Source of the DNA: a virus
Taxonomy: Duplodnaviria; Heunggongvirae; Uroviricota; Caudoviricetes
IMG/VR virus record: IMGVR_UViG_3300035158_000899
Strand: one strand, 5' to 3'
Length of the DNA stretch: 50,593 bases
In this document: piece by piece, positions 1-50,593 of the stretch
Layout: each line of letters opens with the position of its first letter
Position numbering within the stretch: the stretch's first letter is position 1
Notes under the pieces: generated by a model
The model's input: the letters and a program-made list of their open reading frames with translations, nothing else
The model's database searches: none
Told to the model about the DNA's origin: nothing
Position numbers and translations under genes: made by a program

Positions 1-162
1 AGACATAGAGAAGATGGACCAGCTGTAGAATATGTAAGTGGAGATAAAGAATGGTGGATAAATGGAAAGCAATTAACAGAAGAAGAAGTAATTAAGCACA
101 TCAGAAGCTTTTCAGAAGAACAGCAAATGAAGATATGGATAAACAGTGGAGAAGTGATATGA
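1..162 (+). CDS. 3' end of phage repeat protein (HREDGPAVEY..GDKEWWING type)
   Basis: Frame 1 from window start reads RHREDGPAVEYVSGDKEWWINGKQLTEEEV...; stop TGA 160-162; 5' truncated. Confidence 0.7.
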   Translation, partial: RHREDGPAVEYVSGDKEWWINGKQLTEEEVIKHIRSFSEEQQMKIWINSGEVI

Positions 163-204
163 AAAACAGGGACTAAACATTGATTTATCCAGTAGGAGAT
201 AATA

Positions 205-411
205 ATGAAAAATTTTAATTTTGGCTGGGGTTATCCGCCCGGTGCTGAAAATGATCCGAATGCGCCGTGGAATCAAGAGGATCCGCTGTGCGAAAAATGT
301 GACGAAATAGCAGTTGAGGAATGTTGCGGGAAACAATATTGTGAAGAGTGTTTAGAAGGGCATATGAAAGAAGAACACTCGGAAGAGGAAGAAGAGGAGG
401 AGGTAGAATGA
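205..411 (+). CDS. small acidic protein with CxxC/CC motifs
   Basis: ORF track; CEKC...CCGKQYCEEC, poly-Glu tail. Confidence 0.6.
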   Translation: MKNFNFGWGYPPGAENDPNAPWNQEDPLCEKCDEIAVEECCGKQYCEECLEGHMKEEHSEEEEEEEVE

Positions 412-797
412 AATACACATTAGAATTGTCTAGAACTCAATGTCAAGTTCTTGTAAGTGCACTTGACAATTTTTCAAGACTGGGAATGGGGCAGTTTTAT
501 ACAGTGGTTAGTGAACATATTCCCCGAAATTTTCGTAGTATTAATATGCAGGAAGTAAACGATATGTGTGATAAATTGAAACTAGCAGTTCATAGTGGTT
601 TAGATACCAACGCTTATCATGGAATACATAGTGGAGAAATCAGCGATTATTACAGGGTTGCTTGGGATTTGCACCAGGTTATTAGACATCGTATTTCTTG
701 GGATGAACACCCCGAAGGTGGAATGACAGTTAATTTCGATACACCTATGAGAAGTTCAGAAAAGGAAGAATTAGCGAAAATAGAGCAAGTGAAATAA
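408..797 (+). CDS. hypothetical phage protein
   Basis: ATG 408 after GGAGG; overlaps upstream stop and downstream start. Confidence 0.7.
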   Translation: MKYTLELSRTQCQVLVSALDNFSRLGMGQFYTVVSEHIPRNFRSINMQEVNDMCDKLKLAVHSGLDTNAYHGIHSGEISDYYRVAWDLHQVIRHRISWDEHPEGGMTVNFDTPMRSSEKEELAKIEQVK

Positions 798-1032
798 TGC
801 ATTACAAGATAGGTAAAATATATAAGGGAATGGATTTCAATTTCTCCTTGTTAAGAGAGCAACATGTGCGTTAAAGAATCTTCCTGACTGCGCAAAATAC
901 AATTGCAAAGGCCTTCTTGTAGGCGTAGGAAAACTTCCAGATAATTACAACGAATTTAACCTTGACAGGAGAATAGTAGATCATGCCTTTTGTGGGTATG
1001 ATATGGAAAAACCTGTATATAAAGAAATATGA
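797..1032 (+). pseudogene. YKIG-family Cys-rich protein, frameshifted
   Basis: MHYKIGKIYKGMDF then frameshift near 840 into FLLVKRATC...CAKYNCKGLLVGVG...FCGYDMEKPVYKEI*. Confidence 0.75.
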
Positions 1033-1277
1033 AATACAAAATAGGTAAATGGTATAAGGTCAAACCAGAGTATAGGTGGCGATTTTCAGTTTGTGAAAGA
1101 CCACATTTAGTATTAAAAGTACACAACAAAGGGGATTGTTCGTGTTTTAGTGATAAGGAAGCATGTAAAACATGCGGAGGACCGATAGAGATTTTAGGTC
1201 TTAAAGGAAAATATTGCTGGTATGGAAATGACGGTGAGCCATATTGTGAGGAAATAAGTGAAATACGAAATAGGTAA
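1029..1277 (+). CDS. YKIG-family Cys-rich small protein
   Basis: MKYKIGKWY...CKTCGGPIEILG...YCWY...PYCEEI. Confidence 0.8.
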   Translation: MKYKIGKWYKVKPEYRWRFSVCERPHLVLKVHNKGDCSCFSDKEACKTCGGPIEILGLKGKYCWYGNDGEPYCEEISEIRNR

Positions 1278-1533
1278 ATGGTATAAGAGAAACCCGGAAT
1301 TATTAGCGCAAGACCCTTTCCATTCTTTTGAGCCAGAAATGTTTTTGCTGACAGGGCGGGTTAAATGCGAACATATCAAAAGAATGGAGGGTCGTTGTTC
1401 AATATGTAAAGGAGAACTTGAAGGTGTTGGTTACCGAAAACCGCCGGCATGGAAGAATAGAAAATCTTGCCCCTATACTATTGATAAAGTAGACCCAATA
1501 TATGTTCCAATAGAGGAAAACGATGTACTATAA
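1258..1533 (+). CDS. YKIG-family Cys-rich small protein
   Basis: GTG start; MKYEIGKWY...FLLTGRVKC...CSICKGELEGVG...CPY. Confidence 0.8.
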   Translation: MKYEIGKWYKRNPELLAQDPFHSFEPEMFLLTGRVKCEHIKRMEGRCSICKGELEGVGYRKPPAWKNRKSCPYTIDKVDPIYVPIEENDVL

Positions 1534-1795
1534 AATAGGCAGAGTATATACTTTTAATACTAAATTATTTGCGCCAATTATATCTGGACAAAAGTTTCTT
1601 TTAGTAGGTCGAAAACAATGTCTTATTAGTAATGAGGAAAGAGCCCTCAAATGCCCTGATAGTTGCAGAGGTAGATTAGCATATGTAGGTGATGATATGA
1701 CAACTTCAGGACACAAGAGAGATACTTTATGTGGCTATATAAGAACCTCGTTTGGTAAAATTCCGTTATATGTAGAAGTAAAGGAGTCAAAATGA
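1523..1795 (+). CDS. YKIG-family Cys-rich small protein
   Basis: MYYKIGRVY...FLLVGRKQC...CRGRL...LCGY...PLYVEV. Confidence 0.8.
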   Translation: MYYKIGRVYTFNTKLFAPIISGQKFLLVGRKQCLISNEERALKCPDSCRGRLAYVGDDMTTSGHKRDTLCGYIRTSFGKIPLYVEVKESK

Positions 1796-2127
1796 ATATT
1801 CTTATTTTAGAGGATTCAGATAAGAGAATTAATCAATTCCAGAAAAAACTAATAGGCCATTCTTGTACCTTCACAAAAACAGCACAAGAGTGTATTGCAC
1901 TGTTGAATAGTAAGAAATGGGATGTGTTGTTTCTGGATCATGATCTTGGCGGAAAAGCATTTGTAAAATCTGGAACAGGGACGGGATATGAAGTAGCGCT
2001 TTATTTGAGGACTAATTTACAGAAGTGTCCTGCTGAGGTAATTGTACATAGTGTAAATCCAGTAGGAGCTAAGAACATTTGCGATACATTAGAGAAAGCT
2101 AAACACGTACCTTTTGCGTGGGTGTAA
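1792..2127 (+). CDS. stand-alone receiver-like domain (cyclic-phosphate-processing REC type)
   Basis: ILILED...DVLFLDHDLGG...GYEVALYL...VHSVNPVG motifs typical of phage DHDLG receiver domains. Confidence 0.75.
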   Translation: MNILILEDSDKRINQFQKKLIGHSCTFTKTAQECIALLNSKKWDVLFLDHDLGGKAFVKSGTGTGYEVALYLRTNLQKCPAEVIVHSVNPVGAKNICDTLEKAKHVPFAWV

Positions 2128-2136
2128 GGAGGTATA

Positions 2137-2418
2137 ATGTCCTTCAAAATAGGCAAATGGTACAAGTTAAAAGAAAAAGAAGATTTTGTGATAGCCGATG
2201 AAGACCTTGATTATTATTTATATTTAGGGTTAAAGCCACGAATGATACTCGTTACAGGATTTAAGCATTGTAATAACAAGAAGAAGTGTGATATAAAATG
2301 TAGAGGGCTTTTGAAAACAGTAGGTTCTAATACTTTAGTTTGTGGATATACTAAGCCAAAACCTTGGTATGTAACACCCGCTTACAAGGAAGTAACAAAA
2401 GAATGCGTTACGAAATAG
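2137..2418 (+). CDS. YKIG-family Cys-rich small protein
   Basis: MSFKIGKWY...CDIKCRGLL...VCGY...YKEV. Confidence 0.8.
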   Translation: MSFKIGKWYKLKEKEDFVIADEDLDYYLYLGLKPRMILVTGFKHCNNKKKCDIKCRGLLKTVGSNTLVCGYTKPKPWYVTPAYKEVTKECVTK

Positions 2419-2711
2419 GGCAGTGGTATAAAAAGGACCCAAGATTTGACTTTTATGTTTTTGATTCTGAAGAACCCGAAGTCTTTTTATTAGTAGGAAG
2501 AAAGAAATGCTCAAGCAGGGATAAAAAAATGTATTGCGTACGATCAAGCTGTAAAGGGAAATTAGTAGGTGTTGGATTACCAGATGAACTCAGCCATTGT
2601 CCTTATAATTATGACGCAACTCCATATTACATACCAGTGGAGGAGGGAGTAAATGAACGCTCTACCAAGCAAAAAAGATCTCGAAATTCAGCAGCTAAAA
2701 GAAAAAGTTAA
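2403..2711 (+). CDS. YKIG-family Cys-rich small protein
   Basis: Start moved to MRYEIGQWY at 2403; FLLVGRKKC...CKGKLVGVG...CPY. Confidence 0.75.
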   Translation: MRYEIGQWYKKDPRFDFYVFDSEEPEVFLLVGRKKCSSRDKKMYCVRSSCKGKLVGVGLPDELSHCPYNYDATPYYIPVEEGVNERSTKQKRSRNSAAKRKS

Positions 2712-2862
2712 ACATTGGCAAGATGCATGGTATGATTTAAAAGGTGTTCTAGGCTGTGCATGTTGGAGAGAATATTATCAAGGCGTAAATGATGCTTTAG
2801 AAGGAAGAGTTTTTGATCCTGAATATGGTAAACGTTTTTATGGATTAAGGAATAACGTTTAG
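2653..2862 (+). CDS. hypothetical protein
   Basis: ORF track; GGAGG upstream. Confidence 0.6.
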   Translation: MNALPSKKDLEIQQLKEKVKHWQDAWYDLKGVLGCACWREYYQGVNDALEGRVFDPEYGKRFYGLRNNV

Positions 2863-2932
2863 TTATAACTAAACTACGATGAATAATTAAATGTTCAAAA
2901 ACCGCAATAAACTGTCAAAAAAGCTTAAAAAC

Positions 2933-3208
2933 ATGTATTATAAGACAGGTAAAATATATGTCCGCGGAAAGGAAAAAATCCTTGCAGTGGGTCGGAAAGA
3001 ATGTAGACACAAAATGTACAACACATGTCCAGGGTATTGTAAAGGTAGAATAGTATATGTAGGCACTTGTAATTATGCTAAAAGGTTTGATGATAGTACA
3101 ATATGTGGGTATCGCCCTATATTAACATCCTTAATTTACAAACCAGATTGGTTAACAGGTGATAAACGATATGTACTTCAGTTTATAGAATTAGACAATG
3201 CATTATAA
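2933..3208 (+). CDS. YKIG-family Cys-rich small protein
   Basis: MYYKTGKIY at 2933; ILAVGRKEC...CPGYCKGRI...ICGY. Confidence 0.75.
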   Translation: MYYKTGKIYVRGKEKILAVGRKECRHKMYNTCPGYCKGRIVYVGTCNYAKRFDDSTICGYRPILTSLIYKPDWLTGDKRYVLQFIELDNAL

Positions 3209-3422
3209 AGTAGGTAAGATATATGAGTGGAAAGCAACAGGAGAAAGATTTCTGTTAATAGGAAGAAAGAAATGTATTTATCGCGATTCTTACTGTTACA
3301 AAAAATGCAAAATATGCAAAGGCGAATTGATAGTTGTGGGAGATGTAATGAAAGCCCCATTAGGCGGCACAGTGTGTGGTTACCTTTTTGATGAGATACA
3401 TTATAAGGAAGTGAAAGAATAA
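3198..3422 (+). CDS. YKIG-family Cys-rich small protein
   Basis: MHYKVGKIY...FLLIGRKKC...CKICKGEL...VCGY...YKEV. Confidence 0.8.
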   Translation: MHYKVGKIYEWKATGERFLLIGRKKCIYRDSYCYKKCKICKGELIVVGDVMKAPLGGTVCGYLFDEIHYKEVKE

Positions 3423-3655
3423 TGCACTATAAAACAGGTGAGTGGTATAGACTAAGAGATGATGTTATTGGTGAAGCTAAGTTTATACTTGTGTTAGGAA
3501 GGAAAGAATGTGATTATAGGAAAAGTTTTCTTGGGTGTAGCAACAAACGCTGTAAAGGCCTTTTAGAAGTAGTAGGAAGTAGTGAACCTATTTGTGGTTA
3601 CAGTTTTGGTGCAACAACATATAAACTGGTTAAGAAACAATGCATTACGAAATAG
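3422..3655 (+). CDS. YKIG-family Cys-rich small protein
   Basis: MHYKTGEWY...GRKEC...CKGLLEVVG...ICGY. Confidence 0.8.
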   Translation: MHYKTGEWYRLRDDVIGEAKFILVLGRKECDYRKSFLGCSNKRCKGLLEVVGSSEPICGYSFGATTYKLVKKQCITK

Positions 3656-3873
3656 GTGAATGGTACGTAATAAAAGATGAATATACATCACCAAGGGCTG
3701 ATGCGCCGCCTAGATTGATACTTGTAATAGGCCGTAAACCTTGTGGTCCTTGCGACACTAAAACATGTGAAGGCCGATTAGAAGTATTAGGAGGGGATTA
3801 TTTGGTTTGTGGTTATGCTTACAGCAGGCCAATATATAAGCCATTAGAGGACAAGGAAGAAATTTGGCAATAA
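3640..3873 (+). CDS. YKIG-family Cys-rich small protein
   Basis: MHYEIGEWY...GRKPC...CEGRLEVLG...VCGY...PIYK. Confidence 0.8.
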   Translation: MHYEIGEWYVIKDEYTSPRADAPPRLILVIGRKPCGPCDTKTCEGRLEVLGGDYLVCGYAYSRPIYKPLEDKEEIWQ

Positions 3874-3893
3874 ACCTTTTTCCTTTCTCTTCA

Positions 3894-3936
3894 TTTTGTA
3901 AGGGTAGAAAAAATAAAAAATCCTATTTAGAGTTAG
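3894..3936 (+). promoter_or_regulatory. repeated intergenic motif TTTTGTWAGGGTA-N17-TATWTAGAGWTAG, copy 1
   Basis: ttttgtaagggtagaaaaaataaaaaatcctatttagagttag; near-identical copies elsewhere, each upstream of a gene start. Confidence 0.65.
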
Positions 3937-3990
3937 AGAGAAAAATCAGCCCGTAAAAAGTGGCTGAATCATAACACAAAAGGAGGAGTT

Positions 3991-4320
3991 ATGTCTTTTC
4001 AACTCAAGGAGCTGGACACCAGCAAGTTGCAGCTGGGTGTTCGAAAGTCGTTGACGCCGGACGTGCTTCGTGAAAACATTACGAAGTATGGTAAGGTAAA
4101 TTGCACGGAGAATGACGGTAAGATCCGTGTGATTGTTCGGTATCACAATCACGTGATTGCCGCGTACGAAACCCCTGGCGAACTTGACAATGAAGTTCGT
4201 GCGAAGATTTCCGCAGCAATCATAAAGCGGATTTCGGGGTGCAATGATGAGGAGGCGCAAAAGTACATCGATGCGCTTCACAATTCACAGAAGGCTGCAA
4301 GAGCAGCAAAGAAGAAATAA
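3991..4320 (+). CDS. basic protein, YHNHVIA paralogue A
   Basis: AGGAGG RBS; similar to 11816-12166 (KYGKVNxTE..GK...IVRYHNHVIA). Confidence 0.8.
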   Translation: MSFQLKELDTSKLQLGVRKSLTPDVLRENITKYGKVNCTENDGKIRVIVRYHNHVIAAYETPGELDNEVRAKISAAIIKRISGCNDEEAQKYIDALHNSQKAARAAKKK

Positions 4321-4650
4321 GCAGGTTAGGGTTAAGGCCTGTGCGGGAGGCTGGAGTAATATACTTTAGTCTCCATCCCTATTTAGAAAGGAGATATAAG
4401 ACACTATCTCAAATTGGAAAAAAAATTATAATTTGCGTATTGCATAAGGAGAGGTACCGTGAAAGATGTATTCGAGCAAGCAAAGAAAGACGAAAAACCA
4501 CTTAACGGTTGTTTTTATACATGCGGTGTATTCCGTAAAAAGAATTTTAACCGTAGAAAAGATGAAAACAAAAGCGACTCGAACATTAAATTGGGCGAAA
4601 AGTTTCCTTGGGTATAAAAAACAGGTTGTAACAGAATGGAGACCTATCAG

Positions 4651-4878
4651 GTGCTAGTGGCGGAATGGCAGACGCTAGGAGTATATGAGGGTTAACCGTA
4701 ATCGGCCTTATCTGGAACTGCCTGTTTACGGTCAGGGCTCAGGTAAGTTTTACGGTGAAAGTAATATATTCCGAATTTAAAGTTAAGTTGAACTATAAGG
4801 CAGGAGAAAGCCTGGGACGAAATAAGCTCTGGTTCGCCCCGAATCTCTGGTTGTGAGTTTCGAAACCCACCTAGCACT
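4651..4878 (+). ncRNA. tRNA-like element with ~160-nt insertion in place of the anticodon loop
   Basis: Acceptor stem GTGCTAG (4651-57)/CTAGCAC (4871-77); TG + D-arm GCGGAATGGCAGACGC; T-arm GTGAG-TTTCGAAA-CCCAC; no encoded CCA. Confidence 0.55.
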
Positions 4879-4907
4879 TAGTTCAAATTTAACAAAAGGA
4901 GGAGATT

Positions 4908-5051
4908 ATGCAGTGTCCAATTTGTGATGGTACAGGAAACATAGTTGCAATACCGAGAGATATTACAACCCTCAGAGAAGAGCAGTGCGATCACCGCGAC
5001 GGCAGAGGTGTAGTAGAACAGAATATAAATAACAAAAACATACCGGCGTAA
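4908..5051 (+). CDS. small DnaJ-type zinc-finger-like protein (degenerate)
   Basis: MQCPICDGTG...QCDHRDGRG; second CxxCxGxG has Arg for Cys; AGGAGG RBS. Confidence 0.5.
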   Translation: MQCPICDGTGNIVAIPRDITTLREEQCDHRDGRGVVEQNINNKNIPA

Positions 5052-5298
5052 GGAGAGATGGGAGGGAAGATGAGTGAAGGCAGGATGGACGAAGAAAGAG
5101 CAGAACAGAAACAAGTAGAAGCAGAAGCGTTAATGGATGCCAAGAGAGATGAAGAGCTTTTAGCCGTATACGAAAAAGGTCTATTTCAGCCTGAGGATAC
5201 ATAATGAGAGAAATGCTCGATTTTCCAGAGTACTCGGTTAAGTACTTGGAGCAGGTGAATGCGAATCAGTATACTCTAAGAAATCACAAGGAGGAAGT

Positions 5299-5502
5299 AT
5301 GAAAACTGCAATAGGAAATACTGTTGATAGAGATGTTGTAGAAGAGCTTAAGAAATCTGTATCAAAAGCACGTATCGAAAAGAAACGATACAATACGGTA
5401 GTAGGCAGATACGTCAATTGCCCGTATTGTAAACACACATACTTTGTACCAAAAGACAAGGAATACAAATACTGCCCTTATTGCACAAGTATGGTAGAAT
5501 GA
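5299..5502 (+). CDS. small zinc-ribbon protein
   Basis: CPYC x2; GGAGG RBS. Confidence 0.65.
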   Translation: MKTAIGNTVDRDVVEELKKSVSKARIEKKRYNTVVGRYVNCPYCKHTYFVPKDKEYKYCPYCTSMVE

Positions 5503-5512
5503 AAGGAGTAAT

Positions 5513-5875
5513 ATGAAGGAAGATTTCAGACGCAAAATAGCGGACGAATGCACTAGACTCAATAAGAAATATGGGTCTCCCGAGTACGGTTTTGTTTTTA
5601 TACAATATAACGAACATGGTATAGACTTTACATGGCTGACAACAAACCATGGTGGTTGGGCTCGTATCTGGATAACTAAATGGATAGATGGTTGTCAATG
5701 CCAGATAGGAAGAATGAGTTATCAATACAACAACGGAAAGCCAAAACTCTATAGTGTTAAAATGTACAAAACACATAGAGATGATGAAATAGCAAAGAAA
5801 TTAGAAACAGAGGATTGTAGTGGGAAAAGAGATCTTAATAAAATACCGAGTGATTTTCGGGAAGTTTTAGTGTAA
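5513..5875 (+). CDS. hypothetical protein
   Basis: ORF track; AAGGAG RBS. Confidence 0.65.
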   Translation: MKEDFRRKIADECTRLNKKYGSPEYGFVFIQYNEHGIDFTWLTTNHGGWARIWITKWIDGCQCQIGRMSYQYNNGKPKLYSVKMYKTHRDDEIAKKLETEDCSGKRDLNKIPSDFREVLV

Positions 5876-6256
5876 GGAGAGAAAATGAGAGCCGATGAAA
5901 AATACATAGAGTGCCCTACTGCGTGTGTTGAATGTGATAGAGTTGTGCCATTGAATAAGAGTGGTGTTTGTGAGGAGTGTTGGAACAATGGGTTGAATTC
6001 TACTTACGAAGAGTGGAAAGAAAAAGAATAATTTTCTTGGTGGATTTTCAAAAACTCTTTTGTAAAACAAAAACAAAGTTTTTGTATTCAAAAACGAAAC
6101 CAAGTTATATAAAGGGAATTTTCATTGAGCTTCGAGGGCAATGTGGACAGAGTTACTACAGCTCGTGACCAGACACTAACACATGAACAAGGATCTGGAC
6201 AAACCTTGTGGGCCGGTAGTTAATGAGAAATGTTGAGCGACCTGGACTCAATGAAT

Positions 6257-6287
6257 AAAAGAGCGCATAACGCGCTCTTTTTTTTTT
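6257..6287 (+). terminator. intrinsic terminator
   Basis: AAAAGAGCGC-ATAAC-GCGCTCTTTT plus T run. Confidence 0.8.
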
Positions 6288-6324
6288 CGGGGGAAAATAT
6301 TTTTATATTTTTACCGGAGGTAAG

Positions 6325-6610
6325 ATGTATTACAAAGTGGGTAAGTGGTACAAACAAGACTATTTAGCTAATATTCCAAGAGAATGTTTAATAATAGGTA
6401 GAGCAGTGTGCCGCAATGAACGTTGGCCAAAAAGGGCGCTTAGAGATAATGGGTTGTGATGTAACAGTTTGTCCTTATCCAGAACCAAAGTTGAGTGTTA
6501 AAGACTATAGGTTTCGTTACAAAAGATTTTTAAAGCCAATTAGAAAGCCATTTATCCTCAAACGATTAGTGAAAGCAATATGTAGCAAGTTAGCTTCAAA
6601 TCATGGATAA
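6325..6610 (+). pseudogene. YKIG-family protein, frameshifted
   Basis: MYYKVGKWY...CLIIGRAVC (frame stops at 6457-59); KGRLEIMG...VCPY continues in another frame. Confidence 0.7.
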
Positions 6611-6649
6611 TTATTTGAATAATAAATATATATATAAAAAGGAGGAATA

Positions 6650-6943
6650 ATGGTTAATTGGAAACATCGTATTAAATTGAATGATTTAAGAGACAAATAC
6701 GATGACGGTGAGATAACTGTATCTGAATGTGGAAAGAAGACTGCTGAACGTATAAAGAAGTCTTCTGCTGTTAACGATCCAGAATGGGGCGAAAGTTTCA
6801 AGCTAGTTGCTAAGGCTTTTGAGAGAATTAAGACAGAAAAAGGATTCAACAACGCGTTAGAAAGATTGTATAATTTAGGTGATACACTACTGAATGATAG
6901 GTGGTCAAGTACAAAACTTTGCTGGGTGGGGTTTGCTTTTTAA
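6650..6943 (+). CDS. hypothetical protein
   Basis: ORF track; AGGAGG RBS. Confidence 0.7.
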   Translation: MVNWKHRIKLNDLRDKYDDGEITVSECGKKTAERIKKSSAVNDPEWGESFKLVAKAFERIKTEKGFNNALERLYNLGDTLLNDRWSSTKLCWVGFAF

Positions 6944-7533
6944 TGTTATACTACTATCCTAACAGGCCCATTTTAGTTCCACCAGATCCAGATAATCCCA
7001 TGAATCCAGGATCACATTATATAACAAGCTTAGAGAATAGCGGTAAATATGTGGCTGAAGAAAAATGGAACGGGGCTAATGCGTTGATTTACACTGACAA
7101 TACATCGTCGTTTAGGGGCAGGCTTAAAAATAGTTTGAATTATACACCTACAGATGAAGTAAGAGATGAATTAGAAAGATGGCCAAAAGGGTGTATTTTG
7201 AATGTTGAGCTTGTGCATCAGAAAACAACGACAGTTAAAAATCTAATAATTGTGCATTGTGTAATGGCATGGAAAGGTAGATATTTAATAGGTAAGACAT
7301 GGGGTGATTCCAGAAGAATATTAGAAGATCAAAGATGTTATGGAAGGTATGTTAAACTTTCGAAGGTTTGCACATCAGGATTTTGGGATTTATTTCAGAG
7401 AGCAGACGGTAAGATTATTGAAGGGATTGTATTGAAAGATCCAAGAGGGAAATTAATATTTTCTACGACACCTGTAAGTGATGTGCCGTGGATGTTAAAG
7501 ATACGTAAACCAAATAAAAAGTACGCTTTTTAA
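6943..7533 (+). CDS. minimal ATP-dependent polynucleotide ligase (nucleotidyltransferase domain only)
   Basis: Motif I EEKWNG, III LNVEL, IV EGIVLK, V MLKIRKP; no C-terminal OB domain. Confidence 0.75.
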   Translation: MLYYYPNRPILVPPDPDNPMNPGSHYITSLENSGKYVAEEKWNGANALIYTDNTSSFRGRLKNSLNYTPTDEVRDELERWPKGCILNVELVHQKTTTVKNLIIVHCVMAWKGRYLIGKTWGDSRRILEDQRCYGRYVKLSKVCTSGFWDLFQRADGKIIEGIVLKDPRGKLIFSTTPVSDVPWMLKIRKPNKKYAF

Positions 7534-7545
7534 AAGGAGGGTGTT

Positions 7546-8283
7546 ATGAACCTTAAAGAAGTTGATATCAGTGATATAACTTTTGATGTCGATGAGCCTG
7601 AAAGGACAGAAAAGACAGAGTCTGAGAAGACTGAAAAGACAGAGGTTAAAACAGAAGAGACAAAGACAAAAGGAGTGAAGTCAGAGACGAAGAAAAATGC
7701 TTTTGCTGCTCTTGGTAAGAAATCAAAGGCAAAGAAGAAAGAATCAACAGTCAAGGTATCTGTAGAAACCGATGAGAAGACAAAAGAGCTGATAGATGAA
7801 TTTTGCACAAAGAAAGCGAAGATAGCTAAACTGGAGCAAGAGCAGGAAAGTGCGTCTGTAAAGATAATAGATTTCGTAAGACCAAGACATGATAAACTGG
7901 CGAGGAGTGGAGAATTTACGAAGTCTGTCATTGCCGAGGGGAATAAAAGTCGTCTGACTTTTGTAACAGCTGACAAATTCGTTGTACCACAGGATGAAGA
8001 AACACAAGAAGAACTGAGGAAATTTCTAGGAGATAGATTTGATAACTTCTTCGAGACAGACGAGACGATCAAAATCAAATCAAGTGTCGATCTCGAAAAG
8101 TTAGCAGAACAGCTTGAAAAAGCAGGAATAGATATAGCGGAAATCTTTGAGAAGGATTCTAAACTGGTAACGAAGAAAGGTCTTGACCAGAAACAATTCC
8201 AGTTGAGTGAAGAAGATCTTACTGTGTTCCGCACGCTTGTAAGACAGTACAAACCTTCGTTGAAAGCTAATGGAGGGAAATAA
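7546..8283 (+). CDS. hypothetical Lys/Glu-rich protein
   Basis: 245 aa ORF, AGGAGG RBS, low-complexity TEK-rich N-terminus. Confidence 0.75.
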   Translation: MNLKEVDISDITFDVDEPERTEKTESEKTEKTEVKTEETKTKGVKSETKKNAFAALGKKSKAKKKESTVKVSVETDEKTKELIDEFCTKKAKIAKLEQEQESASVKIIDFVRPRHDKLARSGEFTKSVIAEGNKSRLTFVTADKFVVPQDEETQEELRKFLGDRFDNFFETDETIKIKSSVDLEKLAEQLEKAGIDIAEIFEKDSKLVTKKGLDQKQFQLSEEDLTVFRTLVRQYKPSLKANGGK

Positions 8284-8651
8284 TGAAGATGAACTGGAAT
8301 AATTCATCTTGGCAAGAATTGGACGATAGAGGGCAGTTTATGCGAGATGTACAAGCAGAAAGAGACCAGGAAATGGCAGACTGTTTTTTGAGACAGTGCG
8401 AAGAGATTGACAATCAAGAGGCGTAATGATGTCATGCCCGAAGAAGTGGGGCGAAAAAGGTTTTTCTTATTTAGTAAAAAAGTATAAAGGGGATGTTAGA
8501 TGTTGACAGAGCCGTTGTGTTTTTCTTTTTTATTGTGGTACATTTTATAATAGGGAGTTCACCTTTTGAATTGTCTGTGGCGTATAATTTCCTTTTTGCT
8601 ACTTCATGTGTTTGTTACTTAAAAAAGAAAGCTATATGGAAATTAGCGAAA

Positions 8652-8879
8652 ATGCTTAAAGTAGGAAAGTGGTATAGAATAGGTATTTCGAAAGAGAGGC
8701 ATCCAGATTTTCCACAAATTACCATAATAGAGGAAATAGAAGATAGTTGCGAAAAATTACCTTGTGCATTATGCATGGGCGCAGTTAAAGTGTTAGGATG
8801 GAAATGTCCGCTTTGTATACGTAACTATGAACATGTGTTTAAAGAAATAAGGAGGGATAATGGAAGTTCAAGAATCTGA
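8652..8879 (+). CDS. YKIG-family Cys-rich small protein (divergent)
   Basis: MLKVGKWY at 8652...CALCMGAVKVLG...CPLC...FKEI. Confidence 0.65.
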   Translation: MLKVGKWYRIGISKERHPDFPQITIIEEIEDSCEKLPCALCMGAVKVLGWKCPLCIRNYEHVFKEIRRDNGSSRI

Positions 8880-9138
8880 ATTCACAGAGCTTGTAAGACT
8901 AAGTAAAGACAATGAAGAAGGTTTAACGATTTGTGGTTGTGGGGAACCTTATGATGAATGGTATCCTGGTACATCTAAGTACCTCAAAGAGCAGGAAGCA
9001 GTAACAGGTGATGATTGGTGTGAGGCTGTATACTTAACCACCAGCACAGGCGACAGAATAAAGGCCGAGGCCGACAATTTTTACTTGTTAGGAGATTGCA
9101 GCAGACATTTAATTGAATATACAGATAATAGGAGGTAA
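8860..9138 (+). CDS. hypothetical protein
   Basis: ORF track; AGGAGG RBS. Confidence 0.6.
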   Translation: MEVQESEFTELVRLSKDNEEGLTICGCGEPYDEWYPGTSKYLKEQEAVTGDDWCEAVYLTTSTGDRIKAEADNFYLLGDCSRHLIEYTDNRR

Positions 9139-9839
9139 AATGAAAATAAAGAAAGAAGTCTGTACTGTTTGCGCAAGAAGAGTCGGCGTTAAAGAAGGTA
9201 AGATTGTTAGGCATAGAACAAAGAGAGGGCCGAGCAATAAGAAGCAAAATAATGTCTGTAAGGGAAGTGGGAAGACTGGTTGAATTTTGCAAACACACAA
9301 AGAAACACAATTTGCAAAATTTATCTAACAGGCTACAATATAGCTATAGGTATCGCAGCAGCACTAGTCGTCGACATCGCACTATGGAAGCTGTTGAAGA
9401 GTTGACGTGCTGTAAATACTACTAAAGTGGAGGAGGACCAGATGGATGAGAGATCAGCAGACTATAGACATGTATACCTCTATGCTAAGGGATGGTATAA
9501 GACGACTGGTTCCAACCAGTGATATAGAGGGAGATCTTGGTGATCCAGACCCTGATATGTTGCCACTGAGAGACAGTAAGTGCTGCTTGGAATGCCGTAA
9601 GGGAAAGAAAATAAAAAATTAAGTCAAGGATTACAGAATGAAGAAGATAATCAAAGTTTGTTATGACGATAATAAAAGATGGTACGAAGCCTGAAGGTAT
9701 TAAAAAGGTATTCGAATCAGGGCTTGAACTCGAAGTAATTTATGAGAAAAACGGGTCTGTAGATTTTGAACTTGCTACATATTTGCAAGGCGAAACTGTT
9801 TTAATTGACGGCGAAAAGTACACAATAAAAGGGAATTAA

Positions 9840-10148
9840 ATGTACTACGAAGTAGGCAGATGGTATAAGAGGAATTCAAAGATATCAGACCAATTTAACA
9901 AAGATGAACCAAAGGTGTTTCTATTAACTGGAAGAGTTAAATGTGATATTAATTGAGCAGATGTATGTTCAACAGATGTATGCAAGTCTTGTTTAGGGCA
10001 TCTTGTTGGGGTAGGTTATCCGCTTACGACACCAAAGCCGGGTTATTGTCCTTATACAAAGTTTAAAATTCCTGTATGTGTACCAACAAGTAAAAAAGGT
10101 AGTAAGAAAAAGAAAAATTGGGAAAAGAAAATTCCATGTGCAGTTTGA
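9840..10148 (+). pseudogene. YKIG-family protein with in-frame TGA (9954-56)
   Basis: MYYEVGRWY...FLLTGRVKCDIN*ADVC...CKSCLGHLVGVG...YCPY. Confidence 0.75.
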
Positions 10149-10320
10149 TAATGAACAATGTATAAATATAAATGAAATTGATTGCATTGGTAAGCGATCA
10201 GGCGAGTTCGGATTAGGCAATACAGTTAGGACTTACTGTATTGCGGCCAGGACCACCAGTGGAGGGCAGCCAGGAAGCCGATATTTAGTCCTTGAGGTTT
10301 CCAGGATTAACTCCATACCA

Positions 10321-10371
10321 GGGGAGTATATGGGACTTACGACGGTAAGTTTCCGCTCCCCGTTTTTTTTT
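10321..10371 (+). terminator. terminator-like nested hairpin with T run
   Basis: GGGGAG...ACTTAC-GACG-GTAAGT...CTCCCC followed by T9. Confidence 0.6.
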
Positions 10372-10385
10372 GAAAGAGGTTTGAT

Positions 10386-10862
10386 ATGGAATGGATTATA
10401 CTTAAGAATGACACAGTCTCAGCCGCTATTACATACCCAGACAGTGTGAGTCTCGTGTTTGCATCTCATAAAAGACCCGGAGGCGGTTATAAGAACCACG
10501 AAAAAGGACAGGAAGAATTCATTGCCAGACGCACAAACCTTGTTGACAGACTTCAACCTTTTTTACATTTATATGGCGATAATTTTAAACCGTTTTATAT
10601 CCTACTCAAAGATGTCAAAATCAGCGGTACTAATTTACTCCGCGACTTTATAGTTTCCCATGCTCCAGTTGCTCGGTTACACAACGATCCAAATTCAGTA
10701 ATGGAAGAACGCATCAAAGTTGTTTGTAAAAAAGTAGCTTATTATCCCATTTTTATTACAGGCGCTTGGGGTTGCGGCTTTTTTGGTAACGATATTACTA
10801 AGGTCGAGAAATGGTTTAAACAGTATGCTACTAATGAAAAAGTTGTATGGGCCATTAAATAG
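10386..10862 (+). CDS. microbial-type PARG / TIGR02452-like macrodomain protein
   Basis: FASHKRPGGG-X7-QEE catalytic loop and GAWGCGFFGN motif. Confidence 0.8.
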   Translation: MEWIILKNDTVSAAITYPDSVSLVFASHKRPGGGYKNHEKGQEEFIARRTNLVDRLQPFLHLYGDNFKPFYILLKDVKISGTNLLRDFIVSHAPVARLHNDPNSVMEERIKVVCKKVAYYPIFITGAWGCGFFGNDITKVEKWFKQYATNEKVVWAIK

Positions 10863-10888
10863 AGGACGTGTTTCCCGAAAGGAGATAA

Positions 10889-11134
10889 ATGATTTATTTT
10901 AAGTTGTACAAAAGTAAGCGATATTTTCTCAAACGCAAAGTACTTTGCTTTTGGGCTACAGAAAAGAAAGCCTTATGTTATGGGGCACTCGTTACAACGA
11001 GTGTTTTGTGGTTTGATTCTGCAGAAGAAGCAATAGATTATATTAAAGCTAAGTATACTAAACGGTCAAAAGTTGAACTTGATAGTATAATCCATTTCGA
11101 TGAGACGACAGGAGAAATAGTCGCGAGGGCGTAG
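10889..11134 (+). CDS. hypothetical protein
   Basis: ORF track; AAGGAG RBS. Confidence 0.6.
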   Translation: MIYFKLYKSKRYFLKRKVLCFWATEKKALCYGALVTTSVLWFDSAEEAIDYIKAKYTKRSKVELDSIIHFDETTGEIVARA

Positions 11135-11190
11135 TGCGCCGCGGCTCGCTGGCTGGTATATGCGTTATTTTACCGTCCACCTATTCCGCC

Positions 11191-11233
11191 TTTTGTAAGG
11201 GTAAGATTTTTGAAAATTTCTATATAGAGATAG
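11191..11233 (+). promoter_or_regulatory. repeated intergenic motif, copy 2
   Basis: ttttgtaagggtaagatttttgaaaatttctatatagagatag. Confidence 0.7.
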
Positions 11234-11275
11234 ACAGCAATATGCTAAAATATATTAAGCGATAAGGAGGTTATA

Positions 11276-11488
11276 GTGTGGACTAAGTCGAATGGATCAT
11301 ATGTTACACAAGCTTCTACTCTAAATGCAAATAGAGAAAAACATCCAAGAAATAAGTGCCCACATTGTTATAAGTTTTTCCATAAGAGAGACTTGCTTCG
11401 TACGCAAAGAAACGAGGAAAATGAAATAGAGTCATGGAAGTTTATATGCCCTAGTTGTAGAAGGACGTTAGTTGTACTTAATGATTAG
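11276..11488 (+). CDS. small zinc-ribbon protein
   Basis: CPHC...CPSC; AGGAGG RBS, GTG start. Confidence 0.65.
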   Translation: MWTKSNGSYVTQASTLNANREKHPRNKCPHCYKFFHKRDLLRTQRNEENEIESWKFICPSCRRTLVVLND

Positions 11489-11498
11489 GAGTTTAAGG

Positions 11499-11726
11499 AT
11501 GAATAATCATTATTTAGGTTACTATCCAAACTACAAAATAGGTGAAGTATATGAAGAAGGCGATTATAAGTTTATGGTAATAGATAGAGTAGAGTGTAAA
11601 CGGCCTTGTTTGTTTACTAAACAACCCTGCAAAGGTTTAATAAAAGCAATAGGTAGAGTTCCAGTTACACATCCCTTTTGCGGCTTTCCTAGTTTAACCT
11701 ACCATTACGGCAATCCCCGTAAATAA
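11499..11726 (+). CDS. YKIG-family Cys-rich small protein
   Basis: ...NYKIGEVY...FMVIDRVEC...CKGLIKAIG...FCGF. Confidence 0.7.
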   Translation: MNNHYLGYYPNYKIGEVYEEGDYKFMVIDRVECKRPCLFTKQPCKGLIKAIGRVPVTHPFCGFPSLTYHYGNPRK

Positions 11727-11734
11727 ACCCTTCT

Positions 11735-11777
11735 TTTTGTAAGGGTAGAATTTCGAAATGCATCTATCTATTTGATG
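11735..11777 (+). promoter_or_regulatory. repeated intergenic motif, copy 3
   Basis: ttttgtaagggtagaatttcgaaatgcatctatctatttgatg. Confidence 0.6.
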
Positions 11778-11815
11778 TAAAAATAATATTTCAATCTTAA
11801 CACAGGAGGGGTGCT

Positions 11816-12166
11816 GTGGGAGACCAAATTAACCTTACAGATGTTGATGTTGAGAAGTTAAATCTCAACACGAAGAGGGCAGCTACGCCCGAGACTTTCC
11901 GTAAGAATTTTGCTAAGTACGGGAAGGTAAACGTAACAGAAGCCGGTGGTAAGTTAAAGATTGTGGTTCGTTATCACAATCATGTCATTGCCGGTTTCGA
12001 ATCGAAAGGTTCTCTTAAGGACATTGATCGTGGTGCAATTAAGACCGCGATTGCAGAGAAGATTATGGGTGCTTCTGATGCTGAGACTCAGAGGTATATC
12101 GAAAATCTTCACGCGTCCCAGAAGAGAGCCCGTGAAGCTGCTGCCGCTGCAAAGAAGGCGGAGTAA
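11816..12166 (+). CDS. basic protein, YHNHVIA paralogue B
   Basis: AGGAGG RBS, GTG start; paralogous to 3991-4320. Confidence 0.8.
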   Translation: MGDQINLTDVDVEKLNLNTKRAATPETFRKNFAKYGKVNVTEAGGKLKIVVRYHNHVIAGFESKGSLKDIDRGAIKTAIAEKIMGASDAETQRYIENLHASQKRAREAAAAAKKAE

Positions 12167-12185
12167 GATATATCATCGAAATCAG

Positions 12186-12226
12186 ATAAGACAGAGGGGT
12201 AATACCCTCTGTCTTATTTCTTTTTT
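12186..12226 (+). terminator. intrinsic terminator
   Basis: Perfect 13-bp stem ATAAGACAGAGGG/CCCTCTGTCTTAT, 6-nt loop, T-rich tail. Confidence 0.8.
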
Positions 12227-12559
12227 AAGAGGCGACAATAATGAAGAAAAAAGTAAGAAGGATTCAATAGCGCAACAGAGTAAAATGAAGTAAGGAGATA
12301 AATTATGTGTAATATGGTTGCAATAATAGGATTCATTTTTAAGAAAAAGAAGAAAAAATGCCCTGTTTCTGGCAAATATTGTGCAGATTATCAAGACTGC
12401 CATAATAGGAACTATTGTTGGTTAAAGTAGTCAATTAATAATTGTATAACATAGACACGAAGTGTGATTACGATAATGCAAAGGAAGATTGATGACTGTA
12501 GGAGATACGGTTTTTACTTGTGATAATCAAAAGATGGCTTCGGCTTATAGGGAGGTTAT

Positions 12560-12898
12560 ATGAATCCAATAGCAATAGTGACTGATGTTGTTGATGAAGG
12601 GAAGAAAAAAAGAATAGAGAGCATAAGACTTTCAAAATGTCTCACAGAGAGGTCACTTACGTTTGGTGATGAGGAACAAATAAAAGCGCTCAAGAAATTG
12701 CAAGAAGAGGCTGATCAAATACAAGCACTTAAAAAGTACGAAGTTGAGTTTGATTTTTCAGGTTCTTACACTATAGAAGTTGAGGCAGAAAATGAAGAGG
12801 AAGCAGAGGAAATAGCGAATGAAGAATTCAATATTCATGATGCTGATGACTTCAATGTTGACTATACAAGAGTTAGGGAATTAGATGCAATTGTGTAA
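12560..12898 (+). CDS. acidic hypothetical protein
   Basis: ORF track; GGAGG RBS. Confidence 0.65.
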   Translation: MNPIAIVTDVVDEGKKKRIESIRLSKCLTERSLTFGDEEQIKALKKLQEEADQIQALKKYEVEFDFSGSYTIEVEAENEEEAEEIANEEFNIHDADDFNVDYTRVRELDAIV

Positions 12899-12964
12899 CA
12901 AGATAACTTTTGCAAAGTCGTACTCAAGCCCGTATTCAAAATTTCGCTTAATACACTTACCTCT

Positions 12965-13007
12965 TTTTGTAAGGGTAAGATTATTAAAAATTCCTATATA
13001 GAGATAA
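12965..13007 (+). promoter_or_regulatory. repeated intergenic motif, copy 4
   Basis: ttttgtaagggtaagattattaaaaattcctatatagagataa. Confidence 0.7.
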
Positions 13008-13417
13008 GCAAAATCTAATTTTTATAAGGCGACAAACAAAGGAGGCTTAGATGAAAACAGCTGTGCAAGAAGAAATTCAAGATTGATAACGAATACGTAG
13101 GTGTTGTAACTTGTCCATATTGTGGTGAGCATGTTGAGGGGTAAGGAGGAGCAATTGGTGTTGTGTTATTGAATAGCTTTTCGTTATGGTTTTGCAGTAG
13201 GAAACTCGATAGAGTAATGGAGCATTTTAGAATCAAGTTTACAAAGGAGGATTAGATGTTTGTAATTCTTGAATATGTAAATTCTACGGATGTAATAGGT
13301 CTTGTTATGAATGAAGATGGCAATACGCAGTTGTTTGAGAAGAAAGAGAAGGCAGAGGAATACGTAAAAGAAAATTGCGCTTTTGAATATCAAATCGTTG
13401 AGCTATAGGAGATTTGA

Positions 13418-13810
13418 ATGGAAAAGATTGTAGATCTTGGAGTTGATGCTGGAAATATATCCTTTGTTGATAAGGATTATATTTTAGCGAACAATGGTAT
13501 GATAGGTGACACTGCGAAAAGAGAGTGCAAAGAGTACGAGATAGGACCTGGTGAATACAAGATAAACATAGAAATGCCTGATACTTGGAATGGAAAAATA
13601 AGCGAGGAATTTACGATAAGTATTCCATCGGGAACGTTGTGTGTTGGAGATATGTGTTATTTCTTTTCGTCGGATGAAGTTGATCATAATGTATGGTTGG
13701 ATTATTTGAATAGAACGAACCATATGGAGAAGCAAGAAGAAGAAAGGGTTACATGCCGTACAGGCGGTGATGGTGAGTTTTCTGTTTCGTTTGGGATAAC
13801 GAAAGTTTGA
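13418..13810 (+). CDS. hypothetical protein
   Basis: ORF track; GVDAG...VGDMCY...TGGDGEF motifs. Confidence 0.7.
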   Translation: MEKIVDLGVDAGNISFVDKDYILANNGMIGDTAKRECKEYEIGPGEYKINIEMPDTWNGKISEEFTISIPSGTLCVGDMCYFFSSDEVDHNVWLDYLNRTNHMEKQEEERVTCRTGGDGEFSVSFGITKV

Positions 13811-13821
13811 AAGGAGTAATA

Positions 13822-15543
13822 ATGCCATACGATAATGAGCATGTAGCAAATATTCTCGATGAACTTGCTTCGATGCTTGAGATGTCAGGGAATAAGGGAG
13901 ATAGGTTTAAAGTAAGTGCATACAAAAAAGGCGCACTTGCTGTTAGACAACTTACGAGAGACATCAACACAATCGATTTTAACACTGAAAAAATACCTGG
14001 AATAGGAAAAAGCATGATTGAAAAGATAGGTGAAATTCTACAAACGGGAACCTGCAAGAAACGTGAAGAGCTAATAAAAGATAGTCCCGTACCACCGACA
14101 GTAACACAATTCAAGAAACTTCCTGGAATAGGCCCAAAGAAAGCAATAGCAATTTGGGAAAAATACAAAGTAGCAACACTTGAAGAACTTGATGCAAAGA
14201 TAAAAGACGGAACAATAGACAATCCAGATCTTGCAGAAGCACTTGAATTTGCTAAGAGAGCAGGATCGAGAAGGCTTTACAGAGATGGATTTAAGATAGC
14301 TGAAAAAGTAAGACTGAAAATGCTTGAAATGCCAGGCGTTAAGATAGCAACACATCTTGGTTCAATTCGAAGAAAGAAACCAACAGTAAAAGACGCTGAC
14401 ATTGGTATTGTAGTAGAATCACCTGAGATAGAAAAGAAAGTAGTAGAAGAATTTCTTTCAATGGCGCAGAAAGTAAGATCGAGTGGACCACAAAAGCCTT
14501 CGATTTACATAAATGATTTCCAAGTAGACTTAACGATAATACCTGAAGATGAATACGGAACATATATATTACACGCAACAGGAAGTGCAGAATTTAATAT
14601 AGCAATGAGAATGCGAGCACTTTCAACTTTAAGTAAAATGAGTCTAAGTGAACATGGAATAACAAACTCTGTAACAGGAGAGGAATACAAATTTAAGACG
14701 GAAGAAGCAGTATTTAAATTTCTTAGGTTGCAATACATACCGCCTGAGATGAGAGAAAACCAAGGAGAAATTGAACTAGCGGAGAAACATGAAATACCTG
14801 AATTTGTGACAATGGATGATATTGAAACTGATTATCATCTTCATTCAAAGTACTCAGATGGTTCAGGGACAATAGAACAACTTGCGGAAGAAGCTAAAAG
14901 GAGAGGGCTGAAAACAATTGTAATTACAGATCACGCTAAGAAACTTGCTATGGCAGGCGGATTGAAAGATGAAGAACTACAGAAGCAAATAGATCATATC
15001 AAGAGTCTGAACATCGAAGGTATTGCAGTAAAATCGGGCATTGAGCTTAATATTGATTCAAGCGGTAATATAGATGATTATCCAGAAGAGATACTAAAAC
15101 AGCTCGATGAAGTAATTGCTTCGGTACACTTTGGATTTAACGGAGACCAAACAGAGCGGCTAATCAAGGCAATTCAGAATCCATACGTTACAATACTAGG
15201 GCATCCTGATTGCGCAGATCATGGAAAGAGAGAACCAATAAAAGCAGGTTGGGAGAAAGTAATCAAAGTATGCGCAGAAAACAATGTAGCTCTTGAAATA
15301 ACAGGGCAACCTTCGAGATACGGATTATCAATTGAGATGTGTAAGATAGGGAAGAAATACGGAGTGAAATTTACGCTAGGTACAGACACACACAGACTTG
15401 AGAATATGGATTATATGCAGTATGCAGTTAATTCAGCAAGAAGAGGAGGTCTTACAAAAGATAATATTCGTGGTACAGGAAAGAGAACTGTGACAAAGAA
15501 GGAAATCGATGTAACCAATATTGAGATAATTCCATTGAAATAG
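13822..15543 (+). CDS. polX: DNA polymerase X family with C-terminal PHP domain
   Basis: HhH motifs (IPGIG, LPGIGPK), GSIRRKKPTVKDADI, QVDL, HATGSAEFN; PHP motifs HLHSKYSDG, ITDHA, GHPD, GTDTH. Confidence 0.92.
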   Translation: MPYDNEHVANILDELASMLEMSGNKGDRFKVSAYKKGALAVRQLTRDINTIDFNTEKIPGIGKSMIEKIGEILQTGTCKKREELIKDSPVPPTVTQFKKLPGIGPKKAIAIWEKYKVATLEELDAKIKDGTIDNPDLAEALEFAKRAGSRRLYRDGFKIAEKVRLKMLEMPGVKIATHLGSIRRKKPTVKDADIGIVVESPEIEKKVVEEFLSMAQKVRSSGPQKPSIYINDFQVDLTIIPEDEYGTYILHATGSAEFNIAMRMRALSTLSKMSLSEHGITNSVTGEEYKFKTEEAVFKFLRLQYIPPEMRENQGEIELAEKHEIPEFVTMDDIETDYHLHSKYSDGSGTIEQLAEEAKRRGLKTIVITDHAKKLAMAGGLKDEELQKQIDHIKSLNIEGIAVKSGIELNIDSSGNIDDYPEEILKQLDEVIASVHFGFNGDQTERLIKAIQNPYVTILGHPDCADHGKREPIKAGWEKVIKVCAENNVALEITGQPSRYGLSIEMCKIGKKYGVKFTLGTDTHRLENMDYMQYAVNSARRGGLTKDNIRGTGKRTVTKKEIDVTNIEIIPLK

Positions 15544-15972
15544 CGTAAAAACGTACAGAAAAGGAGTTATTATGACTAACAAGATTATAAATATTCCGAA
15601 TTTCTTAGAAAAAATATTGAATACTGAAGAGGTAATGAAGATAGCAGAGAAACTTAGGCTTGCAAGAGCAAAGGTAGAAGATTTAGAAATTGAGCTAAAT
15701 AAGGTACAGGCTACTTTTCGTACTTTCAAAAAGCAATCTATTTTTCTTGGGGTGATCCTGAGATTGCAATCATATTAGGTTGCAGTGGTGAAAAAGAGCG
15801 AGCAAACAAAAGGAGAGCAAATGCCTAAGAAAAAAGTCGTTAAGAAAGCTGTTAAGAAAGCTGTTAAGAAGACTGCAGGATATACTCCAAAATATACTAT
15901 CTATACTACTCCGAATGGTAGACTTGAGTATAAGTTGTGGATTGAAGGTATGAAATTGAATTTTCAGATAAT

Positions 15973-16803
15973 ATGAATGAGAGATTTCGGTGTCCTGAGT
16001 TTTGCGGTTATGCTTCTCGCGGTAATCGTTACAAAGCGAAAAATGGAGTTCATGTGTGCTCTGTTGATTATCCTGATTTACCTATACACAACGTCACTCC
16101 TATGTCGGTTCTCTTACGCGGCCGTTGTGATGACGACGACGATGATGTTGTTAGTGAAGTTTATGCTAAAAAAGATGTCCTCGGCAGCCCTAGTGATATA
16201 AAGAAGAAGATAATAGATGCTCTTAACGACTGGGATGAGAATTGGGAAGGTTGGAAAGAGAAACCAAAGACCAATAAGCAGATATACAAAATTGGAGATA
16301 GAGGTCCTGCTGGTGGATGGGTTGTTACTCATAATTATGTTGGGTGTGCGAGAAGAGAAGATATAAGGTGTTCGAATACTATATTTGGCGATATGGTGAG
16401 AAAAGAAGATGCAAGATGTTTGGGTACTTTTGGCATATCTAAACCGAAGCTCAGAATAAAGTTCGTCGAATTTGAGAAGGCTTTAGTGATGCAGGTTTTG
16501 TATATGGATGAGAGATTTAGATGTGTGAATTACCCAAGCCCGGTAAAGAATTTTATAGCGAGTAATGGATTTCGTATTGCAAGTTCAGAATCCCCGATTT
16601 TCCATCGTGATCTTGTTATGTTAAGAGGATGGGATAAACAGAGAGATGATATTGTTAAAGAAATCACTTTCAGGTCTAATATTAAGCGTGATGAGTATAA
16701 GAAACGCATGCTCGAAGCACTCAAAGAATGGGCAGTGAATTGGGAAGGCTGGAACGAGAAACCTTGTAAAATAGAATCAAAGGATGGCATATACGAATTC
16801 TAA
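15973..16803 (+). CDS. hypothetical protein with internally duplicated domain
   Basis: Two copies of xERFRC...LRG...DD.V.E...AL..W..NWEGW.EKP. Confidence 0.75.
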   Translation: MNERFRCPEFCGYASRGNRYKAKNGVHVCSVDYPDLPIHNVTPMSVLLRGRCDDDDDDVVSEVYAKKDVLGSPSDIKKKIIDALNDWDENWEGWKEKPKTNKQIYKIGDRGPAGGWVVTHNYVGCARREDIRCSNTIFGDMVRKEDARCLGTFGISKPKLRIKFVEFEKALVMQVLYMDERFRCVNYPSPVKNFIASNGFRIASSESPIFHRDLVMLRGWDKQRDDIVKEITFRSNIKRDEYKKRMLEALKEWAVNWEGWNEKPCKIESKDGIYEF

Positions 16804-17064
16804 AAAGGAGACAGAATGAAACGCTCTCGTTTGTCTTTGATTAGTTGTAGTGATGCTCCTGTAACGAGTAGAAAGTTTATAGGTAGAGTTGTTGATTCTC
16901 ATCCTATTCCTACTTCGTTTAATAAAAGTGTAAAACAGATAGTATGATATGTACAGTGCGTGGTACACCAAGTATATTTATTGGTGATTCAGCATGGTTA
17001 GTTACAAGAAAAGGGCATGGTGTGGTTATTTAGAATTGCAGAGAGCAAAGTATTATTATAGAAT

Positions 17065-17688
17065 ATGGAATTGAGGAGAGCTATGCGTGTAGACCCTGAA
17101 ATTGTTAAGAAATATACCGTAAGCATAATACGTGATTTTACGAATATAAGACGCTGGCCACATAAACGCGACAGAAATAAAATGTCATTAATCGCAGTGG
17201 TAGATGGTTGTGCATATCGTATACCTTCTTCTGATACTATAAACAAAGGAATAGTACGATTAGAATTAGCATATTCGATATTATATCCTGAACTTCCGGC
17301 TATGCCACTTTCAGAATGCGGGAAAACCCCAGAAAAATATGATATATGTGGAAATGTAATAGTGTACAGAAAAGATGTTTACCTTTTAGTAAGAAAAACA
17401 CACTCACACGGTGATTATCAATTTTACTTTAAATTAAATGGCGATAAATGGGAAAGACAAAATACTAGGGAATTTAGCAAATTTCTACATAAGGAAATCG
17501 TTACAATAAAGCGTAACGGATTGTGGAAAAGGCCAAACAAAGAAGAAAAAGAATTACTTAAGAGGTTAAGAAGATTAAACCCACATAAAGATAAAAGGAT
17601 GGCTGTTCGAAATCCTTTGGATAATCATATTTCTTTGAAAAAAGTTCTCTATTTTAATAAGGAGGCAAGATGGATTTTATCGAAATAG
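17065..17688 (+). CDS. hypothetical basic protein
   Basis: 207 aa ORF. Confidence 0.6.
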   Translation: MELRRAMRVDPEIVKKYTVSIIRDFTNIRRWPHKRDRNKMSLIAVVDGCAYRIPSSDTINKGIVRLELAYSILYPELPAMPLSECGKTPEKYDICGNVIVYRKDVYLLVRKTHSHGDYQFYFKLNGDKWERQNTREFSKFLHKEIVTIKRNGLWKRPNKEEKELLKRLRRLNPHKDKRMAVRNPLDNHISLKKVLYFNKEARWILSK

Positions 17689-19619
17689 AGTTAGAAGATG
17701 ATACTGAAAAGAAGTTGAGAGCAGCGGCTGATGCTTATTACAATAAGCAGCCAATAATGTCGGATGAAGAATTCGATGCCCTAAAAGATAAGCTAAGAGA
17801 AAAAGACCCAAATAACAGCTTCTTAAAACAGATAGGTTCACCTATTAAGGTAACAGAATGGGAAATTGCAAAGCATAAGATTGCAATGTGCTCTCTCGAT
17901 AAAGTAAGTACGCCGGAAGAGTTTATCAAATGGGCAAGAGCAAAAGCGAAGTCTTTTATTATCAATGAAAAGTTTGACGGCATTTCAATCAATTTAGAAT
18001 ATGATAACGGGGAACTTATAAAAGCAATTACACGCGGTGATGGAATCGAAGGCGAAGATATATTGAGTAATGTTGTTAAGATGAAGAATGTTAAAACTAA
18101 GGTAGATGGTTTTACAGGTTCGATCAGAGGTGAGATAATATTAAGAGAATCAAAGCTAAATGAATTAAATAAAGCAGTAGAAAAAGCAGGCGAAAGAACA
18201 TATCAGAATTCAAGAAATGGTGCTTCTGGAATAGCAAAAAGATACGATGGACAATATTCCGAATACCTTGAAATAATATATTACGATGTTGCAAACGGAA
18301 AACCTTTCGAAACAGAAGAAAGTAAACTTGAATTTATAAAAGAGCAGGGTCTTGAAATCACATACTTCGAAATAGCAGATGTTAGTAAAGTTATTGAAGT
18401 TTACGAAGAATATTGTAACATTAAACGAGGATTACTTGATTATGCAATTGACGGATTAGTAATTAAAATAAACGATTTAGCTGTACAAAACAGCTTAGGT
18501 TCTACACATGGAATTCCGAAAGGCCAAATAGCTTTTAAGTTTCCCGCAGAAGCAAAGATAACGAAAATAAAAGAAGTAGAATGGTCATTAGGTAAAGGTG
18601 GAAAAATTACACCTGTTGCTATAATGGAGCCAGTTAAGCTTTGTGGAGCAAATGTTAAGAGAGCATCACTTCATAATATTGATATGTTCAAAACTCTTAA
18701 CTTAGGATCGAATGACGAAATACTTGTTAAGAGAGCAGGGGATGTAATACCTTATGTAGAGAAAGTTATAACATATGTTTCTGATTCGAAGTTTGAAATA
18801 CCTAAGAATTGCTCAGCTTGTAATTCAGAACTAGTAGAAGATGGTAAATTCTTGGTTTGCTTGAATCAGGATTGCGTAGCTCACAAAGAAGGTGATCTCC
18901 ATAAGTGGATTAAAAAACTTGATGTAAAAGATATAGGGGACAAGTTAATTGAAAATTTATTCGAGAATGGAATAGTAAAAGATCCGGCAGATTTTTATAC
19001 ATTGAAAATAGAAGATGTTTCTTCTTTAGAGCGGATGGGAAAAAGATCAGCTAAGAAAGTGATTGAGCATTTGAATGAGAAGAAAAAGCTTGAATTACCA
19101 GTGTTTTTAGCGGCTTTGAATATCAACGATTTTTCAGAATCAACAGTTACATTGATAGCAGAAGCCGGGTACGATACATTAGATAAAGTGATTGATTTAA
19201 TTAAAGATCCCAAAAGTGCTATTGATAGACTATCTACAATTCATGGTATTGGTTATATTACTGCGGAAAAAGCAGTATATGGATTAAATAAGAAGATATC
19301 ATTGATTGAAAAGTTGTTAAGTGTAGGGATAGTGATAAGAGAAAAGAAGGAGGTTGAAGTGGATTCAAGTAAGTTAAATGGTGCGTCGTTTTGTTTCACC
19401 GGAGCAATTCAGGCCGTTGATGAAGAGGGTAAGAGATATGCAAGGTCAAGACTAGAAGAAATGGTTATACAGAATGGCGGTAAAATAGAATCGATGAGTA
19501 AGAAGCTAGATTATTTGGTACAAGCGGATCCAAATTCACAATCATCGAAAAGTGTTAAGGCAAAGAAGTTTGGTGTAGAGATTATATCTGAGAAACAGTT
19601 TTTTGAGATACTGGATTAA
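17670..19619 (+). CDS. ligA: NAD-dependent DNA ligase
   Basis: YY..PIMSDEEFD, EKFDGIS, TRGDG.EGEDI, IRGEI, RNGASG, IDGLVIK, AFKFP, C4 zinc finger, HhH, C-terminal BRCT. Confidence 0.95.
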   Translation: MDFIEIELEDDTEKKLRAAADAYYNKQPIMSDEEFDALKDKLREKDPNNSFLKQIGSPIKVTEWEIAKHKIAMCSLDKVSTPEEFIKWARAKAKSFIINEKFDGISINLEYDNGELIKAITRGDGIEGEDILSNVVKMKNVKTKVDGFTGSIRGEIILRESKLNELNKAVEKAGERTYQNSRNGASGIAKRYDGQYSEYLEIIYYDVANGKPFETEESKLEFIKEQGLEITYFEIADVSKVIEVYEEYCNIKRGLLDYAIDGLVIKINDLAVQNSLGSTHGIPKGQIAFKFPAEAKITKIKEVEWSLGKGGKITPVAIMEPVKLCGANVKRASLHNIDMFKTLNLGSNDEILVKRAGDVIPYVEKVITYVSDSKFEIPKNCSACNSELVEDGKFLVCLNQDCVAHKEGDLHKWIKKLDVKDIGDKLIENLFENGIVKDPADFYTLKIEDVSSLERMGKRSAKKVIEHLNEKKKLELPVFLAALNINDFSESTVTLIAEAGYDTLDKVIDLIKDPKSAIDRLSTIHGIGYITAEKAVYGLNKKISLIEKLLSVGIVIREKKEVEVDSSKLNGASFCFTGAIQAVDEEGKRYARSRLEEMVIQNGGKIESMSKKLDYLVQADPNSQSSKSVKAKKFGVEIISEKQFFEILD

Positions 19620-19620
19620 T

Positions 19621-19884
19621 ATGAAATACAAAATAGGTGAGTGGTACCAATTAATCAAAGAGAGAGAAGATTGGATCCCGAGAGCAATGCCTGAGATAAT
19701 ATTGACAATTGGTAGAAAACTCTGTATTTATTATGATTGTGAACAAAGAAAATAAGGAGGAATTTGTAAAGGAAGATTAGTATTAGGAGCTGATCAAAGC
19801 GTTTGTGGTTATTGGTCAAATGGCGAACCTAAGTATGAACAAATAAAGAGTAAACAATGCATTATGAAATACCTGATGGTTTAG
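19621..19884 (+). pseudogene. YKIG-family protein with in-frame TAA (19753-55)
   Basis: MKYKIGEWY...IGRKLC...CEQRK*GGICKGRLVLG...VCGY...PKYEQI. Confidence 0.75.
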
Positions 19885-19922
19885 GCATCATAGTAGAACC
19901 AAGTAGAAACGAAGGAGGCAGA

Positions 19923-20207
19923 ATGAGAGACTATATCGAGTTAGGCCCTACTCCGGCAGATGAAGAGTGTGCGCAGTTAGGTTCAGAAAATTATGAAGAT
20001 AAAGCACGCGAAGAATGCAAAAGACATATTGAAAGAATCAAAGAAGTGTGCGGGAAAGAGCCAAAGAGAGCACATTTAGGTATAAAGTCTTTTGAACATG
20101 ATTTTGGAATTTATTTTGAAGTTGTGTGTTATTACGATGATGATAACGAAGAAGCAACTGAATATGCTCTTAAGTGCGAGGGCGAAGGACCAACCACTTG
20201 GAAATAA
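19923..20207 (+). CDS. hypothetical phage protein
   Basis: MRDYIELGPTPADEECAQ...HDFGIYFEVV; GGAGG RBS before 19923. Confidence 0.7.
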   Translation: MRDYIELGPTPADEECAQLGSENYEDKAREECKRHIERIKEVCGKEPKRAHLGIKSFEHDFGIYFEVVCYYDDDNEEATEYALKCEGEGPTTWK

Positions 20208-20498
20208 AGGGGTAAAATGTTAAATGAAGAAGAACGCAGTGTGGTAAAGTATCAAGTTGAAATGATTGAAACATATCTTGGTGATATTGAGAGAGGTATT
20301 GATCAGACCGCGTTATAATTGGATACGGATATGAAAAGTTTAATGAAAAAAATAACTCGAAGGTTGCCCTGTTATTTCAAGAGCTAAAGAAGAAGAATGT
20401 AAGCAGAGAGATAAAATGAGAAATAGCTTTTGATTCACCATTTTGTGGTTATATGCAAATGGGTGTAATACAACAGGTGCCAACATACAGGGAATTAA

Positions 20499-21023
20499 AT
20501 GATAATAACGAACATTGATGAATTAAGAAAACCTTCTGAGCCTGTTAAAGACGAAGCGAAAGCAAAAGAAATAATTGGAAAATTAGAAGAAACTTTAAGA
20601 TACAATGGTAACGGAATAGGTTTAGCTGCACCACAGATTGGAATACATAAGCAAGTTGCTATAATACGCTATAACAACTTTTCTTTAGATGTTGTTAATC
20701 CTACAAATGTTCGTTTGTTAGATGGCGCATTTTTATTCAAAGATGAAAGTTGCCTCAGTCTTCCAGGCGTTAGTAAAAACACTTTAAGAGCTAGAAGTAT
20801 CGATTTTATTAACAACGAGAAAGAAAGCCATTTTTATTCAATAGAAAAACTCGAATCTATTATAGTAGTTTGTGTACAACATGAGATAGACCATTTGTTT
20901 GGCAAGTTATTTGTAGATTATGCATTAAAGCCAATTGAAGGTGAAACCAAAATAGGAAGAAACGATCCTTGTATGTGCGGAAGTGAAAAAAAGTTCAAAA
21001 AGTGTTGTGGTAGAGGAACATGA
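20499..21023 (+). CDS. def: peptide deformylase with C-terminal SEC-C motif
   Basis: [26 protein letters not shown]; [18 protein letters not shown]. Confidence 0.9.
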
Positions 21024-21450
21024 TTTGACTTTCAAGCAACTTGAGAAATTTGCTAAAAGAATAAATTACGACGTTCCTGTCGTTATAAAACTATGCAGCG
21101 GTGTTCATCCTTTTGCGGCTAGGGCTTTTCCGCGATATACTCTTATTTATCTTTGTCGTAGTTATTGGAAATGGTGGAAAAACAAAAACCAAGGTGTTGT
21201 GATAAAATCCCTTTTCGTTCACGAAATAGGGCATTTTCACACAGGCGGCACAGGAAGCAAAAGTAAGGATGAACTTGCAGCGGAATTATGGGCTTTTAGG
21301 AGACTTAAACAACTAAAGATGTTTAAAATAAGACAATGGGAGATAAAGACTTTTAGAAAAACTTGGGGGAATCCGAAGAAAAAGAAAAGAGCTTATAAGA
21401 GGTATTACATGGCTTGGAGAATGTTTAAAGAACAAAAAATGAGATATTAG
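20983..21450 (+). CDS. HExxH metallopeptidase-like protein (ImmA/IrrE-like)
   Basis: LFVHEIGHF followed by ELAAELWA. Confidence 0.5.
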
Positions 21451-21790
21451 GGAGGGTACAATGGCAAGTCCACGGCGTAGATTATGGCACTAATTTAAAA
21501 GTTTTAGAAGAAAACAAAAACAAAATACTTGCGTATAAGAAAGGTTCAGTAAGCACAGCATATTACCCGCCAGAATTTATAGTTTTTGAGAAAGTAGGAA
21601 AAGATCAGGTTAAAGGACTTGGTACAAAATTTGAATACAATAGAAAAACAAAAAAAGAAAGAAACGGGATTAAATGCAACATTTCTTAGAGTTGCAAATG
21701 AGGAATTACTTGCAGATGTTGAAAAAGATAAGATACTAAAAAAAGAAGGCGAATATTATTTAGTTGATTGGGGGACATAAAGGAGGTGTA

Positions 21791-22222
21791 ATGAGTTTTA
21801 CAATGGATGTTAAAGTAGAACACAAAGATCCCGAAAGAGATCCAGTAACTGAAAGAATAAATAAGCTGAAGACCTTTGAAGGTTATTACACTTCGGCCGC
21901 TCTTATCGATTGTTTTATTGAAACATTGAAAGAGCAAGGAATAGACATCAGGAAAAAACTTAATCAGAAACTGAAAGAGTATGAAGAGGAACAAGAGAAA
22001 AAATGTGATCAAGAAAAGACAGGTGAAGGTGTTGATATGGTTTTAGATATCATATTCAATGCCGCAGGAGAACATAAGAGCATTGATGATATACCAGAAG
22101 AAGATAGACCGAAGAATGAGGTAATATTAGATTTAGTTGATAAAGCATGTAAAGGTGCCACAAGGGAAGAGATAAAAGAAGAGCTGAAAAAAGTAGCGTT
22201 AAAACAAAAGGAGGCAGTATGA
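21791..22222 (+). CDS. hypothetical protein
   Basis: AGGAGG RBS before ATG 21791. Confidence 0.65.
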   Translation: MSFTMDVKVEHKDPERDPVTERINKLKTFEGYYTSAALIDCFIETLKEQGIDIRKKLNQKLKEYEEEQEKKCDQEKTGEGVDMVLDIIFNAAGEHKSIDDIPEEDRPKNEVILDLVDKACKGATREEIKEELKKVALKQKEAV

Positions 22223-22401
22223 ATGGCAGTCCTTGTGCCCCATGGAATAATGAACCAGATAGAAGTGACCCATTTAAACCATGGAATGATCCTATGTATA
22301 AGGATGATCCTTTTGCACCATGGAATGATTCTGCTTATAGTGATGAAGACGATTATGAAAAATGGTGCGATGAAAATCACATTTCGGAGATAGATAGGTA
22401 A
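22219..22401 (+). CDS. small acidic protein with DPFxPWN repeats
   Basis: APWN...DPFKPWN...DPFAPWN. Confidence 0.6.
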   Translation: MNGSPCAPWNNEPDRSDPFKPWNDPMYKDDPFAPWNDSAYSDEDDYEKWCDENHISEIDR

Positions 22402-22421
22402 ACTAACCAAAAGGAGGTGTC

Positions 22422-22664
22422 ATGAAATACTTCATTGTATTTCTGCTCTTGTTGTCGTTTGTGTTCACAGTCTTTTCCCAGCAGGTTACTGTTGATCTTA
22501 AAGACTTGGACAATGTAACGCGTAATAAGATTATCGAAAAGAAGAAAGAAGAGGCAGGTATTTCGAATCCGGAACAGATAAAAGAATGGGCAGGTGTTGG
22601 AAAAGAATTAGGTAGTGCGGTAAAAGAAATGTGCCATACTCTTAATGTTGAAGTAAATGAATGA
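22422..22664 (+). CDS. signal-peptide-bearing protein, probably truncated
   Basis: MKYFIVFLLLLSFVFTVFS-Q signal-like N-terminus; hydrophobic orphan reading frame follows at ~22690-22820. Confidence 0.55.
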   Translation: MKYFIVFLLLLSFVFTVFSQQVTVDLKDLDNVTRNKIIEKKKEEAGISNPEQIKEWAGVGKELGSAVKEMCHTLNVEVNE

Positions 22665-22959
22665 AAGAGTAGAATCTAAAAATGAAAAAGGAGAAATAAG
22701 TGTAAAATATATTCCGCGATATGATTTTGATAGTGATGAAGCAAGAATGGTATCTGCTGCTTGTCATGTGGTTTATTTTATTGTTGTAATAATAATTTGT
22801 TTAACATTGTTTTATAGTTAAAATATGTGGATTTACAAAGAGATTTTCGTATATTTTATAAAGGGGGGCGGAAGGGCCTCCTTGTCATAATAACTCCTTT
22901 TGAGCCGGGAGAGGGGGAAACTTCTTTCTCGGCTACTGTTTTTGAGCTATTCCCGACTC

Positions 22960-22997
22960 AACAGGAATCAAGGTTTCGGCTTTGATTCCTGTTTTTT
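22960..22997 (+). terminator. intrinsic terminator-like hairpin
   Basis: AACAGGAATCAAGG-TTTCGG-CTTTGATTCCTGTT plus T run. Confidence 0.75.
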
Positions 22998-23068
22998 ATG
23001 TGACAAGCACAAAATTTAGCCTGTGTTAATATGTTTTAGAAATAGTATAAGTATATAAAGGAGGTCTA

Positions 23069-23461
23069 ATGATTGTTACTGTATTTGCAATTTTGTTTTT
23101 GGTTTTCTTGTGTTATTTTGAAATAAAGAAGGTAATGCAGCCAGATTTTTATCCTTATTTAAAAAGAACTGTTGACCGCGCTAAACTATACACACAAACT
23201 AAAGCAGAAGAATACAAACAGTCGGTCATTATAGCAATGGAAATAATGGTGTTTTCTTTTGTCTATTTGATTGTAACAACTGTTGTGTTTGTTAAATACC
23301 CAGGCCTAGGTAGAGTTTCTGCGGGTATTCTTTTAGCAATTAGTTTGATTACAGCAGCGGCTAGAAAAACAAAGTTAAGTGAAAGACTTGTTACAGTTGC
23401 GGATTCAATTTTGTCTATTGTTTGTATTGTAGCTATGGCATGGGCTATTGTAACAGGATAA
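23069..23461 (+). CDS. multi-pass membrane protein
   Basis: Four hydrophobic stretches; AAGGAGG RBS. Confidence 0.7.
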   Translation: MIVTVFAILFLVFLCYFEIKKVMQPDFYPYLKRTVDRAKLYTQTKAEEYKQSVIIAMEIMVFSFVYLIVTTVVFVKYPGLGRVSAGILLAISLITAAARKTKLSERLVTVADSILSIVCIVAMAWAIVTG

Positions 23462-23462
23462 A

Positions 23463-23708
23463 ATGTATTACAAAATAGGTAGGGTATACGGGCATAGTGT
23501 AGCGAAGATGTTTCTTCCAGTGCCGGTATTTGAAAAGTTTCTTTTAGTAGGAAGAGAAGAATGTAAAAAACCTTGGTGTGATTGCAATATGGGTAGTAAG
23601 TGTCAAGGCAGTTTAGTTACTATAGGAGATAGAATTCACAGTGGCGGATGTGGATATTGGCCAAGTGGTAAACCAATTTATACAGAAGTGAAATGCATTA
23701 CAAAGTAG
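23463..23708 (+). CDS. YKIG-family Cys-rich small protein
   Basis: MYYKIGRVY...FLLVGREEC...CQGSL...CGY...PIYTEV. Confidence 0.8.
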   Translation: MYYKIGRVYGHSVAKMFLPVPVFEKFLLVGREECKKPWCDCNMGSKCQGSLVTIGDRIHSGGCGYWPSGKPIYTEVKCITK

Positions 23709-23914
23709 GCAAGATATATAGAGGGCTGGGTGTCGATATACTTGTATTAAAGAGAGTTGAACGTAAAAAGTGTATCAGCTTTAGATCCGTATCATCGAGG
23801 TGTGATAAGTGCAAAGGTCTTATTATTGGTTTAGGTACACCACTTGAAGAGAATTGTGGGTACTTTATGGACGGGACTCCAATATTTAAAGAAGTGAAAT
23901 GCATTACAAAATAG
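23693..23914 (+). CDS. YKIG-family Cys-rich small protein
   Basis: MHYKVGKIY...CDKCKGLIIGLG...CGY...PIFKEV. Confidence 0.8.
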   Translation: MHYKVGKIYRGLGVDILVLKRVERKKCISFRSVSSRCDKCKGLIIGLGTPLEENCGYFMDGTPIFKEVKCITK

Positions 23915-24117
23915 GTAAGATATACGAGAGCAAGTTATTTGGAAGTAGATTCCTTTTAGTGGGTAGAAAAGAATGCTCGAATCGTCACGATGGCTGCTCA
24001 CTTAAATGTGAAGGTACATTAGTTGGTGTAGGAGATATATCTATTTCCGGTTGTGGTTATGTGGGTAAAGCAGGAGGACATGAACCTATATATAAAGAAG
24101 TGAAAACCAAAACCTAA
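23899..24117 (+). CDS. YKIG-family Cys-rich small protein
   Basis: MHYKIGKIY...FLLVGRKEC...CEGTLVGVG...CGY...PIYKEV. Confidence 0.8.
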   Translation: MHYKIGKIYESKLFGSRFLLVGRKECSNRHDGCSLKCEGTLVGVGDISISGCGYVGKAGGHEPIYKEVKTKT

Positions 24118-24134
24118 TTCAAAAGGAGGTTTTT

Positions 24135-24746
24135 ATGTCTCTCGTTTCACAAAAGTACAAACTCTCAATTACGTTTACAGGTCCTATTCTTGGTAGTCAA
24201 CCAGGAAAGGATACCCCTGCAAGTGATTTCATTCGGGATAAAGTTAGGAAAGAAAATCCGGATGCAGATATTGCAGATGAAGTTCCTACACTTCCTGAAG
24301 AGCTTGAAAAAGGCACTACAGGATTTCATAGGGACGCAAAAGGAAAACCTATACTTTTCAACTATCAAATAAAAGGGGTGATAAAAGCCGCTGGCGATGT
24401 TCTTAATGGTTTAGATAACTTCAGAGCATTGAAATCAAAAATCACTAATACGGTGTTTGTTAGTCCACGTCAAATCCCCATAAAAGGGAAGTTGCGTAAA
24501 CAACCGCTTGAGAGACCTTTGTTAGGTCAGACTATGAAAGGGCCGAGAACTAGTTTAGCTCGATCTGAAGTAATTGAAGAAGGTGCTAAAATTGTATGTG
24601 AACTCGAAGTAATGCTAACGCCAAAGGTAAAACTTCCAGAAGAGACACTTAGGGATATTTTGGATTATGCCGCTAAGTTAGGCGTCGGGCAGTGGCGTAA
24701 TAGTGGAATATACGGACAGTTTGAATACAAACTCGAAGCGTTGTGA
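24135..24746 (+). CDS. solitary Cas7/RAMP-like protein (putative Vipr-type effector)
   Basis: N-terminal strand YKLSITFTGPILGS, central GKPILFNYQIKGVIKAA helix (cf. RAMP P.IPGSSLKG), C-terminal G-rich loop LGVGQWRNSGIYGQF; AGGAGG RBS; no other cas gene in window. Confidence 0.75.
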   Translation: MSLVSQKYKLSITFTGPILGSQPGKDTPASDFIRDKVRKENPDADIADEVPTLPEELEKGTTGFHRDAKGKPILFNYQIKGVIKAAGDVLNGLDNFRALKSKITNTVFVSPRQIPIKGKLRKQPLERPLLGQTMKGPRTSLARSEVIEEGAKIVCELEVMLTPKVKLPEETLRDILDYAAKLGVGQWRNSGIYGQFEYKLEAL

Positions 24747-24747
24747 T

Positions 24748-25371
24748 AGTTTCGTAACGTACCATAACACAACGTATCGTTGGGGTAATACATAGTGCGG
24801 TTAAGTAAGGCGCCGGCAGGGTAGGGTAGTGTTCTGGCCGTATAGTTTTGTTCAGTATTGGCGAGGTACGGCGTAATTTGGTCCGGTGTTGGTTTAGTTA
24901 GGTTTGGTTGGTTTCGTCGGGTTCGGTGCTGGCTAAGTTTGGTAGAGCGAAGCACAGCACAGGCAACGTTATGTAGGGTATGGTACTGTGACGTTTTGGC
25001 AAGGTACTGCGCAGGACAGCTGAGCGCAGTAGTGGCTGGGTAATGTGTGGCGATGTTATGTACAGTAATGTTTCGGCTTAGTCCCGTAAAGCACAGTCAC
25101 GGCAGGGTAACGTAAGGTGCAGAGGATGTGGTATTGTGTGGTAGAGGTAATGTGCAGGACAGCTGAGCGCAGTAGCGGCAGGGCGCTGAGTAGCACAGCA
25201 CAGTAGTGTGTTGCCTTGTACTGGCATGGCAATGTTCAGTTTAGTACAGTATTGTGTCGGTAATGTCTGGTCGGATGTCGTGAGGTGGTGGTAATGTGTG
25301 GCGAGGTGCCGTGGGGTGGTAGTATGGTAAGGTTGTGTGTGGCGGAGCATAGTGCAGTAATGGTACTGTTA
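24748..25371 (+). repeat. degenerate 5-nt-period NGY-NN tandem array, putative non-coding guide RNA
   Basis: ~110 NGY triplets spaced by variable dinucleotides, e.g. ggc-aa ggt-ac tgc-gc agg-ac agc-tg agc-gc agt-ag; GC content well above flanks; starts 1 nt after the RAMP stop and ends at the next RBS. Confidence 0.85.
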
Positions 25372-25380
25372 AGGAGAAAC

Positions 25381-25629
25381 ATGTATTATAAAATAGGAAA
25401 GATGTACAAGAACAAGTCTTATAAGTTTTTACTTATAGGAAGAGTAAAATGTAGTGGATGTTATAATTCTCTACATATGAAACATATAAATATAGACGCC
25501 AATGGTTGTTATGTAAAATGCAGAGGTAGATTAAAGATAGTAGGAAAAGCTCACGGGTTCGATAATAGTAATTCAACAATATGCGGTTATGGAATAAATA
25601 AACCTATATTTGAAGAAATGGAGGAGTGA
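25381..25629 (+). CDS. YKIG-family Cys-rich small protein
   Basis: MYYKIGKMY at 25381 after AAGGAG; FLLIGRVKC...CRGRL...ICGY...PIFEEM. Confidence 0.8.
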   Translation: MYYKIGKMYKNKSYKFLLIGRVKCSGCYNSLHMKHINIDANGCYVKCRGRLKIVGKAHGFDNSNSTICGYGINKPIFEEMEE

Positions 25630-25823
25630 TTATGTTTTATTGTTCAAAGTGCAATGAAATGCTTGTAGAAGATAGTAATGATTCAAGACAAGAATGGGTT
25701 GAAACTTATTATCATTGTCCTGAATGTGATGCAGAATATACAAGACGGACAGAATACAAGACACAATCTCATTTAGTTGAGTCTGATATTTTGTATGATG
25801 CAGAAGGAAATGAGGTAAAATAG
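25626..25823 (+). CDS. small zinc-ribbon protein
   Basis: CSKC...CPEC. Confidence 0.65.
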   Translation: MIMFYCSKCNEMLVEDSNDSRQEWVETYYHCPECDAEYTRRTEYKTQSHLVESDILYDAEGNEVK

Positions 25824-25833
25824 AGGAGGCATA

Positions 25834-26016
25834 ATGCTTGATATCGATGCGATAGGAGTATTACAAGCTATACAAGCCTATAAGAAACACGCAGAACGTC
25901 ATAAGAAAACGCACATAGATTGCGTTAATAATATAATAGATATTGTGTTTGGTACTTTTGGAATTAAGCTCGAAGTACAGCATACAGATTGTGTAGGGAA
26001 AATCGAAGGGGATTAA
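25834..26016 (+). CDS. hypothetical protein
   Basis: ORF track; GGAGG RBS. Confidence 0.55.
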   Translation: MLDIDAIGVLQAIQAYKKHAERHKKTHIDCVNNIIDIVFGTFGIKLEVQHTDCVGKIEGD

Positions 26017-26079
26017 GAATGTTAGAAAGAATAGCAATTGCGTGTATAGCAATATTGATTTTAACATTAGCTGTTTATT

Positions 26080-26415
26080 TTGAGCCACGATTTAGAAATA
26101 AAGATGGCTAAAATATTAGGTATTAGAGATACTTACACATTAGCTCATTTTGAAAATTTTTCAAAAGAACAATCGCTTGCTATGAGTGAAGGAAGATTTA
26201 AACTTCCTAAAAGATCAATTAAATGTGAGATTGGCAAATGGTATAGAGCAACAAATGAAAGAAGTATGTTCCTTGCAGCGAGGAAAATAACTTGTCCCTT
26301 TACACCCAATTACACTTTTTGTGTCGATTGTAAAGGTGCAATAGAAGGGGTAGGGATAGAAAGACCAGTTTGTCCAATGATGGGTAACATAGAAGAAATA
26401 AATAATGTATTATAA
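26080..26415 (+). CDS. protein with C-terminal YKIG-family domain
   Basis: ...KCEIGKWY...CVDCKGAIEGVG...VCP...EEI; start uncertain. Confidence 0.6.
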   Translation: MSHDLEIKMAKILGIRDTYTLAHFENFSKEQSLAMSEGRFKLPKRSIKCEIGKWYRATNERSMFLAARKITCPFTPNYTFCVDCKGAIEGVGIERPVCPMMGNIEEINNVL

Positions 26416-26668
26416 AATAGGTAAAGTATATAAAAACAAAAAGATAGTTGATTTTGTAGAGATTGATGCAAATGGAAGCAAACCTACTTCGGTTGATAGG
26501 ATTCTTGTTTTAAGAAGAAAAGAATGTGCACATAAGTTTTGTCAGAAGCAAAGGAATATACCTAATTGTCAAGGATTGATAATTTGTTTAGGACATAAGA
26601 ATCAGCTTTGCGGATATTCATATGAAACAGGTGAACCCTTATTTGAAGAAATAAGCAATGTATTATGA
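26405..26668 (+). CDS. YKIG-family Cys-rich small protein
   Basis: MYYKIGKVY...RRKEC...CQGLIICLG...LCGY...PLFEEI. Confidence 0.8.
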   Translation: MYYKIGKVYKNKKIVDFVEIDANGSKPTSVDRILVLRRKECAHKFCQKQRNIPNCQGLIICLGHKNQLCGYSYETGEPLFEEISNVL

Positions 26669-26864
26669 AGTAGGAAAAGTATACCGGATAACGGATAGCG
26701 TATTTCCTTCAAGCAAAGTAGTGGGTAAAACATTCCTTTTAATTAAACGCGAAGCATGTGTTGACCGAATGCCACAATGCGGCACCTGTAAAGGAGAATT
26801 GACGGGAGTAGGCATTGATATATCTCTTTGTCCTATGTATTTAAAAATAGAGGAAGTAAAGTAA
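26658..26864 (+). CDS. YKIG-family Cys-rich small protein
   Basis: MYYEVGKVY...FLLIKREAC...CGTCKGELTGVG...LCP. Confidence 0.8.
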   Translation: MYYEVGKVYRITDSVFPSSKVVGKTFLLIKREACVDRMPQCGTCKGELTGVGIDISLCPMYLKIEEVK

Positions 26865-27106
26865 TGTTTTATAAAATAGGGAAGATGTTTAGCGGTTCTG
26901 ATCATAAGGGGACTTTTCGTTTTTTAGTTATAGGAAGAGCTGCATGTTCTCTTAGTCCTAGCTGTAATAATAAGCACTGTAAAGGCGGATTAATTATAGT
27001 AGGCGATAGACCAATTTGGGCGGGCAAGATTGGTCCATTTTGTGGTTATGATTATCTTAATGATGTGCACGATCCGGTTTTTAAAGAAGTAAAAAATGAA
27101 ACTTAA
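26864..27106 (+). CDS. YKIG-family Cys-rich small protein
   Basis: MFYKIGKMF...FLVIGRAAC...CKGGL...FCGY...PVFKEV. Confidence 0.8.
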   Translation: MFYKIGKMFSGSDHKGTFRFLVIGRAACSLSPSCNNKHCKGGLIIVGDRPIWAGKIGPFCGYDYLNDVHDPVFKEVKNET

Positions 27107-27692
27107 ACCAGGGAAATTATGTATAACAAAGGATGGTAAGAAATCTCTTGTTATTAAGAATGAGGCATGTAAAGATAGAGGGGTGTTTGGCGAAGCGTGC
27201 GATAAATGCGAAGGTATAGCAGTTGGCATAGGAGATGTGTACCATTTCTGCCCTGTAGCGGTTGGACAAATAAAGACAAAGACAAGATTTCGGTTTCACC
27301 CTTTTGTTAGCAGGACAACTACGGGACTCAAAAAGATATTCAACGATAATAAAGTAATTGTTGAAAACTCTTGTGACATACCAACAAATTTAAGTGTAAG
27401 CATACCAACTGACTGGTGGTGCGGTTATGTAGCACTCAAGAGAGGGGTTGAAATTCCTGAAGACTGGATTGAATATTCTACAGTAGAATCAGATATTGAT
27501 GTTCACGGAGGGCTTACTTATAGTTGTGTATCAGGTGATTATACAGTGTTTGGTTTTGATTGTAATCATTATAGTGATGAACATGATCCTGATAAGAGAA
27601 ATCCGATATGGCTTATGAAAGAAGCAATGCGAATGGAAAAGAATTTAAAGAAGCAAGCAAAGAAATTTATGAAGAAAGGGAGGCTAAAGTGA
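27096..27692 (+). CDS. fusion: divergent YKIG-like Cys domain + CGYV/HGGLTY/GFDC phage domain
   Basis: MKLKPGKL...CDKCEGIAVGIG...FCP then WWCGYV...VHGGLTYS...GFDCNH. Confidence 0.7.
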   Translation: MKLKPGKLCITKDGKKSLVIKNEACKDRGVFGEACDKCEGIAVGIGDVYHFCPVAVGQIKTKTRFRFHPFVSRTTTGLKKIFNDNKVIVENSCDIPTNLSVSIPTDWWCGYVALKRGVEIPEDWIEYSTVESDIDVHGGLTYSCVSGDYTVFGFDCNHYSDEHDPDKRNPIWLMKEAMRMEKNLKKQAKKFMKKGRLK

Positions 27693-27694
27693 GA

Positions 27695-28087
27695 ATGGAT
27701 GTAGAAATTAAAACATCTGAAGTTTTTAAAGAGTTTTCGAAACTTAAAGCAAAGGAAATGCTCAAAGTAGGTAAAATAATTGGCATTGTTATAGCTGTTA
27801 TTTTGGCAGTGATTGGGATCGGTTATTTAACTGGACTAGGTGTAATTGCAATGATTCCTGTAAAATATGCAACAGAAAATCCGCCTACAATTATTGATAT
27901 AGTAGGAACTGGGCTTTTAACATTATGCGCTATATTTATGATTGGGCTCGTTTGTTATTTGATGTTTAGATACATAATATTTAACTTTATGGTATTAGGG
28001 TTGAAACGTTGGATATCAGGTAATTGGTATGAAGCTAAATGGAATGTGCGACAGAGAAAAGAGAGTGAAGAATGTACTACAAAATAG
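27695..28087 (+). CDS. membrane protein (2 TM)
   Basis: Two hydrophobic segments; GGAGG upstream. Confidence 0.6.
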   Translation: MDVEIKTSEVFKEFSKLKAKEMLKVGKIIGIVIAVILAVIGIGYLTGLGVIAMIPVKYATENPPTIIDIVGTGLLTLCAIFMIGLVCYLMFRYIIFNFMVLGLKRWISGNWYEAKWNVRQRKESEECTTK

Positions 28088-28299
28088 GCCAATGGTATAA
28101 GAATCGTGGGTATAGAGATATACCTAAAATATGCTTGGTAACAAACATAAAGAAGTACAAAAGAGGTAAGACTGATTGGTGTCCGAGAATGTGTTTCGGT
28201 ATGATAGAAATATTAGGTGCAAAGAATGAGTTAGAATGCGGTTTTGATGCAGTTTCAAAAGTACCTATACTTGAAAGAATGGAGAAATATGCTGTATAG
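28072..28299 (+). CDS. YKIG-family small protein
   Basis: MYYKIGQWY...CPRMCFGMIEILG...CGF...PIL. Confidence 0.8.
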   Translation: MYYKIGQWYKNRGYRDIPKICLVTNIKKYKRGKTDWCPRMCFGMIEILGAKNELECGFDAVSKVPILERMEKYAV

Positions 28300-28654
28300 A
28301 ATAGGTAAGATGTATCATGGATTTAACGTTGCTAATTATATGAATGACTATAAAAAGTTTTTTCTTATAGATAGAGTAGAATGTGATTGTAGGTCGAAGC
28401 TTACCTGTTGTCAACATTGTAAAGGAAAGTTAAAGGTTATAGGATACGAGAAACCATTTTGTGGTTATGTACATAAACCAAATACTGTAATAGCAAGGTA
28501 TGCAGAAGTAAAAGAAGAACCGGCTGAATCTATAGCATTACCTTTGGTAAAATACAATGAGAAAGACGAGCCTATATACGGAAGTGTACCTGTACGTTAT
28601 TTACGAACATATCTTAAAGAACCCACGCAAAGAGAACAGTGGAAGGTACAATGA
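28289..28654 (+). CDS. YKIG-family protein with C-terminal extension
   Basis: MLYRIGKMY...FLIDRVEC...CQHCKGKLKVIG...FCGY...YAEV. Confidence 0.75.
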   Translation: MLYRIGKMYHGFNVANYMNDYKKFFLIDRVECDCRSKLTCCQHCKGKLKVIGYEKPFCGYVHKPNTVIARYAEVKEEPAESIALPLVKYNEKDEPIYGSVPVRYLRTYLKEPTQREQWKVQ

Positions 28655-28860
28655 AATATAAAGTAGGTGAATGGTATAAAAAAGGTGAGTCTATATTCCT
28701 TTTGACGAGGAGAATAGGTTGCAGATCACCTATAAATGGTTTATACATTTGCAGAGAGTGTAAAGGAAAAATAGAAGGTTTAGGCTTGGATAAACCCTGG
28801 TGCCCTTATGATGGCAGTGGATTTCCAATATTTACTTTAGTGAAAAAGGAGAGAAAATGA
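28651..28860 (+). CDS. YKIG-family Cys-rich small protein
   Basis: MKYKVGEWY...FLLTRRIGC...CRECKGKIEGLG...WCPY. Confidence 0.8.
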   Translation: MKYKVGEWYKKGESIFLLTRRIGCRSPINGLYICRECKGKIEGLGLDKPWCPYDGSGFPIFTLVKKERK

Positions 28861-29156
28861 TAACCGTTTATCATAATGAGCGATTTGTTGATTTTGCACT
28901 TTTAGATGAAGAAGCAGCAATTAAAATGTTTAATGAGTTACCAAATAATACTACCGTTTTAAAGAAAGTAGCAGAAGTTAATACTGATGATTTAGAAAAA
29001 GCGTTCGAATTGACAAATCATATCGATCATAGTTGGGAAGACAACCCAGAGGTAACGCTTATTGAAAAATCTCGATCTACAAGTACAGGCGATATTATGG
29101 AAAAAGATGAGAAACTGTATATTGTTTTAAGTGTTGGCTTTGCGGAGGTGAAATAA
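28857..29156 (+). CDS. YodL-like domain protein (tentative)
   Basis: LEKAFELTN...RSTSTGDI...YIVLSVGF resembles the YodL-type SxSxxD/GF pattern. Confidence 0.45.
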   Translation: MITVYHNERFVDFALLDEEAAIKMFNELPNNTTVLKKVAEVNTDDLEKAFELTNHIDHSWEDNPEVTLIEKSRSTSTGDIMEKDEKLYIVLSVGFAEVK

Positions 29157-29314
29157 GGAAGCATGTTTATTATTATTTGTTATTCAAAAGCAAGTAATGC
29201 TACGATTGTAACAGATGAGAATGGTGAGAATTTAGTATTTGAAAGCGGTCCTGAAGCAATAGAGTATGCAAAAGCAAATTGTATTGAAAAGTATGCAATA
29301 GCTTATTTATCGTG

Positions 29315-29581
29315 ATGCATTACAAAATAGGTAAAGTATACCAGGTAAAGGAAGAATTTAAGTTCTATACTAGATTTAGTAAGAAGTTTTTTCTTATTAA
29401 AAGAATAAAATGTTCTTTTGTAGATGCAGTAACTTGTAAGTTTTGTAGTCTGTGTTCTGGCGAAAGACTAATAGGCGTTGGTGATTGTAGTAACGAACCT
29501 TTTTGTGGTTATGCAGAACAATATAATGAGGGCATAGTAATATATGAAGAGGTGAGGGATGTTGATAATATTTCCGAATAA
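29315..29581 (+). CDS. YKIG-family Cys-rich small protein
   Basis: MHYKIGKVY...FLIKRIKC...CSLCSGERLIGVG...FCGY...IYEEV. Confidence 0.8.
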   Translation: MHYKIGKVYQVKEEFKFYTRFSKKFFLIKRIKCSFVDAVTCKFCSLCSGERLIGVGDCSNEPFCGYAEQYNEGIVIYEEVRDVDNISE

Positions 29582-29990
29582 AGAGATAGTTGAAGTAAGA
29601 TATAAACAATTAAGAGCAGAACTTATTAATGCTCAAAATGACGAAAGAATAACCATAGATGTACTTAACAATATAAAAGAACGACTTGATGCAGTTAGAT
29701 TCTTAAAGAGAGTGCATGAAGATGTTAAGCTTAGAAGAGCCATTAAAAGGAAACTTAATAGAATAGATGAAACATTATCCACAAAAGATATAAATGAAGT
29801 AGCAGATGCTAATAGTTGTCTTTGTATAAAGTGTTTTTCAATAGTTGGATTACCTAAGCATATTGATTATCCTAATGGATTAAAATGCCCTAAATGTGGA
29901 AGTTCATTAATTGAAATAGAAAGAAAGACAGTAAAGAAAAGAGCATGTAAAACAAAGAGAAGGAGTTTTATTGAATACAAGAAGAGTTGA
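29559..29990 (+). CDS. hypothetical protein with C-terminal zinc ribbon
   Basis: CIKC...CPKC. Confidence 0.65.
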   Translation: MLIIFPNKEIVEVRYKQLRAELINAQNDERITIDVLNNIKERLDAVRFLKRVHEDVKLRRAIKRKLNRIDETLSTKDINEVADANSCLCIKCFSIVGLPKHIDYPNGLKCPKCGSSLIEIERKTVKKRACKTKRRSFIEYKKS

Positions 29991-30245
29991 ATTCACCAGC
30001 TACCTCGAACCGGACAAGTATTATCAGGTACTCGGTAATTCAGATAATAATCGCAAAGCAATTAGATACGACCAGTATAAAGTAGTTAAGTTTGAAGTAG
30101 GCAAGCTATATAAATGGATAAATTATATGATGCGAAAAGCGAAAACGAAGAACGCATTCTAGTGCTAGGTATTCCCTGAAGTTATAGATGAAGCAGAAAT
30201 TAAGCAAACAACAGAGGAGAAATCCTGTATTAGATAGGAAACAAA

Positions 30246-30458
30246 ATGAAATACGAACCGAGTAAAATGTATCAGTTTAAAGATAATAAGCATGTTAAGT
30301 TTTTACTCATCGGAAGAGAAGCTAAAAACGCTAAGTGTAAAAATTATAAATGTGATAAGGCGTGCAAGGGGTTTCTTAAAACTATAGGCGGTTATAATGG
30401 GCTTTTTTGTGGTTATAGAATGAACGGCGTTCAAATATATCAAGAAGTTAAAGCTTAA
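30246..30458 (+). CDS. YKIG-family Cys-rich small protein (divergent)
   Basis: MKYEPSKMY...FLLIGRE...CDKACKGFL...FCGY...IYQEV. Confidence 0.75.
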   Translation: MKYEPSKMYQFKDNKHVKFLLIGREAKNAKCKNYKCDKACKGFLKTIGGYNGLFCGYRMNGVQIYQEVKA

Positions 30459-30509
30459 TTTTGCAAATTATCAACCATACCATTTTTCAAAATTTCACTT
30501 TATACTTCT

Positions 30510-30552
30510 TTTTGTTAGGGTATGATTTTAGAAAATCCCTATATAGAGATAG
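30510..30552 (+). promoter_or_regulatory. repeated intergenic motif, copy 5
   Basis: ttttgttagggtatgattttagaaaatccctatatagagatag. Confidence 0.7.
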
Positions 30553-30798
30553 CGAGAATACTGTTTTTCAATGGAGGCGAAATGAAACGTAAGCTTTCAG
30601 CAAGAAACATATTAAAGCAACTTACAGATCATTTACGAGAGCTAGGTTTTAAAGTAACAGAAAGAGAAACAACACCAGGAGGCATACAAAATAGAAGATG
30701 TTTTGAAACACATACAAAAGATATACAAGGATGCAAAACTAGGTGTATTCAAAGAAATTTGGGGTCCGGGTGGATTAGGTGTATAATGGAGGCGAGGC

Positions 30799-31164
30799 GT
30801 GATGAAAGAAGAAAACTGGGAATATTTAACTACAACGAATGATTATCGATGTGTTTTAAAACACGTTAAAGAAGAGAAACGGAAGTTTGTTTGGTATCAT
30901 TTTGATGGGTCTAAAGCAAAGAAAGAAAAGGAATATACAGAATACATTTTGAATTTGTACGGATGGGTGATTGTTAAAGACAGACTTCCGAGTTGGTTTC
31001 TTTTAGCGTACAGAAAATACACTCATGTAAAAGATATTGAAAAGATGATTAATTTAATTAAGCCGAAAGAATCAGATGAGGACATAATTTGGAAAGGCAA
31101 ACAGTTTGGTTATCCAATGAAACAAATTCGACAATATTTAGAAGAAATTAAAAAACATAGGTAG
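30799..31164 (+). CDS. hypothetical protein
   Basis: ORF track. Confidence 0.6.
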   Translation: MMKEENWEYLTTTNDYRCVLKHVKEEKRKFVWYHFDGSKAKKEKEYTEYILNLYGWVIVKDRLPSWFLLAYRKYTHVKDIEKMINLIKPKESDEDIIWKGKQFGYPMKQIRQYLEEIKKHR

Positions 31165-31518
31165 GTGTTTATGTCTTTAGTGTTTCTCTTATCGAAGAAT
31201 AAAACGTTTGCATATATGTTTAGTATTGATAAAAGGCCTACTTTCGATATAGACACTATACCAGGCCAGTGAAAACTATTTTTGGTTTTAATATCTGTAT
31301 AGAGTTTAAGAATTTCTATTTCTTGTTGGGTTATGTCAGTTTAGAGGAGAATAAAGATGAAGGAGATAAGCTGGAAAGAAAGTCCTTGTTATAAGTGCAA
31401 TAAAATAGTGATATGCAATAGCATACCTTGCGCTAAATATCAATCGTGGAAAGCAAAGTTGAAGTTTGAAGAAATTGTAGCCAAGAAGAAAAACAGAAAA
31501 CCAGCGGAGGTTGTATAA

Positions 31519-31929
31519 ATGTTTTGGATGTTAAAGGTTTATGTTAAGTTGTTAGAGATAGGGTTTTGTATTCCTGTTATAAAGGATATCCTTGCTAATA
31601 GAACAGTTACGTCGATAATAAGTTTTTGTTATCATATATTTCATTCGGCTGTAAGTGCTGTATATATAGCAACTTGGGACGTTTATAATAGGGTTAAATG
31701 TAAAGTAGAAACCACTATTGAAGTGTTTATAGTAATTTATAGATTGATTAGAAAGTATAGTTGGAATAATGAGGTAATAATACATGTCAGAAGATGGAAG
31801 TCATATCGTCTTCATTGTATGGATTTAAAATTGAGAGGATTACGAAGAAAAGTATCTCAGAACATTGCAGAGATTTCAAATATGACTGGGATAAGTCAAT
31901 TTGATTTAAGAAGATATTTTGGTAATTAG
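31519..31929 (+). CDS. hypothetical protein
   Basis: ORF track; GGAGG RBS. Confidence 0.55.
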   Translation: MFWMLKVYVKLLEIGFCIPVIKDILANRTVTSIISFCYHIFHSAVSAVYIATWDVYNRVKCKVETTIEVFIVIYRLIRKYSWNNEVIIHVRRWKSYRLHCMDLKLRGLRRKVSQNIAEISNMTGISQFDLRRYFGN

Positions 31930-31937
31930 GAGTTAAT

Positions 31938-32252
31938 ATGACAGAAGAACAAATTAATATTGCTATTGACAAAGGTGGATTTGTTGGTAGAATATACCGC
32001 AAAGAAAAAATGTCGCCTAAGAACATTGACCACGCACTTAAAGTAGGCCGTTGTATTTTCGATTTGTTAAGGCATCAGAAGTTAACAAATGAACAAATTA
32101 CGCAATTGATAGGCAATAAGCAATATCGAAAAGAATTGTTGAAATTTCAGGATATGGAAGGTTGGAGGGAGTGGGTTAAAACAGAAACAGAAAAACCTGA
32201 TAGTGAATTAAGAATGTCGAAGAAGATATTACTGGGGATATTCGAACAATGA
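31938..32252 (+). CDS. hypothetical protein
   Basis: ORF track; AGGAG RBS. Confidence 0.6.
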   Translation: MTEEQINIAIDKGGFVGRIYRKEKMSPKNIDHALKVGRCIFDLLRHQKLTNEQITQLIGNKQYRKELLKFQDMEGWREWVKTETEKPDSELRMSKKILLGIFEQ

Positions 32253-32360
32253 GGGATATGAATGTATATTTGTACGATTCGACACAGGATTGTTGTGAAC
32301 CAACTGTATTTGATACGGATAAAACGCTAGATAAAAAAAGTATAACGAGCAGGGGGTAAA

Positions 32361-32858
32361 ATGGAATTACAAACGACATATAAAGAAGTTTCAGAATTGT
32401 ATCCTGAGACTATCAAACATCTTGAAAAAGAGAAGATGCGTTCTAAAGCCAAGAATGCAAAAGAGCCTTTGTCGAAGTTTAAGTTTGTATATGATTGGTG
32501 TGTCAGAATACAAGCAAGTTCGCTTGCAGATATAATGAGTGGTAAAGCTCACGCTGAAGCTGGAGAAAGACGAAAGATGACTTTACAGCAACGTGTGGAT
32601 GACAAAATGTCTCGTATATCTGTAACTGTTAGAGTTGCACTTGGCCACACACGTTATTGTTCTGAATTGAAAAGTGTGCCACCTGCTATTATCGAGCAAT
32701 GCAGGAGAGATTTTGAAGAGCAGATTGCTGAGGAAAAAAGGATAGATTCTTTAACGCCTGAACAGAGAGAGGCCGAAACTCAGGCAATATTAGAAGAACT
32801 GAGGAAAAATCCAGGTTTTACGGAAATTCAAGTACCTATAAGGAGAAGCAATGGCTAA
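32361..32858 (+). CDS. hypothetical protein
   Basis: 165 aa ORF. Confidence 0.65.
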   Translation: MELQTTYKEVSELYPETIKHLEKEKMRSKAKNAKEPLSKFKFVYDWCVRIQASSLADIMSGKAHAEAGERRKMTLQQRVDDKMSRISVTVRVALGHTRYCSELKSVPPAIIEQCRRDFEEQIAEEKRIDSLTPEQREAETQAILEELRKNPGFTEIQVPIRRSNG

Positions 32859-33024
32859 TCATGGTTTTTACAGAAAAAACTCTTTTCGCTGATAACTGTT
32901 AAAATTTAGTCTCCTTAATAAAAAGAAAAGCAGAGAGTGAAAAAGAAGCAATTTCAAAGTGTGAGATACCAAAGTATTTTGATACTAATGGACCTCACCA
33001 ATTTCTCGCCATAGAGGAGGAATA

Positions 33025-34164
33025 ATGTTAACAAAAGATCAAGAAGTATTCCTCAAGGATTTTACTGAGAAGAGAACTATCCTGCGTTATGAAAAACTTT
33101 GGGGCGAAGAGTATATGCGCAGAACAGATACTGAAAAAGGAACAATCGATATTGATTTACGTAAGATAAGATATGTAGATATGGGCGCTGTAGCTGAGCA
33201 TTGTGATTGCGGTCAAGCTATTCGTTATGTTTATCTATACAAGCACAACGATGAATTGTTTACAATGGGCAGTACTTGTATACAGCGTTTTACAGGTCTT
33301 GCAGGTAAAGATGTAAAGATGATAATTAACGGCAGTATTGAAACAAACAAGGAAAGAAGTGAAACCGTTAATATACTTAAGAAGCAAACATATGAGCAAT
33401 GGCTTAGGGTTAACCCTGTTATCAAGAAAGCATTAGAAAAGATAGATAAATTAGATTTCAGTGATTGCGAGCATGATAAAGAAATGATCCTTGGCTTTAC
33501 AAATAACAAGCTTCCGCTTCCAAGGTATTTCAAAGCAGTTCTTACAAGGAAGTATTATAATCTTAAGCGCGCAGAAGAAATGGCGCAATGGGAGAAAGAG
33601 AATCAAGAGAAAGCAAAAGCGTTTGAAAAAGCAATAGGTAATAGAGTTGCTGTAATTGAAAAAGCAAGGTGGATAGCCGATAATCCCGAATATGATGATA
33701 TCTACAAAGGCCCAATATCTATTATTAAGGATATTTTAATTAAGCTTAAAAGATATGGAAATTTGTCTGATAAGCAAATAGGGTTTCTTGATAAATTGAA
33801 TCGTAGAGTAGAAGATCCAAAACAAATACAAGCAGCAAGAATATTAGCAGATTTGGATACATTGATTAAGAATCATACAATTAAAGATAATAGATCAATT
33901 AATATGATTGATAGTTTAAGAATACAGATGAGTAAAGCAGGCTTATCCGATAAACAACTGGATCTGATTCTTAAAGAAGATTTTACAACTAAAGGTGGAA
34001 AGAAGATGAAAGGCCTAGCTTGTAGGTTCGAGACAGAATTAGCAGAATTAGATCAACAAAGATTGGAAGAGTCTGCAGTTACTATCGAAGTAAAAGAACC
34101 AGTTAATGAAGCACCAAAAGAAGAAAAGAAAGACGAGATAGAATTTATAGAGATAGAAATTTAA
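33025..34164 (+). CDS. hypothetical protein with putative Zn-binding motif
   Basis: HCDCGQAIRY...MGSTCIQRF; two LSDKQ motifs; GGAGG RBS. Confidence 0.75.
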   Translation: MLTKDQEVFLKDFTEKRTILRYEKLWGEEYMRRTDTEKGTIDIDLRKIRYVDMGAVAEHCDCGQAIRYVYLYKHNDELFTMGSTCIQRFTGLAGKDVKMIINGSIETNKERSETVNILKKQTYEQWLRVNPVIKKALEKIDKLDFSDCEHDKEMILGFTNNKLPLPRYFKAVLTRKYYNLKRAEEMAQWEKENQEKAKAFEKAIGNRVAVIEKARWIADNPEYDDIYKGPISIIKDILIKLKRYGNLSDKQIGFLDKLNRRVEDPKQIQAARILADLDTLIKNHTIKDNRSINMIDSLRIQMSKAGLSDKQLDLILKEDFTTKGGKKMKGLACRFETELAELDQQRLEESAVTIEVKEPVNEAPKEEKKDEIEFIEIEI

Positions 34165-34990
34165 GGAGGGCGCATGAAGAAATATGCCGATTGTGCCAAA
34201 AAGTGTTATAGTAGTGCTCCGCAACCTATGAAAGTTCTTCTTATAATTTATGGTCTTGTATCTCTTTATGCTGCACCAATGCGCATATATGAAATGACTA
34301 CGTGGATAATAAAGTGGTTTGAATAGGAGCTTATATGAAACGAAAAAATGACGAAGATGAAAAATATACTGTAGAACAAATAGAGGCATTTTTAGATTTC
34401 GCTATTAAGAATGGCTTTGGAAAGAGAATTGTTGATGCTAGCAGAGATTATAAAGAACTTGATGCGCTGTTTATATTTAATCATTTGAAAGAGATACAAG
34501 AACGATTAGATGAAAAACTTAAAATGAGGGAGAAGTAATGAGATACTATAAGGTAGAGAAGACTTTTCGCGGTGGTGGAAATACATATTTTACCAAGGTT
34601 ATGTTATGAGGAGAGGGTGCTGGCAATATCAACTACAAGATTGGGGAGAAAATACTCCAGGCGGTCATAATTATGGGTATACAATAAACATTTGGCCGAT
34701 AAAGGGATTACCTAAAAGAAAACCCAAATGGGGTTTTAAGTTTTTACGTGTTGATGCTAACTATTTAAAAAAGGTAGGGAAAAATGACTAAAGAATGTGC
34801 TGGCGTTGCTTGTCAGATTGCTTATGAATATGAGAATGTAGGTAACGAACACATATCTGATATGTATGATACGTATGAAGGTGAAGCGCCGTTTAGTTTC
34901 GATGTGCTTGAAGATGCTACATATGAAGCTCTTAAATTGAGGAAAGAGGGTTTGTCATATGATGATGCATTGAAAAAATTAGGAGGTTGA

Positions 34991-35831
34991 ATGAAAATTA
35001 ATTCAATTTCTATTGTTCCGCAAGAGGTAGGCTGTAATGCAAAATGCAAATATTGTATTGCGCATTTGACTAAAGCTGTACGAAAGGGTAGAAAAAAGCC
35101 GGGTATTATACTACCTAAGTTAGAGAAATGCTTGAAGTTTGCTAAAGAGGGTGGTGCTCAAACAGCTATTATAACATCACATGGTGAAACCCTTTTAGGG
35201 AGTTGAACAAATGTAGAGAATATAGCTTGGTTGTGCAGGAAGTATTTTGGGCAGGTTGATTTGCATACAAACGCTACTGAGATATTAAATCCGCCAAAAT
35301 ACGGCAGAGGATTTGATACCATGATAGCACCGTATCTTACCAATGTAACAATTACGGTAGCACACTACAATCGCAAGAAAAACGAGCAATTAATGGGATT
35401 TAATATCGACTATAAACGATTGTTTGATAGGTTGAACAATCTTGGATTGCCGATAAGATTAAGTTGTGTGGTGTGCAGAGAAGGCATTAATTCGGCAACA
35501 GAAATGCAGAAGTACATCAGTTTTTATAGAATAGGGCGTTTCTCAAATTGTATTTAGAGAATTGTGGATACCCAAAAGTTCTTCCAGAACGGAAACATGG
35601 TGCCTTGATAATCTTATACCACAACACGTTATAGATGAATGGATGCCGTCAATAAGCCATGATTGTAGAAGATTAAATGTTTGGGGAGATTATCCAATTG
35701 ATTTTGACGGCGTTGGAGTTTCAACTTCTACTTGCGCTAGAAATAATACAAGAGAAGTTGTTAAGTCAGTAGTTTATGAATTCGATAATTATTTGTATTA
35801 TGATTGGGACACGAAAGTAAAAATAATGTAG
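34991..35831 (+). pseudogene. radical SAM protein, interrupted (in-frame TGA 35204-06 and frameshift ~35535)
   Basis: GCNAKCKYC CxxxCxxC; frame continues after TGA (TNVENIAWLCRKYF..LHTNA); later GVSQIVFRELW in shifted frame. Confidence 0.75.
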
Positions 35832-35884
35832 CTTGTCGCGTTGCCTGGCTCGTATGTCTTTATTCCTCGTTTGTACCTACCTAA

Positions 35885-35928
35885 ATTTGTTAGGGTAAGA
35901 TTTTAGAATTTTAAATATTTATAGATAG
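35885..35928 (+). promoter_or_regulatory. repeated intergenic motif, copy 6
   Basis: atttgttagggtaagattttagaattttaaatatttatagatag. Confidence 0.6.
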
Positions 35929-35965
35929 CAAATAATTTTGTTTATCTATAAGTAGGAGGTACACA

Positions 35966-36196
35966 TTGTATTATGTGGTCGGTAGGATGTACGAGGAGAA
36001 ACAATTAAATGTTTTTTCTAATGAAGGAAAGAGAATGCTTTTACTTAAGAGAGAGAAATGCAGTATGTCTGGTAGTGCAACTTTTAGTAAATGTACAAAT
36101 TGTAAAGGTTATTTAGTAGGAATAGGTTATAAAAAGCCTATTTGTGCTTATGCGGAAGGCGAATCAAGGTTTGTTGAAATAACACAAGGAGAATAA
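35966..36196 (+). CDS. YKIG-family Cys-rich small protein
   Basis: TTG start after AGGAGG; MYYVVGRMY...REKC...CTNCKGYLVGIG...ICAY...FVEI. Confidence 0.75.
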   Translation: MYYVVGRMYEEKQLNVFSNEGKRMLLLKREKCSMSGSATFSKCTNCKGYLVGIGYKKPICAYAEGESRFVEITQGE

Positions 36197-36203
36197 TAGA
36201 ACA

Positions 36204-36587
36204 ATGAATGTCGGTATTAAGATTGAAGTCGGAGAAGTAAAACGTAAACATGATTGTAACAAATGTGGTAAAGTGTTGCCAACTGGTATTAAACGCGTAG
36301 AAATAATTACACCTTATCATGGTACTAGACGATTATGTTTTGAGTGTGGTTCTAATTATGTAGCAGAGATAATGGGGCAGTATGCAAGTACAGTTGCACA
36401 AGCGTTTGAAGACATGAAAAAGATTAATTTAGTTGCAGAGAAGGAAACTTTGAAAGAAAATATAGGAGCTATTTCGGAATTGTTTATTAATAGCTATGCA
36501 GCATTTTTTCAAGAAAAACCAAAGGAGGTTAGAAAGAAATTGGCCATTGCTTTTAAGAATCCATATTTCTTAGTTTATGATGAATAA
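36204..36587 (+). CDS. hypothetical protein with CxxC motifs
   Basis: HDCNKC...LCFEC. Confidence 0.65.
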   Translation: MNVGIKIEVGEVKRKHDCNKCGKVLPTGIKRVEIITPYHGTRRLCFECGSNYVAEIMGQYASTVAQAFEDMKKINLVAEKETLKENIGAISELFINSYAAFFQEKPKEVRKKLAIAFKNPYFLVYDE

Positions 36588-36589
36588 AT

Positions 36590-36637
36590 TTTTGTTAGGA
36601 TAAAATCTTTGAGGGTTGAAATTTAATTCACAGATAG
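36590..36637 (+). promoter_or_regulatory. repeated intergenic motif, degenerate copy 7
   Basis: ttttgttaggataaaat...cagatag upstream of AAA gene. Confidence 0.4.
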
Positions 36638-36666
36638 TATAATTAACAACAAACGAGGAGGAGATT

Positions 36667-37788
36667 GTGCCGGAGAAAGAAAAAGAAAAGCAGAGAGATA
36701 CTTATCAGTTTTACGGAAGAAAAGTTGATGCTCTTCAGTTGAAGAGATTTGTCCAGCTGAACATTGAGCTGAATGCAAAAGCGGAGAAACGTAATGAAAG
36801 ACGTTCTGTTATTTGCATTTGGGGTCATCCGGGAATAGGTAAGACTGATATTATAAAGCAGTTCCGTAACGATGATTATGATGTGAGACATATCCCCATT
36901 GCGCAATTTGAAGAAATGGGAGATATTAACGGAATGCCTGAGATTGAAGATGGAGTTACTGTTACGCGTCCACCTTCTTGGGCACCGCAGGAAGAAAAGA
37001 AAGGTATTCTTTTGCTCGACGATTTCAATAGAGCAGATCTAAGGATTCTAAAAGGAATAATGCAGCTTTTGCAGGACTATGGTATGGTAACTTGGCAGAT
37101 TCCAAAGGGCTGGACTATTTGCTTGACTGCAAATCCTGAAGGTGGAGATCATGCTGTAACGTCTCTTGATCCTGCTATTTTGTCAAGAATGAGACATGTT
37201 TCGTTAACGGAAGATTTTCGTGCTTGGGGACGTTGGGCAGAGAGTAATGATGTAGATAAGCGTGGTATTAATTTCATATTGAGATATCCTGAATTGCTTG
37301 TAACGGGCGAGAGAACGAACCCAAGAACACTTACAGAATTCTTCCGTTGTTTGGAAGTTTATCCTAAGGTGAATGAAGAGAACATGGGCGAGATAGAAAT
37401 GCTTGGCAGTGCTTCTATCGATGAAGATGTCGTTACTACTTTTGTAACGTTCTTGACAAAAGGGATGCTTGATTTGATTATTGAGCCAGAAGAGATTTTG
37501 GACAATTTCAAAAAGCAAGAAGATAAGCTTAAGAAACTTTGCAAAGATAATAGACAGGATATTTTGTCTATTATCTCTGAGCGTGTATTTATCAGGATAA
37601 CAAATGATAAATACTCTCCTGGAAATAGCCACCCCGAGAATTTGAGAGCATTTCTAAAGGTAGAAGAGATGCCGAAAGATTTGCGTTACAGTCTTACAGA
37701 GCGTATTGTCAAATCAAAGAGTTCAAAAGCAAGTATGATGCTTGTTGATGACAAGCAGCTTGTCAATCAGATTCTCCAAGTCGTTTAA
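36667..37788 (+). CDS. MoxR-like AAA+ ATPase
   Basis: Walker A GHPGIGKT, Walker B LLLDDFNRA, ICLTANP, LDPAILSR. Confidence 0.88.
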   Translation: MPEKEKEKQRDTYQFYGRKVDALQLKRFVQLNIELNAKAEKRNERRSVICIWGHPGIGKTDIIKQFRNDDYDVRHIPIAQFEEMGDINGMPEIEDGVTVTRPPSWAPQEEKKGILLLDDFNRADLRILKGIMQLLQDYGMVTWQIPKGWTICLTANPEGGDHAVTSLDPAILSRMRHVSLTEDFRAWGRWAESNDVDKRGINFILRYPELLVTGERTNPRTLTEFFRCLEVYPKVNEENMGEIEMLGSASIDEDVVTTFVTFLTKGMLDLIIEPEEILDNFKKQEDKLKKLCKDNRQDILSIISERVFIRITNDKYSPGNSHPENLRAFLKVEEMPKDLRYSLTERIVKSKSSKASMMLVDDKQLVNQILQVV

Positions 37789-37951
37789 GAGGTAAAGATG
37801 GAATTTGAAACCATAGAGTTGAAGGAAATAGGTCTCGAAAAACAGGAGAGGAAGCCACAGTCCTCTCCGGTTTCCGACGCAGAGAGAATAGCCGAATTTG
37901 ACAAGTGGCTAGTAGCCTTTTTTAGCAGGAAGCGATGCGCAGGATGGTTTC

Positions 37952-38824
37952 TTGATTTTTTTTAAGCGGTCGAAGGAAAAATTAAATGTTGATGTTGATT
38001 TAAGCAAAATATTAGGAGAATTTGTATTAAATTATATTTTTATACATTCATTCAGATTAATGCCATGGGAATTAATATCGCTTAATAATCAAGATGTTAT
38101 ATTACCTCAGGATGTTGTTGAAAGATTTGTTTGTAATAAAAAAAGTTATAATTTTACACGATTGTATAAGTATTTTGATCTCTATAAGTTTTCGGATAAA
38201 GCCATACTTGCTTTTGCGCAAAACATTTCAGCATTTAAACATATTTTACGAACACAGAATATAAGTTCAAAACTTGCAGCTGAAATATTACTTCAGCATA
38301 GTAAAGAAGATTGGGCAAAACGTTATGTAGGCAAGAAGTTTAGTTATGAAAGCCTTATTAGAAAAGTAGCAAAGGTAGCAGGAGAAGAACTAGATAAATA
38401 TCAGGTGATATTTCTTACTGATAAAAATAAGATGCTATATGGTATGTTAGCACCAATAAGAGGGTGGAAACAAAAAAGTGCAAGTAATTTTGCAGTAGGT
38501 AAAAAATATGTGTATTCCGATAATGGACATACTAAAGCATTTGTATTCATGCTTACAAAAGTAAAAGGCAATAAGATTTTTGGTACAACATTAAAAGATA
38601 AAGATGTCCAGATTGATGTTGCAAAAGCAGATTTGTGCATGAGGGAACACAAGGAGTATTGTAATTATGTTATTAATGAATTTCATAAATCTTACAAAAC
38701 AAGACAACTACGTACCCACCGAAAAGGTTACGATGTAGAGCCTAATGATGTTAACTTTAGTAGTTTTGATAAAGATAATTTAACTATTAGAAAGAAGCGA
38801 AGCAAGGGGGAAATACTATTATGA
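37952..38824 (+). CDS. hypothetical protein
   Basis: 290 aa ORF between AAA and vWA genes; start uncertain. Confidence 0.65.
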   Translation: MIFFKRSKEKLNVDVDLSKILGEFVLNYIFIHSFRLMPWELISLNNQDVILPQDVVERFVCNKKSYNFTRLYKYFDLYKFSDKAILAFAQNISAFKHILRTQNISSKLAAEILLQHSKEDWAKRYVGKKFSYESLIRKVAKVAGEELDKYQVIFLTDKNKMLYGMLAPIRGWKQKSASNFAVGKKYVYSDNGHTKAFVFMLTKVKGNKIFGTTLKDKDVQIDVAKADLCMREHKEYCNYVINEFHKSYKTRQLRTHRKGYDVEPNDVNFSSFDKDNLTIRKKRSKGEILL

Positions 38825-40119
38825 ATCACAGTGATGTAGATCTTGCACTTAGTAAAACTATTGTTTCTTTGATAAGAAAGAAACCGTTTTATGGTCATGT
38901 TTTAGCTCAGATGTCGAAACATATAACCGACAGGGTGCCAACGCTTGCAGTAGCTATTACAAACAGATTACTTCTGTATGTGAACCCAACATTTTTTATG
39001 AGTCTTAGCGAAAACCACAGATGTGGCGTTTTAGAACATGAAGTTAATCATGTTACTTTCTTGCATGTAACCAGAGGAAGAAATTTTAGTTACCATTCTG
39101 TGGCTAACATTGCTATGGATATTATTGTTAATCAATTCATTGAAAGGAACGATCTTCCGAAAGAAGGTTTGCTTCCTGAGCAATTTGGGTTAGCTAAGAA
39201 CGAAACATTACAATACTATTACGATAAGTTGCTAAAGAAGATGCCGAAAGTAACTGTCAAGGTAATGGGACAAGGTAAAAGACAAGGTAAAGGACAAAGT
39301 CAGGGGCAAAGTCAGGGGCAAAAAGGTGAAAGTGAAGGACAGGGTAAAGAAAAGAGGCAAAAAGGAGAAGGAGATAGAAGCGGTGATGAAGGGCAAGTTG
39401 TTGTTACAATAGATAGTCATGATCAATGGGGTAAAGATGAGAAAGTCGGCGGCCAAGAAGGTGAAATAATAGCTTCTGATGTTATTAAAGAAAGTATTAT
39501 CAAGGAATGTATTAGACATGCTAAAGAAGCTTCACACGGGGATGGCATTGGAGATATGGCAGGTGCAATAGAAGAGTTACTTAAACCGCCTTCAAGAGCT
39601 AAACTTCCATGGAAAGTATTACTTAGAAGATTTCTATCTCACGCCACCAGAACCACAATTGACTATACAAAGAAACGTGTATCAAAAAGGTACAAGACTA
39701 GACCCGGAATAAAGCTCGGTAGTGTGCTTGATATTGCTGTAGCTATAGATACTTCTGGTTCTATTAGTTCTGAAGATCTACAAATGTTTTCAAGTGAAGT
39801 TAGAGAAATTTCGAGATCTGGTACTGGTGTAACAATAATTGAGTGTGATGCAGATATACAGAGGATATATGAATTAAAGAATAATGAAATAATAACAGAA
39901 GTACATGGCAGAGGTGGTACTGATTTTAGACCTGTTTTTGAATATTTAGATAAACCAAGAAACAAGAAAGATGCTTTGGTTTTCTTTACGGATTCACAAG
40001 GTCCAGCTCCAGATAAGAGTAGATTACCTACATTGTGGGTTTTGACACATGGAAATAAAAGACCTGCCCCATTCGGTCTTGAAGTTGAATTGCCAAAGGT
40101 TGTAGAATGTGATGATTAA
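38821..40119 (+). CDS. DUF2201-type metallopeptidase-like/vWA domain protein
   Basis: LEHEVNH (HExxH), G/Q/E-rich linker, MIDAS VAIDTSGS, GRGGTDF. Confidence 0.88.
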   Translation: MNHSDVDLALSKTIVSLIRKKPFYGHVLAQMSKHITDRVPTLAVAITNRLLLYVNPTFFMSLSENHRCGVLEHEVNHVTFLHVTRGRNFSYHSVANIAMDIIVNQFIERNDLPKEGLLPEQFGLAKNETLQYYYDKLLKKMPKVTVKVMGQGKRQGKGQSQGQSQGQKGESEGQGKEKRQKGEGDRSGDEGQVVVTIDSHDQWGKDEKVGGQEGEIIASDVIKESIIKECIRHAKEASHGDGIGDMAGAIEELLKPPSRAKLPWKVLLRRFLSHATRTTIDYTKKRVSKRYKTRPGIKLGSVLDIAVAIDTSGSISSEDLQMFSSEVREISRSGTGVTIIECDADIQRIYELKNNEIITEVHGRGGTDFRPVFEYLDKPRNKKDALVFFTDSQGPAPDKSRLPTLWVLTHGNKRPAPFGLEVELPKVVECDD

Positions 40120-40128
40120 GGAGATGCA

Positions 40129-40938
40129 ATGGCTTATACAGAACACGTTCCTGATGCAAGGAGAATAGCTGTTCTTAACGGACAGGCATTCTATTTTCGT
40201 AAGACAGGTGAAATTTCAGTTCAGCAACCCGGGCTCGATATAAGTTATCCTTTCTTGTATCCTGATTTACCACCAATGCCAGAGATTAGTTCATCAGCAA
40301 CAAGACAAGGTATCGGCGGCAAAGTGGTAAGGGTACATGAAACTGATGAAATAATGTTAGAGGCTAAAAGACGCAATAGGTTCGGTGTTTATATTCATCG
40401 TTTTGTTTTAGAAGAGAACAAATGGCGTAAAATAATGCCCAAAAGATATAAACAAGAGTACGCTGATAAAACAACATCAATGTTAAATAGTGTACCTTGG
40501 GAAGAATATGTTAAGGATTGGGAAACGTTTGATACTGTAGAAAAGTTATTTTTTTGCGAAATATGTAAGTTAGATAGCAGCATTATAAGAAGATTGACAA
40601 AGAAGCAAGCGATTAGATATTGTGAGAGCATGGTTCGTTATTTCAATAAAGAATATTTATATGAGCAAATCACTATTGAAAAGAACTCATGGGAGCAGGT
40701 TGCGGGAGTAAAAATTGTTATAGACAAACAAACAAAAAGTGATATAATATTTTTAGTTAAAAATTTTGGAGCTAGGATATTCTTTGCCATCCTTAACGGT
40801 AATAGTTATGAGGGTAATCATTATAAGGAGTTTTTTAAAGATAGTTTAAGGGAAAAACTTATAGAAATAGCGAAAGAAGAACAAGAACATATTAAACACA
40901 ATAAGGCATTTTTAAAATTTCTTGTAGGTGCAAGATAA
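40129..40938 (+). CDS. hypothetical protein
   Basis: 269 aa ORF; AAGGAG RBS. Confidence 0.7.
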   Translation: MAYTEHVPDARRIAVLNGQAFYFRKTGEISVQQPGLDISYPFLYPDLPPMPEISSSATRQGIGGKVVRVHETDEIMLEAKRRNRFGVYIHRFVLEENKWRKIMPKRYKQEYADKTTSMLNSVPWEEYVKDWETFDTVEKLFFCEICKLDSSIIRRLTKKQAIRYCESMVRYFNKEYLYEQITIEKNSWEQVAGVKIVIDKQTKSDIIFLVKNFGARIFFAILNGNSYEGNHYKEFFKDSLREKLIEIAKEEQEHIKHNKAFLKFLVGAR

Positions 40939-41010
40939 ATAAATTCTCCTCCTTGTGTTAACGCACAAGACGGACGAGGGGAGGCAGCACCCCTCGTCCA
41001 CTCCTGCTAT

Positions 41011-41556
41011 GTGGTATTTCAAATATTGATATGTAAAATTAATATGATGAATATAGTGTTTGATAAGAGGTTTTTCAAGAATTTGAATAATTTAGTTAAA
41101 TCTCGAAATATACAGATGGAAATCCAAATAATTTTAAGGAATGGTGCTGTCGCTGTACTCCCTATAACTAGAATCAGAACAGTGGGAGGAAATGATAAAA
41201 TACATTTGAATAAGTTATCAAATGGTTTGTGGGAAATTGTGTATGGTAAGCAGTTAATGATTGATTTTGATGAGATTGGACAGATCAATATAAAGAAACG
41301 TTGTTATAAAGAAGGCATTATTAGAAAGATAGATTGCATCAAGAAAGAAGATTATATTCCACCGGTAAGGAAAAGAAGAGCAGGTAAAACCGTTAAAGAT
41401 TGTGTTAGAGAAATTTTGTTAAAAGATTCAACTGTATCAGGTTTTCAAATTGCTAAGTATGTTGCAAAGAAAAGGAAACGTAAAATGTATCTTTTAAGTG
41501 GTGTAATGCTTAAAGAAATTCGAGAGGAATTGTTTGGAAAAAAGAAACCAAAATAA
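41011..41556 (+). CDS. hypothetical basic protein
   Basis: ORF track; start uncertain. Confidence 0.55.
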   Translation: MVFQILICKINMMNIVFDKRFFKNLNNLVKSRNIQMEIQIILRNGAVAVLPITRIRTVGGNDKIHLNKLSNGLWEIVYGKQLMIDFDEIGQINIKKRCYKEGIIRKIDCIKKEDYIPPVRKRRAGKTVKDCVREILLKDSTVSGFQIAKYVAKKRKRKMYLLSGVMLKEIREELFGKKKPK

Positions 41557-41581
41557 AAATATATATGAATCAGCTATTGTT

Positions 41582-41605
41582 AACCCCGCTAAATGCGGGG
41601 TTTTT
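41582..41605 (+). terminator. intrinsic terminator
   Basis: AACCCCGC-TAAAT-GCGGGGTT plus T run. Confidence 0.65.
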
Positions 41606-41621
41606 ATTCAAAGGAGGAGAA

Positions 41622-41855
41622 ATGCAGGCCACAATTAAAATTGAAGATGATGTACCAAAGAAAGAATGGAGTGGAATAATAGATGTGGTTGTTGAAGATA
41701 TTAAGTTTTTGTTAAAGAGTGATGATGAAAACAGTATAATAAGTGGTGGAACAATAACAGATGAAAAGAAAGGTGAAACCTTATGTGTGTATACTGTAGA
41801 TGTAGATGAAAAATGCGAAAGAATTAAAGGTAAGAGTAAGAAGAGGAGAAAATAA
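41622..41855 (+). CDS. hypothetical protein
   Basis: ATG 41622 after AAGGAGG. Confidence 0.6.
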   Translation: MQATIKIEDDVPKKEWSGIIDVVVEDIKFLLKSDDENSIISGGTITDEKKGETLCVYTVDVDEKCERIKGKSKKRRK

Positions 41856-42134
41856 ATGAAAAAGCAAGTGTTTGAAAAGATGGTTAAGGTAAGAGTCGAA
41901 GCTGAAGATTATGGTGAGCTTGTTTATATTAAAGGCGATGATCGCATTATTTCAAAGGAATTTTATGATACAATGGTAAAGAAACATGGGCCGAAATGGC
42001 TTCTAGATGACTCTGTAGAAATACCCAACACAGAAGATTTTGTCGTTCCCACCAAGGATTATCTGAAGTGGTATAAAGAAGACGCATTTTATGAATACGG
42101 GAAAAAGAACCATTTAATCCCCTCCCTGCATTAA
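41856..42134 (+). CDS. hypothetical protein
   Basis: ORF track; AGGAG RBS. Confidence 0.6.
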   Translation: MKKQVFEKMVKVRVEAEDYGELVYIKGDDRIISKEFYDTMVKKHGPKWLLDDSVEIPNTEDFVVPTKDYLKWYKEDAFYEYGKKNHLIPSLH

Positions 42135-42169
42135 GGGCCGGAAGATTTCATCTTTTTGTACGCGATTGG

Positions 42170-42517
42170 GTGTGGAATGATGGAATGATGTATGATATCG
42201 AAGGGAAACCAATATGCAGAGCGATACATTTTGATTATATAAATTCGCACATTGATAATAGCAGTTTTTATTTGAAGAAAGTTTTAAAGTATCTTAGGTC
42301 TCATAAAAAAGTTAAGAACGCAGAAATAATTGAAATACCGTATTATAATCAACAAGAAGGTAGAGAACGTGGTATAGAATTCACTTATTTGCCAGGAGAA
42401 AAGGAATTCCAGAAGATAGCCAAAATGGGTGGATATGTAGGTAGCTCTGAATATGTAATGTCTGTTGCTTTGAAATTAAACCGATTTAAGAAACCAGAGG
42501 TTGATGACGATGAGTAA
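42170..42517 (+). CDS. hypothetical protein
   Basis: ORF track. Confidence 0.6.
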   Translation: MWNDGMMYDIEGKPICRAIHFDYINSHIDNSSFYLKKVLKYLRSHKKVKNAEIIEIPYYNQQEGRERGIEFTYLPGEKEFQKIAKMGGYVGSSEYVMSVALKLNRFKKPEVDDDE

Positions 42518-42755
42518 TTGGGAAAAATTTAGATTAATAGCAGCTATAGTTATAACGATACTTTTTACACTTGCAATAACGCAAATAACAAATATCAATT
42601 GGGAAAAGCAAGTTGAGATACAAAGGTTAAGAACAATAGAGTTTCAATGCAGGTGGAAGATGGATAGCTTAGAAGCTGTTGAAGGTAAAGGGGAATGGAA
42701 AAATGTTGGATCATTTGTAAAACAATAGAAATATAAAGATATCAAAGGAGGCTTT

Positions 42756-43256
42756 ATGAAACGAGGATGGTTATTGCTATTCCTCTTTTTTGTCTCATCT
42801 GCGAATATGAGAGTAATTAAAATAACTGGTAGTAATGAGAGCATAAAAGAGGAAGATGTTGGCAAGATTGTTTTTACTGATTCAAATATGATAATTGAAG
42901 GACCTGAAAGAACTATACCTATTGATAGTATCTGGAAGATAGTTTTTAAAGATACTGTTCATGAAGCTGTGAAATTTACTAAAAAAGACATCATGTCTTT
43001 AAGTAAAGTTTATCCTAATCCTTTTAACCCCATTATCGTTATTGATTTCAACATAGAAAGAGCAGGCAAGCTAAATGTTTCTATTTACAATTGCTTAGGG
43101 AAGAAAGTCAAAACACTTGTAGACGAACACAAAAGCGCCGGAGATTATAAGGTTGTTTGGGACGAAGATAAATCAATAGCCGCCGGTACATATATATTGA
43201 AGATTGTTTTAGATAATGAAATGATAAGTAGTAATAAACTTGTATTCCTTAAATAG
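42756..43256 (+). CDS. secreted protein with T9SS type-A/FlgD-Ig-like C-terminal domain
   Basis: Signal peptide MKRGWLLLFLFFVSSA; VYPNPFNP...IYNCLGKKVKTLV...AGDYKVVWD...AGTYILKI. Confidence 0.8.
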   Translation: MKRGWLLLFLFFVSSANMRVIKITGSNESIKEEDVGKIVFTDSNMIIEGPERTIPIDSIWKIVFKDTVHEAVKFTKKDIMSLSKVYPNPFNPIIVIDFNIERAGKLNVSIYNCLGKKVKTLVDEHKSAGDYKVVWDEDKSIAAGTYILKIVLDNEMISSNKLVFLK

Positions 43257-43265
43257 GAGGGTATA

Positions 43266-43754
43266 ATGAAACGTCTAATTATTTTGCTGTTACTATTTTC
43301 CACAACTTTGTTCGCGAAAGAACTTATTATATACTATGGGCAAGGTGCAATGTCAATGCCTTTGGATACTATAGACAGCCTTAAGATAGATACACGTCTT
43401 AAGATATACCCTAATGACCAATAGGTGAATACAGGCATTGAAATAAAAGCCGGAAAAAGTATAATTGTAGTAGCAACAGGTTCTGTGAATAGCCTAGTAT
43501 ATGGCAATATTGATCCTGATGGATTGACAACGAGTGATCATTTTTTCTTCGTAAAAAGAGAAAGGGGATACGCCCTATACGCAAAAGCTGGAGAAAATGG
43601 TGCACCTTTTTATGTAGGTAGAGATTTTCTTGGTATGATTGGAACAGGCATTCTTTATTTTGCAATAAATTCTCATTTACATTATACAGATACTGGATAT
43701 TTTGTTATTGACTTTTTGAAAGTTGGTGGAGAAATAATTATAAACAATCCGTAA
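43266..43754 (+). pseudogene. secreted protein with in-frame TAG (43422-24)
   Basis: MKRLIILLLLFSTTLFA...YPNDQ*VNTGIEIKAGKSI... same frame as ORF 43425-43754. Confidence 0.65.
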
Positions 43755-43755
43755 G

Positions 43756-44119
43756 ATGCCTAAGCAAATAACAGTCGAAGAATTTTTAAAGGTAAAAGAT
43801 GCTCTTGGTTTGTCTTGGGGTACTTTGTGTATGTATTCTAATTTATCAGAAGACTTTTTCTAATGAAGTAGATTGGTATAATATTTCAAAACGCCAAAAG
43901 CTCAGTGAAGATTTTATAAGAGAATTTAAAGATCGAGTGGATTGGAGTACAATATGCGAAACATAGCAATTAAGTGAAGCCCTCATAGAAGAATTTAAAG
44001 ACCGGATAGATTGGGGATATGTATCCAGGTTTCAAAAATTAAGTGAGAAATTTATAAGGAAGTATAGCAGAAAAGTGTCATGGTATGGTATTTCAAGATA
44101 CCAAAAACTCAGTGGCTAA
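43756..44119 (+). pseudogene. tryptophan-repeat protein (VDW..IS..QKLSE.FI.EF.DR), disrupted
   Basis: About four 23-aa repeats; frameshift ~43860 and in-frame TAG 43964-66 at the consensus Gln. Confidence 0.75.
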
Positions 44120-44398
44120 GTCCTCAACCGGTTCTCGGTATGAGATACTGAAAGCCTGGACTATGAACAAAAAATGAATTTCACGGTACGTTTGGGTACG
44201 GTGACGAACTGTGCGGGGTGGTTGATGCGAGCAAGCTATGTGCAATTGTCAATGACCTAGATCGGGACTCAGAGACTCCTCTATGTCCCAAAAAGGGGGT
44301 ATTATGGGTATGATAGTGTTGAAGTAATATGGGGTGATCTTCCAGCAAAGCCTAAAGACATAAGCTCAAGTAAAGCGATTAAGAGAAAGGGGCTATTA

Positions 44399-45151
44399 AT
44401 GGTTTTGATTAGTGAACTGAAAAGTCTCAACGGATACTGGAAATACGAAGAAGGCAAGAAGTATCTGGCAAAGCTGACAAGTGGTAAGATTTCAGATACA
44501 TTCGTGAATACTGGAGTGCTGACGATGCTCCCTGTATTGTTAGAAAATATTGTTAGTAACCTGTATAAAGGATATGTTTCTGAAATACCGGAGGGTGCTT
44601 ATACTGAAATAATTAAATATAATCCAGATTATGTCTGCTCACCATCTGTAGGAGCAATAACTCTTGGCTATGAACTAGCGAGAAAATTTCCATGTAAGGC
44701 AATATTCACAGAGCCAAAGTATGATATAATGAGATGTAATTATGGATGTAATGATTTAGTATGTCCATGTGATGAATTAACGATAATTAAAAACGGGCAA
44801 GAGCTCAAACGGTTTGAGATATCAGAAGGCTCAAGGATACTGTTTGCTGAGGACGTGGTAACAACAGGTAAGTCAACAAGAGAAATGATAATGGCCGTTG
44901 ATAAATCTTGCGGTGAAGGAAAGATTAAAGTTATACCCTATCTTTTGTGTCTTGTAAATAGGTCTGGTATGGATAAAATCGGAATATCTTCCGATGTTAG
45001 GGTATCATCGAGATTGAGCTTGAAGATTATCTCTCTTGCAGAAGTCAATGCAAGGACATGGGATACTCTTGAGGATGCTCAGAGGGATTGCCCCAGTGTG
45101 ATTGAGGCACTGGGACCAAAACAGAATTGGAAGAAACTTGTGGAGGGGTAA
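44399..45151 (+). CDS. type I phosphoribosyltransferase (orotate PRTase-like)
   Basis: LTSGKISDTFVN, VCSPSVGAITLGYELAR, PRPP motif ILFAEDVVTTGKS. Confidence 0.8.
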   Translation: MVLISELKSLNGYWKYEEGKKYLAKLTSGKISDTFVNTGVLTMLPVLLENIVSNLYKGYVSEIPEGAYTEIIKYNPDYVCSPSVGAITLGYELARKFPCKAIFTEPKYDIMRCNYGCNDLVCPCDELTIIKNGQELKRFEISEGSRILFAEDVVTTGKSTREMIMAVDKSCGEGKIKVIPYLLCLVNRSGMDKIGISSDVRVSSRLSLKIISLAEVNARTWDTLEDAQRDCPSVIEALGPKQNWKKLVEG

Positions 45152-45370
45152 GATGAATTTATGCCCAGATGGTGTACAGGCGTGTTATCAGGAATCTGGG
45201 TAGAGCAGGTGATTATGGGACCCAAAAAGAACTAATGGCAAAACAGAATTGGAAACTGGTGGAGGGATAAGCAAATGAATCAACGAAGTAATACCGATGT
45301 AATCCCCTGGTGCAAGTCTCAGAGATCGAAGAATTTGTAGAAAGATGCCTTGAAGAGACAGGTAGAATAT

Positions 45371-45413
45371 AATTGTAAGGATAAAATTCGTTTTCAAATA
45401 TATTTATAGGTAG
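45371..45413 (+). promoter_or_regulatory. repeated intergenic motif, copy 8
   Basis: aattgtaaggataaaattcgttttcaaatatatttataggtag. Confidence 0.55.
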
Positions 45414-45436
45414 AAACCTATAAAAGGAGTTTATAT

Positions 45437-46600
45437 ATGCAAAAACAACATCAGCCTATTGAGAAGACAAAAAGTCCCAATATGGTTTATTGCAGGAGAC
45501 AATTGTCTCTTCGAGAGATTGGGTATGTTACGGGAAAGAAGATGCTCACTGATAAGTTTTTTGAGAAGCAGAAATTGAATCAAGCCGCTATATTGCATCT
45601 TTTGTCAAATTTGCATTTAGTAGAATGGAGTCCTGAGTATGAACCTAAGCCTACAGTACAACATAGGGACGGCGGTTATTTCAGAGGAAAAAGACGAGGT
45701 CCCTATACAGTAGAAGTGCCAAAGAAATATGAAAAGGATTTGAGAGGATTGTTTCTGCGAAAATACAGAGCGCAAATTACGGAAGAAATGATAACCGCAG
45801 CTATATGTAGTTATATAGAAAAACGTATTAAGTATTACCAAGAGTTTTTTGAGGCTTTACATTTAACCAAAGAACAGGTAGCTACGATAGTTGAAGACTT
45901 GGTTAACAGAAAAGAACAGAATGATATAGAAGCACAGGCACCACATAAAATTTTTGGTATAATAACTGCGTCGCACAAGGGCATTTTCGATGTTGATTTG
46001 ATAGGATTTTGTCTTGCGAAAGATCCATCTTTTGCTGTTATTTGCCCCGGCATTTTTAGATGTGAAAATGCTTCTATGGATCAAATTAATCTTATAATAG
46101 AAAAAGTGCCTTTGTCAAGAGAACTTTTGGGAAGTAATTTGCTTTTTAGTAAGAAGCAGATTGATACAATTTTAGTAAAGACAGAGGTAGAAAAAGATGG
46201 TTGGAAGAATTTTATTGAAAACCAATGTTTGACACCCGACCAAATAGATAAGATGCTTGAAAGAGAAGAAGTTAAAGAGATTATAGAAGCTGAATCACGG
46301 TATCATTACGGCGACGGTTTTTATGATACAGTTTTTAAAAATCAATTTATATCACCTGAACAAGCATTTAAATACAACCAGCATTTTAATTGGAAGACTT
46401 TAGAAACAAATACACTTAAGAAATATTGCATAGGATTTTTAACAAGTGGGGATGAAGAAACAGTAGAGGGTGTAAAAAGAAGATTAGAATATTTGAAAAG
46501 AAGTGCAGAAGAGGCTGAAGCAGAAAAGCCTAAGAATGAAATAGACGGAATACAATTTATCGATTTGAACATATGCGAGCCAAGCACCGCGACGGCGTAA
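45437..46600 (+). CDS. hypothetical protein
   Basis: 387 aa ORF; AAGGAG RBS. Confidence 0.7.
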   Translation: MQKQHQPIEKTKSPNMVYCRRQLSLREIGYVTGKKMLTDKFFEKQKLNQAAILHLLSNLHLVEWSPEYEPKPTVQHRDGGYFRGKRRGPYTVEVPKKYEKDLRGLFLRKYRAQITEEMITAAICSYIEKRIKYYQEFFEALHLTKEQVATIVEDLVNRKEQNDIEAQAPHKIFGIITASHKGIFDVDLIGFCLAKDPSFAVICPGIFRCENASMDQINLIIEKVPLSRELLGSNLLFSKKQIDTILVKTEVEKDGWKNFIENQCLTPDQIDKMLEREEVKEIIEAESRYHYGDGFYDTVFKNQFISPEQAFKYNQHFNWKTLETNTLKKYCIGFLTSGDEETVEGVKRRLEYLKRSAEEAEAEKPKNEIDGIQFIDLNICEPSTATA

Positions 46601-46861
46601 AGGAGAGAAAGAAATGACACAAGAAGAAGTCAATGCTGCCGGATATTATATTGGACTTAGCGATCTAGGATTACTGGGCCCTATGGATAAGGCAAAATTA
46701 AAGAAGAAGATTGAAGCCGAGAATTGGAAAGGTGTCGTATTTGATGTGCAAAGATAAAGAGAGAGAAAAGCTTTGTCAAGGGGAATGCGGAGCAGTGTTG
46801 GAATCTGGGTTTTTCAAGCACGTTAAAGATGGTGATTTAATAAAATGGGAGTTTAATATAA

Positions 46862-47131
46862 ATGGAACAAACATTAACAAGAGATAAGTCTGAAATCTTT
46901 TTAGGCAGGCCTTACAATGTAATCTTGTTCAACGATCAGGTGCATTCATTTGACGAAGTAGTATCTCAAGTTTACAAAGCAATTGGAAATAGAGGTAAAG
47001 CAGAAGAGATAACAATGGAGGCGCACAATAACGGCAGAGCAATAGTTATTACAGCGCATAAAGAGAAGTGTGAAATGGTTGCATCAATACTTGAAGAAAT
47101 AAACTTAGGTGTGAAGATTGAACTAGCATAA
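46862..47131 (+). CDS. clpS: ClpS-like ATP-dependent Clp protease adaptor
   Basis: YNVILFNDQVHSFDEVV...AEEITMEAHNNGRAIV...KEKCE. Confidence 0.75.
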   Translation: MEQTLTRDKSEIFLGRPYNVILFNDQVHSFDEVVSQVYKAIGNRGKAEEITMEAHNNGRAIVITAHKEKCEMVASILEEINLGVKIELA

Positions 47132-47747
47132 GTATAACATAATAAAACGCGAGGAAAAGAATGAAATTTGTTGTAAAAGACTGCTTAGGTATAAGTTTTC
47201 TTTTTTCAAAAATGATTTATGATGGCCTTAAAGAAGAATTTTTTGACAACAAAGAAAACTTTTTCTTTAGGAACAATCGTTAACATATTAATGTTACCAG
47301 TTACTTTACCTTTAGGCATAATGTACGGAATTAAATTTAATAAGAAGGACTAATATGGCATTACAATTCGGTTTTGGTCTTTATGCAAATGCTAATGAAA
47401 AAGAGCCTTGGAAGAGAAAGTTTGAGGCTCTTAATGACGACGATAAGCATTTTTGTTTCAAATTAATGTAAGCACAAAGAGTTCAGCAGAATTTGCAAAT
47501 AAAGTTGCTGCAATGATAAAAAATAACATTTCTAAGATGACAAAACAAGAAGCGCAAAAACCAGAAAGCTTTCCTTTGTTTGTAGATAATACAAAAGAAA
47601 CACAGTAAAGAGATGTTCCGAAAAACGTTGCATACCCAATGAATGCCAAGGCATGTTAAAAGCAAAAGGATACCCTAAAGCCCTTTGTGGATTTACAATA
47701 GATACATATAAAGACGGATCTTTTGTACCTATGTATCGACAAATAAA

Positions 47748-48554
47748 ATGAAATTTATTTACGTAACCGATCTACACGGAGATGAGCGAAAATATCAATA
47801 TGCACTTGACACGGCGAAAGGGCATAGTGTTGATTTAATTCATTTAGGTGCTGATTTATTGCCTAAAGGCTCTTCAATACTTAAAGTTCAAAAGAAATTT
47901 GTTAATGGTTTTTTAAAGAACTTCTATAATGATTGTAAGCAAAACAATATAGATGTTTTAGCATTCTTTGGAAATGACGATTTGTATAGCAGAAAGAAGT
48001 ATTTTCGAAAGTATGCAACATTGTTAGATGAACAATCATATGAAAAAGATGGCTATGTTTTTACTGCATACCCTTATGTTCCAGATTATCCTTTCGGATT
48101 AAAGACCGCTTGTAAAATAGATTATCCGGGCTGGGAAAAGGGAGAACGCGATTTATCTTCTCCAGTTGACGTGAATGAAAACGGGTTTGTATTTATAAAG
48201 GATCTTGATGAGTATCTTGCGAAGAAAGGGACAATAGAAGGCGATTTAAAGAACTTCAAGGGCGGACCTGAAGTTATTGCAGCTATACATTGCCCACCAT
48301 ATGGATTAGATTTAGATGTATGCTCTGGTGGAAGGAGAGTGGGATCTAAAGCAGTACATGATTGGATTGTAAAAGAACAACCTTTACTTGTATTGAGTGG
48401 GCATGTACATGAGTCACCCGGTGTATCTGGTATTTGGAAAACACAAGTAGGAAAAACTATAGTGATACAACCAGGGCAACTTTATGCCGGAGTTGCTTAT
48501 GTTTTAATTGATGTTGAAAAAGAAGTAAAAGTGTATTTGATAACAAAGGGGTAA
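47748..48554 (+). CDS. calcineurin-like metallophosphoesterase
   Basis: TDLHG, GADL, FGNDD, HCPP, SGHVHE motifs. Confidence 0.85.
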   Translation: MKFIYVTDLHGDERKYQYALDTAKGHSVDLIHLGADLLPKGSSILKVQKKFVNGFLKNFYNDCKQNNIDVLAFFGNDDLYSRKKYFRKYATLLDEQSYEKDGYVFTAYPYVPDYPFGLKTACKIDYPGWEKGERDLSSPVDVNENGFVFIKDLDEYLAKKGTIEGDLKNFKGGPEVIAAIHCPPYGLDLDVCSGGRRVGSKAVHDWIVKEQPLLVLSGHVHESPGVSGIWKTQVGKTIVIQPGQLYAGVAYVLIDVEKEVKVYLITKG

Positions 48555-48556
48555 GT

Positions 48557-49027
48557 GTGGAAGTAACGATTAATGTATCAGAAGAGAATTGGAAGTTTTT
48601 GCAAGATTTAATGGAAAGAATAAACATACAAGATAATCGTGTAACTGCTTCACCTTTTTATTATGTAGTTGCAACAAAAAAGGAAATTGCAGTTCCAGAA
48701 GGGTGTGGAGAATGCACTAAGTATTATTATGAAGGGGGATGTTTTTCTGAAGAAGAATTAAAAGAATTCTGTGAAGAAAACGAATTGGCTTTCGAAGAAG
48801 AAAAAAGCAGAGCAACTCCTTATGATGTATCTACAGTTACCGAGTATCATAATTTCTTTTTTACAGAAGAAGGATACAAAAAACACATGGAATTGAACAG
48901 CCATAATTATAGACATTATAAAGGTGAACCTTATTCTTATGTAATGCACGCATTTAGGAATCCAGAATTAAAACAGTTGTTAGATACATTAGGTGAAATA
49001 ACAGGTAAAGGACATAAGAAACATTGA
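48557..49027 (+). CDS. hypothetical phage protein
   Basis: QDNRVTASPFYYV...; GTG start. Confidence 0.65.
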   Translation: MEVTINVSEENWKFLQDLMERINIQDNRVTASPFYYVVATKKEIAVPEGCGECTKYYYEGGCFSEEELKEFCEENELAFEEEKSRATPYDVSTVTEYHNFFFTEEGYKKHMELNSHNYRHYKGEPYSYVMHAFRNPELKQLLDTLGEITGKGHKKH

Positions 49028-49051
49028 CTTTGCTTTTAGAAGGGGGTCCAA

Positions 49052-49438
49052 ATGAAAGTACGGGCTGATTTCGTTACAAATAGTTCTTCGTCTAGTTTTG
49101 TTTTTGTTACAAATATGTCAAAGAGTGAATTGATAAAGCATTATAAGAAAACGGATTTGTTTCGTAAAATTGATGATTGGAATAAAGATTGTTGTGGAGA
49201 AGATGTAGAATTAGATGAAGAAGCAATCCTTGAAACAGTAGTTCAATTAATAGGTTCGGCCGAGAAAGGGAAAGTGTCAATAAGAGCAGAACACATATGT
49301 TCTGAAGATTATGATGAAGATCCATATAGTATCGTTAATTGTTTTTTGTATAATGATGGTGGAAGAACACTCGAAATTGCCGGGAGTAAGTTTGTTAAAA
49401 TAGCTTCTGAAGGTGAAGGCATTCGACTCGATATATAA
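49052..49438 (+). CDS. MKxRxDFVTNSSSSSF-family protein
   Basis: N-terminal MKVRADFVTNSSSSSFV motif. Confidence 0.7.
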   Translation: MKVRADFVTNSSSSSFVFVTNMSKSELIKHYKKTDLFRKIDDWNKDCCGEDVELDEEAILETVVQLIGSAEKGKVSIRAEHICSEDYDEDPYSIVNCFLYNDGGRTLEIAGSKFVKIASEGEGIRLDI

Positions 49439-49447
49439 GGAGGAAAA

Positions 49448-50203
49448 ATGAGCCACTTTACAGTAATGGTAGTTGGCGAAGATGTTGAAAAACAGCTAGA
49501 GCCTTTTTGGGGGCTTGATTTATCTGAAGAAGAGCTTAAAAAGGATCCGCGCGCTAAGTTTGAAGTAGAGATTAAAGCAAAAGATGTAGAGAAAGAATTT
49601 GCAAAATATAAGAAAAATAGGAAAGGAGATGACCCGTCATATAAAAGTATAGAGGAGTGGATTGAAGATTGGCATGGGTATTATCCGAACGAAAAAGGTG
49701 ATTATGGTTATTATCACAATCCCAATGCTAAATGGGACTGGTTTGAAACCGGAGGCAGGTGGACAGGGTTGTTAAAATTAAAGTCAGGAGCGAAAGGAAA
49801 GACGGGTAGACCCGGATTAATGACCAGTCCAGCAGAAGAAGGATATGTAGATAGCGCGCTTAAGAAGGACATTGATTGGGAGAGTATGAGAGAGGAATCA
49901 CGTGAAGCGGCTATCGAGGAATGGAAAAGGATTAAAAAAGAAACGAAAAAAGAAGATCCTTTTTACGCCCGTGTTTATGGTATCCGCAAAAACGATACAG
50001 AAAAAACTTATGCAAAACGGCATAGTGATTTTTCCGTTTTTGCTATTTTGAAAGACGGAAAGTGGTATGAAAAAGGTGTGATGGGTAAGGTAGGCTGTGT
50101 TTCAAATGAAAAAAGTCCTAACAAATGGAAAACTGAATTTAATGAAATATTTGACAGTATAAAAGACAATGAAAGAATTACCATAGTAGATTGTCACATA
50201 TAA
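49448..50203 (+). CDS. conserved phage hypothetical protein
   Basis: MSHF.VMVVG...NPNAKWDWF..GGRW.G...TIVDCHI. Confidence 0.7.
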   Translation: MSHFTVMVVGEDVEKQLEPFWGLDLSEEELKKDPRAKFEVEIKAKDVEKEFAKYKKNRKGDDPSYKSIEEWIEDWHGYYPNEKGDYGYYHNPNAKWDWFETGGRWTGLLKLKSGAKGKTGRPGLMTSPAEEGYVDSALKKDIDWESMREESREAAIEEWKRIKKETKKEDPFYARVYGIRKNDTEKTYAKRHSDFSVFAILKDGKWYEKGVMGKVGCVSNEKSPNKWKTEFNEIFDSIKDNERITIVDCHI

Positions 50204-50211
50204 AGGGTAGT

Positions 50212-50593
50212 ATGGTGCAAAAAACAATTCGAAGACGTTACGACAGAGAAAATAATTTTGTTTCGTTTTTCAATACGCAGAATGGTTTTTATGTTCGTAG
50301 TCTTGTTAAAGCAGACGGAAAAAAGCTAGAGATGCTCAAGGAAGGTGATGCATTTCAAAGCTCAATGCCGGAATTGATTGACATAGGGGTTATGGGGCAT
50401 TGTGATCGAGGCTGCGAAATGTGTTATCAAAATGCACAGTCTGATGGAAAAGATATGTCACTCGAAGACTACAGAAGTATTCTTGAGCAAGTAAAGCATG
50501 ACGTATTCCAGGTAGCATTAGGCGGAGCAGGTAACCCAGATCAACATAAAGACTTTGTCGAGATTGTTCGTTGCTCAAGAGAAGACTATAACA
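50212..50593 (+). CDS. radical SAM protein (3' truncated by window edge; absent from ORF track)
   Basis: MVQKTIRR...PELIDIGVMGHCDRGCEMCYQ...FQVALGGAGNPDQH; CxxxCxxC. Confidence 0.85.
   Translation, partial: MVQKTIRRRYDRENNFVSFFNTQNGFYVRSLVKADGKKLEMLKEGDAFQSSMPELIDIGVMGHCDRGCEMCYQNAQSDGKDMSLEDYRSILEQVKHDVFQVALGGAGNPDQHKDFVEIVRCSREDYN

Follow-up and report, generated by a model that had tools for sequence, protein, structure and literature searches.

Why would a phage devote some thirty genes to variants of one tiny, cysteine-rich protein, and what kind of protein could these genes encode? The question is raised by a window of 50,593 nt, the whole stretch of DNA analysed here, for which a first-pass annotation had reported a family of about 30 copies. 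A family profile, built first from 12 obvious copies and then rebuilt from 42 sequences, was searched against the stop-to-stop open reading frames (ORFs) in all six frames of the window and matched 26 intact and five degraded copies (E 1e-24 to 1e-6), all of them on the + strand, in agreement with the reported number. The genes form a lineage-specific multigene family, carried by a large uncultured phage. The encoded proteins are about 65-120 aa long, and public gene callers call the family ORFs as genes, too. All counted within the window, the 31 loci take up 5.8% of the 117-kb phage genome. Six tightly overlapping tandem runs and additional singletons are distributed between positions 797 and 36196. 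The tandem runs listed earlier were correct throughout; the span given with them holds for the listed copies, but one more remnant near 47.6 kb falls outside it. The arrays are packed head to tail with overlaps of 1-20 nt between neighbouring members, and each array is consequently read as one translationally coupled operon.

All coordinates given below refer to the + strand. The first array opens with a degraded copy (797..1029), followed by members of 82 aa (1029..1277, profile E 1e-21), 91 aa (1258..1533, GTG start, CPY subfamily, overlapping its predecessor by 20 nt) and 90 aa (1523..1795, 11-nt overlap). The next gene, 1792..2127, is not a member; it encodes a cyclic-phosphate-processing receiver (cREC_REC; PF20274, E 3e-17) and overlaps the preceding member by the 4 nt of an ATGA. 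Further members of 93 aa (2137..2418, AGGAGG upstream) and 102 aa (2403..2711, CPY subfamily, basic C-terminal tail, 16-nt overlap) follow. Two further genes, one of them PARG-like (macro-type) and the other RNA-ligase-like, are located near this array. Another run comprises 2933..3208 (91 aa, alternative ORF start possible at 2891), the profile-matched genes 3198..3422 (74 aa) and 3422..3655 (77 aa), and 3640..3873 (77 aa), whose pI of 5.0 makes it one of two window members with a pI below 7. Singletons are found at 8652..8879 (a divergent member of 75 aa, present in public gene calls as 128 aa from 8493) and 11499..11726 (75 aa, with a short N-terminal extension ahead of the YKIGEVY motif).

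In the central part of the window, the profile-matched 23463..23708 (81 aa), 23693..23914 (73 aa, 16-nt overlap) and 23899..24117 (72 aa) form a run. The last of these and 25381..25629 (82 aa, AAGGAG upstream) flank the locus at 24135-25371 on its two sides, as had been claimed. The run starting at 26080 consists of 26080..26415 (CP subfamily, N-terminal extension of about 47 aa, family domain from 26221) and three profile-matched members, 26405..26668 (87 aa), 26658..26864 (68 aa, CP subfamily) and 26864..27106 (80 aa). It had been placed at 26080-27106, which is right as far as it goes, but it extends into 27096..27692, a fusion protein of 198 aa with the family domain in residues 1-60 and a match to phrog_2164 in residues 105-188. 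This phrog, a domain of unknown function, occurs standalone in other metagenomic contigs, and the fusion of a member to such an independent phage domain points to modular use of the family domain. The last run comprises 28072..28299 (a divergent member of 75 aa without the first conserved Cys), 28289..28654 (121 aa, C-terminal tail of about 45 aa) and 28651..28860 (69 aa, CPY subfamily). Three singletons follow: 29315..29581 (88 aa, the second member with a pI below 7, at 6.6), the profile-matched 30246..30458 (70 aa) and 35966..36196 (76 aa, TTG start, AGGAGG upstream), which is preceded by a promoter-like motif at 35886 with no other gene in between. This motif has seven copies in the window; a sigma-70 promoter scan of the window did not rise above shuffled expectation, and a search of the window against Rfam found no family.

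The five degraded copies are broken in different ways. One frameshift near 830-870 puts the N-terminal (MHYKIGKIY...) and C-terminal parts of 797..1029 in different frames. In 6325..6610, likewise frameshifted, the N-terminal half and a CPY-type C-terminal half lie in separate frames and the third Cys is lost. In-frame stops interrupt 9840..10148 (TGA at 9954-9956) and 19621..19884 (TAA at 19753-19755), and in the decayed remnant at about 47500..47751 only the C-terminal two thirds are recognisable, with several stops upstream. Disrupted genes also occur elsewhere on the contig. Stop-codon recoding was considered and rejected, as the two in-frame stops differ; recoding of TGA in particular was discarded since TGA terminates 14 of 53 long ORFs, among them members that show an ATGA overlap. 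Neither tRNAs nor suppressor tRNAs were found in the window.

The alignment of the 42 sequences bears out the proposed scaffold with its four conserved Cys and variable loops, with the consensus MxYKIGKxY..FLLxGRxxC..C..CKGxLxxVG..CGY..PxYxEV. Cys37 and Cys52 never vary, Cys26 is retained in 41 of the 42 sequences and Cys33 in 40, and conservation of Gly6, Tyr9, Gly39 and Gly45 reaches at least 90%. The Cys spacing is C-x(2-18)-C-x(2-8)-C-[KR]-G...C-[GP]-Y, and the variable loops, with column entropies above 3 bits, have lengths of 7-30, 2-18, 2-8, 4-13 and 0-20 residues. The description of the family as hypervariable applies in the sense of strongly diverged paralogues, but no active diversification mechanism was seen: long near-identical repeat pairs involving the family are absent, the only repeats being its conserved 5′ ends, and the window ORFs scanned include no reverse transcriptase such as a diversity-generating retroelement would need. 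Conserved columns contain only M, Y, G, L, R, C and P, and the 42-sequence alignment is without a conserved His, Asp, Glu or Asn from which an active site could be built, which argues for a non-catalytic role.

How widespread is such a protein? When 1.84 billion proteins were searched exhaustively with the profile, 42 matched, 26 of them from the window and 16 from elsewhere, which is far from a routine domain with similar copy numbers in many phages. Seven of the 16 outside relatives are encoded on one 35.6-kb JGI metagenomic contig and the rest on short fragments, some in tandem. This restricted distribution is typical of accessory genes. Word-indexed protein searches added no relatives to those of the exhaustive search, tblastn of one member against 50,697 phage records gave nothing at E <= 10, and searches for related DNA in IMG/VR viral contigs, JGI metagenome contigs and GTDB genome contigs returned no relative. 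In none of the 42 members was the family domain matched by a Pfam, NCBIfam or PHROG model, so that the family is indeed an unrecognised one. Even at E <= 10, hmmscan of the 42 members against Pfam gave no KOW (PF00467), Tudor or CarD_TRCF match and none to PF07866 (DUF1653) or PF09926; an isolated NusG_II match (E 0.039) fails the cut-off. The family profile yielded only noise against PDB sequences (best E 1.8).

The fold was addressed by structure prediction. An AF2 model of 23899..24117 from the 42-sequence alignment reached a pLDDT of 87.8 and a pTM of 0.74, and one of 28651..28860 from a separate 11-sequence subfamily alignment a pLDDT of 82.9. Both are all-beta, as the earlier proposal of a beta scaffold had it, and although derived from different alignments they retrieve the same structural neighbours, which points to a shared predicted fold: UvrD/PcrA Tudor, uL24 KOW, CarD/CdnL, NusG, EF-P and HspQ. 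The matches to these SH3-like barrels are weak in both models (Z 5.0-5.5, 45-53 residues aligned, rmsd 1.9-2.6 Å), and according to the guidance of VIA-align itself a Z below 8 may reflect merely a common arrangement. The best Foldseek row is DUF1653 in both PDB (E 0.19) and BFVD (E 0.04), non-significant in either case, and a shape search of the ESM Atlas listed DUF1653 and DUF2158 clusters (TM 0.54-0.56). For each member we predict a small SH3-like beta-barrel whose four conserved Cys lie in and beside the loop that connects strands 2 and 3, and we infer that these Cys bind one zinc ion. A homodimer prediction with zinc scored 0.00, in which the zinc itself is unscored and which has no bearing either way.

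What could such barrels be used for? Our best guess, to which we assign a probability of about 0.4, is a diversified repertoire of binders that lack catalytic activity and serve the phage in host takeover or counter-defence. The four Cys would hold one zinc ion and rigidify the barrel, which would act as a fixed scaffold, and four length-variable loops would give each paralogue its own target. The repertoire would serve conflict with the host, either by takeover or by neutralising defence or stress-response components, and copies would be gained, diverge and die as the targets change. The conflict role is suggested by a single embedded gene, the cREC_REC gene overlapping a member in the first array, with the PARG-like and RNA-ligase-like genes nearby; cRec has been assigned to counter-defence or RNA repair (Iyer et al. 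2021).

Nucleic-acid binding is a close rival, possible though not the reading we favour. Here, the members would be small basic zinc-knuckle SH3/KOW-like proteins, sequence- or structure-specific for DNA or RNA, that serve as regulators of phage transcription or translation or as structural DNA-coating proteins, with the loops setting site specificity. The basic charge of most members fits this at least as well as it fits protein binding: the median pI is 9.1, 21 of the 23 family genes compared exceed 8, and basic residues occupy the well-conserved positions K7, K/R10, R23 and K/R38, the last adjoining the third Cys. However, the other small ORFs of the window have a median pI of 8.9 and the difference is not significant (Mann-Whitney p = 0.33), which weakens the charge argument. 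Many of the structural neighbours bind RNA or DNA (uL24, NusG KOW, EF-P, a PWWP-ssDNA complex and an integrase C-terminal domain), but these fold matches are weak, and neither an HTH-like nor any other known DNA-binding motif was found. Furthermore, 26 is a very large number of regulators for a genome of 117 kb, and no repeated operator-like sites matching the number of paralogues were found, the seven-copy promoter-like motif being the only one seen. A precedent does exist in Bacillus phage G, where the products of a zinc-ribbon expansion of about 35 copies were read as candidates for specific transcription factors or for structural DNA-binding proteins (Iyer et al. 2021).

An action of the barrels on host RNA polymerase or the ribosome appears improbable. 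The top VIA-align rows of both models include the C-terminal Tudor domain of UvrD bound to the lobe of RNA polymerase (7egs_B, Z 5.3-5.4) as well as PcrA/UvrD Tudor, CarD/CdnL, NusG KOW and uL24. UvrD, PcrA, Mfd and CarD use a Tudor-like barrel on the beta lobe of RNA polymerase, and uL24, NusG and EF-P use such barrels on the ribosome. Yet a Z of about 5 does not exceed that of unrelated SH3-like rows (R67 DHFR, NdhS, CAP-Gly), sequence similarity to these families is lacking, and one conserved target would fail to explain 26 diverged, loop-variable paralogues.

The history of the copies bears on all these readings. Pairwise protein identity averages 33% with a maximum of 55%, synonymous codons are freely mixed where Tyr, Gly and Cys are invariant, and the copies form a star-like tree, those of the window being interleaved with copies from other phages and clustering no more strongly than under shuffled labels (12 changes versus 12.9). 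Taken together, these observations show that the copies are old duplicates maintained by selection on the protein. The five degraded copies and a neighbouring gene beginning with a family-type 5′ end indicate turnover, and the family is of the birth-and-death type rather than a recent ‘accordion’, the analogy proposed earlier. Accordions are recent, near-identical amplifications, as in poxviruses. Transient copy-number amplification under current selection would be in line with the head-to-tail tandem arrays and their recurring junction types, but it is contradicted by the divergence data (a closest pair only 55% identical, randomised synonymous sites, interleaved copies of other phages) and by the scattering of members across 47 kb, and we regard it as very improbable. 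Just as implausible is decaying repeat DNA or selfish cassettes with incidental ORFs, for which the five broken copies, the other broken genes on the contig and the 5′ ends as the best-conserved DNA segment of the family could be cited, given that 26 copies have kept open frames, start codons and the four Cys at 33% mean identity, vary freely at third codon positions of invariant residues, gave confident folded models and are also called by public gene callers. For the favoured repertoire of binders, the deep divergence and the subfamilies common to another phage fit stable long-term roles as well as an arms race.

The expansion of single small-protein families is known in large phages. The zinc-ribbon case of phage G is the closest printed analogue and the sole one found in our literature search. 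Both are large phages in which a small four-Cys protein is present in tens of diverged copies, some in tandem and others scattered. The two families are nevertheless not homologous, as the family profile had 0 matches at E <= 1 in the phage G genome (NC_023719.1, 497 kb) and Cys spacing and secondary structure differ: gp32, 34, 35 and 37 of phage G, about 90-117 aa long, carry a CPxC...C..C ribbon at the N-terminus and have a helical KENDRYL tail, in contrast to the predicted all-beta SH3-like barrel. Copy density is higher here, with 31 loci in 117 kb compared to about 35 in 497 kb. Tudor/KOW-type barrels (7egs_B, 5dma; uL24 6eri_AU, 8fn2_W; CarD/CdnL; NusG KOW) share their size and strand order with the predicted barrel, at the weak scores given above, but are without the four-Cys loop and show no sequence similarity to the family, which has no KOW motif. 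Small SH3-like phage or bacterial proteins, namely DUF1653 (PF07866; PDB 3be3; Foldseek TM 0.44-0.50 in PDB and 0.58 in BFVD), YodC/DUF2158 and YorP (2heq), weakly resemble the predicted family barrel as well. Standalone barrels of the DUF1653 type are common in phages and their function is unknown. Unlike the window family, DUF1653 and DUF2158 proteins are without the Cys4 insertion, and we know of no multi-copy expansions of such families.

What distinguishes this case is a different, uncatalogued scaffold, predicted to be an SH3-like barrel with a Cys4 loop, together with the highest copy density documented in this analysis (31 loci, 5.8% of the genome), clear birth-and-death turnover and a gene for a counter-defence-type enzyme within one array. 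A bolder version, which we consider unlikely, is that the zinc-stabilised mini-barrels form a ‘binder library’, each loop-tuned to another host molecule and together blocking many defence or stress systems, or else programmable nucleic-acid-recognition modules. If true, the former would define a new class of scaffold among the counter-defence proteins of phages and the latter a new class of such modules. To our knowledge, none of the small-protein families expanded in large phages has an assigned function. Tiny, numerous and confidently predicted, the proteins described here are a convenient set with which to probe the purpose of such expansions and, if they are specific binders, may offer a compact natural scaffold.

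The motif MxYKIGKxY recurs throughout the translated plus-strand ORFs of the window, in which all long ORFs lie on the plus strand, the GC content is about 36%, and the GC skew is strongly positive. Profile HMMs of the four-cysteine mini-protein family, built first from 12 clear copies and later from 42 sequences, were searched against every six-frame stop-to-stop ORF of the window. They matched 35 ORF pieces with E-values of 1e-24 to 1e-3, all on the plus strand and none on the minus strand. Once start codons had been chosen, these pieces resolved into 26 intact genes and five degraded copies, which confirms the expansion to about 30 copies described in the first-pass annotation; its six tandem runs and its singletons were all correct, and the run at 26080-27106 extends further into 27096-27692. 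The same ORFs are also called as genes by public gene callers. With 6.76 kb in total, the family takes up 5.8% of the 117,056-bp contig, and its share of the first 36 kb is 18.7%.

The degraded copies, likewise on the plus strand, comprise two with frameshifts (797-1029 and 6325-6610), two interrupted by one in-frame stop codon each (9840-10148, TGA at 9954; 19621-19884, TAA at 19753), and a multi-stop remnant near 47.6 kb, beyond the range annotated earlier. Directly after the decayed member at 19621-19884 lies a 116-aa ORF (19857-20207) that is not a member but starts with MHYEI, and over its first ~25 nt it matches the 5′ end of member 3640 with 88% identity. This gene seems to have gained its family-type start and junction either through recombination or when a member was deleted. 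Outside the family, a radical-SAM-like gene with a CNAKCKYC motif (34991-35831) is split into three ORFs by an in-frame TGA at about 35207 and a frameshift at about 35557; either non-family genes of this contig are broken too, or these are assembly errors.

In the family alignment, two cysteines are invariant, and two further cysteines as well as Gly6, Tyr9, Gly39 and Gly45 are conserved to at least 90%. Column entropy stays below ~1.8 bits in the scaffold and exceeds 3 bits in the loops, whose lengths span 7-30, 2-18, 2-8, 4-13 and 0-20 residues, and the segment C-[KR]-G-x5-G has a fixed length. The fixed scaffold with about four cysteines and highly variable loops that had been read from the sequence is thus seen in the alignment. 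Synonymous codons mix freely at the invariant residues, with TAC/TAT at 11:11 for Tyr, four different codons for Gly and TGT/TGC at about 2:1 for Cys. It is therefore the protein that is conserved, and the duplicates are old.

The genes within the arrays overlap by 1, 4, 11 (six times), 16 (four times) or 20 nt. Their recurrent C-terminal tails are by-products of these overlaps: CITK/CVTK-stop tails arise where the upstream gene runs through the ATG-CAT-TAC-AAA-ATA-GG of the next gene and ends at an out-of-frame TAG, and NVL/NAL-stop tails where termination occurs at an out-of-frame TAA within the TAT-AAA of the next gene. Shortly before the next ATG lie the conserved ...KEVK codons (AAGGAAGTGAAA), which may also serve as the ribosome-binding site of that next gene. 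Taken from these junctions, the arrays are predicted to be translationally coupled operons. The motif TTTGTWAGGGTA occurs in seven copies on the plus strand against 0.74 expected, each in an intergenic gap (3895, 11192, 11736, 12966, 30511, 35886 and 36591) and followed after ~17 nt by a CTATATAGAGATAG-like sequence; the pair is a candidate phage promoter. Member 35966 is the only one located directly behind a copy. Copies also precede both genes of a paralogous pair (3991-4320 and 11816-12166, 48% identity), one of three such pairs in the window besides 13256-13408/29163-29315 (36%) and 17065-17688/40129-40938 (25%).

No member matched Pfam, NCBIfam or PHROGs, so that the family was rightly reported as unrecognised. 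When 1.84 billion representatives of about 15 billion proteins were searched exhaustively with hmmsearch, 42 matches were returned, 26 of which are the window's own. The 16 outside relatives comprise seven on a single 35,585-bp JGI contig of another phage and nine on ENA, Logan or JGI fragments of 0.5-2 kb, and none were found in 50,697 phage records, IMG/VR or 185,579 species genomes. Since the remainder of the 117-kb contig contributes none of the 16, every member called in this phage falls within the window. On the fragments the family genes are again tandem and overlapping, with two full members within 555 bp in one case (L001). On a 2-kb Logan contig (L005, 550-1618), two XRE-type HTH genes lie behind a member, a context unlike that of the window.

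Pairwise identity among the window members averages 33% (17% to 55%). The 42 proteins form a star-like maximum-likelihood tree whose terminal branches measure ~1.2 changes per site, and the window copies do not cluster against those of other contigs (12 label changes, compared with 12.9 when labels are shuffled). A single, weakly supported split (72/99) separates the CGY majority from a CP[YM] subfamily consisting of window members 1258, 2403, 26221, 26658 and 28651 and five copies of the 35.6-kb contig. Several members have their nearest relative in that other phage (1258/P0024 49%, 2403/P0030 50%, 28651/P0033 46%), hence the family had diversified before these phages split. Taken with the five dead copies, this argues for a history of birth-and-death evolution and not for a recent accordion, an analogy drawn earlier that is contradicted by the low identities, the interleaving of copies across phages and the randomised synonymous codons.

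An AlphaFold2 model of member 23899-24117, based on the 42-sequence alignment, has seven short strands (pLDDT 87.8, pTM 0.74). A second model, of member 28651-28860, was computed from 11 CP-subfamily sequences only (pLDDT 82.9) and has the same first three strands. Among 48,161 PDB representatives, VIA-align gave both models identical neighbours, namely the C-terminal Tudor domain of UvrD/PcrA, ribosomal uL24 (KOW), CarD/CdnL, NusG KOW, the EF-P N-domain, HspQ and R67 DHFR, at weak Z-scores of 5.0-5.5 over 45-53 residues, where values below 8 may reflect a mere common arrangement. The members thus share a predicted fold, since two models from different alignments lead to the same neighbours. 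DUF1653 was the top Foldseek row, also with weak scores, in both PDB (3be3, E 0.19) and BFVD (E 0.04), and the ESM Atlas listing contained DUF1653 and DUF2158 clusters at a TM of about 0.55. Because these scores are weak, the predicted fold is termed an SH3-like small barrel as a class label only, without assignment to any family. In the first model, C26 follows strand 2, C33 and C37 lie in the loop before strand 3, and C52 follows strand 4, with the conserved K/R-G directly after C37; the arrangement is most naturally read as one putative structural zinc site.

Accessory and repair genes are scattered among the family genes. Interspersed are a weakly matching ATP-dependent ligase/RNA-ligase-like ORF (6901-7533), a microbial PARG-like domain (10386-10862), PolX with a PHP domain (13807-15543), a NAD-dependent DNA ligase with BRCT (17670-19619) and a peptide deformylase with a SEC-C motif (20499-21023). 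Members also abut both ends of the region 24135-25371, which contains a 203-aa ORF previously called RAMP-like (no Pfam match, marginal PHROG match, E 0.007), a GC-richer stretch behind it that has no Rfam match, and ~50-nt direct repeats at 25002, 25145 and 25222.

The combination of scaffold and variable loops points to binding modules. As to their targets, we infer tentatively, at a probability of roughly 0.4, that the proteins bind host components for takeover or counter-defence. This would fit the loop diversification, the copy turnover and the accessory-gene distribution, as well as the fusion in 27096-27692, whose C-terminal domain spans residues of about 105-188 with the motif HGGLTY...GFDCNHYSD and corresponds to phrog_2164, an independent phage domain that on other metagenomic contigs forms a protein of its own (about 127 aa). 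It would also fit the cREC_REC gene (PF20274, E 3e-17; 1792-2127) inside the first array, which overlaps a member by ATGA, and the nearby PARG-like and RNA-ligase-like genes; cRec has been assigned to counter-nucleotide or RNA-repair functions by Iyer et al. (PMC7824862). Binding of nucleic acids is a somewhat less probable alternative, consistent with a predominantly basic charge (median pI 9.1), conserved basic positions and many RNA- or DNA-binding structural neighbours, but compared with the remaining small ORFs in this AT-rich genome the charge shows no significant difference (p = 0.33). Its narrower variant, in which RNA polymerase or the ribosome is targeted via the Tudor/KOW-like barrel, seems improbable. 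An enzyme is unlikely, since His, Asp, Glu and Asn are absent from the conserved columns.

For the expansion of four-Cys zinc-ribbon proteins in Bacillus phage G, with about 35 copies, Iyer et al. proposed a role as specific transcription factors or as structural binders of DNA (PMC7824862). Judged by sequence, that expansion is not homologous to the present family, because the profile had no match in that phage's genome, where the expanded proteins carry a CPxC ribbon and a helical tail. Overall, the first-pass interpretation is supported in part, for the unrecognised scaffold family and not for the accordion. What is new is the family with its scaffold; expansion as a phenomenon has a precedent.

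Follow-up and report, generated by a model that had tools for sequence, protein, structure and literature searches.

VIPR systems and the RAMP proteins of CRISPR-Cas

VIPR (Viral Interference Programmable Repeat) systems were first described in 2026 (bioRxiv 10.64898/2026.04.26.720920; companions 10.64898/2026.04.26.720927 and 10.64898/2026.10.15.759431), and it was proposed that they represent the ancestor of CRISPR effector complexes. The preprint distinguishes seven types, of which only type II was studied in depth, with small-RNA sequencing provided for types III and V (bioRxiv 10.64898/2026.04.26.720920). The studied type II vrRNAs comprise 9–16 repeats, and according to the published rule two variable bases of each unit pair with the target and one target base is skipped (bioRxiv 10.64898/2026.04.26.720920). 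In the published Vipr structure the repeat is read by residues H17 and D177 at G1, R138 and W178 at G2, and R179 at Y3. A VIPR array is defined as an adjacent intergenic tract of at least four tandem pentanucleotide units, in which G/Y positions are conserved and others hypervariable, either YNNGG or NNNGG, YNNNG or NNNNG (bioRxiv 10.64898/2026.04.26.720920). In the legend of Fig. S18 the staggered array is presented as abutting vrRNAs without spacers, in which the end of one is the start of the next with a one-base offset; such arrays are read there as abutting processed vrRNAs, and according to the preprint they do not belong to the architectures that small-RNA sequencing confirmed (bioRxiv 10.64898/2026.04.26.720920).

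The locus of Escherichia phage SUSP1, a type II system, was found in KT454805, where vipr occupies 28474–29061, vap1 occupies 28031–28471 and the GGY/NN vrRNAs with their tails lie in the flanking gaps. More distant are the Cas7-group RAMPs of type III and type VII CRISPR-Cas (Csm3, Cmr4, type VII Cas7 and Cas7-11), which likewise place one protomer on each fixed step of the guide RNA and use a base-flipping thumb. The step is, however, 6 nt with one base flipped in the Cas7 group and 5 nt with three bases displaced in VIPR, and the Cas7-group RAMPs pair contiguously with RNA, whereas VIPR addresses a DNA target through a gapped code.

The locus described here lies in a window of 50,593 nt (the whole stretch of viral DNA that was analysed, IMG/VR record IMGVR_UViG_3300035158_000899), and it is very probably a VIPR system of a large uncultivated phage, composed of a one-RRM RAMP gene and a downstream vrRNA guide array. 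Its link to VIPR had been proposed in an earlier note on this DNA and proved right; VIPR systems are published (bioRxiv 10.64898/2026.04.26.720920), and the protein matches the five UniProt seeds of that work best. The locus is a further example of the already known VIPR systems and no new kind of system. It has in common with them a phage-borne RAMP of ~20 kDa with one RRM, a G-loop and a thumb, an adjoining array of tandem pentanucleotides in which some positions are fixed and others hypervariable, and a setting in which no CRISPR array or other cas genes were found. There is no family-defining difference from VIPR in general; this copy comes from an unsampled phage of ~117 kb, carries 17 short guides and has no vap gene.

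The vipr gene, its product and its neighbourhood

The vipr gene (P0001; 24135..24746, + strand) encodes a stand-alone RAMP of 203 aa with a single RRM. Its ribosome-binding site AAGGAGG (24123..24129, + strand), read from the sequence, stands 6 nt upstream of the ORF and 5 nt past the stop codon (24115–24117) of the preceding small gene; in a + strand scan neither a terminator nor a sigma-70-like site was found between that gene and the ribosome-binding site. The open reading frame is the one that the earlier note had given, and the hallmarks that it had named could all be placed in the AlphaFold2 model: the N-terminal strand at residues 4–14, KGVIKAA in the helix of residues 76–89, and the G-rich loop at residues 183–194. 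The model also contains a long β-hairpin at residues 125–144 (24507..24566, + strand; strands 125–133 and 136–144), which, judging from the RAMP fold, would be the thumb. This hairpin holds most of the best conserved block of the family, ERPLRxxTxxGPRxxLARSE (residues 126–145), in which R127, P128, G136, R138, L141, A142, S144 and E145 are invariant among 51 homologues. The glycine-rich loop G183–G194 (GVGQWRNSGIYG; 24681..24716, + strand) aligns with GVGDWRPRFG of SUSP1, and its residues G183, Q186, W187, R188 and G194 are invariant in the same 51 sequences. In the published structure D177, W178 and R179, which contact G1, G2 and Y3, belong to this loop.

Pfam and PDB sequence searches with the Vipr protein returned no match, and PHROG 4652 gave a weak match to its C-terminal part. 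The best five clusters in AlphaFold-DB, i.e., A0A1F4YLN4 (E 7.6e-20, TM 0.81, 33% identity), X1U2U4, A0A0F9A1L0, A0A2D6XG06 and A0A661D0E2, are the five founding Vipr UniProt seeds of the preprint methods (bioRxiv 10.64898/2026.04.26.720920), and CRISPR RAMPs rank below them. A protein of a VIPR system should be closer to published Viprs than to CRISPR RAMPs, and this ranking is complemented by the alignment of the family profile (51 sequences) with that of the SUSP1 Vipr family (36 sequences), for which hhalign gave 91.6% and E 8e-7 over 182 columns end to end, with the G-loop GVG-x-WR and the helix-1 glycine in register. In pairwise comparison the similarity between SUSP1 Vipr and this protein is limited to 36 C-terminal residues around the G-loop (33% identity, E 0.013). 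Prediction of a three-copy complex of the protein reached a score of 0.29, the mark being 0.42.

In both SUSP1 and the present phage the pentamer repeats lie on the strand of the gene. Beyond that the two loci diverge: SUSP1 has strict GGY, vrRNAs of ~100 nt with a conserved structured tail, spacers and the vap1 gene, whereas here the first G is free, the guides of 5–9 units abut by a single extra base, and there is neither a tail nor a vap gene. The locus is not a type II VIPR (the clade of SUSP1 and P. fulva), since the first base is G in 40% of units, the guides have 5–9 units without tail or structure, and vap is missing.

The position-specific contacts differ as well. In the alignments W178 and R179 of the published structure correspond to the invariant W187 and R188, and neither of the residues that contact G1 is preserved: H17 has given way to S21 (in most homologues T) and D177 to Q186, which is invariant. 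In the thumb region the SUSP1 alignment cannot be relied on, and no counterpart is therefore named for R138. As far as the aligned residues can tell, the probable loss of the G1 contacts and retention of those to G2 and Y3 agrees with a repeat in which G2 and Y3 are constant and the first base is not. That the two contacts to the first G have been lost together (H17 to S/T, D177 to Q) yields a concrete prediction of how repeat specificity is set.

With the Cas7-group RAMPs the sequence identity is only 10–13%, and neither a repeat-spacer array nor Cas10, Cas5 or Cas6 partners were found here. The earlier note had stated that the window holds no CRISPR array and no cas1/2/3/5/6. The former stands, as no CRISPR-like repeat array was detected in the window by Tandem Repeats Finder and Rfam; as to cas genes, 10 of the 14 ORFs with 220 aa or more carry no cas domains. 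Four flanking paralogues have no PHROG family, and for the flanking small genes the sole Pfam match was below threshold and spurious. A type III or type VII CRISPR-Cas system, in which Cas7 is encoded with Cas10 or Cas14 and further cas genes beside a repeat-spacer array, does not fit, as neither Tandem Repeats Finder nor Rfam detected an array and the neighbours are small genes without family assignment. A minimal non-CRISPR VIPR locus consists of vipr alone or with one vap, and the former arrangement is found here. Judging from gene order, this is a VIPR locus without an accessory (vap) gene, because 79 of 80 related loci carry a pentamer tract of this kind downstream of vipr, and no gene besides vipr is conserved across the diverse loci.

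Anatomy of the array and its relatives

The pentamer tract starts at position 24748, one base past the TGA of vipr, and runs to about 25366 (~620 nt). Its lag-5 autocorrelation is 0.462, compared with 0.275 +/- 0.017 in 2000 shuffles (z 10.7), and in a sliding scan it is the only strongly 5-nt-periodic region of the window, with a score up to 0.25 against a mean of -0.006 (sd 0.044). The GC content reaches 0.51 in the tract, compared with 0.40 for the gene and 0.36 for the window; G and T prevail in the tract, and its two strands differ strongly in composition (GC skew about +0.4). Segmentation with a cyclic HMM up to 25366 gave 121 units, and 110 fit N-G-Y. The unit n-G-Y-n-n has G at position 2 in 93% and Y at position 3 in 95% of cases, positions 4 and 5 being variable, and at position 1 G (40%), A (29%), T (20%) and C (11%) all occur; this consensus equals the YNNNG variant of the preprint (bioRxiv 10.64898/2026.04.26.720920). 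Thus, what the earlier note had read from the letters, i.e., 5-nt periodicity over ~620 nt directly after the stop codon, a GC content above that of the surroundings, ~110 units and tolerance of any base at the first triplet position, was borne out by these counts. Tandem Repeats Finder called no 5-nt repeat in the tract, because the units differ from each other. No RNA structure beyond that of shuffled sequences was found in the tract (folding z +1.6), no Rfam family was assigned at gathering thresholds over the whole window, and hence no hammerhead-interspersed array is present; ORFs inside the array had no coding homologues. A tract without RNA structure, Rfam family or protein homologues fits a linear, protein-coated scaffold.

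The array (24748..25361, + strand) is divided into 17 head-to-tail segments of 26–46 nt (5–9 units), separated by one extra base, and neither folding nor Rfam revealed a tail, hairpin or ribozyme between guides. Segment lengths are mostly 5n+1, and a full GGY comes after 16 of the 17 junctions. At phase slips the next bases are GG in 16/17 cases compared with 33/103 elsewhere (P 1.5e-7), and the autocorrelation of the array has a further peak at lag 31 (0.419). This layout was compared with the Fig. S18 legend only, and it has the abutting, one-base-offset form given there for staggered arrays.

All segments are on the + strand. Segment 1 (24748..24783), which begins one base past the stop codon, has 7 units and is degenerate, two of them lacking G. 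A weak inverted repeat (24734–24748 / 24765–24779) straddles the end of the vipr gene. Six units and 31 nt are found in segments 2 (24784..24814, GGT start), 4 (24860..24890, GGC), 6 (24931..24961, GGC), 12 (25146..25176, GGT), 15 (25259..25289, GGT) and 16 (25290..25320, GGT), the last two of which form a tandem 31-nt pair (Tandem Repeats Finder, period 31). Segments 7 (24962..24997), 8 (24998..25033) and 14 (25223..25258) have 7 units, 36 nt and a GGC start; segment 8 is a near-duplicate of segment 12 plus one unit, and the variable dinucleotide string of segment 12 equals that of segment 8 minus one unit. Segment 10 (25075..25100, GGC) is composed of 5 units in 26 nt. Eight units are present in segment 9 (25034..25074, 41 nt, GGC), in segment 5 (24891..24930, 40 nt, GGT) and in segment 17 (25321..25361, 41 nt), the sole one to start with AGT instead of GGY. 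Nine units are present in segments 3 (24815..24859, 45 nt, GGC), 11 (25101..25145, 45 nt, GGC) and 13 (25177..25222, 46 nt, GGC), the last being the longest clean guide, with 18 specified bases under the published rule. One 4-nt unit is carried by each of segments 3, 5 and 11. The array ends (25362..25380, + strand) with units GGTAC and TGTTA, after which come the ribosome-binding site AAGGAG (25371–25376) and the ATG (25381) of the next small gene. Since the units run into this ribosome-binding site, it is suggested that the array sits within a + strand operon and would be transcribed by read-through. A + strand scan found no terminator at the array end, and scans for sigma-70 promoters, terminators and the Bacteroidota-type TAnnTTTG motif stayed at or below chance and are uninformative on transcription; a look-up of sequencing runs for 24135–25400 listed none.

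For comparison, 80 related loci were taken from IMG/VR, in which 535 relatives were found. Homologues lacking a periodic downstream tract had been named in advance as an argument against the reading; a 5-nt-periodic tract of 300–1200 nt lies downstream of the gene in 79 of the 80 loci. It begins at the end of the gene in 76 loci and ~0.5–0.6 kb further in four (L049, L055, L064, L078), and in the closest relatives an HNH gene is placed between vipr and the array, which is still present. The n-G-Y-n-n unit was seen in 14 diverse loci, and in 13 of them, L008 being the exception, the 5n+1 punctuation is followed mostly by GG. In relatives the first base of the unit is G in 16–59% of units. The claim that this copy is unusual in array length and in its relaxed first base does not hold, as both features are clade-wide; YNNNG-type repeats and staggered arrays are also already named in the preprint (bioRxiv 10.64898/2026.04.26.720920). 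The clade to which this copy belongs lacks an accessory vap gene, has the relaxed n-G-Y-n-n repeat and carries tail-less staggered arrays. Turnover is faster in the array than in the gene: between loci with 97–99% gene identity a median of 70% of the array is shared, compared with 98% of the upstream flank. Among the unit positions G2 is the least polymorphic (11% vs 25–30% for the others), with 25% at position 1 and 27–30% at positions 4–5.

Guides, code and competing explanations

Judging from the homologous systems of SUSP1 and P. fulva that have been studied, a transcript of the + strand would span the gene and the array, and each pentamer would be bound by one Vipr protomer, with the conserved G and Y held in pockets of the G-loop, thumb and helix 1 and the variable bases left free. 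The resulting filament would read double-stranded DNA by a gapped code, the dinucleotide of each unit pairing and one target base being skipped, and might block transcription of a competing mobile element, such as another phage, a satellite or a prophage in the same host. In the staggered array the extra base placed every 5–9 units would reset the phase, so that the next guide opens with a full GGY, and processing at the junctions would give 17 guides.

Under the published two-base rule guides of 5–9 units specify 10–18 bases. Target searches in IMG/VR and in 185,579 genomes covered exact gapped matches only; the numbers of matches were comparable to chance expectation, and no convincing target emerged. 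The matches were scattered over unrelated organisms, most of them GC-rich, and in no case did several guides converge on one element. With the one-skip rule the guide starting at 25177 (18 bases) had one match in IMG/VR, in a contig of 64.5% GC in which no other guide matched. The guides at 25034 and 25321 (16 bases each) had 31 and 16 matches, and at these loci 47 further near-matches were counted, compared with 29–60 for shuffled guides (seeding matches removed), i.e., without convergence. Two 10-unit guides of gut-phage relatives gave zero exact matches. Within the window no self-targets were found beyond shuffles (17 guides, skips 0–3, both strands; mean z -0.4 to +0.4, unit-order shuffles). 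One isolated self-match, 15/17 with z 3.7, was recorded among 68 tests. The genome scan with the guide at 25177 returned four matches, in Solirubrobacterales, Anaerolineae, Halochromatium and Pedobacter, with no second guide matching nearby. The match in Pedobacter falls in the gene of a large surface protein.

Since guides of 5–9 units are shorter than the 9–16 repeats of type II vrRNAs, the published two-base rule may not transfer unchanged to this clade. One may ask whether the vap-less Vipr clade reads a code different from that of type II, with the third free base read, so that positions 4, 5 and the next 1 carry specificity, or with a different skip length. Guides of 5–9 units would then specify 15–27 bases, and cleavage at the 5n+1 junctions would fall to Vipr itself or to a host RNase. 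If true, this would constitute a second noncontiguous code, with guide boundaries marked without handle, hairpin or ribozyme. We regard such a code as unlikely, despite several features that speak for it: the variability of position 1 is close to that of positions 4 and 5 (polymorphic 25% vs 27–30%; G 40%), both G1-reading residues have been exchanged throughout the family (H17 for S/T, D177 for the invariant Q186), guides are short across relatives (mode 5–7 units), and the variable dinucleotide is not independent of the next first base (chi-square P 3e-5). However, the preprint lists YNNNG as a variant and reports no other rule (bioRxiv 10.64898/2026.04.26.720920), contiguous-triplet reading of 185 distinct guides showed weak stop-codon depletion (z 0.8, 2.3 and 1.9), the sole 18-base IMG/VR exact match of the guide at 25177 disagrees with a three-base reading, and no target emerged under any rule tried.

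Still lower is the probability that the tract serves as a single ~620-nt RNA, or as long pieces, coated by Vipr, in which the extra bases are hinges or phase resets. It would then serve sequestration, act as a decoy against rival VIPR systems, or regulate the operon of the phage itself. The guide ends have no tails, hairpins, ribozymes or terminators, the array directly adjoins a stop codon on one side and the ribosome-binding site of the next gene on the other in a putative + strand operon, and satellites are reported in a companion preprint to redirect phage VIPR to decoy sites by solo vrRNAs, all of which would suit such an RNA. Against it, all junctions but one are followed by a full GGY (P 1.5e-7), as also in most relatives examined, which resembles a start signal for separate units; the preprint reads staggered arrays as abutting processed vrRNAs; and the window has no self-targets. 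It is very improbable that the tract acts as DNA or is a by-product, be it a slippage satellite, a bent or G-rich element or a recombination hotspot, while the RAMP-like gene uses another RNA. The G/T-rich composition with its strand asymmetry (GC skew about +0.4) and the internal duplications would agree with this, but Tandem Repeats Finder calls no 5-nt repeat among the differing units, two fixed and three freely varying positions are unlike slippage products, 79/80 loci from unrelated phage backgrounds have the tract after the gene and on its strand, and the fixed bases are those bound by Vipr pockets in the solved complex.

For a VIPR system with abutting guides, the preferred reading, the locus offers a clean and compact case of the staggered architecture, with one 203-aa gene and 17 abutting guides in ~1.25 kb, and its value leaves the kind of system, which is already known, unchanged. 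The boundaries, consisting of one extra base and then GGY, provide concrete predictions for studies of processing. Its clade is abundant in public data, where it comprises 1275 clusters (50% identity) and accounts for 535 viral loci.

The vipr gene and the family of its product

The vipr open reading frame occupies positions 24135–24746 on the + strand, encodes 203 residues and carries the ribosome-binding site AAGGAGG 6 nt upstream. One base past its TGA begins a tract with a period of 5 nt and a strong skew of G over C (24748–25361), whose GC content is 0.51 vs. 0.36 for the window. The lag-5 autocorrelation of the tract reaches 0.462, against 0.275 ± 0.017 in shuffles (n = 2000; z 10.7), and a sliding scan showed it to be the sole strong 5-nt-periodic region in all 50.6 kb; therefore, the observation of the earlier note, an ORF adjoined by a 5-nt-periodic, GC-rich tract at these positions, is confirmed. 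A second, weak 5-nt periodicity at 43851–44025 (score 0.10–0.11, about 2.5 sd over the window mean) is probably a product of chance.

Neither a Pfam family nor a PDB sequence match was found for the 203-aa protein, and its homologues amount to 204 in a word-indexed search and to 1275 clusters at 50% identity in an exhaustive one. The AlphaFold2 model, built from a 51-sequence alignment, is confident (pLDDT 89, pTM 0.82) and displays a beta-alpha-beta core, a long beta-hairpin (residues 125–144), in which the greater part of the invariant ERPLR...LARSE block lies, and, towards the C terminus, the glycine-rich loop GVGQWRNSGIYG. Foldseek comparison of this model with the PDB retrieved type VII Cas7, Csm3 and Cas7-11 (E about 1e-8), and the RAMP-like character proposed from the sequence is borne out, the predicted structure confirming a RAMP fold. 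Some relatives, P0259 (458 aa) and P0263 (432 aa), have roughly double the length of the query and align with it over two or three stretches, possibly as tandem fusions of two Vipr proteins.

The VIPR systems (Viral Interference Programmable Repeat), which the earlier note had invoked, are real and published (bioRxiv 10.64898/2026.04.26.720920; companion preprints 10.64898/2026.04.26.720927 and 10.64898/2026.10.15.759431). The founding non-CRISPR RAMPs are five AlphaFold-DB entries named in the methods of the first of these reports (bioRxiv 10.64898/2026.04.26.720920), and when the model was compared by Foldseek with AlphaFold-DB clusters, exactly those five took ranks 1–5 (best cluster A0A1F4YLN4: E 7.6e-20, TM 0.81, 33% identity), with CRISPR RAMPs ranking below them. 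The locus of the Escherichia phage SUSP1, whose type II VIPR has been studied, was found in KT454805, with the vipr gene at 28474–29061 and vrRNAs, composed of GGT-NN units and hairpin tails, in the gaps flanking it. The profile of the window protein's family aligned with that of the SUSP1 Vipr family end to end (91.6% probability, E 8e-7, 182 columns). On both counts, structural ranking and profile comparison, the 203-aa protein belongs to the Vipr family.

Anatomy of the pentamer array

The tract was segmented with a cyclic hidden-Markov model that allows single-base slips, which gave n-G-Y-n-n as the array unit. Position 1 is G in 40%, A in 29%, T in 20% and C in 11% of units, position 2 is G in 93%, position 3 is a pyrimidine in 95%, and positions 4 and 5 are variable; of the 121 units counted as far as 25366, 110 fit N-G-Y. 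The segmented stretch includes 18 six-base units, one of them within the end of the gene; 17 were scored as junctions. These slips are non-random: the next unit starts with GG after 16/17 of them vs. 33/103 for other units (binomial P 1.5e-7), and they divide 24748–25361 into 17 segments of 26–46 nt, i.e., 5–9 units each. The array can equivalently be written as G followed by n copies of G-Y-n-n-n. Since slips split it into segments of such lengths, the autocorrelation also peaks at lag 31, and Tandem Repeats Finder reports a period-31 repeat.

Segments 8 and 12 are near-duplicates, differing in length by one unit. The corresponding stretches, 25002–25051 and 25145–25194, share 82% identity over 50 nt and a common variable string minus one unit, and a 31-nt tandem pair lies at 25259–25320. 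Such duplicates inside the array suggest local duplication followed by divergence as the origin of guides. RNA folding of the tract was no better than that of shuffles (z +1.6), no Rfam family matched it, no relatives were found for ORFs called within it, and neither end shows a terminator or a recognisable promoter; at its 3′ end the tract passes directly into the next gene's ribosome-binding site.

Conservation of the gene-array module

The IMG/VR scan yielded 535 relatives, and 80 loci were kept. A 5-nt-periodic tract of 300–1200 nt lies downstream of vipr in 79/80, as the earlier note had expected of homologues, and the single locus devoid of it is truncated by the contig end. The tract starts at the gene's end in 76 loci and about 0.5–0.6 kb farther in four. 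The n-G-Y-n-n unit recurs in 14 diverse loci, with G at position 1 in only 16–59% of units, and 5n+1 punctuation followed mostly by GG was seen in 13/14, the exception being L008. Since the relaxed first base and the length of the tract recur across related loci, the two features that had been held unusual for this copy are clade-wide. No neighbouring gene common to the diverse loci was found; the conserved module is the vipr gene and the array, without the accessory gene vap.

In the closest relatives, two Logan contigs (66% identity), a gene for a 223-aa HNH endonuclease has been inserted between vipr and the array (L130 5656–6327; L131 1543–2214), and the array is kept (L130 6376–6875). In closely related gut phages, divergence is faster in the array than in the gene, and the least polymorphic array position is the fixed G. 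In some relatives, vipr is preceded as well as followed by a strong pentamer array (L067 2001–2950 and 3551–4300, upstream periodicity score 0.41; L070 2726–3025), which recalls the upstream vrRNA of SUSP1.

Proposed reading of the array and its genomic setting

The locus is supported as another VIPR, from a Vipr clade that lacks vap and has a staggered array of n-G-Y-n-n units, and the interpretation of the earlier note is supported by the Vipr homology on both counts and by the gene-array link in 79/80 loci. The kind of system is already known, VIPR having entered the literature in April 2026, and both YNNNG repeats and staggered arrays are named variants in the VIPR preprint, according to which small-RNA sequencing confirmed only ribozyme and single-guide architectures (bioRxiv 10.64898/2026.04.26.720920). 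By homology with the studied systems, transcription of the + strand would proceed through the gene and then the array, one protomer would bind each pentamer and sequester the fixed bases, and the free bases of successive units would pair with a DNA target, one target base being skipped per unit; binding of the complex would then silence transcription of a competing element. The solved VIPR complex shows H17 and D177 in contact with the first G, R138 and W178 with the second, and R179 with the pyrimidine. In alignments the counterparts of W178 and R179 are the invariant W187 and R188, while H17 is matched by S21 (mostly T among homologues) and D177 by the invariant Q186. Contact with the two conserved bases appears to be preserved and contact with the free base lost, which fits the relaxed repeat.

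The searches for guide targets brought up no convincing candidate. Self-matches of the guides did not exceed shuffles at skips 0–3. Large collections were scanned for exact matches only; in exact gapped scans of IMG/VR and species-representative genomes the match numbers were of the order expected by chance, and the matches fell in unrelated organisms, with no convergence of guides. For two long guides taken from relatives, no exact match was obtained. Three-base reading gave a weak signal in a stop-codon depletion test. Worth testing are the means by which tail-less guides are delimited and a possible reading of the third free base.

Every gene in the window lies on the + strand, and the window is the DNA-metabolism region of a large phage (117-kb contig). 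It encodes, i.a., a PolX-type polymerase that includes a PHP domain (13807–15543), an NAD-dependent DNA ligase that includes a BRCT domain (17670–19619), a metallophosphoesterase, and an AAA_5 ATPase that a single gene separates from the DUF2201 metallopeptidase/VWA protein downstream of it (36667–40119). A PolX gene and an AAA_5/CobT pair are also present near vipr in the two closest relatives, so the genome neighbourhood is partly common with the window. The VIPR module itself is embedded in a long run of at least 12 paralogous small cysteine-rich genes (65–136 aa, + strand; 23463–24117, 25381–25629, 26080–27106, 28072–28860 and 29312–29581), which abut or overlap each other on both sides of it. 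Their products start with M-(Y/H)-Y-K-(I/V)-G-K-(V/I/M)-Y and contain at least four cysteines in a zinc-ribbon-like pattern; no credible Pfam or PHROG match was obtained for them, and none is conserved beside vipr in other phages. A 174-aa ORF at 20499–21023 shows, by eye, peptide-deformylase motifs in its translation (…CLS…, …HEIDH…) and a SEC-C-like C-terminal cysteine cluster.

Follow-up and report, generated by a model that had tools for sequence, protein, structure and literature searches.

One-base register slips as probable guide boundaries in a staggered vrRNA-type array of a viral contig

The stretch of viral DNA analyzed here (the window, 50,593 nucleotides) carries a tract of five-nucleotide repeats whose register is broken at short intervals by one extra base, which raises the question of what these breaks mean for the RNA. 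An earlier, sequence-only reading took them for module or processing boundaries, so that one transcript would encode many guides, or else for a bulge in the target code. That reading placed the tract at 24789-25371; its true start lies earlier, at 24748, at the stop codon of the upstream gene.

24135..24746, (+): vipr, encoding a stand-alone Cas7/Csm3-like RAMP protein of 203 aa, directly upstream of the array
24748..25371, (+): staggered vrRNA-type array of ~122 N-G-Y-n-n units, starting at the vipr stop codon and reaching the ribosome-binding site of the next gene

Of 117 parsed units, 113 have G at position 2 and 112 have a pyrimidine at position 3, the first and the last two positions being variable; in this array, only about one-third of the internal units begin with G. 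The pentamer array is not a chance product, since it scores 126.8, whereas none of 200 dinucleotide shuffles exceeded 18.3 and no other part of the window exceeded 8.7. The parse is gapless, with neither spacer nor tail between modules. Searches of the locus revealed no nuclease gene and, on the sense strand, no promoter or terminator; hammerhead ribozymes do not separate the guides, as they do in ribozyme-interspersed VIPR, and Rfam returned no match at E 1. Folding predictions rendered the array less structured than its own shuffles (z +1.47), with no stable fold. The ribosome-binding site of the next gene (25372-25384) follows the last unit directly and in pentamer register, so processing of the array or Vipr binding could affect that gene.

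The protein model (AlphaFold2, pLDDT 88) resembles Csm3 (Z 13.4, rmsd 2.6 over 147 residues) and type VII Cas7 (Foldseek E 9e-9). Pfam and PDB sequence searches gave no match, and PHROGs a single weak, unnamed one. Profile alignment (hhalign) of the 120-sequence family with the Vipr of Escherichia phage SUSP1 (YP_009199429.1) covered 171 columns with the G-loop aligned (E 1.9e-4, probability 47%), which points to a distant homology, weak yet full-length. VIPR is a CRISPR-related DNA silencer described in 2026 (10.64898/2026.04.26.720920). On the basis of the Cas7/Csm3-type RAMP fold and of the family profile alignment to SUSP1 Vipr, we assign the locus to VIPR. Consistently with this assignment, the RAMP protein has an RRM core, a thumb and a G-loop and is encoded outside any CRISPR locus, and its gene adjoins a pentamer array of the VIPR kind (GGY/NN or a related consensus, e.g., YNNNG). 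No accessory gene recurs beside vipr in 135 loci and the neighbors in this window are nonrecurrent, so we regard the system as a vap-less form. The two largest recurring neighbor clusters in the 135 loci are antisense over the vipr gene itself.

SUSP1 Vipr holds the first G of each unit by H17 and D177 (10.64898/2026.04.26.720927). These residues align with S21 and Q186 here, the glutamine being present in 119 of the 120 family members, whereas W187 and R188 are retained in the family; in SUSP1, the corresponding W-R pair holds the second G together with the pyrimidine. As judged from this alignment, loss of the first-G contacts likely explains the free first base of internal units.

Staggered vrRNA arrays with YNNNG-type repeats, in which each guide ends where the next one begins with a one-base offset, have been described already (10.64898/2026.04.26.720920, fig. 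S18 legend). There, as here, a stand-alone RAMP gene adjoins a pentamer array with one fixed G per internal unit, and neighboring guides follow each other without a spacer, shifted by one base. Comparison with the text, methods and legend of that report uncovered no difference in kind, and on this basis the array is the staggered layout already described rather than a new one. In the same parts of the report, boundary processing is drawn in fig. S18 and is absent from the confirmed layouts, those confirmed by sRNA-seq being listed as ribozyme-interspersed and single-guide only; for the staggered layout, the text reports neither statistics nor a GG signal, and neither module lengths nor experimentally mapped ends (10.64898/2026.04.26.720920). 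As far as these parts of the report go, staggered arrays thus appear to be the sole VIPR layout without published RNA-end data.

The better characterized SUSP1 system (type II) loads one protomer per 5-nt unit, pairs with gaps, and silences by binding (10.64898/2026.04.26.720920; 10.64898/2026.04.26.720927; 10.64898/2026.10.15.759431). It has in common with this locus a homologous protein, the W-R pair of the G-loop and the 5-nt period; presumably, the skip-1 reading, in which every third target base is passed over, is also common to both. SUSP1 guides consist of 9 to 16 strict GGY units, end in a 3′ pseudoknot tail and are accompanied by vap1, whereas modules here have 5 to 9 N-G-Y units and no tail, S/Q stand in place of the H17/D177 contacts, and no conserved accessory gene exists, which sets the locus apart from type II. 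Class 1 CRISPR systems (Cas7/Csm3) resemble it in the RAMP fold, in the many guides per transcript and in signs of polar module turnover, but they are built on a repeat-spacer array, a cas operon and a 6-nt step, as opposed to the 5-nt step and gapped code here; the flanking window of the 117-kb contig contains neither a CRISPR-type tandem array nor cas-like neighbors.

To locate the slips, we ran Viterbi parses with and without information at unit position 1 and at three penalties, all of which gave the same result.

24783..25361, (+): 17 +1 slips, 16 followed by GGY and 10 by GGC, bounding 16 internal modules of 26 to 46 nt
Extra base of the first nine: 24783, 24814, 24859, 24890, 24930, 24961, 24997, 25033, 25074
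Extra base of the last eight: 25100, 25145, 25176, 25222, 25258, 25289, 25320, 25361
24835..25124, (+): three −1 slips (~24838, ~24909 and ~25124), inside modules

The parse blind to the first base thus recovered the approximately 17 one-base insertions, all but one preceding GGY, that had been counted by hand, along with the segment lengths of ~26 to 46 nt, which hold for all 16 slip-to-slip intervals. The hand count of 11 GGC comes to 10 in the parse (a reading of 24835-24838 as a +1 step followed by a −2 step, in place of a single −1 step, reproduces 17, 16 and 11 exactly), and one of the examples listed for GGC is in fact GGT. Modules of 4 to 9 pentamers had been proposed; from slip to slip they comprise 5 to 9 units, and a 4-unit module arises only if the −1 slips, which were missing from that account, are taken as boundaries. 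The latter are probably single-base losses, since the family as a whole has 18-fold fewer −1 than +1 steps. None of 200,000 random placements confined all 16 intervals to 5 to 9 units, and the spacing variance is 1.6, compared with 37.8 under random placement. With the slip at the vipr stop codon also counted, G is overrepresented after slips relative to elsewhere (Fisher p 8e-6), as is GGC (p 4e-6). Both signals are significant under a replication-slippage null that duplicates one random junction base (P 6e-5 for G, 2e-6 for GGC), the outcome on which the slip-GGC association had been made to depend, and a null duplicating only the scaffold G leaves an excess of C (P 8e-4). The base that had been called as inserted has about the composition of an ordinary first base, and a slip is therefore described most economically as one extra G in front of the scaffold G. 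We conclude that the slips are real and selected.

Pentamer arrays adjoin most vipr homologues, and this locus is one of hundreds of similar loci (homologous loci are given below by L numbers). Comparing slips among homologous arrays, as the sequence-only reading had proposed, showed that the grammar holds in 91 nonredundant arrays, which contain 1268 +1, 70 −1, 24 +2 and 12 −2 steps (+1:−1 = 18:1). Their modules average 5.6 units with a variance of 3.9, versus 25.9 if slips were random, and the first position is G in 89% of first units versus 21 to 31% of the others. The G after the slip is enriched in 89/89 arrays and persists at 85% of 1262 slips. The junctions carry further biases, namely, AA as the variable pair in 31% of last and 26% of first units, and an excess of C at position 3 after slips in 68/86 arrays. 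In 14/89 arrays, however, GGC follows no slip; the GGC association noticed in this array is thus lineage-specific, and the general signal is the extra G. The grammar can now be stated in quantitative terms, with one extra G per 5 to 9 units and a full GGY reserved for the start of each module, and it yields exact predicted ends. Some arrays are very long, with 250 to 313 units and 39 to 50 slips (L085:2732-4264, L178:3590-5201 and L055:3517-4800). In L029 and L030 (~3580-4000) and L053 (~2560-2945), the best pentamer parse lies on the strand opposite vipr and its slips are not followed by G, probably reflecting a different repeat frame.

Several modules of this array are instructive as to whether slips also bound evolving units.

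24998..25033, (+): 7-unit module, the last 6 units of which are a copy of 25146-25176, aligned at the 3′ slip
25146..25176, (+): 6-unit module, the partner of 24998-25033
25177..25222, (+): longest clean module, 9 units with 18 specified target bases
25259..25320, (+): two adjacent 31-nt modules, a diverged tandem duplication from slip to slip

The dispersed pair is identical at 16/18 variable positions and the tandem pair (25259/25290; TRF period 31, 80%) at 13/18. Among related strains, L003 and L005 encode the same Vipr protein and are identical over the distal 700 nt but differ in the gene-proximal modules, with the junction ≤6 nt from a slip, and L103 and L104 lose identity from a slip onward. 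Indels between L032 and L034 and between L054 and L068 can be placed from slip to slip. Three clean indels (L132/L135, L083/L108 and L073/L074), in contrast, break inside modules and create chimeras whose sizes are still in range. Slips are hence not obligatory recombination boundaries; these three indels indicate that they are maintained as a property of the product and are not the sole crossover sites. The 5n+1 length of slip-spanning indels was discarded as evidence, as in-register recombination forces it. The replacement in L003:4660-4960 versus L005:4660-4800 has the polarity of CRISPR leader-end acquisition; in L103/L104, the direction is reversed.

Whether gapped target matches stop at slips, another check set by the sequence-only reading, received a positive answer for a single module of a homologous array, whose decoded match starts and stops at slips, and no target turned up for this window. 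Among viral contigs, L234 alone holds an exact gapped match to module 25177-25222 (antisense, at the beginning of a gene, with the skip on the wobble base); this match was rejected as a target because about one is expected by chance and no other module converges on that contig. No module of this window found a target above chance; a local scan of 0.96 Mb with skips of 0 to 3 and contiguous three-base rules yielded no excess over controls, nor did the window's own DNA or L234. The informative module, L209:1062-1107, belongs to a homologue from a Clostridia MAG. Decoded by the skip-1 rule from the first unit after a slip, its 9 units read MATGTGKTK, motif I (Walker A) of SF2 helicases. It has 16 exact viral matches, compared with a single match each for two further patterns of 18 bases, and 15 of the 16 lie in frame at the SF2 helicase motif, among others in type I restriction subunits and in SNF2 helicases of phages. 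Three of them come from one IMG/VR dataset (L271, an SNF2 helicase, L278 and L280) and fall on the same helicase motif, and genomes of the host family hold near matches with one mismatch. The modules on either side of L209:1062-1107 match the target flanks at only 9 to 33% (skips 0 to 3), a pattern that favors separate guides over a bulge, bearing in mind that the module was chosen post hoc among 134 modules of ≥9 units and that the flank mismatch could reflect target divergence.

Broader surveys were less productive. When 1443 modules were pooled and tested in frame against local genes, they showed no excess over unit-shuffled controls, and gut modules of L150, L183, L176 and L202 had chance-level or zero matches in viral contigs or in 401 family genomes. 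Variable pairs nonetheless fit sense codon positions 1 and 2 best of the frames (KL 0.077 versus 0.100 for all frames), which lends modest support to the skip-1 reading. Upon decoding, L148:906, L202:1090, L085:2819 and L085:4045 recall what we take to be a primase, an AAA+ sensor-I, the end of a Walker A motif and an XRE helix, respectively; the search with the L202:1090 module returned one match, at chance level.

The family-wide grammar, the two slip-ended duplications and the L209 match support the proposal that slips are module boundaries and that one transcript gives rise to many guides. We consider it probable that these are separate guides, cut at the slips. The array would store the guides of a phage VIPR system of the vap-less kind and, as its layout suggests, would be cotranscribed with vipr. 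One Vipr protomer would occupy each 5-nt unit, as shown for SUSP1, and replacement of the residues that read the first G would permit internal N-G-Y-n-n units. One extra G every ~5 to 9 units breaks the 5-nt register; a filament falling out of register at this base would end the guide there, and the next would start with a full GGY. The exposed junction is most likely cut, presumably by a nuclease, to release guides of 26 to 46 nt without tail or ribozyme. Their n-n pairs would name the DNA target with every third base skipped, usually the wobble base of the coding strand, and the target would be silenced by binding, as shown for SUSP1 and indirectly supported here. The short length of the modules counts against separate cut guides, as typical ones specify 10 to 12 bases only, with fewer units than the 9 to 16 repeats of characterized vrRNAs. 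The same holds for the failure of this window's modules to find a target above chance, the null result of the pooled test, the three indels that break inside modules, and the restriction of sRNA-seq confirmation to the two other layouts.

The same modules could act as independent guides on an RNA that remains uncut, a long transcript on which several short Vipr filaments are strung like beads. All of the sequence statistics accommodate this arrangement equally well, as do a locus devoid of nuclease gene, ribozyme, tail and terminator and an array less structured than its shuffles, but the AA and C biases at the junctions suggest a recognized site and characterized VIPR arrays yield discrete RNAs, so we deem it rather unlikely. 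It is improbable that the extra G is a scar left by module addition or recombination and does nothing in the RNA. Such a scar would account for the polar turnover in L003/L005, where the junction adjoins a slip, for the identity lost from a slip in L103/L104, for the whole-module duplication at 25259-25320 and for the indels in L032/L034 and L054/L068. However, a neutral scar would decay, whereas the post-slip G endures at the large majority of slips, and the clean indels that break inside modules leave module sizes in range.

Reading adjacent modules together, with the slip as a bulge or hinge in a longer guide, would restore specificity to modules that average fewer than six units, and the viral match of module 25177 does run two units into the upstream module if zero bases are skipped at the slip. 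This match, though, is at chance level and ends after those two units, the L209 match extends to neither side at any skip, and modules are duplicated and reordered singly; the bulge alternative of the sequence-only reading thus found no support, and we give it a slim chance. Replication-slippage noise in a degenerate repeat is virtually untenable. A GG can come from duplication of the scaffold G, and 9/17 junctions hold another doubled base, but the 18-fold predominance of +1 steps, their peaked spacing, a C excess beyond what G duplication yields and the same rule in every one of the 89 arrays speak against it, and the spacing and slippage nulls refute it at P below 1e-4.

Returning to guides cut at the slips, a bolder extension holds that the freed first base also pairs, providing a three-base code per unit, and that Vipr itself reads the extra G as a processing signal of one letter. 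If true, it would explain how guides of 5 to 6 units attain specificity and how they mature without tail, ribozyme or nuclease gene, yet we consider it quite unlikely. Only weak hints favor it: the contacts with the first G have disappeared, stop triplets show a 13% depletion (272 versus 313), and the L209 module yields Met and Lys correctly from its free bases. These same bases match only 1 to 5/8 of the skipped target bases, and searches with three-base target patterns found no match. Independently of this extension, the lost contacts probably explain in structural terms why the first base is degenerate, and if one added G suffices to delimit guides, multiplexing would be very compact.

Other observations concern the surroundings of vipr. 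About 12 short Cys-rich paralogues with a MYYKIG-like start flank the locus (window 23463-24117 and 25382-30458); the two compared with PHROGs had no match, and the four searched for were absent from 233 homologous loci. In L001:7868-8539, an HNH gene, either an accessory nuclease or a homing endonuclease, lies between a vipr gene (66% identical) and its staggered array. Finally, two contigs each bear two vipr copies with the same array (L038 and L039; L192 and L193).
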